Shown here: positions 1 through 64,000 of the stretch, in pieces
Layout of the letters: each line of letters opens with the position of its first letter
Position numbering within the stretch: position 1 is the first letter of the stretch
Virus record (IMG/VR): IMGVR_UViG_3300031992_000005
Coordinates: 224,001 to 288,000 of that record
Reading direction: 5' to 3' (one strand)
DNA from: a virus
Length of the DNA: 64,000 nt
The notes under the pieces: generated by a model
Database searches by the model: none
Seen by the model: the letters and a program-made list of their open reading frames with translations, nothing else
What the model was told of the DNA's origin: nothing
Program-made: the position numbers and the translations under genes

Positions 1-822
1 CCAAACTTTCACACCAAGTACTCTTTGAGCAGTCCATTTGAGAGAGTAGTTCTTCTCATGTAATCCATCTAGTACATTAACGACGGATGCATCTGATAGT
101 TCATATAAGTCAACTCCCATTATTCTATGACTAACCTGATACTCGAATTGTAGGTTATAAGTCCAGATATGTTTCATTCTCTTAGATAGAAATTTTGCCA
201 GTTTATCTAAGACTGCCCTATACCCTTCACTAGACTCTCCTACTTCATGTCTCAAGTCCGTTAAGCTAATAAAAGCCGCTTCTTTTGCTGTAGATATTGC
301 AAAACCTGATACAAAGAACACTTTCTCCATTGGCATTCCACTAGTTTCATAGTCAAATCCAAAGTCAGTGTCCAATGGTAATGAGTCTACGTAATCAAGG
401 AACCTCAATGCATCAGTCACAGTGTGAATTACGCACCACTTGAAATCATGGTAATCAACCTCTCTTGTAAAACTTGGACTTATAAAGTCTTCTAAGAGAC
501 CTGGAATCAATGCCTGTTGTACATCTACTGCACATCTAACATAAGCTCCGCCTTCTAAGGATACTCTATAAATTCTGGAACAATCGAAGTAATTTTCACC
601 ACGAATACCAAAGTGATACCTTTCTCTCAGGTAACTGAAGGCTTTAGCGCCAATTAATAATGCACCATCCCCTTCACCAAGTGCAAGAAGATCATTTCTT
701 TGTTCTTCGTCCATCTTCTCTAGAAGTTCTAGAGGATAGACTCCACAACTTAGTTTTAATCCATATAATCCCACATAATCGTGGCATTCTTCTGAACTAA
801 CTAAAACTATCCTTTTATTCAT
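1..822 (-). CDS. Pol I-type DNA polymerase, N-terminal 3'-5' exonuclease region (partial, continues beyond position 1)
   Basis: My own minus-strand translation from the ATG at 822-820 gives MNKRIVLVSSEECHDY... It contains a DnaQ-like ExoI motif FGFDYETSG (compare Klenow FDTETDS) and an ExoII-like motif YNLQFEYQV. The frame stays open to the window edge. Confidence 0.6.
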   Translation of the reverse strand, partial: MNKRIVLVSSEECHDYVGLYGLKLSCGVYPLELLEKMDEEQRNDLLALGEGDGALLIGAKAFSYLRERYHFGIRGENYFDCSRIYRVSLEGGAYVRCAVDVQQALIPGLLEDFISPSFTREVDYHDFKWCVIHTVTDALRFLDYVDSLPLDTDFGFDYETSGMPMEKVFFVSGFAISTAKEAAFISLTDLRHEVGESSEGYRAVLDKLAKFLSKRMKHIWTYNLQFEYQVSHRIMGVDLYELSDASVVNVLDGLHEKNYSLKWTAQRVLGVKVW

Positions 823-1132
823 AATCACTAAAATTTATATTACAATAGTAAGGATTTTCGGGCAATATATCTGAGAAAATATTGTTTCTTTTTCTATCCC
901 CCAAACGCCTTACTCAAGTAAGCCGTGTTTAAATACACGATTTTAATCATACACTTTCATAAGAAAAATTAGAGAACATGAAGAGAAGTTTAATAAAAAA
1001 TTCTAAGATGGTATGAATATAGTAAAATATCATGCGATCTTAGTCAACAGTCCACCATACCCCGGAACTAAATAGAGAGGGGTTGTATGGTGTAGGAAAT
1101 TGTGACTAAGAACTTTTTGTTTAATTTAATTA

Positions 1133-1675
1133 ATGTTATTAAGTACAATATTAGCAACAGGTCTGAAGATATTAGTTACTGTAGCTGCAGGAACTGCGAT
1201 TGTTCTTGGAATTCGATATATTTTCAAAGAAGACGAAGAACAACAATCTCCGGACCAAGAAAAAACAAAAGAAGAAGAAGGTGGTCCGACCATTATCACC
1301 GATGGTTGGGGAAACAGTTATTCCTTAGGTGAAAAGAAATCATCCCACAAAGAGACTAAAGCTCAGAAAGTTATTCAAACTCTTCAGATGGGAAGATCAG
1401 TGATCGATAATGTTATCCAGATTGGTAATGGATTAGCAACAATGTTTAATTCGATCGACGCTATTTTTGGTATGGGAAATGGTAATGGATATGTCAATCC
1501 CTATGTACCAATGAGCGAATCATGGCAAGGAACTCAAGCAAAAGAAAGTGGTTGGTTCATTAACAGTATGGGAGAAAAAATTCCCTTGAACAAACCAATT
1601 CCTACGCAATGTTCCGATGGTAGGGTGCGTTATATGATATACACTGCACCTAATATAGTACATTTCATGAATTAA
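1133..1675 (+). CDS. hypothetical membrane-anchored protein
   Basis: 180-aa ORF with an N-terminal hydrophobic helix LLSTILATGLKILVTVAAGTAIVLGI, then a charged EDEEQQ/KEEE segment. No enzymatic motif seen. Confidence 0.6.
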   Translation: MLLSTILATGLKILVTVAAGTAIVLGIRYIFKEDEEQQSPDQEKTKEEEGGPTIITDGWGNSYSLGEKKSSHKETKAQKVIQTLQMGRSVIDNVIQIGNGLATMFNSIDAIFGMGNGNGYVNPYVPMSESWQGTQAKESGWFINSMGEKIPLNKPIPTQCSDGRVRYMIYTAPNIVHFMN

Positions 1676-1776
1676 TAAAATGAAGTGGAGTGTGCCATGA
1701 ATAGTAGTTAACTATTGGGTAACTTAGTGTAATTCTTCTTATTAGAAAGATACATGAATTTAATAATGTACTTAAA

Positions 1777-1806
1777 AAACAGGTGTTTGTTTTGTGTCAC
1801 CTGTTT
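1777..1806 (+). terminator. stem-loop ending in a T-run, downstream of the 1133-1675 gene
   Basis: aaacaggtg (1777-1785) pairs with cacctgttt (1798-1806) around a T-rich loop. It lies inside the 5' extension of track ORF 1783, which argues that gene really starts at 1825. Confidence 0.45.
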
Positions 1807-1824
1807 TACGTAGAAAGTTGTAAA

Positions 1825-2247
1825 ATGATATATTTATTTGGAACAGGGTCCTGGGATGGAACTAGGAAAGCCCTGAAAATAGGTTATAGTGAAACTCAAT
1901 TAGAAAGAGAAATAGCCTATGACCTTCATAATCCATTAGGTAAATTCTTAGCCTGGAGAGAAGGTGATAGAGTATTAGAGCTCAAACTTCACTTATGCTT
2001 AATGGATTATAAAGAGGATTTCCGGGACGAATGGTTCTTCAATGAAGATAAAGTCTTGGAAATTTTTTCTTGGTCCATAGATAAGATAGACTCTTGGTTA
2101 TGGGAAAATAGAGGTAGAATATTTCTAGAGAAACTAAGTAATCCTAATACATTAAAGGGAAAGATATTGAAAGAGCTAATGGACAAGTTTAGTCCTTCTA
2201 AACCCTTACAGGTAGATGAAAATTTATTAAATGATTTTGATTTATGA
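1825..2247 (+). CDS. GIY-YIG superfamily / T5orf172-like domain protein
   Basis: From the internal Met: MIYLFGT...LKIGYSE...R...LELKLHLCL...FRDEWF. This matches the IYxx...KIGxT...R...lE..lH...EWF pattern of T5orf172 / GIY-YIG-like domains. Start moved from 1783 because of the upstream hairpin. Confidence 0.5.
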   Translation: MIYLFGTGSWDGTRKALKIGYSETQLEREIAYDLHNPLGKFLAWREGDRVLELKLHLCLMDYKEDFRDEWFFNEDKVLEIFSWSIDKIDSWLWENRGRIFLEKLSNPNTLKGKILKELMDKFSPSKPLQVDENLLNDFDL

Positions 2248-2894
2248 AAATACCGTATAGTCTAAACTTAGATAATAAAAGTATTAGAAAAATTTGGTTT
2301 ATGTCTGACCTTCACTTAGGTCATAAGAACATAATTAAGTTAGGAAATCGTCCGTTTCAGAATATAGAAGAAATGGATGGTTTTATTCAGGAAAAACTGG
2401 CAGAAACCATAGAACCGGGGGATGTGGTATTTAACTTAGGTGACTTTTTCTGGAAATATACATTACCAGAAGCTGAGTCTGTACTAAAGTTAATGAAACC
2501 TCTTAAGTCTTACATGATAGCGGGGAATCATGATTCTCATGAATTATTACAAGGATTGAGGAGATATTTCAACGTTATTGCTGACAGATTAGAGGTAACT
2601 GTTATATATCAATCTGAGAAGTATTACTTGGTTATGGATCATTTTCCGCATCTTTCGTGGAATCATAAATCTAGGGGTGCATTCATGATTCATGGCCATT
2701 GTCACGGAAATATAGATAGTTTTAATCGTGATTCCATTGGAGATCTAAGGATTGATGTGGGATATGATGGAGAGCTGGCCAAGAAGACTGGATCATTTCT
2801 CATTGATTTCGAGACGATCTTAGGGGAAATGAAAAATAAAGTGGGACAACAAAGTTTCAAGGATTATGTTCAAAATAATAGTAAAACAATATGA
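2244..2894 (+). CDS. calcineurin-like metallophosphoesterase
   Basis: All signature blocks are present in order: SDLHLGH (DxH), LGDFF (GD), AGNHD (GNHD/E), IHGHCHGN (GHxH). ATGA overlap with the upstream gene. Confidence 0.8.
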   Translation: MKIPYSLNLDNKSIRKIWFMSDLHLGHKNIIKLGNRPFQNIEEMDGFIQEKLAETIEPGDVVFNLGDFFWKYTLPEAESVLKLMKPLKSYMIAGNHDSHELLQGLRRYFNVIADRLEVTVIYQSEKYYLVMDHFPHLSWNHKSRGAFMIHGHCHGNIDSFNRDSIGDLRIDVGYDGELAKKTGSFLIDFETILGEMKNKVGQQSFKDYVQNNSKTI

Positions 2895-3730
2895 AATCTA
2901 GGGAAGAACTTATTTCAGTATTTGAAGATACTAAAACTAGTATCATTGCAGGAGGTTATAAAGATCCTACAGGGCGTTGGCATGAAATACCTGATCCAGT
3001 AGCATCTATATTTTATAACACAGTATCGAAATTGAGCAAGGATGATTGCCCAGTTTTCCCAGAAACAATTATAAAAGTTGTTAATGAGGATACGTTCAAT
3101 GTAGCTGAAAAGCTTCCTGGATGTGCTGTATTGAATATGGCATCCTTCAGTTTTCCAGGTGGTGGAGTAACTAATGGGGCAAGAGCTCAAGAGGAAGAGC
3201 TTTGTAGGCGGAGTAACCTAACAAAATCCCTATATGCATTTGATCACCGAATGGCAGATGTTTATGGTCCGCCTTATGGGAATAGTACGTATCCAATCCC
3301 TATGTTTGGTGGAATATACTCAACTGGTATAACTGTTTTTAAGAGTGCTGTTTCTTATAATGGACTAATTAATCCATTCCAGTGTGACGTAATTACCGTT
3401 CCTGGACTAAAGAAACCAGTACTGGATCGAAAAACAGGAGAACTTCAGCCAAAGGATGTCATAGCATTAAAGGGAAAAATAAGAGCCATATTCAGAATGG
3501 CTATCTTAGGAAAAAATGAATCCCTTGTATTAGGGGCTCTTGGATGTGGTGCATATGGAAATCCACCTAGCCATGTAGCTAGACTATTCAAAGAAGTATT
3601 GGGTGAAGATGAGTTCGTTCATTCTTTCTCTAAGATATACTTTGCTATCCTAGAAGATACAAATAGTAGAAAAAATATTGAAGGTGGAAACCTTAAACCT
3701 TTTAAAAAAGTATTTGAAAATGGAAACTAA
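2891..3730 (+). CDS. bacterial-type PARG-like macrodomain protein (TIGR02452/DUF2263-like)
   Basis: Contains the PARG signature GGG-X7-QEE (FPGGGVTNGARAQEEELCRRS) and a downstream GALGCGAYGNPP glycine-rich loop typical of this macrodomain family. ATGA overlap with the phosphoesterase gene. Confidence 0.75.
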   Translation: MKSREELISVFEDTKTSIIAGGYKDPTGRWHEIPDPVASIFYNTVSKLSKDDCPVFPETIIKVVNEDTFNVAEKLPGCAVLNMASFSFPGGGVTNGARAQEEELCRRSNLTKSLYAFDHRMADVYGPPYGNSTYPIPMFGGIYSTGITVFKSAVSYNGLINPFQCDVITVPGLKKPVLDRKTGELQPKDVIALKGKIRAIFRMAILGKNESLVLGALGCGAYGNPPSHVARLFKEVLGEDEFVHSFSKIYFAILEDTNSRKNIEGGNLKPFKKVFENGN

Positions 3731-4304
3731 AAATCGATGCACTAGAGAAGAGGGAACCGGAAAAGTAATTTGGATTTCCCCAGAAATTGCAGTAGTTGGT
3801 GTTATTATTGCTGAGAGCAAAGACAACTCGGGCAATAGAGTTTATCACTATCTTGTAGAAAAACGAGGACAAGGAGCTCCTGATTTTAATGGAAAGTATT
3901 GTTTTCCTTGTGGTTATTATGATTATTCAGACCATTACCTTAAAGTCGGTGCTGCAAGGGAAGTTTACGAAGAAACTGGAATAAAAGTGGATCCAGGGGA
4001 ATTTCATTTCGCCGGAATAAATGACGGAATGTATACCAATAAGGGTCACATTACAGCCAGGTTCGTAACTAAAGTGAACTGTAGTCCTGAGGAATTGCTG
4101 AAAATGGCGGACATTGATTCCGTCAGTAGAGGCGGCGAAGAAGGAGAATCTTCACAAATACTCGTAGTAACTTATGATTGGATAAAGGAACATCGTGAAG
4201 AGTTCTGTTTCGATCATGATAAGTTAGCCGATACTATCGAGAAACATTCCTTGGATATATTTCAGAATAGTTTCTACAAAGATAACTATGACGAAGAACA
4301 TTAA
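3720..4304 (+). CDS. Nudix hydrolase
   Basis: Nudix box core GAAREVYEETGI (REx2EExGU). The start is chosen at ATG 3720 (METKNR...), which overlaps the stop of the PARG-like gene. The track ORF allows an earlier start at 3678. Confidence 0.75.
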   Translation: METKNRCTREEGTGKVIWISPEIAVVGVIIAESKDNSGNRVYHYLVEKRGQGAPDFNGKYCFPCGYYDYSDHYLKVGAAREVYEETGIKVDPGEFHFAGINDGMYTNKGHITARFVTKVNCSPEELLKMADIDSVSRGGEEGESSQILVVTYDWIKEHREEFCFDHDKLADTIEKHSLDIFQNSFYKDNYDEEH

Positions 4305-4305
4305 G

Positions 4306-4355
4306 TAAAAAAAAAGAGAGAAGCCATTACGACTTCTTTCTTTTTCTTTTTTTTT
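4306..4355. terminator. bidirectional rho-independent terminator between convergent genes
   Basis: An 11-bp stem, aaagagagaag (4313-4323) with cttctttcttt (4333-4343). It is flanked by an A-run upstream and a long T-run downstream, between the + gene ending at 4304 and the - gene ending at 4372. Confidence 0.6.
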
Positions 4356-4371
4356 CCGCTCTAATTACTAG

Positions 4372-5772
4372 CTATTTTTCCCAACTCTGGATTTCACCCG
4401 AGTATTGATCCTTGAAATACGGTACCGGATCGTAGAAGTTTACGAACTTATCTACGTTGTCCGTTATGTACTTAATTGTTGGATCCTTAGGATTCATCCA
4501 GTCGAATTGACTATCTAGTACTTTTCCTTCTTCATCTAAGTAAGATAGAAGGATTGCGTATAGGATCATTGAGCTATACGTATAGTTAAAAACTATCTCG
4601 TATATCGCAAAATCCCTTTTCTCCGAAGTATGCTTTTCTTCAAACGTTAAGTTTTTTCCCCAAAGGTTGAGAAAACTCTTAATCCCCCTAATATCAGATA
4701 CTACCTTTACTCTGGAAGTAATCTTCTTAGGGTCATACCTCTCAAGGACTTGAACTGCCCTTTCTACGTTATTAACGCAAATTAGCCCATTTCGTCCTAT
4801 TTCGAATATTTTTTCTTTACGTAGGAGAGTCTGATATTCGACTCTAGAGTTGATCTTTTTCACTCTAGACTCAAGAATCTTAGCTCTCAGCGTAGTCAGG
4901 AAGACATCCGCATCTAGCTTTCCTCTATCTTGAAGAGTTTTTGCTGTGAGCCATAGTACGTATTTTTCCTCATCACTGTACGAGATCTCCTTCTCTGGAG
5001 TAGTTGTAGTCACTTCTGCAATTACTGGAGGAGTTACTCTCGGTCTTTCTACGATGGCATTGTTCTTGTCTACCGGCAAGTCAATACCAAAGCGTGTCTT
5101 GACAAATTCTACCCACTTCAGATAGATTGCCTTTATTTCTTCATTACTACCATCAATGGTCAAATAACGACCATCCTCTGGAATATTTATATAATTCCAC
5201 TTAACAGGAAGGCCAGTTACGCTACTGACGGTATTCGAAAAGCGTTCTGCACGCTTAATCGATAGAGTACATCCACTGACACCTTCTTGCCGTGTCATTG
5301 TGTAGTACTCATTTGACCTAATTGCAGTTACTTTTCTCCTGACGAAGAAATTTAGAATCTTGCCTATCAACCGGGCACTTGCCACTTTCATGTTAGGTGC
5401 CACAATAGTCTTCTTTGTCCCTGCAACTTTCTTCACTTGTTGTTTCTTTGCTCCCTTCTTAATCTTGAATCGATAACAGAGAGCATCATCGATTGCCTTC
5501 GCTGCATCCTCCACTGTAATGGAAGAATCTACGAAAACAACTTTAAAATCCCTGTTTCCTACATCCTCCCGCTTAAATACTGGCGAGAGAATGTCAAAAA
5601 ACCGACCAATTTTCTTAGGCAAACTAGTCGAGTCTGCCTTCTCATCGATTGCTTTAAAAACCTTAGTTAGGTCACTCTTCGTGAGAGTTTGGCCATTACT
5701 AAGTTTTCCAGCTATCTCAGAGCCTATTAAGTAATAATAGGCCCTTGATTCTTCATTTTTCTTTCTTGGCAT
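4372..5772 (-). CDS. hypothetical protein (466 aa)
   Basis: Long uninterrupted minus-strand ORF. The + strand ORFs overlapping it (5437, 5519) are short shadows. No motif recognised. Confidence 0.7.
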   Translation of the reverse strand: MPRKKNEESRAYYYLIGSEIAGKLSNGQTLTKSDLTKVFKAIDEKADSTSLPKKIGRFFDILSPVFKREDVGNRDFKVVFVDSSITVEDAAKAIDDALCYRFKIKKGAKKQQVKKVAGTKKTIVAPNMKVASARLIGKILNFFVRRKVTAIRSNEYYTMTRQEGVSGCTLSIKRAERFSNTVSSVTGLPVKWNYINIPEDGRYLTIDGSNEEIKAIYLKWVEFVKTRFGIDLPVDKNNAIVERPRVTPPVIAEVTTTTPEKEISYSDEEKYVLWLTAKTLQDRGKLDADVFLTTLRAKILESRVKKINSRVEYQTLLRKEKIFEIGRNGLICVNNVERAVQVLERYDPKKITSRVKVVSDIRGIKSFLNLWGKNLTFEEKHTSEKRDFAIYEIVFNYTYSSMILYAILLSYLDEEGKVLDSQFDWMNPKDPTIKYITDNVDKFVNFYDPVPYFKDQYSGEIQSWEK

Positions 5773-5849
5773 AATAGCTTAAAAATTTAAAAGACCCCAG
5801 AATAACATTGATTGTGATACTCTAAGGTCTTGGTTGTGTTAAATATTAA

Positions 5850-6275
5850 TTAGTTACTCTGTTTATTCCTAAGATAGCTAACTTCACGCTGAAGTCTTTC
5901 GTTTTCAGCAGTAAGTTTTCCCATTTGATAGGAATTGTTTGCCGAATCACGCTTATACCCTTGGTTTTCGTAATTCAGGTTCTCATTGATTCCCACTTGT
6001 TTCATTGCAGATGCAAAAAGTCTGTCATTAGCCTCACAAAGGCTGTCATTAGCATCCCTATACTCGTTAATGCTTGAGCGAAGTTGTGAGGTTTCTTCTT
6101 TTAGTCTTTTTATTCTCTTGTTTGCTCGTGCTTTTCCAATACCAACACCGGTAAGGAATACTGTAGCTAAGGCAATCGCCTTTGTAGTTCTAGGGTTTTT
6201 CTCTATAAACCTTCCGGCCTTATCCAGAAATCCCTCTTTCTTTTTTTCATTTTTTTCCTGTTCTTCCATTTTCAT
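5850..6275 (-). CDS. hypothetical membrane-anchored coiled-coil protein
   Basis: 141-aa ORF with a hydrophobic segment TTKAIALATVFLTGVGIG followed by a heptad-like charged region. Confidence 0.6.
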   Translation of the reverse strand: MKMEEQEKNEKKKEGFLDKAGRFIEKNPRTTKAIALATVFLTGVGIGKARANKRIKRLKEETSQLRSSINEYRDANDSLCEANDRLFASAMKQVGINENLNYENQGYKRDSANNSYQMGKLTAENERLQREVSYLRNKQSN

Positions 6276-6391
6276 TCAATTTGTTGTTAATAAAAAATTC
6301 GTTAATAATCTCTATATATTTATAAGGCTTTGAAAGGATGATTTAAATTGAGAAAAATCAGATTTAAAAGCATTAAAGCCATATAACTGTA

Positions 6392-6409
6392 CTTAATATA
6401 AATTTCAAG
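6392..6409 (+). promoter_or_regulatory. promoter-like AT-rich motif CTTAATATAAATTTCAAG
   Basis: Nearly identical to CCTAATATAAATTTCAAA at 9501-9518. Both lie directly upstream of a gene start (6412 and 9547). Confidence 0.3.
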
Positions 6410-6411
6410 AT

Positions 6412-7308
6412 ATGAAACAATTGGATAGTTATGTAGAAATCTGGGATCAAGGTCCTGGAATAGAAGGCATTAAAAAGCAAATAGAAAAAGTGGGTCGAAT
6501 CTGTTATAAGTCGGAATCGAGTATAACAGAGGATTCTGCTGAAAAATTTGTAGAAAGACTGGGTAATGCAGGTCACTTAAAAGCATTTGAACAGGGAACT
6601 GTTTACCTAACATTTCCTAGGGGAACAACCTTTGATGAGACTCCAAAATCCCCTGAATTATATCTATTCTATTTCTTTAATAGATACTCCAAATGCCATA
6701 CAAGCAAAGATGACGATAATTATTATGTAACAACTAATTATCGAGTCTTAGTGGATAATGATAGAGTAGGGGACTTGAAGTACTTGACAGAGCCTAGTAA
6801 GAATCATGAGCTTCGTATTTGTGCTCATTTTATATGTGATCGTGGAGTTTCTGCTGAAGCTAATAGACATACTATGAACTCTGCTATGGAAACCTCCACT
6901 AGGTATTGCAACTACAGCTTGAATAAGTTTGGTAACGAGATTAGTGTCATTCAATCGGATGACATTGACTTGAGTAAAGCTAATTACGATGGAAAAGATT
7001 TCTTCAGAATGTGTGAAGATGTCAGATTCAGCTCTTCTAAGTGGAATGAAGTAGATCTTTGGATGTTTGGTAACCTAGCTACTGAGTTTTCTTACATGGA
7101 ATTACTAAAACGTGGCTGGAAACCTCAACAGGCTAGAAGGGTTTTACCATTGGATCTAAAAACAGAAGTATGTCATTCAGCATTTATATCAGACTGGATT
7201 CATTTCTTTGAATTAAGATCTGCACCAGATGCTCATCCTGATATGAAAAAATTAAGCGATCAACTAAAGAAACTTTTTATAGAAAGAGGCTATATAGAGC
7301 ATGAATAA
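6412..7308 (+). CDS. thyX: flavin-dependent thymidylate synthase ThyX
   Basis: A ThyX motif variant RHTMNSAMETSTRY (RHRxxSxxxxSxR pattern) plus a downstream FFELRS block. The size is typical of ThyX. Confidence 0.8.
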   Translation: MKQLDSYVEIWDQGPGIEGIKKQIEKVGRICYKSESSITEDSAEKFVERLGNAGHLKAFEQGTVYLTFPRGTTFDETPKSPELYLFYFFNRYSKCHTSKDDDNYYVTTNYRVLVDNDRVGDLKYLTEPSKNHELRICAHFICDRGVSAEANRHTMNSAMETSTRYCNYSLNKFGNEISVIQSDDIDLSKANYDGKDFFRMCEDVRFSSSKWNEVDLWMFGNLATEFSYMELLKRGWKPQQARRVLPLDLKTEVCHSAFISDWIHFFELRSAPDAHPDMKKLSDQLKKLFIERGYIEHE

Positions 7309-8269
7309 ATGTCCATTATGTAATGCTGTTTTTGCTGATTCGGAAGACCTAGAAAGACACTTATTAGAGGAACATTTTCTTACTATGCAGTCTTTCTATG
7401 AAATGTTACCTATTGAACAAGATAAGGGAAGAGTTCCTATTTCGTATATAGAAAACGATGGATTCTTCTTACCAGACTGGGACAATATCAAAAATAAATA
7501 TGAGAAGGTACAGTCTATTAATATGGTTCAGTCAGCGATAAAGGATTACTACAATAAGGTTAGTACTGATAGGTATCTTCAGATGTATTTAATCAATGAT
7601 ATCTACTTTGAAAGTACATTAAGCCATAAGTATTCAGAGTTTAAGGATATACTAAAGCAAATACAGAGAAAATATAGGTATGATAGGAATAAGATTTGGT
7701 TCTTAGACTGGATACCTGGATTTCCTAGGTTAATAAGTGAAGACAATCTTGATGGCATTAAGGTTGTTTTGATTGATGACTTGTATAAGGTAGTCAGTGA
7801 TCAAGAAACCCTATCATTAAATAATTATTCTGTTAAGTTCCCAGAGATTATACCCTATGATAGAAGATATCACAGTAAATATAATCTCTTGAACTTAAAC
7901 GGAGATCCTAGAACTGCTAAGAGATTACGGTTAAAAAATGAAATGGATGACTGTATAAAGTTCTATAATAATAGTGATTCTTCTGCAAGATCGTTATTTA
8001 GAATCCAAGTGAATGATGATATTATAGAGCCCAACAGTTTAACTGATCAAGACTTAACCGTTCTGAAGCTATTGCTATTAAGAAATAAAACATTCATGAA
8101 ATTAATTACCTCCATGATTGATGAAATTTCAAAAAATGCAAAAGTTCTCAGTGATTCTGTATTTCTTAAAAATACCATCCTAGTTAATCCAGGGAATCAG
8201 GCAAAAATAAATATTTCTTGGTTACCTAATAAAGAAAAGGAAAATTATATTAATATATCTATCTTATGA
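7301..8269 (+). CDS. hypothetical protein with N-terminal C2H2 zinc finger
   Basis: CPLCNAVFADSEDLERHLLEEH fits CX2CX12HX4H. The rest is unassigned. Confidence 0.7.
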   Translation: MNKCPLCNAVFADSEDLERHLLEEHFLTMQSFYEMLPIEQDKGRVPISYIENDGFFLPDWDNIKNKYEKVQSINMVQSAIKDYYNKVSTDRYLQMYLINDIYFESTLSHKYSEFKDILKQIQRKYRYDRNKIWFLDWIPGFPRLISEDNLDGIKVVLIDDLYKVVSDQETLSLNNYSVKFPEIIPYDRRYHSKYNLLNLNGDPRTAKRLRLKNEMDDCIKFYNNSDSSARSLFRIQVNDDIIEPNSLTDQDLTVLKLLLLRNKTFMKLITSMIDEISKNAKVLSDSVFLKNTILVNPGNQAKINISWLPNKEKENYINISIL

Positions 8270-9477
8270 ACGAAAACAATTTTAAAATTCAAGGAGTAGG
8301 ACTAGATACTAGTACAATTGACTATAATCCTGGCTCTTACTCAGGGAACTATGACTACTTTTATACGAGTATTTCAGCCAATAATGATTATCTCTTAAAA
8401 GATATGATTGATGAGGATACTCCAGTAATAGTAGGAGTAGATTTTCTAGAATCTTTAGAGAATGTATTAGGGGATCATCTTAAAGCAATTGGTAGGAAAA
8501 AGGCGGATCTTATTCTCTTCTCAGGTAACATCAAATTCGATCAAGCCCCAGAGACTATGCCAGAGAGCCTATTCGAAAGTAATCTCGTAGGTCACTGTGG
8601 AATACAGAGTCCAGTTTCAGTAGATCAGGTCAAAGAGCTTAGGGAGAAATATAAAATAGAATATATTTGTATTCCTCTTTGTCCTATGGAATTTGATCCT
8701 GATATAATTGAATATGCTGAACAAGAGAAGATGCACCTGATTGTTACTAATCCTTTTGGTGGATATCTCAGTGCTGCCAGAAATATTGTTTCATTTTCCG
8801 TACCTTATCTGCTATCATTTGCAGCAACTTACGGAAACATAGTTCTAGTAAGTGGAAGAGATCTAGTAAAAGCAGAGACATCAAGGGATTTCCTGAATTC
8901 CCTGATAGGACTTCCAAGTAATCCTGGTTTTAGATTAACAAAGGCTGTAAATAGGGAAGTCAAGGAAATAAAAAAGGCAATATTCACGTCTGTAAAAATA
9001 GACGATTATGTTGTTCCTTATGATAGTCCAGAGAATATCATAGATCAAGAGAATTTTGGATTTGGATTCGGAAAATATATTCAATCTCTCCCAGAGTCTA
9101 TTGATTTTATCAAGGACATCGAATCTGCGGATGATATTGATAGAGAAGAATCTACTGTAGCAGAGGAAATTAACCATTTCTTAAGAGTAGTTCATTATCC
9201 TATTGATGGATCATTAGATGTCCAATTTGCTGTTGCTAGGTATAAAATCATAGAATATCTAGACCAGAAATTTCCCGACTATAAAAAGGAGTTTGCTAAA
9301 ATCGGAAATAGGGTATTAATGGTATCCTTGACTAGTCCTGTTAAGATTACTGGACATTTCCTATGGAAGAAAGTAGCTATGGAAGAGACTACAATGTACT
9401 ATATGATCCTTCCACTGGAGGGAAAAGATCGTATAATCTTCCGGGAAGTAGAAGAAACGCAGTCTACGGAGGATTAA
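8266..9477 (+). CDS. hypothetical protein (403 aa)
   Basis: Long ORF with an ATGA overlap to the upstream gene. No motif recognised. Confidence 0.7.
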   Translation: MNENNFKIQGVGLDTSTIDYNPGSYSGNYDYFYTSISANNDYLLKDMIDEDTPVIVGVDFLESLENVLGDHLKAIGRKKADLILFSGNIKFDQAPETMPESLFESNLVGHCGIQSPVSVDQVKELREKYKIEYICIPLCPMEFDPDIIEYAEQEKMHLIVTNPFGGYLSAARNIVSFSVPYLLSFAATYGNIVLVSGRDLVKAETSRDFLNSLIGLPSNPGFRLTKAVNREVKEIKKAIFTSVKIDDYVVPYDSPENIIDQENFGFGFGKYIQSLPESIDFIKDIESADDIDREESTVAEEINHFLRVVHYPIDGSLDVQFAVARYKIIEYLDQKFPDYKKEFAKIGNRVLMVSLTSPVKITGHFLWKKVAMEETTMYYMILPLEGKDRIIFREVEETQSTED

Positions 9478-9500
9478 ATCCTTACAAATGGATTAAATCC
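9471..9500. promoter_or_regulatory. two copies of the 11-bp palindrome GGATTAAATCC (operator-like)
   Basis: Copies at 9471-9481 and 9490-9500, 19 bp apart, immediately upstream of the promoter-like motif at 9501. Confidence 0.3.
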
Positions 9501-9518
9501 ACCTAATATAAATTTCAA
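9501..9518 (+). promoter_or_regulatory. promoter-like AT-rich motif CCTAATATAAATTTCAAA
   Basis: Second copy of the motif seen at 6392-6409. It sits 28 nt upstream of the ATG at 9547. Confidence 0.3.
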
Positions 9519-9546
9519 ATGTTTAATAAATTAAAAAGAATTTAGT

Positions 9547-10035
9547 ATGAGAATCTACAACGGAAAAAACTCATTATTAAACTTACCTCTAATTAACAAC
9601 ATTAGATTAGAGATTCATGGTAACACTGTTAGCCGTGAGTTCCTTCCAACAGTAGCTTTTATAAAGCTTCTTGTGGAAAATCTTACTCCAAAGGACATTG
9701 CTATTATCGTATCGGGTCCATTTGAGATTAACATGTGTGCAAACGTATCTGCAAGTGAACCATTCATCGTTAGCTCACTTGATGAAGCCTTAAGAAGATT
9801 CAATGTTGGTAAGACAGAGGAGGAACCTAAAGTAGAAGAAAAGCCAGTCGAAGAGCCTACACCTCAGTCTGAACCAGAACCTGTTCCTGAAGTAAAGGAA
9901 GAGGAACCCAGTACTGAGAAAGAAGAGGTTAAAGAAGAGCCTGCTGCTGAAGAAGCTCCAGCAGAAACTCCTGAACCAGTAAAGGCTCCTAAGAAGCGCA
10001 AGATCTCAAAGCCTAAGGCAAACGAAGAAGTTTAA
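9547..10035 (+). CDS. hypothetical protein with acidic P/E/K-rich disordered tail
   Basis: 162-aa ORF. The C-terminal 70 aa are EEPKVEEKPVEEPTPQSEPEPVPE...KKRKISKPK low complexity. Confidence 0.65.
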   Translation: MRIYNGKNSLLNLPLINNIRLEIHGNTVSREFLPTVAFIKLLVENLTPKDIAIIVSGPFEINMCANVSASEPFIVSSLDEALRRFNVGKTEEEPKVEEKPVEEPTPQSEPEPVPEVKEEEPSTEKEEVKEEPAAEEAPAETPEPVKAPKKRKISKPKANEEV

Positions 10036-10052
10036 TAATAATTTACTAAACA

Positions 10053-10092
10053 GGAATCTCTGAGAGTAATTCTTAGAGATTCCACTTTTCTT
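10053..10092 (+). terminator. rho-independent terminator
   Basis: A 9-bp stem, ggaatctct (10053-10061) with agagattcc (10075-10083), followed by acttttcttt. Confidence 0.6.
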
Positions 10093-10099
10093 TACAACA

Positions 10100-11059
10100 A
10101 TGGAATATAAAGAGCAAATAAAAAAGAATGGCCAAAGATTAATTTTCTGCGATTTCAAAGAATTATTGACAGAGGCCTATAATGTAAATACTATAGAAGA
10201 AGTAGAACCATTTGCTAATGACAATGGAGAATATATAATTCATTGCCCATTTTGTAGAGAAGAAGGGCATACTAAACATAAACTATACATAAAGAAAGAC
10301 TTAACAGTAGGCCATTGTTTTGTATGTACCCGAACGTATATTAATGTAACTACAGATATTAACCTAAAAGTTGATGTTCCAGATACATTAACAGATTTTT
10401 GTCTAGGACAGGGTTCATTTAAATTAGTACCATTAACTGATCAAGAATGGACTGTAGATAAATTCGAATATGAATTTGATGACTATAGCGAAAAAGGTAT
10501 TGATTACTTAATAAAGAGAAATCAATTCTTATCAGAATTATATAAATTCTTAGACTTTAAATTTTGGAATGATAATGTAGTAATACCATTCAAATATCAT
10601 GGTGAGGTATTCTACTATCAAATAAGATTTAGGAATCCTGGTGCTAAGATTAAATATTTCCTTCCGCCTATTGATAAGAAACCTCCTTACATAATTGAGA
10701 GAGATGAAGAATTCAGACATAAGATTGTAATAGTAGAGGGAATATTTGATGCAATCGCAGCACTTATACAGTGTCCTGAATATACGCCAGTTGCAGTCCT
10801 AGGGTCTAGTATATCAGATTATCAGCTGGATTTCATAAGAGATTATAGCGGATACATTGACGATATAAGGATCTGGATGGATGAAACAAAAATCTCCTTA
10901 AAGATAGCAGAGAAGGTTAAATCTGTTATCGATTATGCGCCAATTAGAATAATTAAATCTTATGGTCCTGATCCTGAAGAGGTTCTGGCAGAAAGATTAA
11001 GAAGAAATTTGCCTATACAATGGATATATGCTAAAGATAACACACAACCTGGACAATAA
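10100..11059 (+). CDS. DNA primase (zinc ribbon + Toprim)
   Basis: Zinc-binding CPFCREEGHTKHKLY...GHCFVC followed by a Toprim-like IVIVEGIFDAIA and a downstream acidic WMDETK block. Confidence 0.7.
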   Translation: MEYKEQIKKNGQRLIFCDFKELLTEAYNVNTIEEVEPFANDNGEYIIHCPFCREEGHTKHKLYIKKDLTVGHCFVCTRTYINVTTDINLKVDVPDTLTDFCLGQGSFKLVPLTDQEWTVDKFEYEFDDYSEKGIDYLIKRNQFLSELYKFLDFKFWNDNVVIPFKYHGEVFYYQIRFRNPGAKIKYFLPPIDKKPPYIIERDEEFRHKIVIVEGIFDAIAALIQCPEYTPVAVLGSSISDYQLDFIRDYSGYIDDIRIWMDETKISLKIAEKVKSVIDYAPIRIIKSYGPDPEEVLAERLRRNLPIQWIYAKDNTQPGQ

Positions 11060-12542
11060 TACCCTGGTTGTTCAAACAGATGATCCCAATGATCATCTTT
11101 TTCTGGAAACTAAATTTTCGGAATATAAATATCGTCCCTGGACTAAAGACTGGGGACCTACTACTACTACAATTAAAATATATAATCCTGGAAGACATTC
11201 AGTAAAAGGAGGATTATATAGATATGAACTTGGCCTGGGTTGGGCAGCTTATCTTCTTGGAGTCTTTAAAGATAAGTTAAGCGCTGATAATTATAATTAT
11301 ATTATTGATAATATAATTAGATCAGATTCTTCTCCAAGATATCCCTTTCCTGAGCTAAGAGATTATCAGAACGATGACGTTCTATTTCTACTCAAGTATA
11401 GAATAGGACTCATGACTGTTAATACTGGATATGGAAAAACACAGACCATTGCAACTCTAACAAACTATGCTAAGAATGTACTAGGAAAAAAGGTATTAAT
11501 TGTCTGCCCTGGTAATAAGGCAAGGGATGAGATAGTTAAGAGATGTAAGTCCGTGTTTGGGTTAAACGTATCTAGTAAAGAAAAAGACGTAAACGGAGAG
11601 CTTGATTGTATAATAACTTCTGGTCTAAGCAATTCGGGGAGAACAAAAGATGGAAATAAGAGTGATTCTTTTAAGAAGACTCTAGCCTCATATGATTGGG
11701 TATTAGCCGATGAGGTTGAATATACAATAAATGCAGGAGGAGAATTCATTTATAGGAACTGTGTTAATGCAGAGAGATTTTATGGTTTTTCTGGAACTGC
11801 AGATAAAACTATGGCAGAGGCTATATCATTTAGCAACGGACTAAGTGATGTAGTCGTTAGAAACAAAGACTTAATAAAATATTTTGGTCCATCTTTAATT
11901 TATAGAATGCCCCTGAATATAGATCTTAGTTTTGTCCGAGTAAAATCAAAATCTATGGATGACCTATCTCTAGATTTTGAAAAAATAGATAAAAGTTCTA
12001 ATGTTTACCTCGAAATGATGAATCAAATCTGGACAGATCCAGGTATTTGTAATTCTATTGTTAATATTGTAAAACATTATCCTCTATGTTTTATTCCAAT
12101 TAATAACCTAGTAAATATCCTTAATCTTTGGATAGAAAAGTATTTTATAGGTACTTTTAAAATACTCTTAGTATGCGGAGAAGGTTATGTGTACTATGAC
12201 TTAGATGGAAATAAGACAGTATTAACTTTAGAGCAAGCCTGTGACTATATTAAGTCTAACAAAGTAGATGTTATTCCAAGTACTAGTAGCGGATATCGAG
12301 CATTAGATCTTCCAAAGTTGGAGAATATATGCCTCTTTGCTGGAAAATTAGCTGGAGTTACACTTCAATCTATTGGTAGGTGTGCTAGAGGTAAACATAT
12401 GAATATTATCACCCTAGAGGGATATTCTGAAAGAAAAATTCCAGTTTATACCAAAGGTGTAAAAGAAAGGAATGACTTGATTAAAAACTATTATCAATAC
12501 TGTAATATGACAGAGGAGGTAATAGAGGAGTGTAACCTATAA
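11028..12542 (+). CDS. SF2 DNA helicase
   Basis: Walker A NTGYGKTQT, motif II LADEVE, motif VI-like QSIGRCARGK. Confidence 0.7.
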   Translation: MLKITHNLDNNTLVVQTDDPNDHLFLETKFSEYKYRPWTKDWGPTTTTIKIYNPGRHSVKGGLYRYELGLGWAAYLLGVFKDKLSADNYNYIIDNIIRSDSSPRYPFPELRDYQNDDVLFLLKYRIGLMTVNTGYGKTQTIATLTNYAKNVLGKKVLIVCPGNKARDEIVKRCKSVFGLNVSSKEKDVNGELDCIITSGLSNSGRTKDGNKSDSFKKTLASYDWVLADEVEYTINAGGEFIYRNCVNAERFYGFSGTADKTMAEAISFSNGLSDVVVRNKDLIKYFGPSLIYRMPLNIDLSFVRVKSKSMDDLSLDFEKIDKSSNVYLEMMNQIWTDPGICNSIVNIVKHYPLCFIPINNLVNILNLWIEKYFIGTFKILLVCGEGYVYYDLDGNKTVLTLEQACDYIKSNKVDVIPSTSSGYRALDLPKLENICLFAGKLAGVTLQSIGRCARGKHMNIITLEGYSERKIPVYTKGVKERNDLIKNYYQYCNMTEEVIEECNL

Positions 12543-12597
12543 AAACAGAGATGGGGAGGGTTTATTACTTTATTAGTGTAATATAAATGGACGGTAT

Positions 12598-14034
12598 ATG
12601 TACGAGAACCAGAGTTACTTTGATTTAGTACTGAGTTTCTTTAATCAGTATATTTTTCAAGACGCTAAGAGTAACATAAATGAGCTAAAAACGTTCTTTA
12701 CTTATGAGGCATCTACTAGTGGAAACGCATTCATAGCACTATTATTAGACGCTATTAAGAATAATACCCTAAGTAACATAGATATTCCTATGTTTGAAAG
12801 TATTATGCTGCGAACTGGTAAGACGCCAGAAGAAAGTAAAGTAATTATGGATAAGATCCGCAGGTATAAGTTCTTCACTAAAGAGCAGATAGAACCTGCT
12901 AGAGAGCTTATGAGGGATCTAGTGGCTCAAGTTTATATAAGGAAAGCTAGACATCTTTACGAATCTTCTCCTTCCGGTTACTTAAACTATCTTAAACAAG
13001 TAGAATTTAAAACTTCTGGAGAAGACTACTTAAATTCAGTACCCTTTAATAGGGTGGACATGAATACTATAGTGGCTGACATGGATACAGCCAAACTTAC
13101 ATCTTCATATGATTTTATCAATCGATGCTTTACTGAAGAAGCTTATAAAGATGGAGATATTATAGTAATTAGTGCTCCTCCAAGTGTTGGTAAGTCGTTG
13201 ATAGCCGAAACTGAGGCCTTACATATGGTGTTAGAGCATAAGGTCCCAGTACACGCCTTGGTAATGGGTGACCTAGATATGTCTGCCCTAATTCTAAGAT
13301 TTGCTAGTATCTATTCTGGTAGACCTTTTAGCGAGGCAAGAAAAGATATAGTGAATATTTATAGGAGAATGTGTAACGACATTGGAGACCTACTAGATAT
13401 AACAATTGCTCCGGCAGGTGTAATTACAGCAAAGGACTATGTTCAGTATATCATAAACAGTCCTAAACATTATAAGGCTTGTTTCATCGATTATGACGAA
13501 AACTTTGCAATAGATTATACCGGAGGTGGTGGAGGAATGTACTCAGAATTCTCGAGTATCTATAATGAATTTACGAAATTGAAAGATAAGGGTATTTTAA
13601 CTGAAGTATTATGTCAGCCTAAAGTATATACTTGGGCAAGTGATAGTGAAACAATCGAACTAGGTGACTTAGGTACCAGTTCAAGAAAGGGTCATATTGC
13701 AGACGTAGTTATTACAGTTAAGAAGTTACCTAGAAGTCTAAATGGCTTATGTACCTTTAATCTGTGTAAAAATCGACATGGTATTGCAACAAAAATATAT
13801 ACCATAAGATTGAATAATGGTAGATTTATAGAGATACCAAGAGCATTATTTCAAGAGATCGCAAGTTATCAAGACTATAGAAACTATACCGAAGGTGAAA
13901 TACAAAGGATGGCTAGTAGCTATGAAATTCAGAATAGGCAACTACAGTCAGATATCGATAAAAGAACTAAAGGGTTTACTCCTAGTGGTCCTATGATAAA
14001 AAATACAGAAATGCCTTGGGGGAAAAATCCTTAA
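12598..14034 (+). CDS. DnaB/gp41-like replicative helicase (RecA-fold ATPase)
   Basis: Walker A SAPPSVGKSL, Walker B-like ACFIDYDE, and a LGTSSRKGHIADVVITV block resembling the DnaB LRESGSIEQDAD region. Confidence 0.6.
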   Translation: MYENQSYFDLVLSFFNQYIFQDAKSNINELKTFFTYEASTSGNAFIALLLDAIKNNTLSNIDIPMFESIMLRTGKTPEESKVIMDKIRRYKFFTKEQIEPARELMRDLVAQVYIRKARHLYESSPSGYLNYLKQVEFKTSGEDYLNSVPFNRVDMNTIVADMDTAKLTSSYDFINRCFTEEAYKDGDIIVISAPPSVGKSLIAETEALHMVLEHKVPVHALVMGDLDMSALILRFASIYSGRPFSEARKDIVNIYRRMCNDIGDLLDITIAPAGVITAKDYVQYIINSPKHYKACFIDYDENFAIDYTGGGGGMYSEFSSIYNEFTKLKDKGILTEVLCQPKVYTWASDSETIELGDLGTSSRKGHIADVVITVKKLPRSLNGLCTFNLCKNRHGIATKIYTIRLNNGRFIEIPRALFQEIASYQDYRNYTEGEIQRMASSYEIQNRQLQSDIDKRTKGFTPSGPMIKNTEMPWGKNP

Positions 14035-14041
14035 CACTTCA

Positions 14042-14836
14042 ATGGAAATACAGTTAATCGTAAAAATAAAAGAGGGCTTTGTTAGTACAAATGCTCTCTA
14101 TAATGCAAGAGTAACTTATGCAGGTGGACATCCTAGAGCACAAGTTTATAAAAATCCTAAAGCTGTTCGGGTTGAGTCTATAATTAGAGATCAACTCAGA
14201 GCAGTTGATTTTACAGAATACTTAGACTGGCTAAGGAATACTAAGCAATTTAAGATACTCTTTCAATTCATTCTTAAAAGTGGAGTAAAAAGAAAAGACA
14301 CTAGTAATTATATCAAGAACTTAGAAGATATCTGGACTAGATTTGTAAGAGAAGATCTTGGTATAGATAATTATGACGATAGTAAACATCTTGAAGTACA
14401 TGCATATAAATCTTTAATTCCAGGTTTAAAAGAAGAAATAGCCTGTATTCAAATTGTTGAATCTACTGCAAGTCTCAGATTCGATAAAATCGTAAAGCCA
14501 GAACAGGTTGTATTTCATTTCCCTAAGGGAGATCTGGAGACAAAAGATTTTGAGAAAACAATGAAAGACTTGGGACTTAAGTATGAATTTCAAGATTCAG
14601 TGAAAAAGTTGAAGGAGCCTAATGCAGACGTATTTATAGTATCTAATCCAGGTGTAAAAGATACTATAGATATTATTGACCACATTTATAGCTATAAGGA
14701 TTCTAGATTTACATATGTTATTACAGACTCTACTGAGCTAAAAGATAGATTAGACGCCTTTAAGTCAGCTACAGTGAGAGCAGTAGATCTAGAGGATTGG
14801 AATAATAAGTTAATGCAAATACTTCAAGTAACTTAA
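14042..14836 (+). CDS. protein with N-terminal RusA-like Holliday-junction resolvase domain
   Basis: STNALYN...RKDTSNYIKNLEDIWTRFV...GIDNYDDSKHLEV resembles the RusA pattern RxDxxNxxKxxxD...DD. The C-terminal half is unassigned. Confidence 0.45.
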   Translation: MEIQLIVKIKEGFVSTNALYNARVTYAGGHPRAQVYKNPKAVRVESIIRDQLRAVDFTEYLDWLRNTKQFKILFQFILKSGVKRKDTSNYIKNLEDIWTRFVREDLGIDNYDDSKHLEVHAYKSLIPGLKEEIACIQIVESTASLRFDKIVKPEQVVFHFPKGDLETKDFEKTMKDLGLKYEFQDSVKKLKEPNADVFIVSNPGVKDTIDIIDHIYSYKDSRFTYVITDSTELKDRLDAFKSATVRAVDLEDWNNKLMQILQVT

Positions 14837-15261
14837 TGAGAACAGACGCAATAACTTCAGTAGATCATATAACAATTACTCCAGTAGGTTTTCGAGTTAA
14901 GTTAATGAACTTTGACCGAATTAACAAATTATTACCCAAATTAGATTGTATCACATATGACCTAGTTGGATTCGAAGTGGCTCATGGATTTACCCGAGTA
15001 TTTCCAACTTTCATTAACTTAAGCTTTGAAAATTTAAATGAAAGTGAAACTTATTATATAAATAAGTTTAATAGAATTAGTGGTAAGTTTGATCTTCAGG
15101 TAATTAGCAAGGAAACGGAGTATAATTTTTGTGGTTGTAGTTGTGGAAAAATACAGAGCATATCAGTAGCTGATGAACATATTCCTCTATTAAATGTGAA
15201 TATTTCATTTTCATATGGCTATTATAGGATAAATTATTATAAAACTATACAATATGAATAG
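14836..15261 (+). CDS. hypothetical protein
   Basis: 141-aa ORF whose start abuts the upstream stop. Confidence 0.6.
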   Translation: MRTDAITSVDHITITPVGFRVKLMNFDRINKLLPKLDCITYDLVGFEVAHGFTRVFPTFINLSFENLNESETYYINKFNRISGKFDLQVISKETEYNFCGCSCGKIQSISVADEHIPLLNVNISFSYGYYRINYYKTIQYE

Positions 15262-15562
15262 TAAGGTATTTGATTTTAGAAAAAAATTATTAGAATATTC
15301 TGAAAAAGCTAATAAAATTTCATTAGAAACTCCCTCAGGGGGTGATGTATGTACTACATTAGTGCATAACTTGGTGGATGAATTTGGAACTATTCAGAAT
15401 AAGAATAAACCATTTTCATTCAAGTTGGAAAAAGTAGGAGATGAAGTAATGTTTTCCTACGGAGAAAATCCTCCTGCTAAAGTTAGTGAGGTTAATAGTA
15501 AACCTATCCTACAAACATTGGGTACTTTTAAGGATATTCTTGAATTTTCAGGCGGACAATAG
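15254..15562 (+). CDS. hypothetical protein
   Basis: 102-aa ORF overlapping the upstream gene by 8 nt. Its stop codon sits in the loop of the terminator hairpin. Confidence 0.6.
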   Translation: MNSKVFDFRKKLLEYSEKANKISLETPSGGDVCTTLVHNLVDEFGTIQNKNKPFSFKLEKVGDEVMFSYGENPPAKVSEVNSKPILQTLGTFKDILEFSGGQ

Positions 15563-15575
15563 GTCCGCCTTTTTC
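15551..15575 (+). terminator. rho-independent terminator
   Basis: ggcggac (15551-15557) pairs with gtccgcc (15563-15569), followed by ttttt. Confidence 0.7.
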
Positions 15576-15586
15576 CTTATCTTTGT

Positions 15587-16126
15587 ATGAACAAATTACT
15601 TATATCAAGAGAATATCATAACAGTGCAATGGAAATAAATTTGGCACTAGACACATTATCAGTGCCTAAAATTGTTTTATATAAGTTAGATAAGTATTCA
15701 CGTACCGTCAAGTGGTGGAAGTTAGATAGTTGGTTAAATTGGAATTATTATCCGGAACATATAGATTTTGTAACAATAGATAATATATTTTTAACCATAG
15801 GTTATTTTAGCATGTATGAATGTAAGTACATGCCTATAAAAAAACTAACCGATAGAACTTCACTGCACTTGGCATATGCTTGTAGTAAAGAAGTAAAAAA
15901 TATAACAATTTATTATCAAAGCATGTATGAAACCTATCTAAAATTAAATAGCTTAGATAATCACCATGTGACTGTATTTAATACTAAAAAAGATCTTATT
16001 AATTTTCTGAGTGAGTTCTATAAATACATAAGGGCGGATGATGAATGCCTATATAATTTCATGTTAAATCTATTCCGAGCTAATCACCTGATAAATGAAA
16101 CTGTACCAAGAATACCGATAAAATGA
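15587..16126 (+). CDS. paralog family member 1/12 (divergent)
   Basis: LALDTLSVPKIVLY, IFLTIGYFS and a C-terminal LFRANHLI match the family blocks. Confidence 0.65.
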   Translation: MNKLLISREYHNSAMEINLALDTLSVPKIVLYKLDKYSRTVKWWKLDSWLNWNYYPEHIDFVTIDNIFLTIGYFSMYECKYMPIKKLTDRTSLHLAYACSKEVKNITIYYQSMYETYLKLNSLDNHHVTVFNTKKDLINFLSEFYKYIRADDECLYNFMLNLFRANHLINETVPRIPIK

Positions 16127-16620
16127 AAAGTGACATTAAAGGAAGATTAGTATTACTCATTACTGAACGCAAACAAGAACTTGATTTTAAATACTGCAGT
16201 GTATGGGTAACTATAGAGAACTTAGTTCTTTCTAATTCAGGTAGTTACATATTTAATGCAGGCAAAAAAGATTATCCAGCTAGAATTGAAATACCAACCA
16301 CAAATGCAGATAAGTATCAGGTAGATCCCCTAAATCTATTAAATATAGGAAGCAACTTAGGATATCACCTGGGGTGGATTTCATTACCACAGTTTAAGTG
16401 TTTTTCTAGATGGAATGCAAAAAAGTGGTCAGCCAATCCTAGGATACGAGACTATAGCTTATGTTTCGCAAGAATTCCTTGGGGAAGTAGAAAATACTAT
16501 ATTTATGAATTAACTGGGGATGAATTAGCTCAGCTTTTCAAAAATTATATTAATACGATGGATAGCTATGCTATTCGAAACATATTAACGGAAATATTGA
16601 AGTATAATAAAGTAATATGA
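16123..16620 (+). CDS. paralog family member 2/12 (most divergent; membership tentative)
   Basis: Same size, position and ATGA coupling as the others. Only weak block similarity (VWVTIENLVLS, LLNIGSNLGY). Confidence 0.55.
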   Translation: MKSDIKGRLVLLITERKQELDFKYCSVWVTIENLVLSNSGSYIFNAGKKDYPARIEIPTTNADKYQVDPLNLLNIGSNLGYHLGWISLPQFKCFSRWNAKKWSANPRIRDYSLCFARIPWGSRKYYIYELTGDELAQLFKNYINTMDSYAIRNILTEILKYNKVI

Positions 16621-17153
16621 ATACTGAATTAATCGTCTATAAAGATTACACTTCTACTAATAACTTTATTTATTTTATAAATTTCAATAAATTCAAAATC
16701 CCGATTGATCTATTAGATAACTCTCATTTGTGGGGAAACAGAATAATTATATCATCCTCTACAGCAATAGGTAAGCAGGTATTATCGGATAACTATCATA
16801 GATTGTACTTGGAAGAGTTTCCAGATATTGCCTTTTGCTTAGGCCAAAGTCCCAGTAATTTTAAGCACATGACTAAACGACAGTTGCATCTTAAGTTTCT
16901 GGGGAATCCTCGTTTTCTTGCTTCAACAAGCCAAGTATTCTATCGAAATTTTAAATGGAAATATTCGACAGGTGCACCTTGGGATTTATCAAGGAGTAGT
17001 ATATTCTTGTTTCAATCTTTACCATTAGATAAATGGTTCGTAGGTAAAATAATTTATGATTACCTATTCCGCGTTAAATTGCGTAATTGCACTCTTCCAG
17101 AAGATCTTAAAATCGCAGAACGCATATTTAACCTGAATGAGTGTTATGAATAG
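16617..17153 (+). CDS. paralog family member 3/12
   Basis: FIYFINFNKFKIPIDLL, MTKRQLHLKFL, AERIFNLNECYE. Confidence 0.7.
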   Translation: MNTELIVYKDYTSTNNFIYFINFNKFKIPIDLLDNSHLWGNRIIISSSTAIGKQVLSDNYHRLYLEEFPDIAFCLGQSPSNFKHMTKRQLHLKFLGNPRFLASTSQVFYRNFKWKYSTGAPWDLSRSSIFLFQSLPLDKWFVGKIIYDYLFRVKLRNCTLPEDLKIAERIFNLNECYE

Positions 17154-17580
17154 TGTTGAATTGACTCTATTTAAGAGATATGACGAAACTCATATGATTA
17201 TATATTTCCTAAAATTCGGGAAAATTACTTTACCTAATATCTCAAACCCTGTACGTGAAGTTTACTTAGACATTGGATTTGAATATTACAGGACTAAACA
17301 TGTTACATTAAGATATCTTCTGAACAACTTAGATTCGATCGTATATCGCTTTTCATTACCTAAGTTCAGGGGATACAATCAGGTAATCAGAAAGTTTAAA
17401 GTCTATAAAGACCCATTCCAAGTTATTTACTTAAAGGGGAAAGCTCTGGATAATGTATTAGAAAATTATCTTCAAGTAATCGATGATTGTTTAGAATATA
17501 CTAGTGTGAAAGAATATTCATTAATCAGGGACATTATCGTATGTAATCGAACCAATGATACAAGAACTATATATTATTAA
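17137..17580 (+). CDS. paralog family member 4/12
   Basis: MIIYFLKFGKITLPNIS, VYLDIGFEYY. The C-terminus is divergent. Confidence 0.65.
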   Translation: MSVMNSVELTLFKRYDETHMIIYFLKFGKITLPNISNPVREVYLDIGFEYYRTKHVTLRYLLNNLDSIVYRFSLPKFRGYNQVIRKFKVYKDPFQVIYLKGKALDNVLENYLQVIDDCLEYTSVKEYSLIRDIIVCNRTNDTRTIYY

Positions 17581-18010
17581 TCTATTCGCAGTTAGAGATT
17601 TATACATGCACTATAAACGCTTATTGATTCCAAAATTATTTATATCTGCAGAAAAAAACGGTAGCTATAGAATTGGGGGTTATAAAAAAGATGACACATC
17701 TTCACTATTGGAAGTGAAAGACGTATATCTATATATGGGTTTTCATTTCTATGAAAATGATAAGGAAACCCAAACTATGAAATTCCTATCCCCTAGGAAA
17801 GTAAAAAACCTAATTTTTACATACCGTCCGGGTGCTGGGATTGGTAGATTTTATAAGAGTTTATTACCTACACCAACATATAGGTATTATCAAAAGACTG
17901 AATTAACGCCAGATCAGCTAGTTTATCTTAACCATATATATGTTCAAAATACAGCAAACGGTATCAGAGAAAAATTTCAGGAAATATTTAAACTGAATAA
18001 TATATGGTAG
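17555..18010 (+). CDS. paralog family member 5/12
   Basis: LYMHYKRLLIPKLF, VYLYMGFHFY, FQEIFKLNNIW. Confidence 0.7.
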   Translation: MIQELYIINLFAVRDLYMHYKRLLIPKLFISAEKNGSYRIGGYKKDDTSSLLEVKDVYLYMGFHFYENDKETQTMKFLSPRKVKNLIFTYRPGAGIGRFYKSLLPTPTYRYYQKTELTPDQLVYLNHIYVQNTANGIREKFQEIFKLNNIW

Positions 18011-18483
18011 AACTATGTATTTTTAAGGGAAGTGTATTCCGGAGTTTCCTAGATATATACTTATATTTCTCTGAATTAAAAATTCCTGAGGTTTTTTTAT
18101 CTAGTACAGCTAAGAAAGTAGAAATTTTATCCGAATCCTCTACTAATTCTGATGAGATACTAACCTTCAATAATCTTTACCTGAGAATAGGTTATGTATA
18201 TAGTTCACAGGAAAGAATAAAGTCAATAACTTATAATTATTTTAAGAAAAAAATGTTAGGTAATCTATCACATGCAGTAGCAACAGAACTACTCTATGAT
18301 ATTCCTAGAACACCTTATTCATTTCCATTTCAGAGAATACAGATACCAGATGAATTGGTAGGTAGTATATTGAAACTTCATATTGAGCAGCTCTACTCCT
18401 TAGATATGTCAGAATACACTAGTGTATATAAAAAATCCGTTCATAGATGTGAGGAAATATTTAAACTGAATGATATATGGTAG
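18004..18483 (+). CDS. paralog family member 6/12 (recent triplet)
   Basis: MVELCIFKG..., IYLYFSELKIPEVF, NLYLRIGYVY, CEEIFKLNDIW. 7-nt ATGGTAG overlap. Confidence 0.75.
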   Translation: MVELCIFKGSVFRSFLDIYLYFSELKIPEVFLSSTAKKVEILSESSTNSDEILTFNNLYLRIGYVYSSQERIKSITYNYFKKKMLGNLSHAVATELLYDIPRTPYSFPFQRIQIPDELVGSILKLHIEQLYSLDMSEYTSVYKKSVHRCEEIFKLNDIW

Positions 18484-18959
18484 AACTATGTATCTTTAAG
18501 GGACATTCAAACTTTTTTCCAGCTCTTATGTTAGATATATATTTACATTTCTCTGAATTAAAAATTCCTAAGGTTTTTATATATAGTACATATGAGAAAG
18601 TAGTAATTTTATCTGACTCCTCTACTAATTCTAATGATGAGATACTAACCTTTAATAATCTTTACTTGAAGATAGGTCATATATCTAGTTCACAAGAAAG
18701 ATTTAAACAAATGACCTACAATTACTTTAAGAAAAAGATGTTAGGTAATCTATTATACGCTATGGCAACAGAACTTTACCGTGATATTCCAAAAGAACTC
18801 TTCTTATTTCAGGAAATACAGATACCAGGTGAATTGGTAGGTAGTATATTGAAACACTACATCGAGCACTTTTATTCTACGGAGAGCGTACTTGGTGATA
18901 TATATATTAAATTCACCCGTATATATGAAGAGATATTTAAACTGAATAATATATGGTAG
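18477..18959 (+). CDS. paralog family member 7/12 (recent triplet)
   Basis: MVELCIFKG..., IYLHFSELKIPKVF, NLYLKIGHIS, YEEIFKLNNIW. 7-nt ATGGTAG overlap. Confidence 0.75.
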   Translation: MVELCIFKGHSNFFPALMLDIYLHFSELKIPKVFIYSTYEKVVILSDSSTNSNDEILTFNNLYLKIGHISSSQERFKQMTYNYFKKKMLGNLLYAMATELYRDIPKELFLFQEIQIPGELVGSILKHYIEHFYSTESVLGDIYIKFTRIYEEIFKLNNIW

Positions 18960-19447
18960 AACTATGTATAAATAAAACAGGTGTAGATATATTCCCAGTC
19001 CGTTGGCATCAGCTAGATATATATTTATGTTTTTCTGAAATAAAAATTCCCAGGATTTTTATTTCTAGTATGGAGAAGACCGTAGAAATTTCACCAGAAT
19101 CTCCTACTCATTTTAACGATGACATATTAATCTTCAACAATATTTATTTGAAAATAGGTTATATATATAGTTTACGAGAAAGAGTGAAACTAGTGACTTA
19201 CAATTACCTTAAGAAAAAGATGTTGGATGATATGTCATCGTTGATGGCAAAAGAACTGCGCTATAATTTCCCAGAAACATCCTATTCTTTTCAGAGAATA
19301 CGACTACTAGATAAAGAAATAGAAAGTATATTGAAACATCACATCGAGTATCTTTACGCTATGAAGAACGTACTTGGTTATCTATATACTAGATATGTTT
19401 GTAGATATGAAGAAATATTCGAACTAAATGGATTATTATGCAAGTAG
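18953..19447 (+). CDS. paralog family member 8/12 (recent triplet)
   Basis: MVELCINKTG..., IYLCFSEIKIPRIF, NIYLKIGYIY, YEEIFELNGLL. Confidence 0.75.
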   Translation: MVELCINKTGVDIFPVRWHQLDIYLCFSEIKIPRIFISSMEKTVEISPESPTHFNDDILIFNNIYLKIGYIYSLRERVKLVTYNYLKKKMLDDMSSLMAKELRYNFPETSYSFQRIRLLDKEIESILKHHIEYLYAMKNVLGYLYTRYVCRYEEIFELNGLLCK

Positions 19448-19893
19448 AGTTGCGTACGTATTTGGAAGAATATAGTACCCATGTTTATTTAAGATTTCCC
19501 ACATTCAAGTTATACCATCGTTACGTTATTGAGCACAACGACGGATATCATATAGCACAAAACTCGGTGGTGTGGAGAAACCATATAATAGTAGAACAAA
19601 ATTTATATCTATTTCTAGGTGTAAAACCGTATCACGACTATAGACCAATTAAATTACAAACACGAAGACAAGTATATAATATGTTGGGACAAATATTTCA
19701 GCCTGGATTTGTTGGTCTTAGAAAAAATAATGATCACTTAGAAAAGGATTACTTTGTAAAAATAACCCTACCTGAAGAAAAAAGAAATGAAGTAGTGAAA
19801 TCACTAGTACAGAATCTTGTGCGTAATAATATTAATACTACTGCTATAGAGCAATTTAAGGAATTGCTTAAATTAAATGGTATACTTATATGA
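19438..19893 (+). CDS. paralog family member 9/12
   Basis: HVYLRFPTFKLYHRY, NLYLFLGVKPY, QTRRQVYNML, FKELLKLNGILI. Confidence 0.7.
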   Translation: MQVELRTYLEEYSTHVYLRFPTFKLYHRYVIEHNDGYHIAQNSVVWRNHIIVEQNLYLFLGVKPYHDYRPIKLQTRRQVYNMLGQIFQPGFVGLRKNNDHLEKDYFVKITLPEEKRNEVVKSLVQNLVRNNINTTAIEQFKELLKLNGILI

Positions 19894-20384
19894 AAGAAGA
19901 TATTGTAGCTAAGTTAGTTATATCTAAAGGAACTTTTTCATACTGTTTAGCAGTTAATGATATAATCGTCCCAAAAGGATGTTTTGGTAATATGCTATTC
20001 TGTGTTTATAATGATGATGAAGAAAGATTCCGTAGTCTCTCTCCCGAGTTCTCAGGGAAATTACAAGGAACAGCCCATTTACGCCTGGGAACTATAAAAG
20101 AGAGATGTAAGTATATAACTAAACGGTCATTATTTAATATAATAAAGACCTCTCCATATATACACTCCCGTTTCTTTGTTAGTAATATGCAGGTAGCAAG
20201 TTTTCAAACTATATCACTAACTGAAACTGAATTATTAGACTTAGGTTCAATTCTTTTGGGGAAAATGAGAAACCATGTTACAGAGTATTATACTCCGAAT
20301 TATGAAGCTATATTTATAGCAAACGGGATATTTAAGAAAGAAGTATTTACTCCAATAACACCATATTGGAATTATGGCAGCTAG
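19890..20384 (+). CDS. paralog family member 10/12
   Basis: YCLAVNDIIVPKGCF, AHLRLGTIKE, ITKRSLFNIIKTS, YEAIFIANGIFKK. Confidence 0.7.
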   Translation: MKEDIVAKLVISKGTFSYCLAVNDIIVPKGCFGNMLFCVYNDDEERFRSLSPEFSGKLQGTAHLRLGTIKERCKYITKRSLFNIIKTSPYIHSRFFVSNMQVASFQTISLTETELLDLGSILLGKMRNHVTEYYTPNYEAIFIANGIFKKEVFTPITPYWNYGS

Positions 20385-20865
20385 GTTAGTGTTGATTAGG
20401 TATATTGAAGATGCTATTGACTATTACCTAATGTTAGATAAAATAACTATTCCTAATTCAGCTTTAGCGACATCCGGTATTAACTTAGTTGGTTCAAATG
20501 AAGAATGGTACCTATATTTAAAAGATAATGCAGTCAATGAAATACGGAAAACGACTACTGTATTTCTTTGTCGAAGTTATAGAAATATATATAAATATAC
20601 TACTAAACGCCTTTTTTATAAGTGGCTTAGAACGACTGGCTTATATAACATAAACTCAGAACCAATATTCTATGCTCACCTAAATCATTACCAGGAAGAG
20701 ATCTTTCAATCAATCCCCCTAACAAAAACAGAACTAGAAACAATCGGAACCCTGTTTTTGGAAAGACTTTTAGATAAAACTAGGTGTTACTATACCTCGG
20801 AATTTAATGAACGAAAAGAAAAGTATGAAATACTTTTTAAAGCAAATGGGATGTATAAAAAATGA
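20374..20865 (+). CDS. paralog family member 11/12
   Basis: DYYLMLDKITIPNSAL, TTKRLFYKWLRTT, YEILFKANGMYKK. Confidence 0.7.
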   Translation: MAARLVLIRYIEDAIDYYLMLDKITIPNSALATSGINLVGSNEEWYLYLKDNAVNEIRKTTTVFLCRSYRNIYKYTTKRLFYKWLRTTGLYNINSEPIFYAHLNHYQEEIFQSIPLTKTELETIGTLFLERLLDKTRCYYTSEFNERKEKYEILFKANGMYKK

Positions 20866-21359
20866 GCGCTACTTTATTTATAGTTAAACATCCGGGTCCT
20901 CGCTCCATCTTTAATTATATTATACTGTTTGATGAAATCATTATACCAGAGGATGAGCTGGTCCGGGAGTGTATCATGATTTATGATAAACAGAATGACG
21001 CATATAAATGGCTAGCTGAGGAAACTCGTCCAGGAAAATATAAGGGAAATATTGCATTAAATATAGGTCGTGGACCAAGTAGAACTAAATTTCTGACTAA
21101 AAATATAGTTTTTAATTGGTTAAAGACTAGCAATCAGCTTAATAATTTTCCAAGATTCCTGATCAGATTAGATAAGGATTTTTGTTATTCATGGGAATAT
21201 ATATTTCAAACTATACCTTTGACAGGGGATGATCTTATTAAGATCGGAACTCGCCTTATTGATTATCCTCCTTACGAAGATATTAATAGGTATCGTTCTA
21301 CAGAATCATATAGAATTCTTTTCTCAGCAAACGGTTTATTTCCTCCCATAAATCCCTAA
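20862..21359 (+). CDS. paralog family member 12/12
   Basis: NYIILFDEIIIPEDEL, IALNIGRGPS, LTKNIVFNWLKTS, YRILFSANGLFPP. Confidence 0.7.
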   Translation: MSATLFIVKHPGPRSIFNYIILFDEIIIPEDELVRECIMIYDKQNDAYKWLAEETRPGKYKGNIALNIGRGPSRTKFLTKNIVFNWLKTSNQLNNFPRFLIRLDKDFCYSWEYIFQTIPLTGDDLIKIGTRLIDYPPYEDINRYRSTESYRILFSANGLFPPINP

Positions 21360-21365
21360 TTCCTT

Positions 21366-23597
21366 ATGAATGTGTGTAAAATTAATGATAAAATGACAAA
21401 AAAGGAAAAAGTTATCAAATTATCGAGAGCCTTAGAACAACTTAAACAAGAGTTCGTAGGACTCGATTCTATTATTGATGAAATAGGAAAAAGTATTTCA
21501 ATCTGGTATATCACACCAGAACTCCTAACAAGACCTGCAGTTGTATCTCTTTGGGGAATGACAGGTACAGGAAAAAGCAGTGTGGTTAGGAGATTGATAG
21601 AGATACTAGATCTGAGGGGAACTTCTGCATTTCTCGATTGTGGAGAATACCTAGCTGAAGGAAAGAATATGGCTTCAGACCTATGTGATATGCTTAGCAT
21701 CTCAGAAGAATCTCTAGACTCTAAGGTAGATATACCAACGGATACCATAATAGCACTTGATGAATTTCAGTATGCTAGAACACTAAATGAAGCCGGAGAA
21801 GAGGTAACTAAAGCAACTCTCCGACCAATTTGGAGTTTGATTGATACTGGAATAATTTCAATCAATGAGTATTATTCTTGGGGATTCTCTAATGCTTCTG
21901 CCTTTATAGATGATTTTTCTATGTTTGTAAAAATGAAACCTGATGCAAAGATAGAGAAGAATTGTCTTACACAAAAAGAAGATGTAAGAATTCTGCTTGA
22001 GACATTAGGCCTTATCTACTATAATAATAGATACCTACAAACTATAAAGGACGGAACAGCTAACTCTGAGGTAGCGAAGTTAATCGAGGGTATGGATCTC
22101 GAAGAGGAAAAGCCTATATCATCTATGGAAGATGAACTCCTGGGCAATAACAATGCAGATAAGGATGATCCGTATCGGCCAATAAATGTTCTCTTAGATG
22201 AACATATTAGGTCTATTATCAAGAGACTCACAAACTGTAAGAGAACAGATCTTGCAAAAGAATTACTGACTTGTAGTTTTACTGCTGAAGAGTATCTTGA
22301 AAAACTTCAAGCAATAAAGAAATTAATATCAGTTCCTAGAGAGCTTAATCTTAGTAAGTCATTAATATTTATTATCGGAAACTTGGATGAAGCTTTTGGA
22401 ATTCAGGGAAAAACAAATCCTGACTTTGATGCTGATGTTTTTAATGAAATAACTAATGAAGTCAGTATTCAAGATATAAAATCTGCACTGAAGGATAGAT
22501 TTAGAGCAGAACAAATTGCTAGACTTGGCAATAATCTCATTAAATACCCAACACTACGAAGAGAGCATTTCCAGATCATTATTGAAAGAGAAGTGAACAG
22601 ACTGGTTAATGAATTTATGAGAATATCTCCAGGAATGATAAATTCAATAGAGATTGATCAAAAATTCTACGAACTTCTCTATTCAGAGGGTGTTTATCCT
22701 GTTCAGGGAGTTAGACCTGTATTTACAACAATAAATTCAATGATAACTCCAATCTTCAGTACAATCTTAATTGAAAAAGAAGATGAAGAAAAGGATATAA
22801 CAATAAGTGTTAAAGAAGATTTGTTTAATGTAGATAAGGTAACTATCTCCGTTAAGTTCTCTGGGAAACAGGATAGGGTTGTAGAATTTCCTTTAGCCTT
22901 ACAATTAGGATCACTTAGAAATCCTAAGAATAGAAATACTAGATTTGCAGCAGGTATCCACGAAGCAGGTCATGCAGTAGTATTCTCTTATCTAACAGGA
23001 GAACTACCTAAAGTGATTAACGCCATCTCCGTAGATGGTGGAGGATTCTGTACAACATATAGGAAAGATAAGGTTAGAAATAGAGAAGATGTGGACAATG
23101 ATGTAATGATAAGTATGGCTGGATTCTTGTCTGAATCACACTTCTTTAGCCAAAGTAAAATCCTATTAGGTAGTAAGTCTGATATTAATCAGTATTGGGA
23201 TTATTTCAAGACTGCTGTAGGGAAATGTGGATACTTCGAACCTGTACCATTTACCTTATATGAAGCTGATTCTTCTAGTGAGATACCGGATGGTGGTTTT
23301 GATATTACAAAGACACATGTACGATATTTTAATGGCCATGAAACTACTAGTGAATTATTGACAGTAGAACAAGCCATGATTAGAAGAATACAGGATCTAC
23401 AGAGAGATACTGAAGCCATAATAGCAAAAGAGGAAAGACTTATTAAGGAAGTTGGTATTAGATTAGGTGAAAAGGGAATTATTAGACCCGATGAATTCCT
23501 AAGCTTAGTGAAGGAATTTGGAGTAGGGATAGATATTTCAACAAAAAAGAAAGAAATGTCTAATAACTACTACGAAAATAAATTGAAAGGTCTATGA
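21366..23597 (+). CDS. P-loop ATPase fused to FtsH-like (peptidase M41-like) zinc metalloprotease domain
   Basis: Walker A WGMTGTGKSSVV and Walker B IIALDEFQ in the N-terminal half. The C-terminal AAGIHEAGHAVVFSYL (HEAGHA as in FtsH), then ISVDGGG, MAGFLSE and GSKSDINQ, parallels FtsH IIPRG / GGRAAE / GASNDI. No transmembrane segment seen. Confidence 0.7.
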   Translation: MNVCKINDKMTKKEKVIKLSRALEQLKQEFVGLDSIIDEIGKSISIWYITPELLTRPAVVSLWGMTGTGKSSVVRRLIEILDLRGTSAFLDCGEYLAEGKNMASDLCDMLSISEESLDSKVDIPTDTIIALDEFQYARTLNEAGEEVTKATLRPIWSLIDTGIISINEYYSWGFSNASAFIDDFSMFVKMKPDAKIEKNCLTQKEDVRILLETLGLIYYNNRYLQTIKDGTANSEVAKLIEGMDLEEEKPISSMEDELLGNNNADKDDPYRPINVLLDEHIRSIIKRLTNCKRTDLAKELLTCSFTAEEYLEKLQAIKKLISVPRELNLSKSLIFIIGNLDEAFGIQGKTNPDFDADVFNEITNEVSIQDIKSALKDRFRAEQIARLGNNLIKYPTLRREHFQIIIEREVNRLVNEFMRISPGMINSIEIDQKFYELLYSEGVYPVQGVRPVFTTINSMITPIFSTILIEKEDEEKDITISVKEDLFNVDKVTISVKFSGKQDRVVEFPLALQLGSLRNPKNRNTRFAAGIHEAGHAVVFSYLTGELPKVINAISVDGGGFCTTYRKDKVRNREDVDNDVMISMAGFLSESHFFSQSKILLGSKSDINQYWDYFKTAVGKCGYFEPVPFTLYEADSSSEIPDGGFDITKTHVRYFNGHETTSELLTVEQAMIRRIQDLQRDTEAIIAKEERLIKEVGIRLGEKGIIRPDEFLSLVKEFGVGIDISTKKKEMSNNYYENKLKGL

Positions 23598-23608
23598 AAA
23601 TCTCAAAA

Positions 23609-23737
23609 GGCCTTAAAACCTTATATGTAGAGAAGCAAAACAAAAGATAATTTCCCGCTCTCTATATATTCAACGAGAGCTCCCTAAAATAAAGAATGAG
23701 TTTACAATACATTAGGGAGCTTTCTCTTTTTTTTTTC
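23609..23737 (+). ncRNA. cassette 0: promoter-like box, double hairpin, T-run (candidate short transcript)
   Basis: Box ggccttaaaaccttatatgtag (23609-23630). Hairpins gctctc/gagagc, and gagagctccctaa (23675-23687) with ttagggagctttctc (23712-23726), followed by T10. Confidence 0.3.
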
Positions 23738-23743
23738 TAAAAA

Positions 23744-23842
23744 CCCCTTAATGCCTTATATATGATTAGTAAACGCTTTATGACAAAACAACATCAGTCA
23801 ATAGGAGATCACCTGTGATAGGCATATCTCCTATTTTTTTTT
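23744..23842 (+). ncRNA. cassette 1: box CCCCTTAATGCCTTATATATG, variable AT-rich segment, conserved hairpin, T-run
   Basis: Box at 23744-23764. Hairpin ggagatcacctgtgataggcatatctcc at 23804-23831, followed by tattttttttt. Confidence 0.35.
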
Positions 23843-23845
23843 CAT

Positions 23846-23943
23846 CCCCTTAATGCCTTATATATGTAAATTTTCCATATTAAAATTGTTATTTGTTAAT
23901 AGGGAAGGGATCGGTCCGTGAGGGATAGATCCCTAATTTTTTT
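23846..23943 (+). ncRNA. cassette 2: same architecture
   Basis: Identical box at 23846-23866. Hairpin gggatcggtccgtgagggatagatccc at 23907-23933, then a T-run. Confidence 0.35.
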
Positions 23944-23945
23944 AT

Positions 23946-24046
23946 CCCTTTAAACCCTTATATATATAAGATACTCATAATAGATTTGTTTAAGGTTAAA
24001 AATTTTTTGGAGGATCGCCTGTGATAGGTATATCCTCTTTTTTTTT
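23946..24046 (+). ncRNA. cassette 3: same architecture
   Basis: Box ccctttaaacccttatatatat at 23946-23967. Hairpin ggaggatcgcctgtgataggtatatcctc at 24009-24037, then T9. Confidence 0.35.
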
Positions 24047-24049
24047 ATA

Positions 24050-24143
24050 CCCCTTAAATGCCTTATATATGTTAATAAATCAGTTATTTTTATTATATTA
24101 GTTAAACAAGGGGTCAGTCCGTGATGGATAGACCCTTTTTTTT
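24050..24143 (+). ncRNA. cassette 4: same architecture
   Basis: Box ccccttaaatgccttatatatg at 24050-24071. Hairpin ggggtcagtccgtgatggatagaccc at 24110-24135, then T8. Confidence 0.35.
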
Positions 24144-24146
24144 ATT

Positions 24147-24234
24147 CCTCTTAAATCCTTATTAAGGAATACTCTCATTTTTAAGTTTAGTTATTAGGGG
24201 ATTAGTCCGGGATGGATAGATCTCCTATTTTTTT
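24147..24234 (+). ncRNA. cassette 5: degenerate box, conserved hairpin, T-run
   Basis: Box cctcttaaatccttattaagg at 24147-24167. Hairpin ggggattagtccgggatggatagatctcc at 24197-24225, then a T-run. Confidence 0.3.
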
Positions 24235-24317
24235 ATTCACTATGTCACATGTTAGTAATTTAGTTTGACGAGAGAGGTCAGAGTCTGAGATAGATATAGG
24301 CCTCTTATTTTTTTTTG
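24235..24317 (+). ncRNA. cassette 6: no clear box, diverged hairpin, long T-run
   Basis: Hairpin gagaggtcagagtctgagatagatataggcctc at 24272-24305, followed by ttattttttttt. Confidence 0.25.
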
Positions 24318-24428
24318 GTTTTTACTATATAAGTATCAGTAGTATCCTATTTCCATAAAAATATTAGGTAAATGCGAATAATTCCCGATAAATAGACAGT
24401 TCTAGACAATAGAAGTATAATGAAATTA

Positions 24429-24461
24429 GCTTTTTGCCAAAAAAGCCGTTGAGAGATCTCT
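24429..24461. repeat. left arm of a 33-bp inverted repeat
   Basis: gctttttgccaaaaaagccgttgagagatctct. Its reverse complement matches 25052-25083 with few mismatches. It contains its own hairpin (gcttttt/aaaaagc) and the palindrome agagatctct. Confidence 0.8.
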
Positions 24462-24463
24462 AG

Positions 24464-24625
24464 AAAATATATATTATATGTTTTAAGATTTTTAGCCAAA
24501 AAAATAATATAAAATTGGAAAATTCTATTGAATATTTAATAGAATTAACCATAGAAATATTATAAAATTTCTATATTTTTTATTTTTCAAAAATCGATAG
24601 CCATAAAAATATATTAAAAATATTA
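24464..24625 (+). repeat. direct repeat copy 1 (~160 bp, approximate ends) with three AGCCA[TA]A-type boxes
   Basis: Aligns with 24869-25033 at an offset of about 405-408 bp. Shared strings are ttttaagatttttagcc, (a/c)ccatagaaata and atcgatagccataaaaata. Boxes at about 24494, 24549 and 24599. Confidence 0.7.
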
Positions 24626-24652
24626 TAAAAATTATAATATAAGCATTCCATA

Positions 24653-24827
24653 GGGATCTCTCCTTTCAGTCAAGATCCACTCCAGCTAAAGCTGGGGAGT
24701 ACTAATTGAAAGAGATTAGAATTTCTTCAAGTTCTTAGAGAGAAAAAATATATAATATCTTCTCTTAGTAATTCCCAGGAATCCCAAAGGGATTTCTGAA
24801 CTGGATGCCGACTGAAAGGAGGTATCC
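24653..24827 (+). other. structured core between the direct repeats (candidate ncRNA or origin dyad)
   Basis: A perfect 12-bp long-range pairing, ctcctttcagtc (24660-24671) with gactgaaaggag (24810-24821), extended by ggat/atcc. Internal hairpins are actccagc-taaa-gctggggagt, agagaa..ttctct and aatccc-aaa-gggatt. Confidence 0.45.
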
Positions 24828-24868
24828 GTTGTATGTATGATATATTTAATATAAAATCAATAAAAGCT

Positions 24869-25033
24869 AAAAATATATTATATATAGTTTTAAGATTTTT
24901 AGCCATAAGAATGAATAGGAATTGAAGAAATTTACCGTATATTTGTATATTTCAGCCATAGAAATAAATAGAAATTACTATGTTTTTTATATCTTAAAAA
25001 ATCGATAGCCATAAAAATAAATAGATTTTATTA
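24869..25033 (+). repeat. direct repeat copy 2 with three AGCCATA-type boxes
   Basis: See copy 1. Boxes are tagccataagaatg (about 24901), cagccatagaaata (about 24954) and tagccataaaaata (about 25008). Confidence 0.7.
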
Positions 25034-25051
25034 ATAGTTTTCAATATCTCC

Positions 25052-25083
25052 AGAGATCTCTGAACGGCTTTTTTTCAAAAAGC
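25052..25083. repeat. right arm of the inverted repeat
   Basis: agagatctctgaacggctttttttcaaaaagc is the near-perfect reverse complement of 24429-24461. Confidence 0.8.
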
Positions 25084-25111
25084 AGTATTTTTGGAGTTCA
25101 TGGGAAGTATA

Positions 25112-25128
25112 TCCCTTAATTATATAAT
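25112..25128 (+). promoter_or_regulatory. box-like motif TCCCTTAATTATATAAT upstream of gene 25156
   Basis: Resembles the cassette box CCCCTTAATGCCTTATATATG. It lies 28 nt upstream of the ATG, consistent with the box being a promoter element. Confidence 0.35.
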
Positions 25129-25155
25129 ACTTCAATAAAAATTAATTTAATAGTT

Positions 25156-27264
25156 ATGAAAATCGAAACATTAGTAGTTCCAAAAGGAATTAGATTTCTC
25201 AGTGATTGGAAAGATTATGGTTTAGAAAAATTTCCATTCAAGCATATTTTAAATAAAACAATTACAGGTTGTGGATTTACAGAATACTGTATTCACTGTA
25301 ACCTTAATATTATTCTCTGTTCTCCAAGAAAAATTCTATTAGAGAATAAAGAAGATCAAAATAGTAATTTAGTTTTTTATGCTAGAAATTTATATGAACC
25401 TATAACAAATTATGAACAAGATCTAACAAAAGAAGTAAAAAGATTAGGTTCTATAAATGGAAACTATAATTTCGAAACAGAAGAGAAAAAGAAAGAGAGG
25501 CTAGAGAAAGAAAAGAAACTTAAAGAAAAGAGAGAAGCTGCAGTATTACAATTAAAAGAATCTGTAGTAAACTATTGGAGATCTTGTCAAGAAACTCCTT
25601 TCAATGAAGCCAAACCTTGTAAGATATTGGTAACATATGATTCCTTCAGACATGTCAAGGAAGCCTTAGGAGAAGATATAGAAAAATTCTACATTGTAGT
25701 TGACGAAATGCAGTCAATTTTGGTTGACTCACGCTTCAAGTCAGACTCTGAAGTAGAGTTCGTGAAAAGAACCGAAGACCTAGAAAAGGTTTGTTTTGTT
25801 TCAGCTACGCCAGTTATGGAAAAATATCTAGATATGCTAGATGAATTCAAAGATCTTCCTTATTATAGATTAGACTGGCAGTTAGAACAACCCGATAGGG
25901 TAGTTCATCCTAAAATTAATATTGGATACTTAGGTTATGGCGGGTCTATTCAAGCAGAGATAAAGAAATTAATTAACAAATATAGATCTGATAAGGGACC
26001 CGTTTATAGAAAAGTTGACCCAATAACAGGAGAAATAAAAGAGATAAAGTCTAGGGAAGTGGTTATTTATGTAAATTCTGTGAAAGATATATGTAAAGCC
26101 ATTAAGCAAAATAAACTGACCTTAGATGAATGTAACGTACTTGTAGCTAAGACAGATAAAAATGATAAAGACCTACGAAAAGTATTTAAAATAAGAAAGA
26201 AAAAGAATATTGATTTTTGTTGTATAGGTAAAGTTCCCGGTAAAAATGATCCCAGAAAAATGTTTACATTCTGTACTAGAACTGTATACCTTGGTGCAGA
26301 TTTTTACTCAGATAATGCTCAGACGTTTGTATTTAGTAACGCTAACATAGATTCCCTAAGTGTAGATATTTCTATGGATTTACCACAAATCTTAGGCAGA
26401 CAAAGATTAGATGAAAATCCGTGGAAAAGAGAAGCCACTGTATTTATCACTCTAAAATTAGGTAGATTAACTAAAGAAATGTTTGAGAAGACCTTAGAGC
26501 AAAAAATAAAAACAACGAAGTATTATTTGAAGCTTTATAACATGTCTTCCCAAGAACTAGGTGAGGAGGAAAAATTTATAAGACTCATTAAAGTAAATAT
26601 AAAAGCTTTATATTATTCACAAGACTATGTTTCCATAGATAATCATTCCGGTAAATCACCTAAACTGGCATTTAATAACTTAGTATTAATTTCTGATATG
26701 AGAGCTTTTGAAGTTCAACAAATGAATTATGCTAATAGGTTTACAGTATTCTCTGAACTAAATCAGCAAAATTTTTCAGTAATATTAAATAACGATAAGG
26801 TCAGAGATTTATTATCCGGTTATCAAAAGCTAACTGTATTTGAAGATAGAATGAAGTTTCTTTATGAAGTACTAGAGAAAAATAAAGATAATAAAGAATT
26901 ATCAAAGTCTCTTGTAGAATCTTTTCCAACCGAACTTCAAGGTTATTTTAATGTCCTTAGCATGAAAGAAATTAGGTCAACTTCCTTTAGAAAAAATAGA
27001 TTAGAAACTATTATTAAGAACAAATTAGCTATCAAAGATGCAGAACGACTAGTAAAAAAATTAGATGAAAACTTTGTTATAGGTAAATTTTATACGAAGG
27101 CTATAGCAAGAGAAATTCTTGGGAAAATATTCGATGAGATTGGATATAAGAAAAAAGCAAGGGCATCAATGCTAAGTGAGTGGTATAATATAAAATACAC
27201 GACTCAATATGATAGCAATTCAAAGACATCTGTTTCAGGAATTTTAATCATTTCTAAGCTTTAA
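25156..27264 (+). CDS. SF2 helicase-like protein with non-canonical Walker A
   Basis: Motif II IVVDEMQS (DExx), motif III VSATP (SAT). The expected GxGKT position reads TGCGFTE, with Phe where the Walker lysine should be. The 702-aa C-terminal half is unassigned. Confidence 0.5.
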   Translation: MKIETLVVPKGIRFLSDWKDYGLEKFPFKHILNKTITGCGFTEYCIHCNLNIILCSPRKILLENKEDQNSNLVFYARNLYEPITNYEQDLTKEVKRLGSINGNYNFETEEKKKERLEKEKKLKEKREAAVLQLKESVVNYWRSCQETPFNEAKPCKILVTYDSFRHVKEALGEDIEKFYIVVDEMQSILVDSRFKSDSEVEFVKRTEDLEKVCFVSATPVMEKYLDMLDEFKDLPYYRLDWQLEQPDRVVHPKINIGYLGYGGSIQAEIKKLINKYRSDKGPVYRKVDPITGEIKEIKSREVVIYVNSVKDICKAIKQNKLTLDECNVLVAKTDKNDKDLRKVFKIRKKKNIDFCCIGKVPGKNDPRKMFTFCTRTVYLGADFYSDNAQTFVFSNANIDSLSVDISMDLPQILGRQRLDENPWKREATVFITLKLGRLTKEMFEKTLEQKIKTTKYYLKLYNMSSQELGEEEKFIRLIKVNIKALYYSQDYVSIDNHSGKSPKLAFNNLVLISDMRAFEVQQMNYANRFTVFSELNQQNFSVILNNDKVRDLLSGYQKLTVFEDRMKFLYEVLEKNKDNKELSKSLVESFPTELQGYFNVLSMKEIRSTSFRKNRLETIIKNKLAIKDAERLVKKLDENFVIGKFYTKAIAREILGKIFDEIGYKKKARASMLSEWYNIKYTTQYDSNSKTSVSGILIISKL

Positions 27265-27265
27265 A

Positions 27266-27294
27266 GTAACCCCCTAAGTGGGGTTACATTTTTT
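27266..27294 (+). terminator. rho-independent terminator
   Basis: gtaacccc (27266-27273) pairs with ggggttac (27280-27287), followed by atttttt. Confidence 0.7.
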
Positions 27295-27429
27295 GTCGCA
27301 AAAGCCAACATTTTTAACGGAATGGGTTATCAAAAGGACAACATAACTATACGAATGCCTTATTAATGAATAACAAGAGTTTATTTTCGTTTGGCGACTT
27401 AAACTTTATATAGATTTTCAGGGGAGTGT

Positions 27430-27503
27430 CCAATGCAGTAATTTTTTGTGGCATTATCGTTGAGGTTGGTTACCGCAAGATTTCCCGACTATTACTGTAT
27501 TGG
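27430..27503 (+). other. extended hairpin in the 370-nt spacer preceding the virion module
   Basis: 13-bp pairing (including one G-U pair), ccaatgcagtaat (27430-27442) with attactgtattgg (27491-27503). An inner tgtgg/ccgca helix is possible. Confidence 0.3.
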
Positions 27504-27662
27504 CCTCTTTTGCCTGAACTAAATAAGATCAATTATATGATATTATTCCGAACTTCGACAATTTTATAGAAAATTCAGATATAAAACTGGAGTAATTGCG
27601 TCCATAGAAAATAACTCAATAGTAGATAAGCATTTATTGTGATAATTTAACAGATACTTCAT

Positions 27663-28145
27663 ATGTTTATACTTAGAATAAAAGAATTTACCTTTCGTGA
27701 AAATATGGATGAAGTTATACAATTGACTCCTAAGATTAAATTAGTAAAGAGCAGTATAGGGAGACTAGGCAAAATATTACGATACATTCCTTCTATTAGA
27801 CGAGATCAGGATGCCTTTGTTAATTATGACATCTTCTATTCGGGAAGAGAAAAGTCCATTGGTTTTATTCAGGTAGTAGATAATGGTAATCTTGAACTAA
27901 ATGTTGTACATATGGCCGTAGATGAAGATTTCCGTGGTCAAGGTATTGCTACTAAAATAATGGAAACTATCATAGCTTTTGGGAAAAAGTTAGGATATAA
28001 ATGTATCACTTTAGAGGCTGCAGATAATTCACCGGATGGAATCCATATTTATAGAAAATTAGGATTTAAAGACTTAGGTCACGTAGTATTAAAGGATGAT
28101 TTCCTTTGGGGCGGAGGTTATACAAAAATGAAATTAGACTTATGA
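27663..28145 (+). CDS. GNAT-family N-acetyltransferase carrying the N-terminal leader
   Basis: Acetyl-CoA motif A FRGQGIATKIMETIIAFGKKLGY (R/QxxGxG/A). Leader MFILRIKEFTF. Confidence 0.75.
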   Translation: MFILRIKEFTFRENMDEVIQLTPKIKLVKSSIGRLGKILRYIPSIRRDQDAFVNYDIFYSGREKSIGFIQVVDNGNLELNVVHMAVDEDFRGQGIATKIMETIIAFGKKLGYKCITLEAADNSPDGIHIYRKLGFKDLGHVVLKDDFLWGGGYTKMKLDL

Positions 28146-28273
28146 TAATCAAAAGAAAAAAGAAAACAACTGTAGACAAACACAGCTTAAGACAGGAGCA
28201 ATATGAGGAAAAGAAGGCTCCTGGTTTTCTTTCAACCTCAGAAACTAAGACAGTTACCTCACATTGGCCATGA
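28142..28273 (+). CDS. small basic protein with leader-like N-terminus (not in ORF track)
   Basis: My own translation gives MIIKRKKKTTVDKHSLRQEQYEEKKAPGFLSTSETKTVTSHWP. There are ATGA overlaps at both ends (28142-28145 and 28270-28273). Confidence 0.45.
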   Translation: MIIKRKKKTTVDKHSLRQEQYEEKKAPGFLSTSETKTVTSHWP

Positions 28274-29355
28274 TAATTCTAAGACAGAAAGAATATACTA
28301 GAGCTGAAAGAGAGGCACTAAAAGAGCTTTTACTTAAGACAAGAGGTTTTCAAAGATTACCTAACGGTGCTAAGATGACTGCTAGAGATGTAAACAGGTT
28401 TAATTATTTAGCAACAAGCGCACAACTTTGGACTAAAGGATATAAACCTGAATTAATTAAACTCAAGGGCCCAATTAAAAATGCAAAAACTTTTTTAGAA
28501 CATGCAGATCTAGGTAAATCTTCTAAGGAACTGGAACATGTAGTTAATAAATATTCTAATAAGAGAGCACTTGCCAGATGGCAAAGACTTATGAGGCGAA
28601 AAACTGAGTCTGAAAGAATAGAAAAAATGGTTCCTCTAAAAAAGATGAGAAAGGTAGAAAATTATGTTTCTGCAGATGCAAACGATTGTGCTAAATATGC
28701 GTCGTCAAAAATTAATATAAAAAGAGGGGAAGGTAATTTAATGTCATCTTTAGCAAAAGATGCTAAGAAGTATAATATTCCTATTATCCATTCCAAAGAT
28801 GGTGCAGGATATAGTTATCATCAACCGTTAAAAAAGACACGTAAGAGCGGGGTAGATAGTAAAGTTATTGAAAGTGCTTTTATATCAGATTCTAAAAAAG
28901 GATTTTCTAAAAAACAGGCCAAAAAATTAAAGTCTTTGGCGATAAATAATAATATTGAGGGTGCTATTGTTTTAGGGAGATCAGCCGGTCCTGGAACACT
29001 TGCACATGAGCTTGGACATCATATAACTGAGTATTTTATTCCTTCAGGTCGAAATTTAAGTCTAATAGAAGATGTTACAGATAAGTCAGCACGTACTATG
29101 GCTCGTAGACTAAAAAGGGGTGACCTTGACATAGTTAGATTAAATAGAAAATCTAAAAAAATCGGGAATGCACTCAATAATGTAGCTAATGAAAATAGTG
29201 CCACTTCTTATGGCTTAGCCAGATTAAAGAAACATGGTGCTACTCCAGAACAATTAGAAGAGTTTAGAAAAATGTTAGGTTCTAACGGAGCTTTAGGAAG
29301 TTACATAAATATTAATAGGGCAGACGTTTTTAAAACGTACGGTTCTAAGATATGA
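28270..29355 (+). CDS. putative zincin metallopeptidase (HExxH) carrying the leader
   Basis: GPGTLAHELGHHITEYF contains HExxH. The start is taken at ATG 28270 (MIILRQKEYT) rather than the TTG at 28264. Confidence 0.5.
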   Translation: MIILRQKEYTRAEREALKELLLKTRGFQRLPNGAKMTARDVNRFNYLATSAQLWTKGYKPELIKLKGPIKNAKTFLEHADLGKSSKELEHVVNKYSNKRALARWQRLMRRKTESERIEKMVPLKKMRKVENYVSADANDCAKYASSKINIKRGEGNLMSSLAKDAKKYNIPIIHSKDGAGYSYHQPLKKTRKSGVDSKVIESAFISDSKKGFSKKQAKKLKSLAINNNIEGAIVLGRSAGPGTLAHELGHHITEYFIPSGRNLSLIEDVTDKSARTMARRLKRGDLDIVRLNRKSKKIGNALNNVANENSATSYGLARLKKHGATPEQLEEFRKMLGSNGALGSYININRADVFKTYGSKI

Positions 29356-29396
29356 TTATATCAATATAAAAGAATATATTTGATTTAAATTTACAT

Positions 29397-30101
29397 ATGG
29401 ACACGATTAATCCTTTTTCAGACCCAGAGTTTAAGAAACAAATTTTGGAGTCATCACTAGGGAATGATGTGTCACCTGATAATTACGAGATTATAGAGGA
29501 CAATTCTGACACTAGTAAACAAGACTTAAAGTCCATGATATCAGGGGCACCAAAGTTACCTAGGTCAGCAAAGAATATCATTCTTGATGCTAGTGCTATA
29601 GCCAAGAATGAAAAAGAACAGAAGGTAAAAGAAATGGAGTTGGCTTTAAATCAAGTACTAACTTCATATAATAAAGAGTATGGTTTATCACTAAACTTAA
29701 ATTTGAGTGACTTAAGTAAGTCGCTTATTGATGTATCTGATCCAAAGAGAAGGAGAATCCTAGAGCTTTACGTATCAGAACTTTATTCTAGTGTTAGACC
29801 TCTTTTATACCTTCACCTGATACAGAAGTTATACGTGGCTATGGATTATATTCTTGATCCAGAGAGATTGCTTGGTAGTCAAGATCTAACCACGGCAGAT
29901 ATGTTTCTTGTAGTAGAGAAGCTTATGTCTTATATTGAGCAAATATCTCAACTTCAGGATGAAGTTACCATAAAGGGTGCCGACTTGGAGTTAAAGAAAA
30001 TAGCTGATGAAAATAAAGACATAGATTTCAATAGCTCTGAATCTAAAGAAACTATTGATAACTTTATGAAGCTCTTTAATAGAGAATCAGGTATTCAGTA
30101 G
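29397..30101 (+). CDS. hypothetical protein
   Basis: 234-aa ORF, helical and acidic. No leader and no motif. Confidence 0.65.
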   Translation: MDTINPFSDPEFKKQILESSLGNDVSPDNYEIIEDNSDTSKQDLKSMISGAPKLPRSAKNIILDASAIAKNEKEQKVKEMELALNQVLTSYNKEYGLSLNLNLSDLSKSLIDVSDPKRRRILELYVSELYSSVRPLLYLHLIQKLYVAMDYILDPERLLGSQDLTTADMFLVVEKLMSYIEQISQLQDEVTIKGADLELKKIADENKDIDFNSSESKETIDNFMKLFNRESGIQ

Positions 30102-30124
30102 GATGTGACTGAAGCGCAATATAA

Positions 30125-30175
30125 CCCTACAAGAGAATTGAAATAAGATTCTTGCTATTCGATTAGGTTGTAGGG
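30125..30175 (+). ncRNA. tRNA-like mini-cloverleaf, copy C
   Basis: Closing stem ccctacaa/ttgtaggg, hairpin gagaat-9 nt-attctt, hairpin cta-TTCGAT-tag. Intergenic, 25 nt upstream of gene 30201. Confidence 0.45.
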
Positions 30176-30200
30176 CCTAATTTATATAAAGTTTGAGTTT

Positions 30201-31907
30201 ATGAAAAAAAGCGAAGGATTTTTTCAAAAGATTTTTGGTTCCTATTCTATAGGTAACTCGAGAATGCCACTTAGAAGTAATATTTTCAAAGGAAACGGTT
30301 ACTCTCAGATAGGTGGTACGGGAAGATGGGGAAAGAATAGTATGAATAGACAGAGTCCTTTATTAGGTAACTCTAGCCCATCCAACCTTATCTCGGGTTA
30401 TTATGATAGAATAGATGAACTAAGGGGATATCAATTGTTGGATATTGTAAAACTAGCAACCAACTTTTTCTCAGATTACATAGTAAATTTCTTAGAGGAT
30501 AGTGGTTCTAAGGTAGTTACTATTTATTCAGAGGACGGTTCAACAGTTGATGAGGTAAAAACAGAAAGAATAAATGAGATCTTAACGAAAGATCTCAGAA
30601 TTTTTGATTATATTAAGGACCATGTTAAAGATATGGTCTTTTATGGGCAATATACAAGCTTAATTTGTAGGTCAAAGGACGAACTAGGACACACAAAGTT
30701 TAGATTTGAAGAGCTTAGTGATCCTGTATCTGTCATTTCTAAGAAAAAGAGAAACTCGGAAGGTGGTATTGATGAAACTTTCTTAGCTAGGGGTGAAGAT
30801 GGTAAGGTTTACGAAATTAATAAAAATGATGCCTTTACCTTAGGCAACATTAATCTTCGTCTTATCAATGACATGGAAGAAGGTTATAAAACTAAGAATA
30901 AAGAAAATCCAAAACCATCTTTCGGTAAGGTAGCGTCTGGAGAATCTGCATTGGATAAAATTAGGAAAACTTGTTCTTATTCTACAAGTGAACCCTTATT
31001 CTATTCCATGATTCTTAAAGTAAAGGAGTTGATTATTAAGGAACTCCTAGTTTCCTTAATTTCTCTTAGAGACCTTTCCAGCGTTCAGATTTTCTTACTA
31101 CAGTTCGATAAGAGTACTCCTATCGAAACTGCTAACGAACTTTGTGCTAGAACTACTAAGTTAGCGAATAATACAAATGAATTAGCTTCGTTCTTGACTA
31201 GTAACTTTGACGTTATTAGCTTCTTAGAGAATGTAATGTCTCAGTCCGCTAAGTTCGTTCCTGATTATAACTCTACTCTCGGCAATAAGAATAGTATGCT
31301 TCCATTAGATAAATTATCAGATAAAATTTTGGAAGTAATGCAAACAATTGATACCTGTAGAGCTAATGTTCTTAGTCCACTAGGTATTCCTAGTTCTATC
31401 CTAGATTCGACCAGTGGTAGTAAATGGACTATCTTACAGCAGTCAGAAAGAGCTAATAGTAGAGTTAGTGGATATATTGGCGGAGTAAAAGAATCTGTTC
31501 TGAACTTAGTATTAATCTTATACAATATTTTGTATGGAAAGGATCTTGATCCTAATCTCGTAAAGCTTCACGTATCAGAGAAGACCAGCGTAGAATACAA
31601 TAATCAGATTAATCAATCTGAGTCTATTGGTGGTCTTTTGACAGGTATTACAGGTGTTATTACAAACTCTCTACAGACACTCGAGGGAGCTGCTCCGCTT
31701 ATCGATACTAAGGCTTTCTTAAACTATATTCGTGGCTTGATTAAAGATATCGACCCAGACACAGAAGCACTAATTACGGATCAAACTGTAGAGGCTTATG
31801 CAGCATTCATGCAGTCTAAAGTAGCAGCTGCTGCAGAGAATCAGGGTATCGACCCAAGTACATTCATGAATATTCTTCAGGGAGATCAATCAGATAAAAT
31901 GATGTAA
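30201..31907 (+). CDS. portal protein candidate (T4 gp20-like)
   Basis: 568 aa, upstream of TerL in the head module. Blocks IVKLATNFFSDYIVNFL...VVTIYSED...INEILTKDL and NVLSPLGIPSSILD parallel T4 gp20 AVSEIVSDAIVYED...VVALNLDK and ALRVPLSRIP, compared from memory. Confidence 0.55.
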   Translation: MKKSEGFFQKIFGSYSIGNSRMPLRSNIFKGNGYSQIGGTGRWGKNSMNRQSPLLGNSSPSNLISGYYDRIDELRGYQLLDIVKLATNFFSDYIVNFLEDSGSKVVTIYSEDGSTVDEVKTERINEILTKDLRIFDYIKDHVKDMVFYGQYTSLICRSKDELGHTKFRFEELSDPVSVISKKKRNSEGGIDETFLARGEDGKVYEINKNDAFTLGNINLRLINDMEEGYKTKNKENPKPSFGKVASGESALDKIRKTCSYSTSEPLFYSMILKVKELIIKELLVSLISLRDLSSVQIFLLQFDKSTPIETANELCARTTKLANNTNELASFLTSNFDVISFLENVMSQSAKFVPDYNSTLGNKNSMLPLDKLSDKILEVMQTIDTCRANVLSPLGIPSSILDSTSGSKWTILQQSERANSRVSGYIGGVKESVLNLVLILYNILYGKDLDPNLVKLHVSEKTSVEYNNQINQSESIGGLLTGITGVITNSLQTLEGAAPLIDTKAFLNYIRGLIKDIDPDTEALITDQTVEAYAAFMQSKVAAAAENQGIDPSTFMNILQGDQSDKMM

Positions 31908-31908
31908 T

Positions 31909-32286
31909 ATGGAAGAGAAAAAAGATAAAAAAGTATCGCTTCTCGATAAAGACGATCTGGCTAAATCAGGTATAGTTGCAGGTAGTAGTGCTGCGGCTGT
32001 TGGCGGTGGTATTGCCGGATTAGCAGCAATGTCCGGAAGAATACTTAGAAGTAATAAGGTAAGTCTGAGTGAAAAGAGAGATCTTCTGGAGCATATTAAT
32101 AGAAGAGCACGTAACAATGGGTTTAATGGTGCTAAAAGTTATCTTAAACACATGAAGACTCTCGGAGGTGCAATAGCATTAACAGGTGTACCTGTTCTTG
32201 GTGTCTCTGCTTACATGCATCATAAGTATAAGAAGCAGATGAAAGATAAGGAAAAGATTGGATTAAATAATAATCAGCAAAATTAA
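31909..32286 (+). CDS. small protein with two Gly/Ala-rich hydrophobic segments
   Basis: GIVAGSSAAAVGGGIAGLAAMSG and GGAIALTGVPVLGVSAY. Basic C-terminus. Confidence 0.6.
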   Translation: MEEKKDKKVSLLDKDDLAKSGIVAGSSAAAVGGGIAGLAAMSGRILRSNKVSLSEKRDLLEHINRRARNNGFNGAKSYLKHMKTLGGAIALTGVPVLGVSAYMHHKYKKQMKDKEKIGLNNNQQN

Positions 32287-32305
32287 ATAATAGTCAACAA
32301 AGATC

Positions 32306-32830
32306 ATGATAGTACTAAGACCAAAAAAGATCTGTTTTCTTACAGGTTTTATGGCTAAAGAATTAGGAAAGCATCAGATAGAAGACTGTTTAAAATCTTT
32401 TATTCCAGAGCTACAAGTACCTAAATTAAGAAGTGATCCTAGTTTGGGTATTAATGATCTAAAGAAGATCCAGAAAACTAAGTGGGATTTAGTTATTGGT
32501 TTTAGTATGGGAGGATTTTACGCAACTAAAGTAAAATCCAGAAAAACATTTTTAATAAATCCGGGACTTAATATATCAGAGGGAATGATGACAAAAGTTC
32601 CTGAATACAGCCCAGGTTTCAAAATAATTGAAAAGCTACCGGATTTAGCAAAAGATGTGACAGGTATGATTGCTGTTAATGATAAAATTAGACCTTACAT
32701 AGAACCAATCTTTATTGAACGGTACGGTAAGGAAAACCTTATACATTTTCCCGGGAAACATGTACCAGAGATCCCGATAATCGAACAGTTTATTATACCA
32801 GAAATTAAAAAAATTATAGCTACCTTATAG
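32306..32830 (+). CDS. alpha/beta-hydrolase (esterase-like) carrying the leader
   Basis: Nucleophile elbow VIGFSMGG (GxSxG), a late His in HFPGKH, small single-domain size. Leader MIVLRPKKI. Confidence 0.55.
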   Translation: MIVLRPKKICFLTGFMAKELGKHQIEDCLKSFIPELQVPKLRSDPSLGINDLKKIQKTKWDLVIGFSMGGFYATKVKSRKTFLINPGLNISEGMMTKVPEYSPGFKIIEKLPDLAKDVTGMIAVNDKIRPYIEPIFIERYGKENLIHFPGKHVPEIPIIEQFIIPEIKKIIATL

Positions 32831-32852
32831 GCTATTTTAATATATAATAGGA

Positions 32853-33254
32853 ATGATAATTCTTAGAAATAAAGTATTTGCTGTACCTCAAGCAGGAGAA
32901 ATGGTAGATATAGTAAAAAACGGAAAATATACAGGCCCTCCTCAATCTCCTCAGGCACAACCTCAGCAGGTTCCCCAAGAGATAACCTCAAGGGATCTTC
33001 AAATTGAGCAGATGAGATTACAAAGACAGCAAAGATTATTGCAGCATCAGAAAGCTAAGTTACAGGTGCAAGAAGGATTAGCAAGAACAAGAGCCATTAC
33101 ACAAAGACAGAAAATAGAAGACGAAAAAAGAGAGCATGATTTAAAGAATATAATGGAAATACATAAGAGAATTTACGATGATAATGAAGTACATAATCCC
33201 ACATTATATAAATCAAAGTCAACTATTACTGCACCTGTAGCTATGCCTAAATAA
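32853..33254 (+). CDS. leader-bearing Q-rich coiled-coil protein
   Basis: Leader MIILRNKVFA, then PQSPQAQPQQVPQ and QMRLQRQQRLLQHQKAKLQVQ. Confidence 0.65.
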   Translation: MIILRNKVFAVPQAGEMVDIVKNGKYTGPPQSPQAQPQQVPQEITSRDLQIEQMRLQRQQRLLQHQKAKLQVQEGLARTRAITQRQKIEDEKREHDLKNIMEIHKRIYDDNEVHNPTLYKSKSTITAPVAMPK

Positions 33255-33264
33255 TATTGTAATT

Positions 33265-33366
33265 ATGGAAGAGAAGGAGAAACTTTTCACTGTTGGAGTA
33301 GAAAATATTCGGGCAGAGGAAAAGAAAGAAAAAAATGGTTATAATCCTTTAAAGGAAAAAGAGTAA
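33265..33366 (+). CDS. possible small ORF (33 aa)
   Basis: MEEKEKLFTVGVENIRAEEKKEKNGYNPLKEKE. Its stop overlaps the next ATG (TAATG). No other support. Confidence 0.25.
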   Translation: MEEKEKLFTVGVENIRAEEKKEKNGYNPLKEKE

Positions 33367-33644
33367 TGATTATAACTAGGAATAAGTTTTATAGTGATTC
33401 CGGTTATTTGGGGGATTCTTTACGACAGAACGTAAACCTAAGCCGAGTAGAAGAGATAGGTGATAATTTAGTTTACAGAATAGCAGACGTTGCCGATGCA
33501 GGATTAGATTACGCTGCTAATTCAAACCCTATTGTTGATAAAGCAACCTCTAAGGTTAGAAAAAGAATAAGTGGTTTCACTAAACCTATAAAGAAATTAA
33601 TAACTTTGAAGAGAAAAAGGAATAAGAATAAAGGTTTAGAATAA
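33366..33644 (+). CDS. leader-bearing small basic protein
   Basis: Leader MIITRNKFYS. C-terminal KRKRNKNK. Confidence 0.6.
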   Translation: MIITRNKFYSDSGYLGDSLRQNVNLSRVEEIGDNLVYRIADVADAGLDYAANSNPIVDKATSKVRKRISGFTKPIKKLITLKRKRNKNKGLE

Positions 33645-33672
33645 CCTCATTATTTATTAAATCATAAGTGAT

Positions 33673-34044
33673 ATGATTATACTTAGAACAAAGGAGTTTT
33701 CTATTAGTGCTGCTGAATCCAAGTACTGGAAAGCACTTTGGGAAGAATATAATAAAAAATTTAAAACTTCAAAACTAAAATTTGAGTTTAGGGACAGACC
33801 AAACGGACTTATTAAGTTTTCTTTTCAGGGTACTGCTCGAGTTTATATTGAGTTTAATAAAATAAGAGCTACAGATTATAATGGTGAAGATATATCTGAT
33901 TCTAAGTATTACGTTTGGCATGAGCTTGTAAATTTCTTAGAAGAAGAGGAACCTCTTTTAAAGAGGGATAATATAACTTATGAAGGAATTACCTGGCTTA
34001 TTCAAATACTTCGAAAAGAATTATTAGGAAAAAAATTGCACTAG
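33673..34044 (+). CDS. leader-bearing small protein
   Basis: Leader MIILRTKEFS. 123 aa. Confidence 0.6.
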   Translation: MIILRTKEFSISAAESKYWKALWEEYNKKFKTSKLKFEFRDRPNGLIKFSFQGTARVYIEFNKIRATDYNGEDISDSKYYVWHELVNFLEEEEPLLKRDNITYEGITWLIQILRKELLGKKLH

Positions 34045-34046
34045 TT

Positions 34047-40969: not shown

Positions 40970-43759
40970 ATGAAAAATACTCGTTTTATGGAAGCTATGT
41001 TCTCCAATACTGATGAAGAACTAGCAAAGCAGGTAGATAGTGACATTAAGTCTGCTCAGGCAGGTAATGTTGTTGATACCGATGAAGTGAAATATGAAAG
41101 AACCGGAAATGGCAATGATGTTGCTATTACCGATAAGGCTAATGGTGAAGTAACTATTGCTCAAAAGAGTGCTGACGAAGCTGATACCTATGACCTCATC
41201 GCTGTTCCGGATGAACAACTGGAAAAGTATGTTCACCCGTCTTCTGATGGAGTTACTCCAGGTAATCAGGTTGGTGCTCCAGATGAGTATTTTAAGACTC
41301 ACCTTGATGGACGTTCTGTTATTTCTCCAAATCTTCCAGATGGAGGTTTAAATCCAGACGCCGGACACGAAAGAAGCGTGACCGAAGTAGATGATGAGCA
41401 TCAGGATGCTTGTCCTGCCTGTGGTCAGAGTCCTTGCGAATGTGAAGAAGAGGGTAGAGAGTTTTCAGTAACTTCCGACAATGATGCTTGGCAGAAGATT
41501 TTCTCCATGCCACAAGAATTCGTAGACTATCTCTTCAGTGAAGTTATCGAATCTGAGGAAACTTCTAAGGTAGGTGACCTGAAAGTAGAGAAGTTGGCTG
41601 ATGAAGATAATGCGGTTATCGTTACTAGCGAATCAACTGGTGATCAGGTTAAAGTTAAATTAGAAGGAGACGAAATGGAAGTTACAGAACTTAACAGTAA
41701 GAGTTTTAGCAACGATGAGCAATTCATGCCATTGTTTGTTATAGGCGTTCAGCCTTATGACCATATCATTGTAGATGCACAGGAATATGGTCAGGAAAGT
41801 GCAGAGGAATTAAAGGCACAGCTTGAAGAGGATGGTGTAGAGGCAGTTCAGATTTTTGATAATCAGGATGAAGCTCGTGAATATGCTATTAATCTTCTTA
41901 ATAATCTAGGTGCTAATCCGGCTGCAGGTGATGTAGATGAACCAGAACTACAGAAGGAATATAGTGAAGCAGTAGGTTCTACAGTTTATACTACATCATA
42001 TAGAACAGATGACAGTGTTTTAATGAGTCGTATGTTCTCTGAGGAAGCTCTCGGTGTAGCAGATACTCAGGACACTGTAGAAGACGCAATTAAGTCTGGT
42101 CAAGAGACCGATATGGATGGCGCAATCGTTATTCCAGTAGATGCTACTAATGCAATTATTCAGGATGGTGATGAATTTACTAAGGCTACTTTGAATGGTG
42201 AAGATATGATTCTTGAAAATATCGATCCAGAAGAAGCACAGGCTATTCTAGGCGATTCTGATATAATGGAATATGAGGCATACGATGATGACGAGGATGA
42301 TTACGACGATGAAGAAGAAAGGGATTATTCTGACATTTATACGGATGAGTATGGAACTAAGTTCTTCTCTGAATACGAAGACTTCACCGATTATATGGAA
42401 AGACTCTTCTCTGATGAATCTGACCAAGAGCATATTGAGGATGCTATTGAGAATGGTGAGGAAATCGAGAATGAAACTGAAATCATCACACCAGTTAGCG
42501 CAACCACTGCAGTAGTAGAGGATAAGGAAACTGGTGAGTTTACTAAGGCTGTTCTTGATGACGGTACTATTGATGTTCATCCAATCGATAAGGGTGAAGC
42601 AAATGAGTTAATCAAGGACATCAAGGTAGAGGATGAAGTTGATGACGACGAGGAAGACGAAAAGGAATACTCTGATATTTATACGGATGATACAGAAACT
42701 AGATTCTTCTCTGGAGATGAAGAGTTTACAGACTATATGGAAAGACTCTTTACAGGTGAATCTGATCAAGACGTTATCGAAAGTGCTATCGAAGGCGGTC
42801 AGCAGGTAGAAAATGAAGAAGAAATTATTACTCCTGTCGACAGAAAGACTGCTGTCGTAGAAGATAAGGGTAATGGCGAATTCTCTAAGGTAACTATTCT
42901 CAATGATGATCAAATTAATGTTCATCCAATATCTGAAGATGAAGCTGATGAACTTACTGGTGATCTAGTAGTAGACGATGAAGAGGAAGTTGAACCTGAG
43001 CAGGGTGAATTCTCTGATATTTACACAGATGAAACAGAAACTAGATTCTTCTCTGAATATGAAGACTTCACTGATTACATGGAAAGACTCTTTACTGGTG
43101 AAGCAGATGAGGAACTTATAGAGAATGCTATCGAAGATGGTCAGCAAGTAGAAAATGACGGTGAGGTAATCACCCCAGTTGACTCTAAGACTGCAATAGT
43201 AGAAGATAAGAAAACTGGTGAATTCACTAAGGCAATTCTCAGTGATGATGACATCGACGTAGAACCTATCTCTGAGGAAGAGGCTAATGAGCTCACTGAA
43301 GATCTTAAAGTAGAGAATACTAAGGAAGAAGATGATGAAAGAAAGTTCTCTGAGAACAATGAACTTCTCGCTAGATTCTTTGCAGATGCAGGTATTCAGC
43401 AAGCACAGCCACAACAGGCAGTAGCCGCTCAGCCAGTTGCTGCAGCTCCAGCAGAGCAGGCAGCTGTAGACCCTAATGCAGTTCCAGTAGACCCTAATGC
43501 AGTTCCAGCTGAAGAAGGTGCTCCTGCTCCAACAGTAGAAAACATTGAAGATAAGGCTCTCGCTGCAATTCAGAGCATTAAGGCTGCAGTAGAAGAGGGT
43601 GCTGCTCAGATTATGGAGGCTAAGGCTGCTCCAGCTCCAAATGCAGAACCACAGATTCAGGAAGCTCAGTTCTCTGATTTCGAGTACTATGACGACGATG
43701 ATGATCAAAGAACATTCAGTGAGAATGATACCTTAATCTCTTGGCTAGCTAATAAATAA
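40970..43759 (+). CDS. highly acidic repeat protein, scaffold-like (position equivalent to T4 gp22)
   Basis: 929 aa and extremely D/E-rich. It has three near-identical 114-aa repeats plus diverged flanking copies, and lies immediately upstream of the capsid gene. Confidence 0.6.
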   Translation: MKNTRFMEAMFSNTDEELAKQVDSDIKSAQAGNVVDTDEVKYERTGNGNDVAITDKANGEVTIAQKSADEADTYDLIAVPDEQLEKYVHPSSDGVTPGNQVGAPDEYFKTHLDGRSVISPNLPDGGLNPDAGHERSVTEVDDEHQDACPACGQSPCECEEEGREFSVTSDNDAWQKIFSMPQEFVDYLFSEVIESEETSKVGDLKVEKLADEDNAVIVTSESTGDQVKVKLEGDEMEVTELNSKSFSNDEQFMPLFVIGVQPYDHIIVDAQEYGQESAEELKAQLEEDGVEAVQIFDNQDEAREYAINLLNNLGANPAAGDVDEPELQKEYSEAVGSTVYTTSYRTDDSVLMSRMFSEEALGVADTQDTVEDAIKSGQETDMDGAIVIPVDATNAIIQDGDEFTKATLNGEDMILENIDPEEAQAILGDSDIMEYEAYDDDEDDYDDEEERDYSDIYTDEYGTKFFSEYEDFTDYMERLFSDESDQEHIEDAIENGEEIENETEIITPVSATTAVVEDKETGEFTKAVLDDGTIDVHPIDKGEANELIKDIKVEDEVDDDEEDEKEYSDIYTDDTETRFFSGDEEFTDYMERLFTGESDQDVIESAIEGGQQVENEEEIITPVDRKTAVVEDKGNGEFSKVTILNDDQINVHPISEDEADELTGDLVVDDEEEVEPEQGEFSDIYTDETETRFFSEYEDFTDYMERLFTGEADEELIENAIEDGQQVENDGEVITPVDSKTAIVEDKKTGEFTKAILSDDDIDVEPISEEEANELTEDLKVENTKEEDDERKFSENNELLARFFADAGIQQAQPQQAVAAQPVAAAPAEQAAVDPNAVPVDPNAVPAEEGAPAPTVENIEDKALAAIQSIKAAVEEGAAQIMEAKAAPAPNAEPQIQEAQFSDFEYYDDDDDQRTFSENDTLISWLANK
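42320..43345 (+). repeat. 3 x 342-bp in-frame tandem repeat inside the acidic protein
   Basis: Units start at 42320 (RDYSDIYTDEYGTKFF), 42662 (KEYSDIYTDDTETRFF) and 43004 (GEFSDIYTDETETRFF). A diverged copy precedes at about 41978 and a partial copy follows at 43340 (RKFSENNELLARFF). Confidence 0.85.
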
Positions 43760-43787
43760 TAACTATTAAAATAATTAATATAATAAT

Positions 43788-45239
43788 ATGACTGATTTTT
43801 CGTATCTCATGAGTAATCCTGACATGCAGGTTGCTCTTAGAAATAGTTCAGTATCTGCAGAAGATGCTGCAATTCGTGGTAGAGAATATGCAAAGATGTT
43901 CTCTCGTAATGCGGAGATGTTGGATACTCTCGGTATGGGCCGTAATTCTAACCTCCTTCAGAAGACTTTCTCTGGCTATGCAGAGACTCCACTTCTTAGC
44001 ACTCAGTATTTTAATGCATCTGTTGCTTCTTATGTAAGCTCTTTTGCAGGTTACATGAGTATTGAACGTGACTTCGACCAGCCTAATGGCTTGTTCTATT
44101 GGTTCGATGTTCTTGGTGTAACAGACCTTCGTCCAGTTATTCCTAACCTCGGTCCAGATAACTATCAGGATATTCAGACTATGGGTTACTTCGAGCTTGA
44201 CAATCAGATCGAAGCTAGCGGTAGCTATGCTCCAATCGTTGGTCGTAAGTTGATCCCAGGTACAGTACGAGTTAAGATCGTTAACAATGATGATACTAAG
44301 TCTGAACTCGTAGATGACGGTCAGGGTCACTTCATGGCTGTTCCAGGCGTACTTGATGCTGCAACGGACGCTACAATCAACTATCTCAGTGGTAATATTA
44401 CCTTTAAGCTTGCAAACCCAGCAGTAAAATCTGTTAAGGTCGTAGGTAAGGAAGATGTAACTGGTACTCCTAGTTGCACAACTGGTACTGCAAGTACTCA
44501 TGCAAATGACAAGCGTTTCATCGCTAAGATGCAGCAGCTTGGTCTTAGCACAGTTCCTGATATGCTCGTAGCTGAATATAACATTGCAGCTCTCGGCGCA
44601 CTCAAGAAGGCAACTGGCTCTGATATGGCTACATTCTTGTTCACTAAGCTTCGCGAGATCTATACTAAAACTATCAACTATAAGCTGGTAACTACTCTTG
44701 AGAATGGTTATACCGGTAACACTATTGATGATCTTGATCTTTCTAATGGTCCTACTTCTGGTCTTGCTCAGAATTTCTACGATTATCGTTCTCGTGTAGA
44801 CCTCTTTGACTCTTTCTTGATCAACGTTGAGTCTGCACTCGCTACAAAGGCAGTTAAGGGCGTTAAGACCACTGCTTATGTTGCAGGTAATCGTGCAAGT
44901 AACCAGTTCCAGAAGGGTGGTATCATCGGTAAGTGGGAATCTAACACTAAGATGTCTTATATCAATGACCTCCTTGGCTGGTACAATGGTATTCCAGTAC
45001 TACGGAGTACAGATATTGCAGAGGAAGATGGCGAAGGTACATTCTACGCTATTCACAAGACTGCTGATGGTCAGATGGCTCCACTTGCACGTGGTATCTA
45101 TATGCCTTTGACTGATACTCCAACTATTGGTAACTACAACAACCCTACTCAGATGGCTGCTGGTATCTACTACCAGGAAGGTGTTCGAGTAATGGCTCCT
45201 GAACTTGTTCAGAAGGTTACATTCAAGGTTGGTTTCTAA
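43788..45239 (+). CDS. major capsid protein (T4 gp23-like)
   Basis: 483 aa. C-terminal TQMAAGIYYQEGVRVMAPEL resembles T4 gp23 NEMDAGIYYAPYVALTPL. Codon usage is visibly different and C/T-rich at third positions, which gives shadow ORFs in other frames. A strong terminator follows. Confidence 0.7.
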   Translation: MTDFSYLMSNPDMQVALRNSSVSAEDAAIRGREYAKMFSRNAEMLDTLGMGRNSNLLQKTFSGYAETPLLSTQYFNASVASYVSSFAGYMSIERDFDQPNGLFYWFDVLGVTDLRPVIPNLGPDNYQDIQTMGYFELDNQIEASGSYAPIVGRKLIPGTVRVKIVNNDDTKSELVDDGQGHFMAVPGVLDAATDATINYLSGNITFKLANPAVKSVKVVGKEDVTGTPSCTTGTASTHANDKRFIAKMQQLGLSTVPDMLVAEYNIAALGALKKATGSDMATFLFTKLREIYTKTINYKLVTTLENGYTGNTIDDLDLSNGPTSGLAQNFYDYRSRVDLFDSFLINVESALATKAVKGVKTTAYVAGNRASNQFQKGGIIGKWESNTKMSYINDLLGWYNGIPVLRSTDIAEEDGEGTFYAIHKTADGQMAPLARGIYMPLTDTPTIGNYNNPTQMAAGIYYQEGVRVMAPELVQKVTFKVGF

Positions 45240-45290
45240 TCCTAGGAATTAATTTCCCTTAAGTATTATATAGGATTAATATAATATAAA

Positions 45291-45338
45291 GGAGAGGAAT
45301 TCTTTTGGTTAATGCTGAAAGTTTTCCTCTCCACTTTT
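45291..45338 (+). terminator. rho-independent terminator after the capsid gene
   Basis: ggagaggaa (45291-45299) pairs with ttcctctcc (45324-45332), followed by acttttaatt. Confidence 0.7.
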
Positions 45339-45423
45339 AATTGTAATATATAAATATTAGGTTATATAAGTGTCGAACTTAAATTAATTTAATTTTCTAA
45401 CTATTTAGAATAAATTTTTATTT

Positions 45424-46506
45424 ATGCCTAATGAGATAATATATAAAGGGCTTCGCTTAGTAACTGATTGTAAATATTTTCAAGTAAAAGAGGGAGCTAT
45501 TAATTCTATGATGGAGGACCCAGTTACCTCTACTTTGAAGATTACCTATTCTCCAGGGAATACAGCGAAATCCTTATCAAATTCCTTAGGCATACCAGTA
45601 GTAGGAAAGGGTGATCAACAAATGGAGTCAATGAGTACTCCATCTAGAATTAAGTACACCTATCTTACAATAAATGGACTGAAACTTAAGAAGATATCCT
45701 ATGGATCACATATATTCAATATGATTATCGTGGATGACTGTGAATCTAGGGTAGTTCAAAGTACAGGTTATACTACAATAGTAGTTTCAAAAGATGACTA
45801 TAAAAATCCAGAATTTATAAATTTTTTATTTTATTCTGGGAATCTCTTATATCTTAAGCCTGAGGGACAGAAAATTCAAGGTTACCAGATAAGGAATTTT
45901 CCAAAGATTTTAATAAAGGATTCTAATATAACAGTTGAATCCGAAAATATAAATATATATACTCTTCGGCGAAGATATAACGATTACTTAATAAGGGCAA
46001 TAGATTATCAAGACCAATTCCTATTGGAAATACGTAGAATTTTAGATGATTATGGCATAGAATTAGTTAGAACTAATAAAGAAACGACTCTATCTAAAAC
46101 ATCATATGTTACGTATCAATTAAATCAGACTCCAATAGAATATCAGCACCCGGGACGGAACGATTATATCAGACAGATATTACCTAGAAAATTACCTATA
46201 GAATTTTCATTACATTCGACTGACATGGTTTTATTTCATGATTTTAAAAATAAATTTATAAATGTAAATTTATTAACAAATTTTACAGAATTTAAAACTA
46301 TGGATAATGCAGGAGATAAATGGTCCGCAGCTATTAAGTGGGGGCAAATAACAGAAGATTTTAACCACGTTTATCAGCCGGATGATAATTCTAACTTTGC
46401 CTTACAATGTCAATTTAGGTGTGAATTATACTTCTACGAAGTATTAGATACGAGGCATGAGTTTCTAAAAGACATATTAACTAGAATAGAAGCTACTGAA
46501 AAATAG
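45424..46506 (+). CDS. hypothetical virion-module protein
   Basis: 360-aa ORF. No leader and no motif. Confidence 0.65.
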   Translation: MPNEIIYKGLRLVTDCKYFQVKEGAINSMMEDPVTSTLKITYSPGNTAKSLSNSLGIPVVGKGDQQMESMSTPSRIKYTYLTINGLKLKKISYGSHIFNMIIVDDCESRVVQSTGYTTIVVSKDDYKNPEFINFLFYSGNLLYLKPEGQKIQGYQIRNFPKILIKDSNITVESENINIYTLRRRYNDYLIRAIDYQDQFLLEIRRILDDYGIELVRTNKETTLSKTSYVTYQLNQTPIEYQHPGRNDYIRQILPRKLPIEFSLHSTDMVLFHDFKNKFINVNLLTNFTEFKTMDNAGDKWSAAIKWGQITEDFNHVYQPDDNSNFALQCQFRCELYFYEVLDTRHEFLKDILTRIEATEK

Positions 46507-46518
46507 ATCAAATGGGAT

Positions 46519-46905
46519 ATGATTACATTTAAGAGGAAAACATTTGAAACTGATATGATTCCGGAAGCTATTAAGCACCTAGAGTCTGAAAAGATAGATT
46601 TTAATGTTATTTCCCAAAAAGAAGCGGAAGCCGCTAGCAAAGTGAATGCTAAATCTATGGTTCTCATGTCTTTTGTTAAAACAGAGAAAGGATTTTACCA
46701 GATTACGGTTAAAGATAAGGAGTTTTATAATTACACTAAAAAACTCTTAAGTGATCCTAACTATTGTAGAATGAGAATCGTAGATGAAGACAAAAATAAG
46801 AGAACTGTTACTGTAGAAACAAATCACCTAGGCATAGTCCTAGATGTGATTGAGATCTTAGGTATCAAATACAATTTATCTATAGTAAAGAATGATAAAG
46901 TTTAG
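46519..46905 (+). CDS. leader-bearing protein
   Basis: Leader variant MITFKRKTFE. Confidence 0.6.
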   Translation: MITFKRKTFETDMIPEAIKHLESEKIDFNVISQKEAEAASKVNAKSMVLMSFVKTEKGFYQITVKDKEFYNYTKKLLSDPNYCRMRIVDEDKNKRTVTVETNHLGIVLDVIEILGIKYNLSIVKNDKV

Positions 46906-47575
46906 ACAAAAGATCTTCTCTGAATATGATGCAATGAGAAGTCTTTATGTAGAAATTATGAAACGAACGAAGGGAGATAAAAAGAAATTTCCTGTTATAA
47001 CTACAAGCGAACTACCTGCTATTCTTAGAGGAAATAACGTAGTAGTCGAGCGTTTCGTAATTAGTACGTCCTTTTTTAATAAGGATAAGTATAGAATGTA
47101 TATTAAAATAGGGGCAAAAGCAAAATTACCTGATGAAGTGAGATTGCCTGGAGCATACTATGAAAAGAGGATAGCGAATACCAAGCTTAATCTAAATCCA
47201 GCAATAATGTATCCTAAACCTTTTGATGATCGACAACAAAGTCAACCGAACGGTAATGGTAACGGTAATGGTAACCAAAACAATCCAAGAAGACAAGGCC
47301 AAAGACAAAAGGAACAATCTGATGTTGGACCATTATTAGGAGGATTAGTTCAGAAGGAATTTGGTAAAGATAAAATTTTTCCTTATTTATCTGCTAATGT
47401 AGATCCTTATGTGGATTTATCTTATACAGTTCACAAACTCCTAGGAGAAGCAATTAAGTATGATAAGAAAGCAAGAACGTTGGTCCTTGAATTTGACTCT
47501 ATCTCAGATGCCATAGATGCCCTTAATGTCTTACCATTTGGAATAAATTACAATATTTATCTATTGAATGCATAA
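46892..47575 (+). CDS. leader-bearing protein with NG-repeat linker
   Basis: Leader MIKFRQKIFS. Internal QPNGNGNGNGNQNNPRRQGQRQ. Confidence 0.65.
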   Translation: MIKFRQKIFSEYDAMRSLYVEIMKRTKGDKKKFPVITTSELPAILRGNNVVVERFVISTSFFNKDKYRMYIKIGAKAKLPDEVRLPGAYYEKRIANTKLNLNPAIMYPKPFDDRQQSQPNGNGNGNGNQNNPRRQGQRQKEQSDVGPLLGGLVQKEFGKDKIFPYLSANVDPYVDLSYTVHKLLGEAIKYDKKARTLVLEFDSISDAIDALNVLPFGINYNIYLLNA

Positions 47576-47800
47576 ATGATCTTATTGCGAAATAGAAATT
47601 TCTCTGGAACTAATATATTAAACACTAGTGGTGTTACCGGATTTATTAGGGGAAGAAAGTATGACACTGACTTAGATAGATTAGGTAGGATGAATACATC
47701 TCACAGAGAGATGACTAGAGTAGGTGATTTATCCAGAGAAATGAGAGAAATGTCTTCTGAATTAAATAGGGGACTTAGACAGAAAGATTTAAGAGATTAA
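47576..47800 (+). CDS. leader-bearing small protein
   Basis: Leader MILLRNRNFS. 74 aa. Confidence 0.55.
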   Translation: MILLRNRNFSGTNILNTSGVTGFIRGRKYDTDLDRLGRMNTSHREMTRVGDLSREMREMSSELNRGLRQKDLRD

Positions 47801-47804
47801 TAAT

Positions 47805-48107
47805 ATGGCAACATACAGACTAAAGAGAAAAACCTATGGAATAGCAGAAGCTGCTAGTAATACTCTAGGTGGTGTAGTAGGTGGTACCGGTAAAGCCCTA
47901 GACTCAACTCCTGCTGCAATGGCCGGTGGTTTAGCTGGAGGTCACTTTATTGGTGGAGCAATTACAAGTGGTCTTGCATCTACGGGAGTCCTTGGATCAG
48001 CCCTAGCCGGACCACTGGGATGGATAGTAGGTGCTGGTATTGGTGCAGCTGCTACAAGAGGACTTGGTAAAGGTCTTAAGAATGCTGCTAACGAACTACA
48101 ATCCTGA
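47805..48107 (+). CDS. Gly-zipper small protein with leader variant
   Basis: MATYRLKRKTYG, then GGVVGGTG...AGGLAGGHFIGGAITSGLASTGVLGSALAGPLGWIVGAGIGAAA. Confidence 0.65.
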   Translation: MATYRLKRKTYGIAEAASNTLGGVVGGTGKALDSTPAAMAGGLAGGHFIGGAITSGLASTGVLGSALAGPLGWIVGAGIGAAATRGLGKGLKNAANELQS

Positions 48108-48125
48108 TAAATAATAGGCAACGTA

Positions 48126-49295
48126 ATGATTAAGTTTAGACAAAAAAATTTTGTAATTCCATTGGCTGCAGCTACAATTCCACTTACAGTGGCATCTACG
48201 GCATTACCTATGATACAGGCTAGTAAGCAGGGAAAAGAAGCTAAAGAGCAAGCAGAACAAAATGCTATGCTAATGGAAAAACAAAATGCATTAATTAAAC
48301 AGCAAAACAGACAAATTGAAAAACTAGCTATGAAAAATCCTCGTGCATCTGCAGAATTTGGACGAATAAAACAGGCAACGTATTCAGTTGGATCTACACT
48401 GATGGGAATAGGACGTGCAGGTAAAGCTGCCTTTGGGTCAGGATTAAAAGGCAATATAGTATCCGGTTTAGGCATTGCAGGAACTACATATGCCGCAGGA
48501 AAATATATAAGTCATGACATGAAAAAGCAAGGACTTGATTATGATCAGAATGGAAATCTTGTCTCCGCTACTGCACCTTCTCCAACAACCAAAAGCTATT
48601 CAGATCCAGTCACTAGTGCCACAGGTACCGTTGCAAAAAAATCTTTCAAAAATAGAATACTAGGTGGTTTTGGTAAAGTAGGTTCTGCAGTACTTATGGG
48701 AGGGGGACCGGATCTAATGGGATATCACGCTGATAAAAAAGCATTAAGGGATCAGGTAGCAGCAACACAGAGTATGCAACAATCCCCACAAATGACTACA
48801 TATTCATCCACTTCAGTAAAAATATCTAGGCCAAAGAATAGACCTACGCAAAAAAATTTTGCACTAAATCCTATGGGATTGGTAAAATCTGTCATGCCAA
48901 AAGCTGGTTCTATGAACTTAACTGGATCCATAAGATCTCTGGGGACTAAAATGAGTAACATGAGGACGGATTGGGCTAAAAACTGGAAAACAAAAACTAC
49001 AGGCGGTCTTTCATCTCTTACAAGCTTTGGCTTAGGTGGAACAGAGAGTGTTCAAAAATTTGGGCAAAGCTTAAAAAATGAGGGAGGTTCATTAGCAAAA
49101 GTAGGAAACTGGATAGAAAAACATCCAGCTAGAGCTAATTTAGCTTCGACTGTTCCTCTTGCGGCAGCTGCATCTCTAACATGGGATGGAACAGTCAAGG
49201 CAGGAAATGCTATAGGCAAGAAAGTAGATCCATCCGCTTATAAATATAAAGATGCTAAAGCAAAACTTGAACAGCAACAACTACAACAGTATTAA
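48126..49295 (+). CDS. leader-bearing virion-module protein (389 aa)
   Basis: Leader MIKFRQKNFV. Hydrophobic N-terminal segment, then a coiled-coil QAEQNAMLMEKQNALIKQQNRQIEKL. Confidence 0.7.
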   Translation: MIKFRQKNFVIPLAAATIPLTVASTALPMIQASKQGKEAKEQAEQNAMLMEKQNALIKQQNRQIEKLAMKNPRASAEFGRIKQATYSVGSTLMGIGRAGKAAFGSGLKGNIVSGLGIAGTTYAAGKYISHDMKKQGLDYDQNGNLVSATAPSPTTKSYSDPVTSATGTVAKKSFKNRILGGFGKVGSAVLMGGGPDLMGYHADKKALRDQVAATQSMQQSPQMTTYSSTSVKISRPKNRPTQKNFALNPMGLVKSVMPKAGSMNLTGSIRSLGTKMSNMRTDWAKNWKTKTTGGLSSLTSFGLGGTESVQKFGQSLKNEGGSLAKVGNWIEKHPARANLASTVPLAAAASLTWDGTVKAGNAIGKKVDPSAYKYKDAKAKLEQQQLQQY

Positions 49296-49300
49296 TTATT

Positions 49301-49705
49301 ATGATCTTATTCAGAAAATATTTTACCCAATGGGATGAAACGGACCAGCTTAAGGGGATGAAAGATTCTGATATATTGGCAGAGAAGAAAAGAAGTACGT
49401 CCTCGCTTGGACCTATGGTCGGCTCAGGCTTGGTGGGTGCATCTATTGGAGGTATTACCGGCGCAGTAAGTGGTGCCATTTCTGGCAGAGGTGCACGAAT
49501 CGCTACTGCAGGTAAAGTGGCTAAAAAGGGTGCAATCTTAGGTGCTGGTATAGGGGCTGCTACTGCTTATCTAAGGAATAAGAAAAAAGCAGATGAAAAC
49601 AAATTCTATAATCAGCGACTTGAATATGCTCAACGTCAAGCCTTAAGAAGAGAGCGAAAGGACTGGAAAACTAACATGACCCAGAGAGATGGCTATTCGT
49701 ACTAA
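49301..49705 (+). CDS. leader-bearing Gly-zipper protein
   Basis: Leader variant MILFRKYFTQ, then GSGLVGASIGGITGAVSGAISG and GAILGAGIGAATAYL. Confidence 0.65.
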   Translation: MILFRKYFTQWDETDQLKGMKDSDILAEKKRSTSSLGPMVGSGLVGASIGGITGAVSGAISGRGARIATAGKVAKKGAILGAGIGAATAYLRNKKKADENKFYNQRLEYAQRQALRRERKDWKTNMTQRDGYSY

Positions 49706-49985
49706 AGCAAAATCAGTGTTGAGTTACGTAAATAAGAACCCAGCATTGATATCTATTCCCGCACTAGGAATTGCGGGAACAAACTTAGCAGTAAATGTTA
49801 ATAAACAAAATAAAAATATTGAATTACAGGGACAACAACTTAAAGCAATGAATAACTTAACAAAATCATTGAATAATGTTGATGGAACTATAAAGAAAAG
49901 TATTAATAATACTGGGACAGTAAAACCTGAACAGAAGAGAGATGGAAGTATTTTATCCAATCTTTTTAATAAAAACAAAAGATAG
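49689..49985 (+). CDS. small membrane-segment protein
   Basis: 98 aa with PALISIPALGIAGTNLAV. Confidence 0.5.
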   Translation: MAIRTKAKSVLSYVNKNPALISIPALGIAGTNLAVNVNKQNKNIELQGQQLKAMNNLTKSLNNVDGTIKKSINNTGTVKPEQKRDGSILSNLFNKNKR

Positions 49986-49987
49986 CA

Positions 49988-50230
49988 ATGGAAGAGAATG
50001 AAGTTGAAGTTGTAGTTAATGACTTTCTTTCGTCAGCCGACGATCTATTAAAGAATGAGAACTCTACGTTTGTGACTAGAACTGCACAAAGAGTTGAGCT
50101 CGATTATGAGGTACCTGTAAATAAGGATCTCGTAGGTGAACCTATTCATGCAGGTATTTGGGATGAAACATTGGGTGAGGTAGTATCTTCTGTTTCCAAT
50201 GAAGAAACAGAACCTGAGCCTGGACAGTAA
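49988..50230 (+). CDS. small acidic protein
   Basis: 80-aa ORF in the co-oriented series. Confidence 0.5.
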   Translation: MEENEVEVVVNDFLSSADDLLKNENSTFVTRTAQRVELDYEVPVNKDLVGEPIHAGIWDETLGEVVSSVSNEETEPEPGQ

Positions 50231-50245
50231 ATCCATAAAATAATC

Positions 50246-50275
50246 AGGGAAATTAATTTCCCTTACTGAGATTTT
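50246..50275 (+). terminator. palindromic hairpin followed by a T-run
   Basis: agggaaattaatttccct (50246-50263), followed by tactgagattttt. A related ggaattaatttcc occurs just after the capsid gene stop (about 45245). Confidence 0.45.
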
Positions 50276-50276
50276 T

Positions 50277-50960
50277 ATGATAAAATTTAAACGAAAAGAG
50301 TTTAGTAATTATATTTTATCTAATACTATAAAAGGGGCAAGCATTGGTGCTACTATAGGTACTGGAATGGCTGGTTTGAACTTATCTGATAATATGAGGG
50401 GAGATAATTGGTTTGCAAGAACATATAATAGTCAGGCCAGAAATAGCAATGATAGAAGTTACCCCAAACAAACCACCAACCAAAAACTCCTTATTGCTGC
50501 TGCAGGTACCCTAATCGGAGCTGCTCTTGGTGCTATTGTAGGTACTGTCAAGGCTGTTACAGAAAAAACATCTCAGCATGGTACTGATCATAGACTTCTT
50601 AAAGATGTAATGAAAACATTAAGTTCCCTAGGTTACAAAGAAGGTATTGACTATACAAGAGATCCTGAAACTGCAAATAGGCTAAAAACAAGGGTTTGTC
50701 TGGTTATTACAAGAGATGCAGCTAATATCTCCCTCCTAGTAAATATGGTGAATGATAATAAGCTCTCTAAGGATGCAGATAAAATTCTTAGAAGTTTACC
50801 AGGAAAACCTCAGATAAGATATAGTAGAACAACTGATAAATATAATGACATTACAATCTCTACTATTTCTAAGTCCGGCTCAAATGCAGACTTAGTGACG
50901 AATATAGTAGATGGATTTATTAAAGCAGGTTATCCAGTTTACCTAGTTGAAGTAGGATAA
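50277..50960 (+). CDS. leader-bearing protein with Gly-zipper segments
   Basis: Leader MIKFKRKEFS, then GASIGATIGTGMAGL and LLIAAAGTLIGAALGAIVGTV. Confidence 0.65.
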   Translation: MIKFKRKEFSNYILSNTIKGASIGATIGTGMAGLNLSDNMRGDNWFARTYNSQARNSNDRSYPKQTTNQKLLIAAAGTLIGAALGAIVGTVKAVTEKTSQHGTDHRLLKDVMKTLSSLGYKEGIDYTRDPETANRLKTRVCLVITRDAANISLLVNMVNDNKLSKDADKILRSLPGKPQIRYSRTTDKYNDITISTISKSGSNADLVTNIVDGFIKAGYPVYLVEVG

Positions 50961-51002
50961 AGGATAACAAAAAACATGTTAAAAACTATTTAAAACATAA
51001 AT

Positions 51003-53228
51003 ATGGCACAGTGGAAAGAAACTCTTGAACCCTATATTAGAGTTCATGAGAAAATTAAGGTTGCAGCACTTAACCCAGTAGCAGGTGAAGATTTAATCAT
51101 CGGGTGTGCATTTATTTCCGATGCAGGACCATCTCTACCTACACTTATTACTAGTCAGAAGGAATTCTTAGAGACTTATTCTTCTCAGGATATTACCGAG
51201 GATTATATTACTAGTCTCGATGATTTCTATACAAACGCTACGACAGGTGGTGATCCTCATCTAGGATCTACTATGTGGCTTAATGCATATCGTTTGGCTG
51301 GTTCTAATACTCTCTTGGCAGTGCGTGCAACAAAAGCAAAGGACCTTTATTACGCTAAGACAAGCGCTTACCCTAACGACGATTATATAGTACGTGATGG
51401 GCAAGTATTAAAGAAGATAAACGTAGGTGACGGATTAAAGATTTGTTACGATAGCGATGAAGATAGTGCAGACTGGAAGAAATTAGGTTGGGCTATTAAA
51501 CTAAGAAATATCGGTATAGTAGGTAACCTAGTAACTGAAGATGGAGTTAAATATGATTATTACGTAGATAATTTGTTTGACCTAGTTGAATATCTCAATG
51601 ATACTAGTGTATTCTTTAGTCCTAATTATGAATTTCACGACAATATTAATCAGGATGACGGAACACCCCAAACCCCAAGTACAACTAAAATATCAGAAGA
51701 TGCACTTCGAAACGGTGACAAGGAGAAAAATACTGTAAAAGCAGTAGTATTTAAGGAACTTTACTTAGGTAGTCGTATCCTAGATGCACTCGACCTTACC
51801 GGCTCAACTACTGAAGAAAGCAATGCTGAATATGGACTCATGAACATAATAGTTGGTCAATCTACTTGGACATCAGGTAATGAGTCACAGCCAGTTATTG
51901 CACTAAATGATGCAAATCATTCAGGTTTTGATCAGAAGAGTACTCTTGATAAAGGCTATGTAACTAACGTGTATAATTCAGCTACTAAGCTAGAAGTTAG
52001 AATTAGACGTTTTAATCATGATGCTGTAGCTACTAAACAGTTAACTAAACCAGATTCTAGTAGGGGCGGAAATTCTCCATATACAGTAGTATTACCTAAT
52101 TCTCTTTCGGCTTTAAACGTAAAGAGGGATTTTTACGAAATTGCCGTTTTTGATCCAAGTGTTAGTGGAGAATCCTTGTATTTTAACCTAGGTACTGTAC
52201 TGAGCTTAGGTGATATGGAATTAGTTGATATAAATAATTCCCTTAAGATGGTACAGATAACTTTGCCTGATAAACTTAGTGATCTTGGATTAGATTATTA
52301 TGGCTCAGCAGGTTCTACTCAGGAGTACTATTACGATTTAAAGCTAGATCCCGATAACACATCTCTTCTAGATGTATCCAACTCTGATATACTCAAGGCA
52401 TTAGATCAGATTCCTCTTAACGAAGTTTATACTGTAGAGGGACTCACTGACCTTGGTTGTACAGAGCCAATGGTTCAGTCTTACATGGCTAATATGGCTA
52501 TTAACGATAACTTCTTCTATCCAATTTCAACAGTTAATAGCACAAACTACTTAGCTATCGCTAATTCTATCCTACGTATTAGTCAGGATTTCTATAAGCT
52601 GTATGCAAGTGCACCTTGGGACGTGGATACTGGCACAATGGGTTGGAAGTTCTATTGCTCACCTAGTGTTCTTTACTGGGAAACCGTAGGTAGAAACAGA
52701 CGTCTTGGTAGAGAGTTTGCTCCAGTTCTTGGTCAGACTAATGGTATTGCACAATATCAGAAGCCTGTAGCTGAATTCAATAAGAAGACCCGTCAGCTAC
52801 TCCTTTCTAAGAAGATCAATACTGTTCTTTGGGATGTTCAGACTCAAGCTTGGGATTGGAACGACAACTATACAAAGCAGACTGAAAACAACATTATGTC
52901 TGATGAGGCTAATAGCCGCCTGATGATTCGTATTAGCAAGGCTATGCCAGTACTTCTCCGTCAGTTTATTGGTAGAAGAATTGGTGCTGTCCTTTGGAAT
53001 GACATGTATAATGTAATCGACTACTGGTTTAAGACTACTATTCTAGGCATGACTTATACAATTGATGGTTATAGAATTACAATTGATGAGTCTAACAATA
53101 CCCCAGAAGATGCTCGTGCAAATCGAGTGAACGTCTTAGTGGAAGTTCGTTATCAGAGAGCTGCTAAGTATATTGAAGTTTATAACAACGCATTCGACGT
53201 TGGTATGGAATTCGACGGCATTATGTAA
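51003..53228 (+). CDS. contractile tail sheath protein (T4 gp18-like)
   Basis: N-terminal GPSLPTLITSQKEFLETY. C-terminal ITIDESNNTPEDARANRVNVLVEVRYQRAAKYIEVYN parallels T4 gp18 CDTTNNTPSVIDRNEFVATFYIQPARSINYITLNF. Confidence 0.8.
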   Translation: MAQWKETLEPYIRVHEKIKVAALNPVAGEDLIIGCAFISDAGPSLPTLITSQKEFLETYSSQDITEDYITSLDDFYTNATTGGDPHLGSTMWLNAYRLAGSNTLLAVRATKAKDLYYAKTSAYPNDDYIVRDGQVLKKINVGDGLKICYDSDEDSADWKKLGWAIKLRNIGIVGNLVTEDGVKYDYYVDNLFDLVEYLNDTSVFFSPNYEFHDNINQDDGTPQTPSTTKISEDALRNGDKEKNTVKAVVFKELYLGSRILDALDLTGSTTEESNAEYGLMNIIVGQSTWTSGNESQPVIALNDANHSGFDQKSTLDKGYVTNVYNSATKLEVRIRRFNHDAVATKQLTKPDSSRGGNSPYTVVLPNSLSALNVKRDFYEIAVFDPSVSGESLYFNLGTVLSLGDMELVDINNSLKMVQITLPDKLSDLGLDYYGSAGSTQEYYYDLKLDPDNTSLLDVSNSDILKALDQIPLNEVYTVEGLTDLGCTEPMVQSYMANMAINDNFFYPISTVNSTNYLAIANSILRISQDFYKLYASAPWDVDTGTMGWKFYCSPSVLYWETVGRNRRLGREFAPVLGQTNGIAQYQKPVAEFNKKTRQLLLSKKINTVLWDVQTQAWDWNDNYTKQTENNIMSDEANSRLMIRISKAMPVLLRQFIGRRIGAVLWNDMYNVIDYWFKTTILGMTYTIDGYRITIDESNNTPEDARANRVNVLVEVRYQRAAKYIEVYNNAFDVGMEFDGIM

Positions 53229-53240
53229 TTATAATTTAAT

Positions 53241-53285
53241 GGGTAATACCTCATTTTGATGGTGGGGTATTACTCAATTTTTATT
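53241..53285 (+). terminator. rho-independent terminator after the sheath gene
   Basis: gtaatacc (53243-53250) pairs with ggtattac (53266-53273), followed by tcaattttt. It overlaps the 5' end of track ORF 53256, so that gene more likely starts at 53292. Confidence 0.55.
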
Positions 53286-53291
53286 CAATAT

Positions 53292-54089
53292 ATGGATAAG
53301 ACATTATTAGTAGATCTCAAAAAGAAGATGTTCATGAGATCTGCCTTAATCTCCTTAGAGGATTCATTGGATGATGTTCTATCGCTTAGTGCTTCATTGA
53401 CAGCGGATGAGATTCTCCTAGAGATTATCAAAAAAGCTCTAAGGGAATTCGAACTAACTAATCCACTTATCCTTGAAATGCCAATGTCTAGGGAACAGAT
53501 GTTAAGTTGTACTGCTCCCAATGGCTTCCTAGAAGTAAAAAGTAATTTTACTCTATACTTAAAGTGCATGATTCCGGAATATAGGATTATCCTAGTTCCA
53601 GTATCAATGCCATGTTGGAGAGTAGGAGATAATTCTGTAACAACTAATTTCTCCTCTTATATAGGAGGTACTAGTATTCCTCAACCAGGTGCTTATACTT
53701 ACTTTACTGAATATAGAAAACCTTATGTCTTTGTAGGTGACTTAGGCTTATTGCAAGGATTGGGGGGTAGTGGTATTATAATGAAAGGTATTTGTAGCAG
53801 ACCAATAACTCCGGATTGGACAGAAGATAAGAAGTTTAATTCAGCATCGGAAACATCTGCCGTATATTGGATGGATGTAGAGACTGGAGGTGCAAGAGGT
53901 AACTACTTCATGGATCTCTGTATGGTTCATCTCTTAGACTATATCCGTCAATTAAAGGCATCTATTTCACTCAACAATGTATCAGTTGATGTTATGGGTA
54001 ATGTTGATTCAGCTTATCAAGAGCTTCGAAGTAGGTGTGACCAATATGCATTACAATCTGGATGGTATGGCGAACTATTATATAACTAG
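53292..54089 (+). CDS. hypothetical tail/neck-module protein
   Basis: In-frame Met 13 of track ORF 53256 (MDKTLLVDLKK...). No motif recognised. Confidence 0.6.
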   Translation: MDKTLLVDLKKKMFMRSALISLEDSLDDVLSLSASLTADEILLEIIKKALREFELTNPLILEMPMSREQMLSCTAPNGFLEVKSNFTLYLKCMIPEYRIILVPVSMPCWRVGDNSVTTNFSSYIGGTSIPQPGAYTYFTEYRKPYVFVGDLGLLQGLGGSGIIMKGICSRPITPDWTEDKKFNSASETSAVYWMDVETGGARGNYFMDLCMVHLLDYIRQLKASISLNNVSVDVMGNVDSAYQELRSRCDQYALQSGWYGELLYN

Positions 54090-54092
54090 TAT

Positions 54093-54647
54093 ATGATTAT
54101 ACTCAGACAAAAAGAATATGCTTCGAGATTATTGAAAGCTGTAAGATCAGTCAAACGAGCAGGAAATAGTGCTATGACTGTGATTGACAATGCAGGTTTA
54201 AAAACAGGTAATACTATTAAAAAGTTCGTTACCGGTAAGAGTATTCCTGCACAAGTAGAGGCTAATTTTAAGCCTAAAACCAACTTCCAAATTAACAGAG
54301 AAACGGTTAAAGCAAAAAACGTCGTAAAAGATGCTGCAAACGCAGTTAAAGAACGCCCCGGTGCAGTACTCGATGATGGTATAAGTTTTGCAGCCAAGAA
54401 TCCAATTGCAGCTGCAGGGCAAGTGGGAAGTGTTGCTCTTCCTTTGGCTGATCCAGTATTTTTGGGCGTCCCTATAGGCACGCCTTCAGCTGTTATTGAC
54501 GTAACAGCAAAGAAGTTTATTAAGCCATATGATAAATATACAGAAAGAATTTCAAGAGCATACGATAGATCCAATTTCAGTAGGAATCTTAGAAGAATGC
54601 CTAATGCAACTGAAGTGATTGATAACATAAAGAGGAAATTTAAATAA
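54093..54647 (+). CDS. leader-bearing protein
   Basis: Leader MIILRQKEYA. The minus-strand ORF 54086-54628 is its shadow. Confidence 0.65.
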   Translation: MIILRQKEYASRLLKAVRSVKRAGNSAMTVIDNAGLKTGNTIKKFVTGKSIPAQVEANFKPKTNFQINRETVKAKNVVKDAANAVKERPGAVLDDGISFAAKNPIAAAGQVGSVALPLADPVFLGVPIGTPSAVIDVTAKKFIKPYDKYTERISRAYDRSNFSRNLRRMPNATEVIDNIKRKFK

Positions 54648-54666
54648 TAAACATGAAGAAAGGTGT

Positions 54667-56274
54667 ATGATAAAATTTAAAAAAAAAGAATTTACCATAC
54701 CTGAAGGACATTACACTGGCCCAAAAGACCTAACTGAAATTCCCGGAACTGTTGAAATGATAAAGAAGGGTATTGGTATTGGGGCGGTTACTGGTGGAAT
54801 AGCTGGAGGTGTAGTAAAGGATTCTTCTATAATTGAAGGAGCCTTATCAGGAGCTAAAGTAGGAACTATCGGTGGAATAGCTGCAAAACTCTTGTTGAAT
54901 TATATACATAAACCAATGACTACGATTAAATACCAAGAGGTAGATAAGACTATACGTAGACAATTCGGTATTTATCAGATTTCTGGATTTACTTTAGGCG
55001 ACAATACAATTAATAAAGGAAATATAAGGGATAAGTTCAGTTATAATGACAGAAATGTAAGTGACTATAAAATAAATTTTGCGATTTACAACAATAAGGT
55101 CACTATGTACACCTTTGGAATTACAAAAAATGAGCTAGACGGTATATCAAAAATTTTGGACGAATATTGTAAGAAATATTATGCAATGGAATATTCAGCT
55201 AAACTCATTAATCAAAAAGTATACTCTTATTCGGTAGATATTACGTTTACTAATTATCAAGTGATCAGTAATTTTATTATGGAATTGAGTAATTTTATTA
55301 ATAGTAAGATTAATCTATTGGATAATAATGCAATAATAGGGCCTAGATTACTAGAGAGTGCTGAACAGAAGAATGACTTAACTGAGGAAGAAAAAACCTA
55401 CTCTGTTAGTTCAATAAATAAATATGATTTAATAAAAATTCTGACAAAAGGTGCCACAATAGGTTTCAATATTGCAAGTTTAGCAAAAGGAAGCGCTTCA
55501 ACTGCAATTTTAGCATTAATTGCGGAAGGAATTAAACACCTTGGAAAAAATGAAATTAATAAAATTGCCGGAAATTCTGGACAGAAAATAGCTGACTTAA
55601 ATAACATATTTTTGGAAAGTGAGCTCAATAAACTTCATTACGTAGATGGTTTTAATTATACTACTGGAAATGAGGCTAATAAATTAAACATATCTCTAAA
55701 TTCAGGAATTTTTATTATAACCGCAGTTAAAGATCTGGAAGAGGAACTTGATAAGAAGATTTGGAAAACTTTTCCTGGAAAAGTGAACAAATCGAAAATT
55801 AGTGGAATTAGTGTTTATTCTTATGTAGTAAAAAATATCAGTGAATTCGAGATGTTACTAAATAAGGTAATGTCTGTAGGTGGTAGTAATGTTAAACCAA
55901 ACTTATTTGATAATTCTGCTTTTAAGAAAAAGAAACTATTTTCAAACAATATGGTAGAAAAATTAACAGATAATTTAGAAAAAGATGGATTAGAGGATTT
56001 TGAAATTAGTGATAGAATCCCCAAGGATGTAATTAGTATTACTACTGATTTAAAGAATATCAGTATTTACATTCCATTTGACCTAGATTATGCCCAGTAC
56101 GAAATTGATGACGAAATCAGACGGAATGCTAAGTTTCTTAGAACAAAAACAGTTCTAGATAGAAATATATATAGAATGACATTAATAGGTGGAACACTAA
56201 CCTTTAGCCAGTATTACAATGTCGTTAAATATATAATAAAGGAGCTAGGATTTTGTACTTTATTAGATCAATAA
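54667..56274 (+). CDS. leader-bearing 535-aa protein with N-terminal Gly-zipper
   Basis: Leader MIKFKKKEFT, then GIGIGAVTGGIAGGVV...GALSGAKVGTIGGIAA. Confidence 0.7.
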   Translation: MIKFKKKEFTIPEGHYTGPKDLTEIPGTVEMIKKGIGIGAVTGGIAGGVVKDSSIIEGALSGAKVGTIGGIAAKLLLNYIHKPMTTIKYQEVDKTIRRQFGIYQISGFTLGDNTINKGNIRDKFSYNDRNVSDYKINFAIYNNKVTMYTFGITKNELDGISKILDEYCKKYYAMEYSAKLINQKVYSYSVDITFTNYQVISNFIMELSNFINSKINLLDNNAIIGPRLLESAEQKNDLTEEEKTYSVSSINKYDLIKILTKGATIGFNIASLAKGSASTAILALIAEGIKHLGKNEINKIAGNSGQKIADLNNIFLESELNKLHYVDGFNYTTGNEANKLNISLNSGIFIITAVKDLEEELDKKIWKTFPGKVNKSKISGISVYSYVVKNISEFEMLLNKVMSVGGSNVKPNLFDNSAFKKKKLFSNNMVEKLTDNLEKDGLEDFEISDRIPKDVISITTDLKNISIYIPFDLDYAQYEIDDEIRRNAKFLRTKTVLDRNIYRMTLIGGTLTFSQYYNVVKYIIKELGFCTLLDQ

Positions 56275-56278
56275 TATT

Positions 56279-56716
56279 ATGTCAGCAGAAAGTATGACCT
56301 CCAGACTATTTGATAAAGCCCAATCTTTATATCAAATAGGTTTAAAACAAATAAAAGTTCAGTTAGCCCTCAATGGCACTAAATTCATTGTCCTCAGACC
56401 AAAAGATAATTCTAAGTGGAAGAGTGTATTTGGGGGTTCATACTCCTCTGATAGTACCTTAGAAAATGACTACGAGCAATTTGATACAGTACTTGTAGTT
56501 AATACTGGTGATATGAAGGATGTATGGAATAGAAACCGAGATTCCTTAGATGCTTGGACAAACGATGGATCTTTGGAAGTTGGCGATGAACTTCAGTATA
56601 CCAGAGATGGGAGAACTTATAGATTCAAAATTTCTCTAAAACAAAGTTTTAGTGAAGCTGCATCATCGTTATTTGAATATACTCTTATGAGTATCATTGA
56701 AACATTGGATATGTAA
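56279..56716 (+). CDS. hypothetical tail-module protein
   Basis: 145-aa ORF in the co-oriented series. Confidence 0.6.
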   Translation: MSAESMTSRLFDKAQSLYQIGLKQIKVQLALNGTKFIVLRPKDNSKWKSVFGGSYSSDSTLENDYEQFDTVLVVNTGDMKDVWNRNRDSLDAWTNDGSLEVGDELQYTRDGRTYRFKISLKQSFSEAASSLFEYTLMSIIETLDM

Positions 56717-56717
56717 A

Positions 56718-59700
56718 ATGGATAAAGAGGTTAAGAGAGATAATATGATCCCAGGGAGTTGTGAAGAATTTACAAGACCTGAGGAAATAAAAGCTCTAAG
56801 TAAATATCTTCGAAAGGTAAAAAAAGATCTTGAGGACAATACTTATTTAATTCGAGATAACCTAGAACTTTATGGTAGAGCAGATGGTAGAACAATGAGG
56901 CATATAGATGAGCTACCCGATAAAGTTGAATCCTTACAAAAGGGAGATCATCCTGAAGTTTCTACCCTCCCTGGATATAAAGAAGTATTAGGTGCTAAGG
57001 ATACTATCGAAGAATTACCTGGAGATAAAATTTCATTAGATGATGTAAGCCAAGAAACCTCCTTAAGTGATCATATAGAAACAATAGAAGTAACTGATAA
57101 ACCTTTTCTCGAAAAGAGACTAGAAATTTTAGAGAATGCTATCAGAGAAGCAGAACTTGAAAATGAAAAGGTATTATTAGAGGACAATACAGAAACTAAG
57201 CTAGATAATTATAAGTCAAGGCTACAGGATACAGAACAAGATATAGAGCTTTCTTCTACTAGAGAAGACCTGGGTAATACTGATAAACCTATAGACCTGC
57301 CAAAGAAAAAAGAAATACTGGAAGATAGCAATAGTAATCCGGACAAGTTAGGAGATTACGTAGAAACACTACATCCAAGCGTAGAGCCACCTCACCTAGA
57401 AGATCATAGAGAGGATCTAATTGTAAAAGACGAAACTAGTTTAAGTAACATTAGTGAGGTTCTTCCTAAGGATGTTGTACTACAGGAACACGAACAGTTT
57501 GATCCTAATAGAGATACTCTTTATGATGCAAATATTGCACGACCTGGAGGAGACAATGATGGGGATTCTACACTAGAAGACTATATAGATCCACTACTAG
57601 GAAAGAGAGAGGATCCTAAGCTTCATGATGAATCAACTATTACAAAAATTCAACCTAAACCTGAAGAAGTTAAACTTCACGACGATTCAACTATCACAAG
57701 AGTTAAGCCAAGTCCGGAGGAGGTTGAATTACATGATGATTCTACTATCACAAGGATTGAACCTAGTCCAGAAGAAGTAGAGTTACATGATGAATCAACT
57801 ATAACAAAAATAAAACCTAGACCTGAAGAGCCAGAGATTCATGATGACTCAACCATAACTCCTATCTTAGGAAAAATACCAGAACCAGAATTATCAGATA
57901 AATCTGAGCAAATTGTTGGTAAAATTCCAACCCCCAGATTAAATGATGATTCAACAATTACAAAGATTCAGCCAGGACCCACCTATCCAGAGCTACACGA
58001 TGATTCAACTATTACGAAGATTCAGCCCAGACCTGAGGAAGTTGAATTACACGATGAGTCTACTATCACCAAAATTCAACCAAGTCCAGAAGAAGTTGAA
58101 TTACACGATGAGTCTACTATCACAAAGATTCAGCCTAAACCTGAGGAAGTAGGGCTACATGATGAATCTACAGTAGTTCAAATAGAACCTTCTCCCGAGG
58201 AAGTAGAGTTACATGACGAATCAACAAGAACATCCATAGATGATGCAGCTTCAGGAGAACATGCGCAGTTTAATCCGAACGGAGATTCTTTATACGATGC
58301 TAATATTATCCTCCCAGGTAATATAGTAGATCCTGAGTTACATGACGATTCAACAGTAACTAAAATTCAACCAAGTCCGGAGGAAGTAGAATTACATGAT
58401 GAATCTACTGTAACTAAGATAGAACCAAGTCCTGAAGAAGTAGAGCTCCACGATGAATCTACTATAGTTCAGATAGAGCCTGGACCTGAGGAAGTTGAAC
58501 TTCACGACGATTCCACTATTACAAGAATAGAACCTAGTCCAGAGGAAGTTGAATTACATGATGATTCTACTGTAACTAAGATAGAACCTAGTCCAGAAGA
58601 AGTTGAATTACATGACGAATCTACTATTACTAGGATTGAACCTAGTCCAGAAGAAGTTGAATTGCACGATGATTCTACGATAACTAAGATAGAGCCTAGT
58701 CCTGAAGAGGTAGAGTTACATAATGAATCTACAGTAACCAAGATAGAACCTAGTCCAGTTGATCCTGAACTTCATGATAATTCTACTATCACTAAAATAG
58801 AACCTAGTCCTGAAGGGGTTGAACTTCATGACGAATCTACTATTACTAAGATAGGTCCAAATCCAGATCCTGAGTTACATGATGATTCAACAGTAACTAA
58901 AATTCAACCCGAACCTGAAGAGGTAGAGTTAACGGGTAGTTCGTCTATTTCTCACTTAGATATTCCAAAAGAACTATCTACAGAAGTACAGGTTAAGTTT
59001 GACCCAAATATAAATAAGCATACCGCTAGAACCAGTGGTATCCCATCAGAGAATCCTATCGGTTGGGGAGAAACTTTAGATGATATTGTAGAAGATATTG
59101 TAGGTGATATTCCGGAAAATTCACTATCAGAGAAAAAGGTCGAATTAGAGGATACTAGTCCTGAGGATAGCATTGAAAAACATAAAGAACTCTTAATAGA
59201 TACTAGCCCTGAAGATAGTATTGAAAAACATAAAGAACTTCTGATAGATACTAGTCCTGAGGATAAGTTGGTCAGCAAAAAGATAATTGAGGAAAATAAT
59301 ATAGAGGCTGATGAGGAAAAGTTTGTACCATACTTAGAGGCAAAAAGAAAGAAAAAACTAGAAGGCTGGGTAAAAGAAAAAAGAAGACAAGTTGACCTAG
59401 AAACTAAAGTAGTTCCTGGTATTCCTGCCCCTACTAATTCTCTTGCAGATGGTCCAGTAGAAGATTTAATTAGGGATATTAGTATGTTAAGGGATAAAGA
59501 TCTCAATGTTTATTACCAAAACATACTTAAGTTCGCGAATGACAATGTAAAGAATTTAGGGAAATGGGGAGAAAAGGCCAGAAGTATTATGTCATCCCTT
59601 GCATCTTCTAAAATGACTTCTGAAGATCTAGAAAACTTTGAAAAAAGACTGTATGGTTCAATAATTCTAGAAGATTACGCAACTAGAAAAGAGGATAGAA

Positions 59701-61328
59701 CAGACGAAGCAGATAATACTGGACTAGATGCCAAACTCAAGAAAACCTTTGAGGATGATAATCTTTTCTTTGAAGGTATTCCTTTATCTAATCTTCCTAA
59801 GAATTACTTTAACTCAGCACATGGTATAGGGTCAAGTGCATCTAATCCTAGCACATATCTTAGATGGTTAGCTGAGCGGTCCGTAGGTAGTGCTCTTAGG
59901 CATGATAAGTCTGGAAAGTTATCAAGCACAAAGAGTAGTCTTAGACAAATAGCACTTGATGAGACTCTATCACTCTTAGTTCTAGCTAGAGATAAAATGG
60001 AGAAGTTGACTAAGAGTAATCGAGATAGACTTCCAGGAAACGAAGGACTCTTAGGTGATGTGGGTAAACTTATTAGTCAAGGTGCTACTGCTGCAGTCAC
60101 TTCACTCGCTAAGAAAGCCGTGAAGGGAATGTTTGGTGCTAATAAACTAGACTACACTGTTCCTCAGAATAGACCTACCGATAAGCAAGAGACTTCTAGT
60201 TTCATTGCCATGAATGATAAGGGTAGAGATAACTCATCTGAAGGTATTGAAGGAAAAGAGTATGGTTTTCAAGAAAATTATCTAAATCCAATTAAGAAGG
60301 ATTATACAAAAGTTATTCCAGGCTTTAACTGGTCATTGGACGGTGTAAATCTCTCTAATAAGAAGTGGAATTCAACAACATATAGATTGAGAGTTCCAGA
60401 TAAAATAGAATCGGGCACTCGAGTATATCCTAGAGCCGGCATAATGACTACTTTAAGTGAACTCTGTGGGCAAGAAAATACTAGTGAAGTTGATACAGTA
60501 GATAAATTATTCAATCTACTAAAAAATAGTCCTTATATATCAACTGCAGGTAAGGTAACTTCGTCAGATGAACATCCATTAAAGGTAAGTACATTAGATT
60601 CTAATATGAGATGGGAAATAATATTTACACCTTTTGTTGGATTAGAAAACGGTGAAATATCTTTTTTACCACCAATAGAAGAAATCAATGTTTGGAATTT
60701 GGTTTACCACGGAATAAAAACGGGCTATAACTATTTTGCACCAATCAATTCGTTTGAATTAGGAAAAGCAAAATTAAATTCAAAAACAGTTCCACTATTC
60801 GAAGGAGAAATTAGTTACCCTACATCAATGGAATTCACTAATGAACTTAGACTTACTTTTGTAGACGATCAATTTAAATCGTGGAGAACTTATTTTGAGA
60901 GATGCGTAGATGCTAGTATATACAATAGTACTGTTCATAGAAAAGAAGATTATGACGGCACTTATGACATACAAGGTAAACTAACTGCCATAGATAAAAC
61001 TTATACTTGTATAGCTCCCTATAAAAATATAGCTTTTAGGTGTACTATCTATTCAATGACTCCTCAGTACAGTACAGTATCAAAGTATGATCTTCTCCTA
61101 GTAATGAAAGATTTCGCGGAAGAGAGATCGGGTGATATTGACGCCAGTGGACAAGATCTAACGGTTAATTTTAGTATTGTTGGTGAAAACCCTAGAAACG
61201 AATTAACTAAAGTTACTACACCTAACGCTATCAAATCAAATGTTTATGCACCTCCTAGAAATAATAATAGAGGGGAATATGAATCCATTATTAACGGCGG
61301 AATCGATAACATGGTTAAATTACTTTAA
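56718..61328 (+). CDS. giant repeat-containing tail protein with C-terminal gp19/gp54-like tube-fold domain
   Basis: The start is taken at ATG 56718 (MDKEVK), 2 nt after the upstream stop; the track allows 56697. The C-terminal NMRWEIIFTPF...TNELRLTFVDDQFKSWRTYFERC...DLTVNFSIVGE parallels T4 gp19 NLFQVEISY...DDWTVTVMNDEAHDARQKFVDW...QTFEVTLALDY. Confidence 0.7.
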   Translation: MDKEVKRDNMIPGSCEEFTRPEEIKALSKYLRKVKKDLEDNTYLIRDNLELYGRADGRTMRHIDELPDKVESLQKGDHPEVSTLPGYKEVLGAKDTIEELPGDKISLDDVSQETSLSDHIETIEVTDKPFLEKRLEILENAIREAELENEKVLLEDNTETKLDNYKSRLQDTEQDIELSSTREDLGNTDKPIDLPKKKEILEDSNSNPDKLGDYVETLHPSVEPPHLEDHREDLIVKDETSLSNISEVLPKDVVLQEHEQFDPNRDTLYDANIARPGGDNDGDSTLEDYIDPLLGKREDPKLHDESTITKIQPKPEEVKLHDDSTITRVKPSPEEVELHDDSTITRIEPSPEEVELHDESTITKIKPRPEEPEIHDDSTITPILGKIPEPELSDKSEQIVGKIPTPRLNDDSTITKIQPGPTYPELHDDSTITKIQPRPEEVELHDESTITKIQPSPEEVELHDESTITKIQPKPEEVGLHDESTVVQIEPSPEEVELHDESTRTSIDDAASGEHAQFNPNGDSLYDANIILPGNIVDPELHDDSTVTKIQPSPEEVELHDESTVTKIEPSPEEVELHDESTIVQIEPGPEEVELHDDSTITRIEPSPEEVELHDDSTVTKIEPSPEEVELHDESTITRIEPSPEEVELHDDSTITKIEPSPEEVELHNESTVTKIEPSPVDPELHDNSTITKIEPSPEGVELHDESTITKIGPNPDPELHDDSTVTKIQPEPEEVELTGSSSISHLDIPKELSTEVQVKFDPNINKHTARTSGIPSENPIGWGETLDDIVEDIVGDIPENSLSEKKVELEDTSPEDSIEKHKELLIDTSPEDSIEKHKELLIDTSPEDKLVSKKIIEENNIEADEEKFVPYLEAKRKKKLEGWVKEKRRQVDLETKVVPGIPAPTNSLADGPVEDLIRDISMLRDKDLNVYYQNILKFANDNVKNLGKWGEKARSIMSSLASSKMTSEDLENFEKRLYGSIILEDYATRKEDRTDEADNTGLDAKLKKTFEDDNLFFEGIPLSNLPKNYFNSAHGIGSSASNPSTYLRWLAERSVGSALRHDKSGKLSSTKSSLRQIALDETLSLLVLARDKMEKLTKSNRDRLPGNEGLLGDVGKLISQGATAAVTSLAKKAVKGMFGANKLDYTVPQNRPTDKQETSSFIAMNDKGRDNSSEGIEGKEYGFQENYLNPIKKDYTKVIPGFNWSLDGVNLSNKKWNSTTYRLRVPDKIESGTRVYPRAGIMTTLSELCGQENTSEVDTVDKLFNLLKNSPYISTAGKVTSSDEHPLKVSTLDSNMRWEIIFTPFVGLENGEISFLPPIEEINVWNLVYHGIKTGYNYFAPINSFELGKAKLNSKTVPLFEGEISYPTSMEFTNELRLTFVDDQFKSWRTYFERCVDASIYNSTVHRKEDYDGTYDIQGKLTAIDKTYTCIAPYKNIAFRCTIYSMTPQYSTVSKYDLLLVMKDFAEERSGDIDASGQDLTVNFSIVGENPRNELTKVTTPNAIKSNVYAPPRNNNRGEYESIINGGIDNMVKLL
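57618..58240 (+). repeat. 54-bp (18-aa) in-frame tandem repeat, block 1 (about 11-12 units)
   Basis: Units of consensus ELHD[DE]STITKI[EQ]PSPEEV start with KLHDESTITKIQPKPEEV at 57618. The block is preceded by EHEQFDPNRDTLYDANI. Confidence 0.85.
58334..58935 (+). repeat. 54-bp (18-aa) in-frame tandem repeat, block 2 (about 11-12 units)
   Basis: Same consensus. Preceded by the duplicated anchor EHAQFNPNGDSLYDANI and followed by VQVKFDPNINKH. Confidence 0.85.
59151..59268 (+). repeat. 48-bp in-frame tandem repeat (2.4 units)
   Basis: DTSPEDSIEKHKELLI twice, then DTSPEDK. Units start at 59151, 59199 and 59247. Confidence 0.85.
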
Positions 61329-61333
61329 TAATT

Positions 61334-63484
61334 ATGTACATTAAATTAGGATCAACAACATTAAATTATCCTTCTATACCGTACGATGATTTTATGGTAT
61401 TTTCCGAAGTTATCGACTCTCAAGTAGGATATGAAAAGCCAGTATTGGTTAGAACAATAGAGCAATTAGATAAATGGTTTGGTAGAGATTTTACTAGTAG
61501 AGATTATTTTGAGGAACTAATCAATAGTGGAGTAACTCTCTTACTAACAAAACCCCTAGGATCCTATTCCAATGATCTCGGAATAGAGTTCTCTGGCGAT
61601 GGTATCACGGTTGTGGATGATATTTATACATACAATAGTCTACCCACTACTACGGATCAGACCAAAGTTTATAAAGTCTATAATCCAAATGGCACTGGTG
61701 AATTTACAGGTACCCTAGGTGATACTGAGATAACTTATGACTTATATCGATGGATAGCAGATAATGAATCTATACCTAATGGCTATTACAAAAAGGATGA
61801 TTTACCTAATATCATTAAAGCAGATTCACAGTCACTGAATAATAGGGATACTCTTAGGTTATTTTCCACAGACAATACTACCGTCTACACGCATTTCGTA
61901 TATAGTGAACGCGAAAATACAGGATCAACAGAAGAGGGTTCATTGAATCTAAGTAACTTGAACTTGGAAAGAATAGAATTAGGTTATCAGACTCTAGTCT
62001 TTGATATAGTAGAGCGTGAAGATCCAGGTAATACTCTTCAAGAAAACTCTTATATAATTTTCCCTAATGAACCTACGTCAGATAAGACTGAAAATACTTT
62101 ATACTATCACGGAAATGTAGATGAGCTAGGGGTTGATAGTAAATATTATGAAGAAGGCGCTGAGATAAGCTTTGATAGCTTAGATGATCTTTTTGGGAAA
62201 TTAGAAGGAGTAGAAAAAGTAGGTAATAAGTTAGTTGCAAACCGACCTATCGATACTACATTCTTTTATGAAGGTCTCGGGATAGATCTTATACCAAATT
62301 ACCTAGAAACTCATCATATTCTTGATAAATATGAGAACTCTAAGGATAGTTCTACAGATGAACCAATCAATAATCGTATTGTAGATTTTTGGTCTAAAAC
62401 TATTGGTACTGCCGGTATTGACGGTAATATAGCTGTGACTATAGAGGAATCTTTAGATGAGGGAAATTATAGAATTATTATTGAGAGATTTGGTCACCTA
62501 GAAATTTTTGAGGGACCTATAAAAGTTACCGCAGGAATAGAAAGACTAGATTATCGAATAAGTAGATTATCTGAACTAGTGTACTGTGATTTCGCTGAAG
62601 GAATAGAAGAATTACCGTTAGGTACATGGACTTTGAAAGGAGCCATTGAAGAAACGTATAATTATGAATCTTATAACAATGGCTTAGATGAGATCTTTGA
62701 GGAAGCTGATAGAACTTTTCCAGATTTTTTCTTAATACCTGATTCTTCTTTATATGTACCGGAAAGAAATACATTAGATGAGAATATAGAGGAACACGAA
62801 AAGTTCTATAAAAAAATACTAGGATATGCCAAAGAGTCTGGATGTCAAGTATTAGTTGAGAATGAAGACACTAAAAATAATTATAAATGTAACTACACGG
62901 GTGATGTGTTTAATAGATTAGTGTACTTTTATAGATCAATGATGCTAGGTGATGTCCCTAGACCAGGCTACTATATATTTATTAGGGGATTATTAAGAGA
63001 CATTTATTCAATGTCTACTGATATAATCTACTATAAAAGCATAAAGGATCTGAGCAAAGATAAAAATTCATATGAAGAAACAGAGGAATTCGAGGATCTG
63101 AAAAAATATAAATGCAATTATTTAATAGACAACGGATTAATGTACTATTATAAAGAGTATCAGAACGGCGATAAGTATGAGACTTCAATATGGATGAGAT
63201 TTGTTCTCGGAAAAATCAAAAGAGAGTTAGAAAAGAATAAGTGGAAATACCTAGGTGAAAAAAATCAGGGAAAAATAAGAGAAAATATTTCTGCAATTCT
63301 CAATAAAGTTTCCTCTAATTTTGGAATAATTAGAGACTTAAGCATACTAGACATTAGATTCCACTTAGAAAGTAATAAGGTTGATGTTGATATTGAAACA
63401 ACAATATCAGACCTTGTAAAAAATCACATGATAGTTAATTTTACTATAAATTATAATAAGCAAGATGGCAAATACAGTATCTGA
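61334..63484 (+). CDS. second tail-sheath-like protein (paralog-type)
   Basis: N-terminal GYEKPVLVRTIEQLDKWFG. C-terminal blocks LKKYKCNYLIDNGLMYYYKEY, SIWMRFVLGKIKRELEKNKWKYLGEKN and HMIVNFTINY parallel gp18 LYQEAINPVTGTGGDGYVLYGDKT, INVRRLFNMLKTNIGRSSKYRLFELN and INYITLNFV. It sits directly upstream of the tube gene. Confidence 0.5.
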   Translation: MYIKLGSTTLNYPSIPYDDFMVFSEVIDSQVGYEKPVLVRTIEQLDKWFGRDFTSRDYFEELINSGVTLLLTKPLGSYSNDLGIEFSGDGITVVDDIYTYNSLPTTTDQTKVYKVYNPNGTGEFTGTLGDTEITYDLYRWIADNESIPNGYYKKDDLPNIIKADSQSLNNRDTLRLFSTDNTTVYTHFVYSERENTGSTEEGSLNLSNLNLERIELGYQTLVFDIVEREDPGNTLQENSYIIFPNEPTSDKTENTLYYHGNVDELGVDSKYYEEGAEISFDSLDDLFGKLEGVEKVGNKLVANRPIDTTFFYEGLGIDLIPNYLETHHILDKYENSKDSSTDEPINNRIVDFWSKTIGTAGIDGNIAVTIEESLDEGNYRIIIERFGHLEIFEGPIKVTAGIERLDYRISRLSELVYCDFAEGIEELPLGTWTLKGAIEETYNYESYNNGLDEIFEEADRTFPDFFLIPDSSLYVPERNTLDENIEEHEKFYKKILGYAKESGCQVLVENEDTKNNYKCNYTGDVFNRLVYFYRSMMLGDVPRPGYYIFIRGLLRDIYSMSTDIIYYKSIKDLSKDKNSYEETEEFEDLKKYKCNYLIDNGLMYYYKEYQNGDKYETSIWMRFVLGKIKRELEKNKWKYLGEKNQGKIRENISAILNKVSSNFGIIRDLSILDIRFHLESNKVDVDIETTISDLVKNHMIVNFTINYNKQDGKYSI

Positions 63485-64000
63485 TCTGGTGAGAGGAAGT
63501 AATGACTTACACCAAAAATTTATTGATTACGAAAAATCCTATAAGGATGGTAATAAAGAATTTCTTCGTGGTGATATGTGGGAATTTCATTTTCTTACCG
63601 CACCGAAGATTGTTTACTATCCAGGAGACGACTTAATTAACAAACGCCTAAATTCAGTGCAGGTAGGTATCGATTATAGCGTAATCGGTTTTGAAAAGAG
63701 AATGAGAAATAACTATGTAATCTATCAACAAGCTGACCAGTCTACGTACGGTACACTCACGCTTGGCTTTGTCGATCGTGAAGACCAGGCAATCACTTAC
63801 TTTGCAGATGACTGGAGACAAAAGATTGCTGACCGTGATACTAAGTATTCTTTCAGAAAGGATGATGTAGTAGCAGACTGTGAACTTTACATTACAAACT
63901 CATCTCGTATTGACGTTCGTTACTTACGTTTCTACAACTGTATCATAACTGATGCAACTACTGATGAAAGTGGTGCAACTGACCCTGGTACAGATCGTGC
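63465..64000 (+). CDS. tail tube protein (T4 gp19-like), partial at window end
   Basis: My own translation from ATG 63465: MANTVSDLVRG...FLRGDMWEFHFLTAP...STYGTLTLGFVDREDQAITYFADDWRQKIAD. This parallels gp19 FARPNLFQVEISY...RTFDDWTVTVMNDEAHDARQKFVDWQSIAAG. The frame is open to position 64000. Confidence 0.7.
   Translation, partial: MANTVSDLVRGSNDLHQKFIDYEKSYKDGNKEFLRGDMWEFHFLTAPKIVYYPGDDLINKRLNSVQVGIDYSVIGFEKRMRNNYVIYQQADQSTYGTLTLGFVDREDQAITYFADDWRQKIADRDTKYSFRKDDVVADCELYITNSSRIDVRYLRFYNCIITDATTDESGATDPGTDR

Follow-up and report, generated by a model that had tools for sequence, protein, structure and literature searches.

The window analysed was a 64,000-nucleotide stretch of the genome of a huge rumen phage, and sequence analysis confirmed within it a 655-base non-coding module at positions 24429-25083. 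The module is made up of a folded core in the middle, two flanking repeats that melt easily and together carry six boxes at even spacing, and outer inverted arms; the three nested layers of the original prediction (arms, direct repeats, and core) were all found in the sequence where they had been placed. Seven small box-plus-terminator cassettes form an array, and the module stands at its end. The prediction had also set it between replication-type genes, which held for the right neighbour, a gene for an SF2-helicase-fold protein, and failed for the left neighbour, an FtsH-like AAA+ protease. The features of the region are as follows.

24350-24362, + strand: seventh box, TTTCCATAAAAAT, lying some 72 nt before the putative start of transcription
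24393-24421, + strand: predicted sigma-70-like promoter, TAGACA-17-TATAAT, 11 of 12 consensus positions
24429-24464, + strand: left inverted arm, with local hairpin GCTTTTTGCCAAAAAAGC, linker, and palindrome AGAGATCTCT
24465-24640, + strand: left direct repeat, three 53-bp units, 12% G+C
24493-24505, + strand: box 1, TAGCCAAAAAAAT
24546-24558, + strand: box 2, TAACCATAGAAAT
24598-24610, + strand: box 3, TAGCCATAAAAAT
24654-24827, + strand: structured core, closed by a 17-pair helix around a multi-branch interior, with three or more hairpins
24869-25040, + strand: right direct repeat, with three units, each about 53 bp long
24900-24912, + strand: box 4, TAGCCATAAGAAT
24953-24965, + strand: box 5, CAGCCATAGAAAT
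25006-25018, + strand: box 6, TAGCCATAAAAAT
25049-25083, + strand: right inverted arm, with palindrome, linker, and local hairpin GCTTTTTTTCAAAAAGC
25084-25094, + strand: U-rich tract AGTATTTTTGG, directly after the right arm, a possible transcript 3' end
25113-25128, + strand: CCCTTAATTATATAAT, conserved and resembling the cassette boxes
25156-27264, + strand: gene for the 702-aa SF2-helicase-fold protein, with the SF2 motifs TGCGFTE, DEFQ, SAT, and QxxGRxxR

The module is real and conserved. Its presence in relatives, whose absence the original prediction had listed as refuting, was observed in every related lineage recovered (rumen huge phages with genomes of at least 354 kb). Four type A sequences were aligned (the window, L093, L116, and L117), and two further relatives (L002 and L094) were assigned to type B, in which the left arm, the left repeat, and the promoter are missing and the core, the right repeat, the right arm, and the helicase gene are retained. 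The whole-module fold gave z = -13, calculated with 20 shuffles only. In line with the prediction of no meaningful ORF, no conserved ORF was present: a 59-aa minus-strand ORF at 24727-24906 was disrupted in three of the five lineages, and a small protein encoded by the core was rejected because of these disruptions and because four of the six substitutions alter the amino acid. No tRNA or tmRNA was found, GenBank phages contained no DNA match, and a scan of viral contigs and genome contigs for the core closing helix (gap 138 nt) returned no match. Clustering of GATC was rejected as a feature, the nine sites being unexceptional for the window.

The direct repeats (24480-24625 and 24887-25033) are 74-78% identical at an offset of 407-408 bp. 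All boxes lie on the + strand, and the spacing of roughly 50-55 bp first proposed for the six iteron-like boxes was narrowed to 52-53 bp, with intervals of 53 and 52 bp in the left repeat of the window and 53 and 53 bp in the right. Across six lineages 12 of 13 box-to-box intervals were 52-53 bp, a spacing of five helical turns; the exception was L093, where intervals of 64 and 43 bp leave the sum unchanged and each shift amounts to about one helical turn. Each conserved box is bipartite and measures about 24 bp, the consensus across lineages being tTAgCCATAAAAATAnatnnAAAtT, and the seventh box is kept in L093 and L116. Spacer DNA was 68-84% identical between lineages in the left repeat and 67-70% in the right, compared with 75-79% at third codon positions, which served as the neutral comparison. 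Judged by these alignments, box sequence and spacing are constrained while the DNA between the boxes drifts at the neutral rate. A loose box pattern matched at only two further sites on both strands of the 64-kb window (27599 and 57297), the flanks of the first showing no further resemblance to the module, and the motif was not found ahead of other genes in the window. When duplex stability was compared over every 160-bp segment of the 64 kb, the left repeat was the least stable at -0.99 kcal/mol/bp and the right repeat the second least at -1.03, the mean being -1.22 (sd 0.06). The phased direct repeats behave like protein-binding sites.

Other assignments of the boxes were considered. The original prediction had likened the box core to the box of the upstream cassettes and had offered promoter clusters as one alternative; the module boxes and the cassette boxes proved to be separate motif families, and the boxes were rejected as sigma-70 promoters, since TAGCCA matches the -35 hexamer at 4 of 6 positions and the -10 partners are inconsistent. 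The cassette box was itself rejected as a general promoter because it is nearly confined to the cassette array. A likeness to the DnaA box was also noted, TTAGCCATA agreeing with TTATCCACA at 7 of 9 positions and the L093 variant TTATCCATA at 8 of 9; conservation of the module box, however, reaches well past 9 bp.

Phased, conserved boxes directly upstream of a gene might be expected in a transcriptional control region, where a regulator would bind them cooperatively and loop or coat the DNA, switching the downstream helicase-like gene, with the core as a spacer or roadblock. Relative to the start of the sigma-70-like promoter, the centre of the seventh box falls at about -72, a usual place for an activator. 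We nevertheless consider this improbable: six sites over 650 bp exceed the need of most operators, the core fold and its 94-99% conservation are left unexplained, as are the covarying arms, and the gene has a conserved promoter-like box of its own downstream of the module (25113-25128), which may be its promoter. A still less probable function is that of another DNA-handling site, either a pac site of the P1 or SPP1 type or a centromere-like site of the R1 parC type. Those sites consist of two direct-repeat clusters around a distinct centre, a layout that the module has in common with them, and the boxes are unique to the module within the 64 kb. Pac sites of this type lie within or next to the gene for the small terminase. 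No terminase or partition gene was recognised beside the module with Pfam and PHROGs, which is weak evidence since most proteins of this phage match nothing; in addition, structural genes start more than 13 kb downstream (a tail sheath gene lies at 51003), a partition site would serve no obvious purpose in a lytic huge phage, and the + strand pairing signal described below would not be accounted for.

The predicted 12-bp pairing that closes the core (24660-24671 with 24810-24821) was found and extends to 17 pairs. For the core the folding energy was -69 kcal/mol, compared with -44.6 +/- 4.3 in shuffled sequences (z = -5.7 for both strands); greater stability than shuffled sequence is a general mark of structured RNA. 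Identity of the 175-nt core between lineages was 94-99%, compared with the 75-79% of third codon positions. One-sided changes preserved pairing in seven cases and broke it in one when read on the + strand, whereas on the - strand four preserved and eight broke it, and unpaired columns of the lineage alignment varied about twice as often as paired columns by count; the core substitutions fit + strand pairing. The original prediction had proposed covariation in the closing helix as a check; the core showed no double compensatory changes, and only about seven independent substitutions were available.

No Rfam family reached its gathering score for the core. The best match was RT-14 RNA (RF02921), a motif found beside reverse-transcriptase genes, which is alike in size (144 versus about 175 nt), in its paired ends, and in several matching single-stranded stretches; many of the model pairs are unformed in the core, and membership was rejected because the score, 29.1 bits (E = 0.16), falls short of the gathering score of 48.1. 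Membership of FopS, another weak match below the gathering score, was rejected likewise. A retron was also rejected, on the basis of the RT-14 score and the absence of an RVT domain from the window ORFs scanned with Pfam (a set counted as 28, covering both neighbours, all 33 + strand ORFs of at least 200 aa, and a 466-aa - strand ORF). A covariance model of the core had no matches in 80 distant loci or in the rest of the window.

The arms pair over 33 nt (24432-24464 with 25049-25081) at 85% complementarity, and the pairing is extended by 24429-24443 with 25069-25083. Both contain GCTTTTT..AAAAAGC and the palindrome AGAGATCTCT. A 21-nt arm motif occurs at these two sites only in the 64 kb, the chance expectation being 0, and the energy of the arm-arm duplex was -41 to -43 kcal/mol in three lineages. 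In the arm linker one double change (A-T to G-C) keeps complementarity, and two further arm changes give G.U on the + strand only; these compensatory events are few (one double, two wobble). The predicted promoter, the only intergenic 11/12 match in the window, is conserved as TAGACA or TAGATA in L093, L116, and L117. It ends 7 nt before the left arm and places the predicted start at about 24428, the first base of that arm. At the other end the U-rich tract is invariant in the four type A sequences and present in L094, and together with the right-arm hairpin it may form a terminator. A terminator scan called no canonical terminator after the core or the module, whose 3' end has a weak AT-rich hairpin and the U-tract only.

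Inverted arms with an internal palindrome that bound a non-coding segment could also indicate an invertible DNA switch or a MITE, and the original prediction had named a recombination site among its alternatives. This is largely refuted and, in our judgment, hardly credible: a single orientation was seen in all arm-crossing assemblies (five full-length copies and about eight partial contigs), the tested neighbouring genes yielded no recombinase domain, the arm ends have no target-site duplication, each arm is single-copy in the window, the boxes are direct rather than mirrored at the two ends, and type B is not a precise excision.

The main rival to an origin, which we regard as possible, if rather unlikely, is a free-standing non-coding RNA unit that takes no direct part in replication. 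Transcription by host RNA polymerase would begin at about 24428 and stop at the right-arm hairpin and U-tract, yielding a transcript of about 660 nt whose ends pair in the 33-bp helix and whose working part is the 175-nt core; the RNA would act as partner of the helicase-like protein or regulate it, and the boxes would be operators controlling the unit. Such a unit is suggested by the conserved promoter that ends just before the left arm, by the arms, which stay paired through one double change and two + strand-only G.U changes, by the 7:1 ratio of core substitutions and the greater variability of unpaired columns, and by the position of the module at the end of the seven cassettes. The structured-RNA alternative of the original prediction thus gained support, also from the paralogue elements described below, except that the core itself offers no double compensatory change among its few substitutions. 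Against it also stand the lack of a canonical terminator and of any Rfam family match, the loss of promoter and left arm in type B relatives, and the behaviour of the repeats, which would make up about half of the putative RNA: they evolve neutrally except for the boxes, and their indels occur in helical-turn steps, as expected at the DNA level.

For the 702-aa protein no Pfam or PHROG match was obtained, and GenBank phage proteins matched at only 21-31% identity. Its AlphaFold2 model (pLDDT 78) confirmed a predicted SF2-helicase fold, the Foldseek matches being SF2 helicases that include herpesvirus origin-binding proteins. The HSV-1 origin-binding protein (9hgj) was seventh in the PDB fold search, with a TM of about 0.27, and herpesvirus and giant-virus 'replication origin-binding proteins' were common among the top viral matches. 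The match to origin-binding proteins was no better than that to the RNA helicases Brr2 and Mss116; DEAD-box and Ski2-type RNA helicases were among the best fold matches, which also suits a free-standing RNA unit. A fold search with the C-terminal 262 residues gave no significant match. The protein is likely the partner of the module.

Relatives contain about nine evenly spaced paralogues of this helicase family per genome. On a related 376-kb contig (JAGAYY010000025.1) nine paralogues are 26-60 kb apart with a CV of 0.21, a value that low occurring at a frequency of 2.5e-5 in 200,000 random placements; downstream of the module itself, no next paralogue was found up to about 70 kb in window coordinates. 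Every paralogue examined is preceded by a structured element, and the ORF-free upstream regions have a median length of 613 bp. Elements upstream of distant paralogues have 5 and 6 pairs with compensatory changes, as well as G.U pairs in the sense orientation, both of which argue for an RNA unit, and different paralogues can have an almost identical upstream element. No relative of the core of the window was detectable upstream of distant paralogues, and upstream of 19 distant homologues no repeated boxes were found beyond the level of shuffled sequences.

The best single fit to these observations is the replication origin of the original prediction, and we tentatively favour the module as an origin-type initiation site that would use a structured + strand transcript or an unwound strand, probably as one of several initiation sites in the genome. 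This reading is favoured because phased direct repeats that behave like protein-binding sites occupy the least stable DNA in the window and adjoin an SF2-helicase-fold gene, the paralogues of that gene being evenly spaced in the related 376-kb genome with a structured upstream element at each one examined. It is favoured further by the conserved, folded core with substitutions fitting + strand pairing, by the conserved promoter abutting the module in type A relatives, and by the ThyX, DEAD-type helicase, and weak DnaB-like matches located 11-19 kb upstream. Iteron origins are recognised by at least three direct repeats of one site in helical phase and by an adjacent AT-rich, easily unwound element, with a turn in strand composition as a supporting sign. 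Here, six boxes plus one are repeated in phase and the two least stable 160-bp stretches lie beside them, but GC skew does not turn at the module: cumulative skew rises straight through it (24-25 kb) and through the whole window. Transcription may mask a replication skew, since all flanking genes are in one orientation. A simple origin is disfavoured by this skew, by the distant paralogues without box arrays upstream, and by the two type B relatives without left arm and left repeat. Also unfavourable to an origin are the 53-bp spacing, unlike that of classical contiguous iteron arrays, the lack of a detectable relative of the core upstream of distant paralogues, and the fold match of the helicase to origin-binding proteins, which is no better than to RNA helicases and leaves the C-terminal 262 residues unmatched.

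At such an initiation site, a sequence-specific protein, either the adjacent SF2-helicase-fold protein or another phage factor, would bind the six boxes and the seventh at 24350. The boxes would lie on one face of the helix, three on each very AT-rich 160-bp repeat arm, and these arms are the DNA of the region that opens most easily. The GC-richer core would work single-stranded as the + strand, whether in a transcript from the 24393-24421 promoter or as the unwound strand itself, and could act as a primer, an R-loop former, or a helicase loading structure. Protein binding, transcription, and any replication role of the module are what we infer from its sequence.

The module was compared with known systems. 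In layout it resembles the ori/crr of phage P4 and iteron origins (P1 oriR, lambda ori, theta plasmids), which likewise have initiator-binding direct repeats, easily opened AT-rich DNA, and an initiator or helicase gene nearby. P4 crr is built from two direct repeats, each about 120 bp long with three short binding sites, the same two-times-three arrangement. Classical iteron origins are contiguous arrays of about 20-22 bp with a usual spacing of two turns; the module differs in that its boxes are 52-53 bp apart and not contiguous, a conserved 175-nt structured core separates the box sets, inverted arms close the whole, and the neighbouring gene encodes an SF2 helicase, not a Rep of the winged-helix type or a primase-SF3 helicase. 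ColE1 RNA II, T4 oriF/oriG, and the T7 primary origin are transcript-dependent, with a promoter that fires into the origin. They and the module would have in common DNA that unwinds easily and a transcript that is structured or persists, transcript and R-loop being putative in the module, but they lack phased box arrays and long-range arm pairing. With herpesvirus oriS/oriL and UL9 (PDB 9hgj) the module shares a dyad-symmetric element, able to form a hairpin when single-stranded, and the SF2-helicase fold of the protein; the latter match is generic for SF2 and leaves unmatched the C-terminal region, where UL9-like helicases have a dedicated origin-binding domain, and herpes origins have inverted boxes around an AT-rich centre, in contrast to the direct boxes and GC-richer centre found here.

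In archaeal multi-origin chromosomes (Sulfolobus), each origin lies beside its own initiator gene, and the dispersed pairs of non-coding element and initiator-like gene, evenly spaced in the 376-kb relative, are similar. The archaeal initiator is Orc1/Cdc6 while the phage family is an SF2 helicase, the phage sites are candidate origins only, and, unlike in archaea, different phage paralogues can have almost the same upstream element. More doubtful than a single origin-type site, and on balance unlikely, is a wider scheme in which the module would be one local instance of a recurring unit, made of a structured element in single-stranded form and an adjacent cis-acting SF2 helicase, placed about every 40 kb in huge phage genomes of 350-400 kb and giving multi-origin replication with dedicated initiators; this lineage would additionally have acquired the phased binding-site arrays and the long-range closing helix. 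To our knowledge, multi-origin systems with dedicated initiators are known in archaea and eukaryotes and not in phages.

How replication starts and is organised in huge phages (>200 kb) is largely unknown, and no origin is known to have been defined in this uncultured gut/rumen lineage. The module offers a specific candidate site that is conserved and has sharp borders, its boxes, core, and likely partner gene all being defined. Together with a helicase family whose several copies are evenly spaced and, where examined, each follow a covarying structured element, it makes the choice between an origin and an RNA unit testable. If the module is an RNA unit, the core and its counterparts would be new RNA families tied to a helicase family; if the multi-origin scheme is true, huge phages would have several origins, each with a dedicated initiator.

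The module made up the right-hand portion of a gene-free stretch of 1,559 bp (23598-25155), flanked on the left by the gene for a 743-aa FtsH-like AAA+ protease and on the right by the helicase gene, whose 702-aa product had no Pfam or PHROG match. The features located in this region were the following.

23598-24330, on the left side of the gap: cassette array, seven tandem units each about 100 bp long
24350, + strand: seventh box
24393-24421: sigma-70-like promoter TAGACA-17-TATAAT immediately ahead of the left arm, predicted start at arm base 1
24432-24464 with 25049-25081: inverted arms, 33 nt, 85% complementary
24429-24443 with 25069-25083: complementary arm extension
24493, 24546, 24598, 24900, 24953 and 25006 (starts), + strand: six boxes
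Offset of 407-408 bp: two imperfect direct repeats, 74-78% identical
24654-24827: core, a GC-richer centre with pairing ends
3' of the right arm: AGTATTTTTGG
25113-25128: conserved cassette-like box, 28 nt before the helicase gene start codon

The inverted arms, the imperfect direct repeats and the GC-richer core with pairing ends, all described in the original prediction, were confirmed in the sequence. A 21-nt arm motif occurred at only two places in the 64 kb, namely in both arms, where chance would give none, and the repeats were the two lowest-stability 160-bp duplex stretches in the whole 64 kb. The core folded at -69 kcal/mol, compared with -44.6 +/- 4.3 for shuffled sequences (z = -5.7, either strand), and the fold of the whole module had the arms paired (z = -13, 20 shuffles). 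An invertible switch or a MITE is very improbable, since the module lay in a single orientation in every contig, each arm was single-copy, the boxes were direct and not mirrored, target duplication was absent and no recombinase domain was found in the neighbouring genes scanned; the module did not qualify as either. The claim that the module holds no meaningful ORF was borne out, as no small ORF was conserved across the lineages compared; a 59-aa ORF on the - strand (24727-24906), which begins in box 4 and extends into the core, was intact in the related locus L093 and broken in L116, L002, and L094. No Rfam family matched the module at threshold, and the best match, RT-14, was rejected because it scored 29 bits where the gathering score is 48. 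No reverse transcriptase match was obtained among the window ORFs scanned, and the module lacked the characteristics of a retron.

The promoter was the sole intergenic 11/12 match in the window. Each cassette consisted of a box CC(C/T)TTAA..CCTTATATA, about 50 nt, a GC-rich hairpin capped by a GNRA-type loop, and a T7-10 run; one cassette (24167-24240) was missing from L116 and L117. The cassettes resemble an array of small promoter-terminator units and may be sRNA genes; their sole Rfam match was a weak one to FopS (E = 1).

Six iteron-like boxes at about 50-55-bp spacing had been predicted, and six were found at intervals of 53/52 bp and 53/53 bp. Elsewhere in the window the loose box motif had two further matches (27599 and 57297) and none on the - strand; the flanks of the match at 27599 had no additional resemblance to the module. 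The extended consensus, tTAgCCATAAAAATAnatnnAAAtT, spans about 24 bp and contains two ATARAAAT-like halves separated by one helical turn. Across lineages, 12 of 13 box intervals were 52-53 bp, and in the right repeat of L093 (64 + 43 bp) the middle box was shifted by about one turn with the outer distance kept. Such intervals and such a shift are what sites bound by protein along one face of the DNA duplex would show, and not what a folded RNA would show. The - strand reading of every box is ATGGCTA. At L093:3383, the middle box of the left repeat, TTATCCATA, had one mismatch to the bacterial DnaA-box consensus TTATCCACA, and the remaining boxes matched it at 6-7 of 9 positions; this resemblance may be a coincidence in AT-rich DNA.

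Relatives were found through homologues of the 702-aa protein, and five lineages carried the module. Type A (L087/L091, L093, and L116/L117) had the layout of the window, L087 and L091 being 99.8% identical across the intergenic region. Type B, represented by L002 (1679-1850) and L094 (3361-3530) from two different samples, lacked the left arm and left repeat, and its order was IMPDH gene, 165-aa ORF, about 140 nt of unrelated sequence, core (junction about 35 nt upstream), right repeat, right arm, and helicase gene. The IMPDH gene and 165-aa ORF stood in place of the FtsH-like gene, cassettes, left arm, and left repeat. The new flank contained AAAAAATCG...ATAGCC...ATAAAA, which may be the remnant of a disrupted box 3. 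At 15587-21359 the window held a tandem row of twelve paralogous ORFs (147-179 aa) that matched no known family, and a member of this group also lay left of the core in L002 and L094. Many short-read contigs from many samples stopped within the module or cassettes (L001, L003-L005, L088-L090, L092, L113, and L115), two of them at the identical base (window 24793). The breaks are probably due to repeats and to variation between strains, and assemblies are therefore likely to under-represent the region.

The helicase gene served as the yardstick of divergence (window against L116 or L093: protein 86-89%, third codon positions 75-79% identical). Between lineages, identity was 94-99% for the core, 83-97% for the arms, 85-98% for the promoter block, 68-84% for the left repeat, and 67-70% for the right repeat, within which the boxes were retained.

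The comparison was shallow (five lineages, few substitutions), with only about 13 variable core columns, unpaired positions varying at about twice the rate of paired positions by a count on the alignment. With consensus structures derived from the same sequences as the pair counts, the + strand core fold had five variable pairs, in which seven changed cells kept a standard pair (G-C to G.U, for example) and one broke it; on the - strand, four kept pairing and eight broke it. No double compensatory change was present in the core among the aligned lineages, so its + strand pairing signal is suggestive only. Each of the three type A lineages retained an arm-arm duplex of -41 to -43 kcal/mol. Comparison of L116 with the window showed a double-sided change in the non-palindromic linker of the arms (left T to C, right A to G), and two more arm changes gave G.U on the + strand and A.C on the - strand.

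The window is part of the genome of a huge, uncultured phage whose proteins include a tail sheath, a microbial-type poly(ADP-ribose) glycohydrolase (PARG) domain protein (2891-3730), a ThyX-type thymidylate synthase (6412-7308), a DEAD-type helicase, and a weak DnaB-like match, the rest being mostly unknown. Contigs with the same proteins reached 354 kb and came from rumen and gut samples; related contigs were binned as 'Bacilli' MAGs. The 702-aa protein contained SF2 helicase motifs, and its model (pLDDT 78, confident) matched SF2 helicases. Brr2, DEAD-box proteins and the HSV-1 origin-binding protein (ranked 7th) were among them, and the viral models matched included many 'replication origin-binding proteins' of herpesviruses and giant viruses. 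This match is generic (TM about 0.27), and the C-terminal 262 residues had no match in the fold search. The family exceeded 4,600 proteins and was multi-copy, with at least 5 or 6 copies in each human-gut contig of about 340 kb. JAGAYY010000025.1 (376 kb) carried nine paralogues 26-60 kb apart with a CV of 0.21 (L118-L125, L128, and L133), a value that low having a frequency of 2.5e-5 in 200,000 random placements. This contig is labelled a 'Bacilli bacterium' MAG and resembles a huge phage genome.

Two layers seem to coexist in the module, one at the DNA level (boxes, phasing, low duplex stability) and one in the single + sense strand (core, arms). Our tentative first choice, somewhat short of an even chance, is a replication-initiation site using a transcript or unwound strand; initiation of this kind would account for both layers as well as for the helicase gene next door and the regular spacing of the paralogue units, and it is placed first on these grounds. 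The module had the direct repeats and the easily unwound DNA of an iteron-type origin. Several results count against an origin: GC skew had no turn at the module, box spacing was atypical for an origin, the left half was missing in some relatives, and the fold match was generic. A clear bidirectional skew pattern is present in about 30% of huge phage genomes (PMC7162821). The main rival, possible though less probable, is an independent non-coding RNA unit about 660 nt long. Its core would act together with the helicase-like protein or regulate it, and the boxes would serve as operators. Two further readings explain less: an array of operators controlling the helicase gene, which is unlikely, and a pac or centromere-like site, which is a little less likely still.

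The layout of a herpes-type origin was not found. The putative sites of the module are arranged two times three, like the binding sites of P4 crr. A promoter with a structured RNA, here a predicted transcript, is shared with ColE1, T4 oriF/oriG, and T7; the helicase neighbour recalls UL9, and the dispersed pairs of element and gene are reminiscent of origins in archaea.

The ORF-free region upstream of the helicase paralogues had a median of 613 bp, and in both groups examined it held a structured element with compensatory changes. In the human-gut phages (about 340 kb), an element of about 245 nt (alignment A6; L018:3400-3655 and homologues) preceded several paralogues and had five pairs with compensatory changes (13 sequences), with G.U in the sense orientation; it was not in Rfam, and was 85-97% identical between paralogues whose proteins were only about 62% identical. 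In the 376-kb contig, the element (alignment A11; L118:2134-2222, L119, L120, L121, and L124) was of a second type, in which a helix of 10 bp enclosed a pyrimidine-rich loop and a hairpin came after it. Compensatory changes affected six pairs across four paralogues of this single genome, and in L118, L120, and L121 the element followed a palindrome of about 45 nt. Neither by sequence nor by covariance model did these upstream elements resemble the window core, and they had no box arrays. A structured element next to a helicase gene is thus a trait of the family, and the phased boxes and arms are special to the lineage of the window.

Follow-up and report, generated by a model that had tools for sequence, protein, structure and literature searches.

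A common N-terminal leader in the virion module

The window analysed here, a stretch of 64,000 nucleotides, belongs to an uncultured gut phage of about 350 kb (genome of ~354 kb), and no cultured member of its clade was found. Between positions 27663 and 56274, 20 plus-strand genes open with M-[ILV]-[ILVKT]-[LIFK]-[RK]-x-[KR]-x-[FY]-[STAG] or a variant of it within ±1 residue, interspersed with genes for head assembly (Table 1). When defined strictly as M[ILVFA][ILVKT][LIFTKY][RK]x[KRV]x[FYK][STAVEQI], the leader is matched by 18 of the 447 ATG-initiated ORF starts (at least 40 aa, both strands of the window), against 0.034 expected by chance from amino-acid composition. Each of these 18 is a genuine plus-strand gene start, and they lie from 27663 to 54667; the strict leader is absent from ATG-initiated ORF starts in the rest of the window on either strand, and the 27 genes that precede 27.6 kb are all without it. 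Two further leaders are genuine variants, that at 32306 missing the aromatic residue and that at 49301 being one residue shorter. The leader is thus confirmed as the original prediction had it, on about 20 ORFs of 27.6-56.3 kb (18 strict, two variant) and confined to this module, with every quoted N-terminus found in its place. Its three looser variants fared less well: the ORFs at 34047 and 28142 (16 and 43 aa) are unconvincing as genes, and the N-terminus at 40112 holds two copies of a cleavage-type motif and not the leader proper.

Table 1. Leader genes and associated head genes of the window (arrows, predicted cuts)
Coordinates	Strand	N-terminus or site	Product and remarks	Support
27663..28145	+	MFILRIKEF↓T	leader gene; GNAT acetyltransferase, 160 aa	Acetyltransf_7, E = 1e-13
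28270..29355	+	MIILRQKEY↓T	leader gene; 361 aa, very basic (net +38), HELGH motif
30201..31907	+	FQK[IM]F↓G, conserved, near N-terminus	portal-sized protein, 568 aa, identity not established
32306..32830	+	MIVLRPKKI	variant leader, P1 not aromatic	weak UPF0227/esterase-like match
32853..33254	+	MIILRNKVF↓A	leader gene; 133 aa
33366..33644	+	MIITRNKFY↓S	leader gene; 92 aa
33673..34044	+	MIILRTKEF↓S	leader gene; 123 aa
34507..34950	+	MIIIRTKEF↓S	leader gene; Gly/Ala-rich, 147 aa; paralogue of 37539
36982..37182	+	MIIIRYKTF↓A	leader gene; 66 aa
37192..37389	+	MIVLRQKQY↓S	leader gene; 65 aa, pI 11.8
37539..38132	+	MLIKRNVYF↓S	leader gene; Gly/Ala-rich, 197 aa; paralogue of 34507
38214..38747	+	MIILRNKLY↓S	leader gene; 177 aa
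38829..40115	+		predicted prohead protease, T4 gp21 / U9-S77 fold, 428 aa	Foldseek vs BFVD
40112..40966	+	MKRLKIF↓S...RRKIF↓SG	Zn-ribbon protein, 284 aa, between protease and scaffold
40970..43759	+		scaffold-like protein, 929 aa, net charge -203, internal repeats
43788..45239	+	NLLQKTF61↓S62GYAETP, predicted maturation cut	major capsid protein
46519..46905	+	MITFKRKTF↓E	leader gene; 128 aa
46892..47575	+	MIKFRQKIF↓S	leader gene; 227 aa; core family
47576..47800	+	MILLRNRNF↓S	leader gene; 74 aa
47805..48107	+	MATYRLKRKTY↓G	leader gene, longer flavour; glycine-zipper protein, 100 aa
48126..49295	+	MIKFRQKNF↓V	leader gene; 389 aa, net +30
49301..49705	+	MILFRKYF↓T	variant leader; Gly-rich, 134 aa
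50277..50960	+	MIKFKRKEF↓S	leader gene; 227 aa; paralogue of 54667
54093..54647	+	MIILRQKEY↓A	leader gene; 184 aa, net +18
54667..56274	+	MIKFKKKEF↓T	leader gene; 535 aa; paralogue of 50277; five more internal [KR]x[FY][STAG] motifs

With the leader removed, BLASTP pairs 50277 with 54667 and 34507 with 37539 and leaves the remaining leader proteins of the window as singletons, so their description as otherwise unrelated fits most of them and fails for these two pairs. The acetyltransferase proposed among them is borne out by the Pfam match of 27663, and the HExxH motif is readable in 28270; the proposed alpha/beta hydrolase comes down to one weak Pfam match, that of 32306 (UPF0227, E = 1.2e-4), and no functional match was found for leader proteins other than the GNAT. 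The mature leader proteins are basic (pI above 8 in 19 of 21, versus 2 of 16 other virion-module proteins), unlike the acidic proteins of shell and tail. The core family, that of 46892, is present in 82 of 85 loci; its protein has no recognisable fold, its leader is disordered in the AF2 model, and its variable linker holds a second conserved Q[KR]xF site. The genes at 54093, 54667 and 50277 sit amid tail genes, and head residence of their products is therefore not assured by position.

The leader is a clade-wide trait. In the window and 84 relatives it was found on 367 ORFs in 85 loci, which fall into 44 BLAST families after leader removal, a count that includes a few marginal matches to a loose scoring rule. 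Twenty-five of these families occur in a single locus only, arrays of 10-12 leader genes vary among contigs, and two leader flavours interchange on one orthologous mature protein, indicating modularity. In a distant clade with a homologous protease, capsid protein, scaffold and protease have N-termini ending in ...R-x-F↓S, as does an array of basic proteins, and the stereotyped MIILRxK head is absent. Relatives of the clade studied here are the Jug gut phages, described recently in a paper that makes no mention of the leader (PMC12880540).

The prohead protease and its predicted cleavage site

The 38829-40115 protein matches T4-type (U9/S77) prohead proteases by fold, a class assignment that rests on comparing predicted with predicted structures because no PDB match was found by Foldseek or by sequence. 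Its Foldseek matches in BFVD (E = 2e-7 to 1e-4, probability 1.0) are annotated as "Peptidase U9, T4 prohead protease", "prohead core scaffolding protein and protease" and "prohead core protein serine protease"; no sequence-level match to known prohead proteases was found. His51 and Ser144 are invariant in 36 homologues, in keeping with the gp21-like protease that had been proposed for the window. The N-domain (about residues 1-195) holds the invariant H51, D75, D76 and S144, and the C-domain is helical; the linker is variable except for KxF↓S sites (F203-S204, F/Y228-S229, LKAKEF255-S256 and QKEF↓T at about 275), its sole invariant parts. The genes run in the order protease, scaffold-like protein, capsid protein, as do genes 21, 22 and 23 of T4.

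The motif that ends the leader, [KR]-x-[FY]↓[STAG], reappears inside proteins at the positions where a prohead protease is expected to cut. There are 17 such sites in the scaffold-like protein against 0.9 expected, 11-20 in the scaffolds of 13 relatives against 1.1 or less, and five in the Zn-ribbon protein against 0.6; in the capsid protein, LLQKTF↓SG sits exactly at the switch from a variable N-terminus to a near-invariant body. From this recurrence alone we infer cleavage after Phe or Tyr. The leader is accordingly predicted to end in a cutting site of the phage's own prohead protease, and its cleavage is a well-supported prediction from sequence.

Proposed function of the leader and alternative readings

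Leaders and scaffold sites have a core in common (P3 K/R, P1 F/Y, P1' S/A/T) and differ outside it: P5 is basic in 99% of leaders versus 3% of 301 scaffold sites, and P8-P6 are hydrophobic in leaders, whereas P9-P4 of the scaffold sites are acidic. The fixed length, the hydrophobic residues 2-4 and Arg5 are features that the internal sites lack, which suggests a second, targeting function, by analogy with the capsid-targeting sequence (CTS) of T4. We consider it probable that the leader is a two-part N-terminal propeptide, a protease site joined to a targeting part, on cargo that is freed in the head. In such a propeptide of about nine residues, the C-terminal half, [RK]-x-[KR]-x-[FY]↓[S/T/A/G], would be the recognition site of the T4-gp21-type prohead serine protease, which would cut after the aromatic residue. 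The N-terminal half, in which Met is followed by three residues of mostly hydrophobic character and then by Arg5 at a constant spacing from the cut, would most likely bring the protein into the assembling prohead, because internal cleavage sites do without it; one conceivable route is attachment to the highly acidic core of the scaffold, to the protease or to the inside of the shell. Once the prohead is assembled, the protease would degrade the scaffold at its 11-20 sites, process the capsid protein at LLQKTF↓SG and remove the leader. We infer that the leader proteins are encapsidated and injected: 20 or more basic proteins, among them the GNAT acetyltransferase, the HExxH protein, the hydrolase-like protein and several glycine-zipper proteins, would lie free beside the DNA in the head, from where they could be ejected into the host. 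The original prediction, a tag for capsid targeting or a propeptide that a gp21-like prohead protease takes off, is supported, since selection on the peptide, the fold of the protease, the shared motif and the basic cargo all agree.

Conservation of residues 1-5 could instead come from the needs of cutting near an N-terminus. The leader would then be a removable propeptide with no targeting role, which might, for example, hold back the activity of enzymes or membrane-active proteins until head maturation, and the proteins would enter the prohead otherwise, or some would not be head proteins. This fits the cleavage core common to leader and internal sites, the use of ...R-x-F↓S ends by the distant clade without the stereotyped head, and the extra P5-P9 contacts that removal of nine residues from a free N-terminus may demand. 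It is nevertheless unlikely: a stretch of nine residues is too small to cover up a fold; ~44 unrelated families preserve its length, the hydrophobic residues 2-4 and Arg5; leader flavours swap as modules; and in T4, targeting and processing are separable in a tag of the same size (PMC9026906).

That a host protease removes the leader is very doubtful. Prp processes such leaders on ribosomal protein L27, on the capsid protein and the scaffold of staphylococcal phage 80alpha and on a phi13 tail protein. These resemble the present leader in shape, since they too have about nine residues with Met and hydrophobic positions, a P1 Phe and a small P1', and they occur on virion proteins that are not homologous to one another (PMC9405229, PMC5744158); moreover, two clade contigs are filed in GTDB under "Mycoplasmatota" and "Bacilli" MAGs, lineages with Prp. 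However, the Prp motif MLxx(D/N)LQ(F/L)F↓A(S/H)KK (PMC9405229) has only the P1 Phe and the small P1' in common with the leader (NLQFF↓A versus RxKxF↓S), which carries Lys for Gln at P3, no Leu at P4 and Arg for Asn/Asp at P5. Prp is a host cysteine protease (C108) whose systems are without multiple internal scaffold sites, whereas here the motif occurs 11-20 times in the scaffold and again in the linker of the phage protease, as is typical of a prohead protease. The hosts of Jug phages predicted from CRISPR spacers are Bacteroides/Phocaeicola (PMC12880540), and the phyla for which a long L27 is reported (PMC9405229), or a Prp-dependent one, do not include the Bacteroidota. No Prp-like Pfam match was found among the window proteins scanned, a subset of the ORFs.

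The leader is under selection as a peptide and not as DNA, because synonymous codons vary freely and the upstream sequence is unconserved. In a comparison across families, codon usage at the synonymous positions of 96 distinct leaders follows background, with AGY and TCN both in use for Ser and every codon of Leu (six) and Ile (three) represented. Information content along the leader DNA has a period of three, with almost none at the wobble positions, and positional information content revealed no conserved element upstream of leader genes. The orthologues of a single family all keep F4, Q6, K7 and F9, with codons for them that vary about 1:1. Codon usage, wobble information and orthologues thus uphold the peptide-level selection first read from varied Leu codons, and conservation is not confined to the nucleotide level. 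It is extremely improbable that the leader marks a nucleic-acid element (a translation-initiation enhancer, a downstream box or a late-gene promoter element without a Shine-Dalgarno sequence). Most leader genes do lack a Shine-Dalgarno sequence, and the first leader codons tend to A-rich synonyms (AGA, AAA, ATA, CTA), with Arg5 encoded by AGA in 83% of leaders versus 57% in the background; against this stand the free synonymous changes described above, the absence of the leader from the most-needed late proteins (capsid protein, sheath, portal-sized protein) and the recurrence of the identical peptide motif deep within ORFs.

Although the N-terminus is hydrophobic, then basic, and several carriers have glycine-zipper or hydrophobic segments, a secretion or membrane-insertion signal of the Sec, lipoprotein or prepilin type deserves hardly any credence and was rejected on direct reading of the sequences, since signal peptides place a basic n-region before a hydrophobic core of at least seven residues and then an AxA, lipobox or G↓F site, whereas the leader has the reverse order, a hydrophobic run of only three residues and neither a lipobox Cys nor a G↓F prepilin site, and many carriers are soluble and highly charged.

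Comparison with known head propeptides

In phiKZ-like giant phages (SPN3US gp245, phiKZ gp175), a T4-like prohead protease also processes several head proteins, ejected ones included; their propeptides follow the motif A/S/G-x-E↓, are mostly 111-254 residues long and are not stereotyped, ~80% of head proteins are uncleaved, and there is no common short leader (PMC10052503). A head propeptide of the phiKZ/SPN3US type was rejected, since the leader differs in motif and length.

The protease here is too diverged from T4 gp21 for sequence detection, and there is no sequence similarity between the leader and the T4 CTS. The latter reads MKTYQEFIAE and gp21 cuts after Glu by an L/I-x-E rule, whereas the predicted cut here follows Phe/Tyr with Lys/Arg at P3; with its MIILRxKxF↓S form and aromatic P1, the leader would therefore be an analogue, not a homologue, of the T4 tag. 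Tagged genes number ~20 in 29 kb here (~44 families clade-wide) versus a handful in T4. In other respects the two are alike: each is a short N-terminal propeptide (10-19 residues in T4) common to diverse proteins and ends in a prohead protease cleavage motif, and both have basic cargo and a gene repertoire that differs among relatives. The T4 CTS is carried by the internal proteins IPI, IPII and IPIII and by Alt and is removed by gp21 (PMC9026906, PMC3012670), whose sites include LIE-9; its targeting function has been mapped to the N-terminal portion, whereas residues 8 and 10 serve processing (PMC9026906), which parallels the two halves proposed here. The original prediction knew of no description of such a leader, which holds for the sequence and the clade and not for the concept, because T4 internal proteins are already known to share only a CTS (PMC3012670, PMC9026906). 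By this analogy the leader is most likely a packaging-and-removal tag like that of T4, with another sequence and on far more proteins.

Distribution of the leader and its carriers

The N-termini quoted in the original prediction are all present in the window, and the strict form of the leader, M[ILVFA][ILVKT][LIFTKY][RK]x[KRV]x[FYK][STAVEQI], matches 18 of 447 ORF starts (ATG-initiated, at least 40 aa, both strands), against 0.034 expected from amino-acid composition. Each of the 18 opens a real + strand gene, from 27663 to 54667 (leader genes are named by their start coordinates), and the leader is absent from the 27 genes that precede 27.6 kb, as had been claimed. Two variant leaders are listed in the table below. 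The looser variants first proposed fare less well: the start at 40112 holds two tandem copies of a cleavage-type motif rather than the leader itself, and it is doubtful that the 16-aa ORF at 34047 and the 43-aa ORF at 28142 are genes. A near-identical relative, L086 (IMG/VR 3300032030_000046), has two extra leader genes, beginning MIILRHKNF↓S and MIILRNSYF↓S (the arrow marks the predicted cut), in a region outside the window, and the tagged set is therefore larger than the 20 genes of the window.

BLASTP sorts the leader ORFs of the window and of 84 related loci, stripped of the leader, into 44 families, 25 of which are single-locus; some contigs hold arrays of 10-12 leader genes. The mature products are basic: of the 21 in the window, counting the 20 leader genes and the doubtful ORF at 28142, 19 have a pI above 8. 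Among 16 other proteins of the virion module only 2 do so, and values of 4-7 are seen for the capsid and sheath proteins, the portal-sized protein and the large tail proteins. Sequence searches of Pfam, PHROGs and PDB with the protease, the scaffold-like and portal-sized proteins and almost every leader protein were empty, the sole exceptions being the GNAT, the sheath and weak matches to a Zn-ribbon and to UPF0227. The GNAT assignment of the original prediction stands as the only confident functional assignment among leader proteins. In the AF2 model of the 46892 product the leader and linker are disordered; the model has two small domains, and Foldseek returned no structural match.

Features of the window and their coordinates
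Feature	Coordinates	Remarks
Calcineurin-like phosphoesterase and glycohydrolase domain	2244-3730	the two adjoin; the latter is a microbial-type poly(ADP-ribose) glycohydrolase domain (PF10021, E = 2.7e-22)
ThyX thymidylate synthase	6412-7308	
Tandem array of ~13 paralogous genes	14836-21359	102-179 aa; overlapping stop/start junctions; three start MVELCI; three members scanned, no Pfam match
743-aa protein	21366-23597	weak C-terminal FtsH-like peptidase M41 domain (E = 8e-6, below Pfam cut-off)
Portal-sized protein	30201-31907 (+)	
Variant leader	32306	without the aromatic residue
Protease	38829-40115	428 aa
Zn-ribbon protein	40112-40966	284 aa; between protease and scaffold; gene overlaps protease stop codon; CxxC...CxxC at aa 39-62
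Scaffold-like protein	40970-43759	929 aa, net charge -203; three ~114-aa repeats (EYSDIYTD...RFFSEYEDFTDYMERLF[ST]...), several predicted cleavage sites in each
Major capsid protein	43788-45239	weak tblastn matches to annotated capsid proteins
Leader gene 46892	46892-47575	
Variant leader	49301	shorter by one residue
Tail sheath	51003-53228	phrog_23

The prohead protease and its putative substrates

The protease has 364 homologues, all unannotated. An alignment of 36 of these shows an N-domain in which His51 (LTHRGR), Asp75, Asp76 and Ser144 (LTCSLVV) are invariant; the linker after it varies, and the C-domain is helical. Its full AlphaFold model (mean pLDDT 77) has no significant Foldseek match in the PDB; among the predicted viral structures of BFVD it matches T4-type prohead protease entries (E = 2e-7 to 1e-4, probability 1.0), including 'Peptidase U9, T4 prohead protease', 'Prohead core scaffolding protein and protease [Tenacibaculum phage PTm1]' and several entries named 'prohead core protein serine protease'. 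These matches, together with the invariant His51 and Ser144, bear out the earlier suggestion of a gp21-like enzyme. The gene is followed by those for the Zn-ribbon, scaffold-like and capsid proteins; T4 head genes run 21-22-23, an order that the protease, scaffold and capsid genes of the window mirror.

The proteins that a prohead protease processes are exactly those in which the C-terminal part of the leader, [KR]-x-[FY] and then S/T/A/G, is found again. The scaffold-like protein contains 17 copies versus 0.9 expected from shuffling, its orthologues in 13 relatives 11-20 versus at most 1.1, and the Zn-ribbon protein 5 versus 0.6. In the protease linker, invariance is confined to four copies of this motif (K[TE]F↓S, VKx[FY]↓S, LKAKEF↓S and QKEF↓[ST]), which is how autoprocessing sites would be expected to look. 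The first ~55 residues of the capsid protein vary among relatives and the sequence is nearly invariant from NLLQKTF↓SGYAETPLL on, so a maturation cut is predicted after Phe61, close to residue 65, where T4 gp23 is trimmed. From these sequence patterns we infer that the phage protease cuts after Phe/Tyr with Lys/Arg at P3; to our knowledge, such a specificity has not been described for T4-type prohead proteases.

By profile search the protease family comprises at least 233 clusters at 50% identity, and its remote members (HMMER E ~1e-30 to 1e-52, far below close relatives) retain ...[FY]S linker sites. A homologous protease also occurs in a distant clade of 175-200 kb and 40% G+C (loci L132-L136, on IMG/VR contigs that span 75-201 kb, several of them HMP-derived), which was found with an alignment-based query and was missed by the query P0169. 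N-termini ending ...R-x-F↓S, without the stereotyped MIILRxK head, are found there on a scaffold-like protein (charge -134), the adjoining 481-aa capsid-sized protein, the protease and a basic-protein array. The gene order of this clade differs (scaffold-like protein, capsid-sized protein, protease), with the array downstream of the protease and its N-termini ending ...RSF↓S.

The leader as a proposed two-part tag

Comparison of 131 distinct leaders with 301 scaffold sites reveals a common core of K/R at P3, F/Y at P1 and S/A/T at P1'. A basic P5 is present in 99% of leaders versus 3% of scaffold sites; hydrophobic residues at P8-P6 and a constant spacing of nine residues from Met1 are found in leaders alone, and P9-P4 of scaffold sites are acidic. 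The leader flavours are modular: in orthologues of the 46892 product (family A3), either M-IKFRQKxF↓S or MSTYRLKRKVF↓S precedes the same SEYDAMR... body. These orthologues also have a low-complexity Asn/Gln-rich linker of highly variable length, in which one Q[KR]xF site is kept.

The favoured explanation is a tag resembling the capsid targeting sequence (CTS) of T4 internal proteins, by which basic cargo would be loaded onto the acidic scaffold core before the prohead protease clips the leader; the M-hydrophobic3-Arg part would serve docking and the K-x-F↓S part release. Cleavage of the leader by the phage protease is very probable, and an additional, putative targeting role is rather likely. 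A propeptide serving cleavage only would share the core common to leaders and scaffold sites; set beside the features that leaders alone possess, it is a less likely alternative. A Prp-type protease of the host is an unlikely agent of removal: Bacteroidota are the hosts predicted for the related Jug phages, the Prp motif MLxx(D/N)LQ(F/L)F↓A is unlike the leader (PMC9405229), and the many scaffold and protease sites implicate a phage enzyme. The anatomy of the leader is at odds with a secretion signal.

A nucleic-acid element as the cause of the conservation is contradicted by the codon data. Over 96 different leader 5' ends, drawn from the window and from relatives, the choice among synonymous codons tracks background usage, Ile being encoded by all three codons, Leu by all six and Ser by AGY (41%) as well as TCN. 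The information content of the leader DNA begins at the ATG and runs for 30 nt with a period of three, wobble positions being near zero except where the amino acid dictates; the sole nucleotide-level signal is a mild A-rich codon preference (AGA at Arg5), and no upstream promoter or Shine-Dalgarno motif common to leader genes was found. In the 46892 orthologues F4, Q6, K7 and F9 do not vary, yet their alternative codons occur about equally often, and amino acids are free to vary at positions 3 and 8. All evidence thus points to the peptide as the conserved unit, in line with the selection on protein that the varying Leu codons had first suggested.

Relatives of the window and comparison with known systems

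The window has ~34% G+C, nearly all genes on one strand, no tRNA detected by scanning and no Shine-Dalgarno sequence at most genes examined. Among 50,697 GenBank phages, head-module megablast found no close relative, tblastn with three protease homologues gave no match, and the capsid protein retrieved only ~25%-identical capsid proteins. IMG/VR contains more than 80 relatives with 68-80% identical capsid proteins, many of them on 340-400-kb contigs sampled from the gut of humans and animals; a protein identical to the 46892 product lies on a 353,905-bp contig, and L086 has a 100% identical capsid protein, yet the window is not sequence-identical to that contig. Two relatives are filed in GTDB (L084, CASEGV010000001.1, 370,971 bp; L085, JAGAYY010000025.1, 376,162 bp) under species representatives labelled 'uncultured Mycoplasmatota bacterium' and 'Bacilli bacterium'; the ~371-376-kb contigs carry the capsid gene, and these MAGs are probably mis-binned phage genomes.

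On a broader reading, which we regard as evenly balanced, a clade of ~350-400-kb gut phages loads more than 20 basic proteins per genome through the two-part tag and delivers them with its DNA, drawing on a fast-turning pool of more than 40 families that includes an acetyltransferase, a metalloprotease-like protein and glycine-zipper membrane-active proteins. If true, no larger tagged 'injected proteome' would be known from a tailed phage; it would depend on a protease family making a Phe/Tyr-specific cut, and the new T4-type specificity (K/R-x-F/Y↓S) would be common to at least the 233 protease clusters counted here. One nine-residue motif would then predict the packaged, probably injected, protein set of the clade, providing a sequence rule that lists candidate anti-defence or host-takeover effectors in uncultured genomes and a possible cargo-loading tag to engineer phages of Bacteroidota.

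In size, habitat and T4-like character the clade resembles the Jug jumbo phages of the gut, which measure 360-402 kb, have Bacteroides/Phocaeicola as predicted hosts and account for ~1.1% of human gut reads (PMC12880540); the window has a higher G+C and is related to the described groups without belonging to them. That paper nowhere mentions an N-terminal leader, the term 'N-terminal' being absent from its text, and searches of the literature with leader strings or a description of the motif returned nothing. The claim that no such leader had been described holds for its sequence and for this clade; the principle was already known from T4. New here are the tag sequence, the cut after Phe/Tyr inferred for a protease of gp21 fold, the scale (~20 tagged genes within 29 kb and upwards of 40 families across the clade) and the setting, an abundant, uncultured clade of gut jumbo phages. 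T4 internal proteins are described as highly diverse defence proteins whose sole common feature is the conserved CTS (PMC3012670), and in that ten-residue sequence the N-terminal part serves targeting and residues 8 and 10 processing (PMC9026906), a division that the two proposed parts of the leader would parallel. The leader would accordingly be a counterpart of the CTS principle of T4-like phages, with an unrelated sequence and on a far larger scale.
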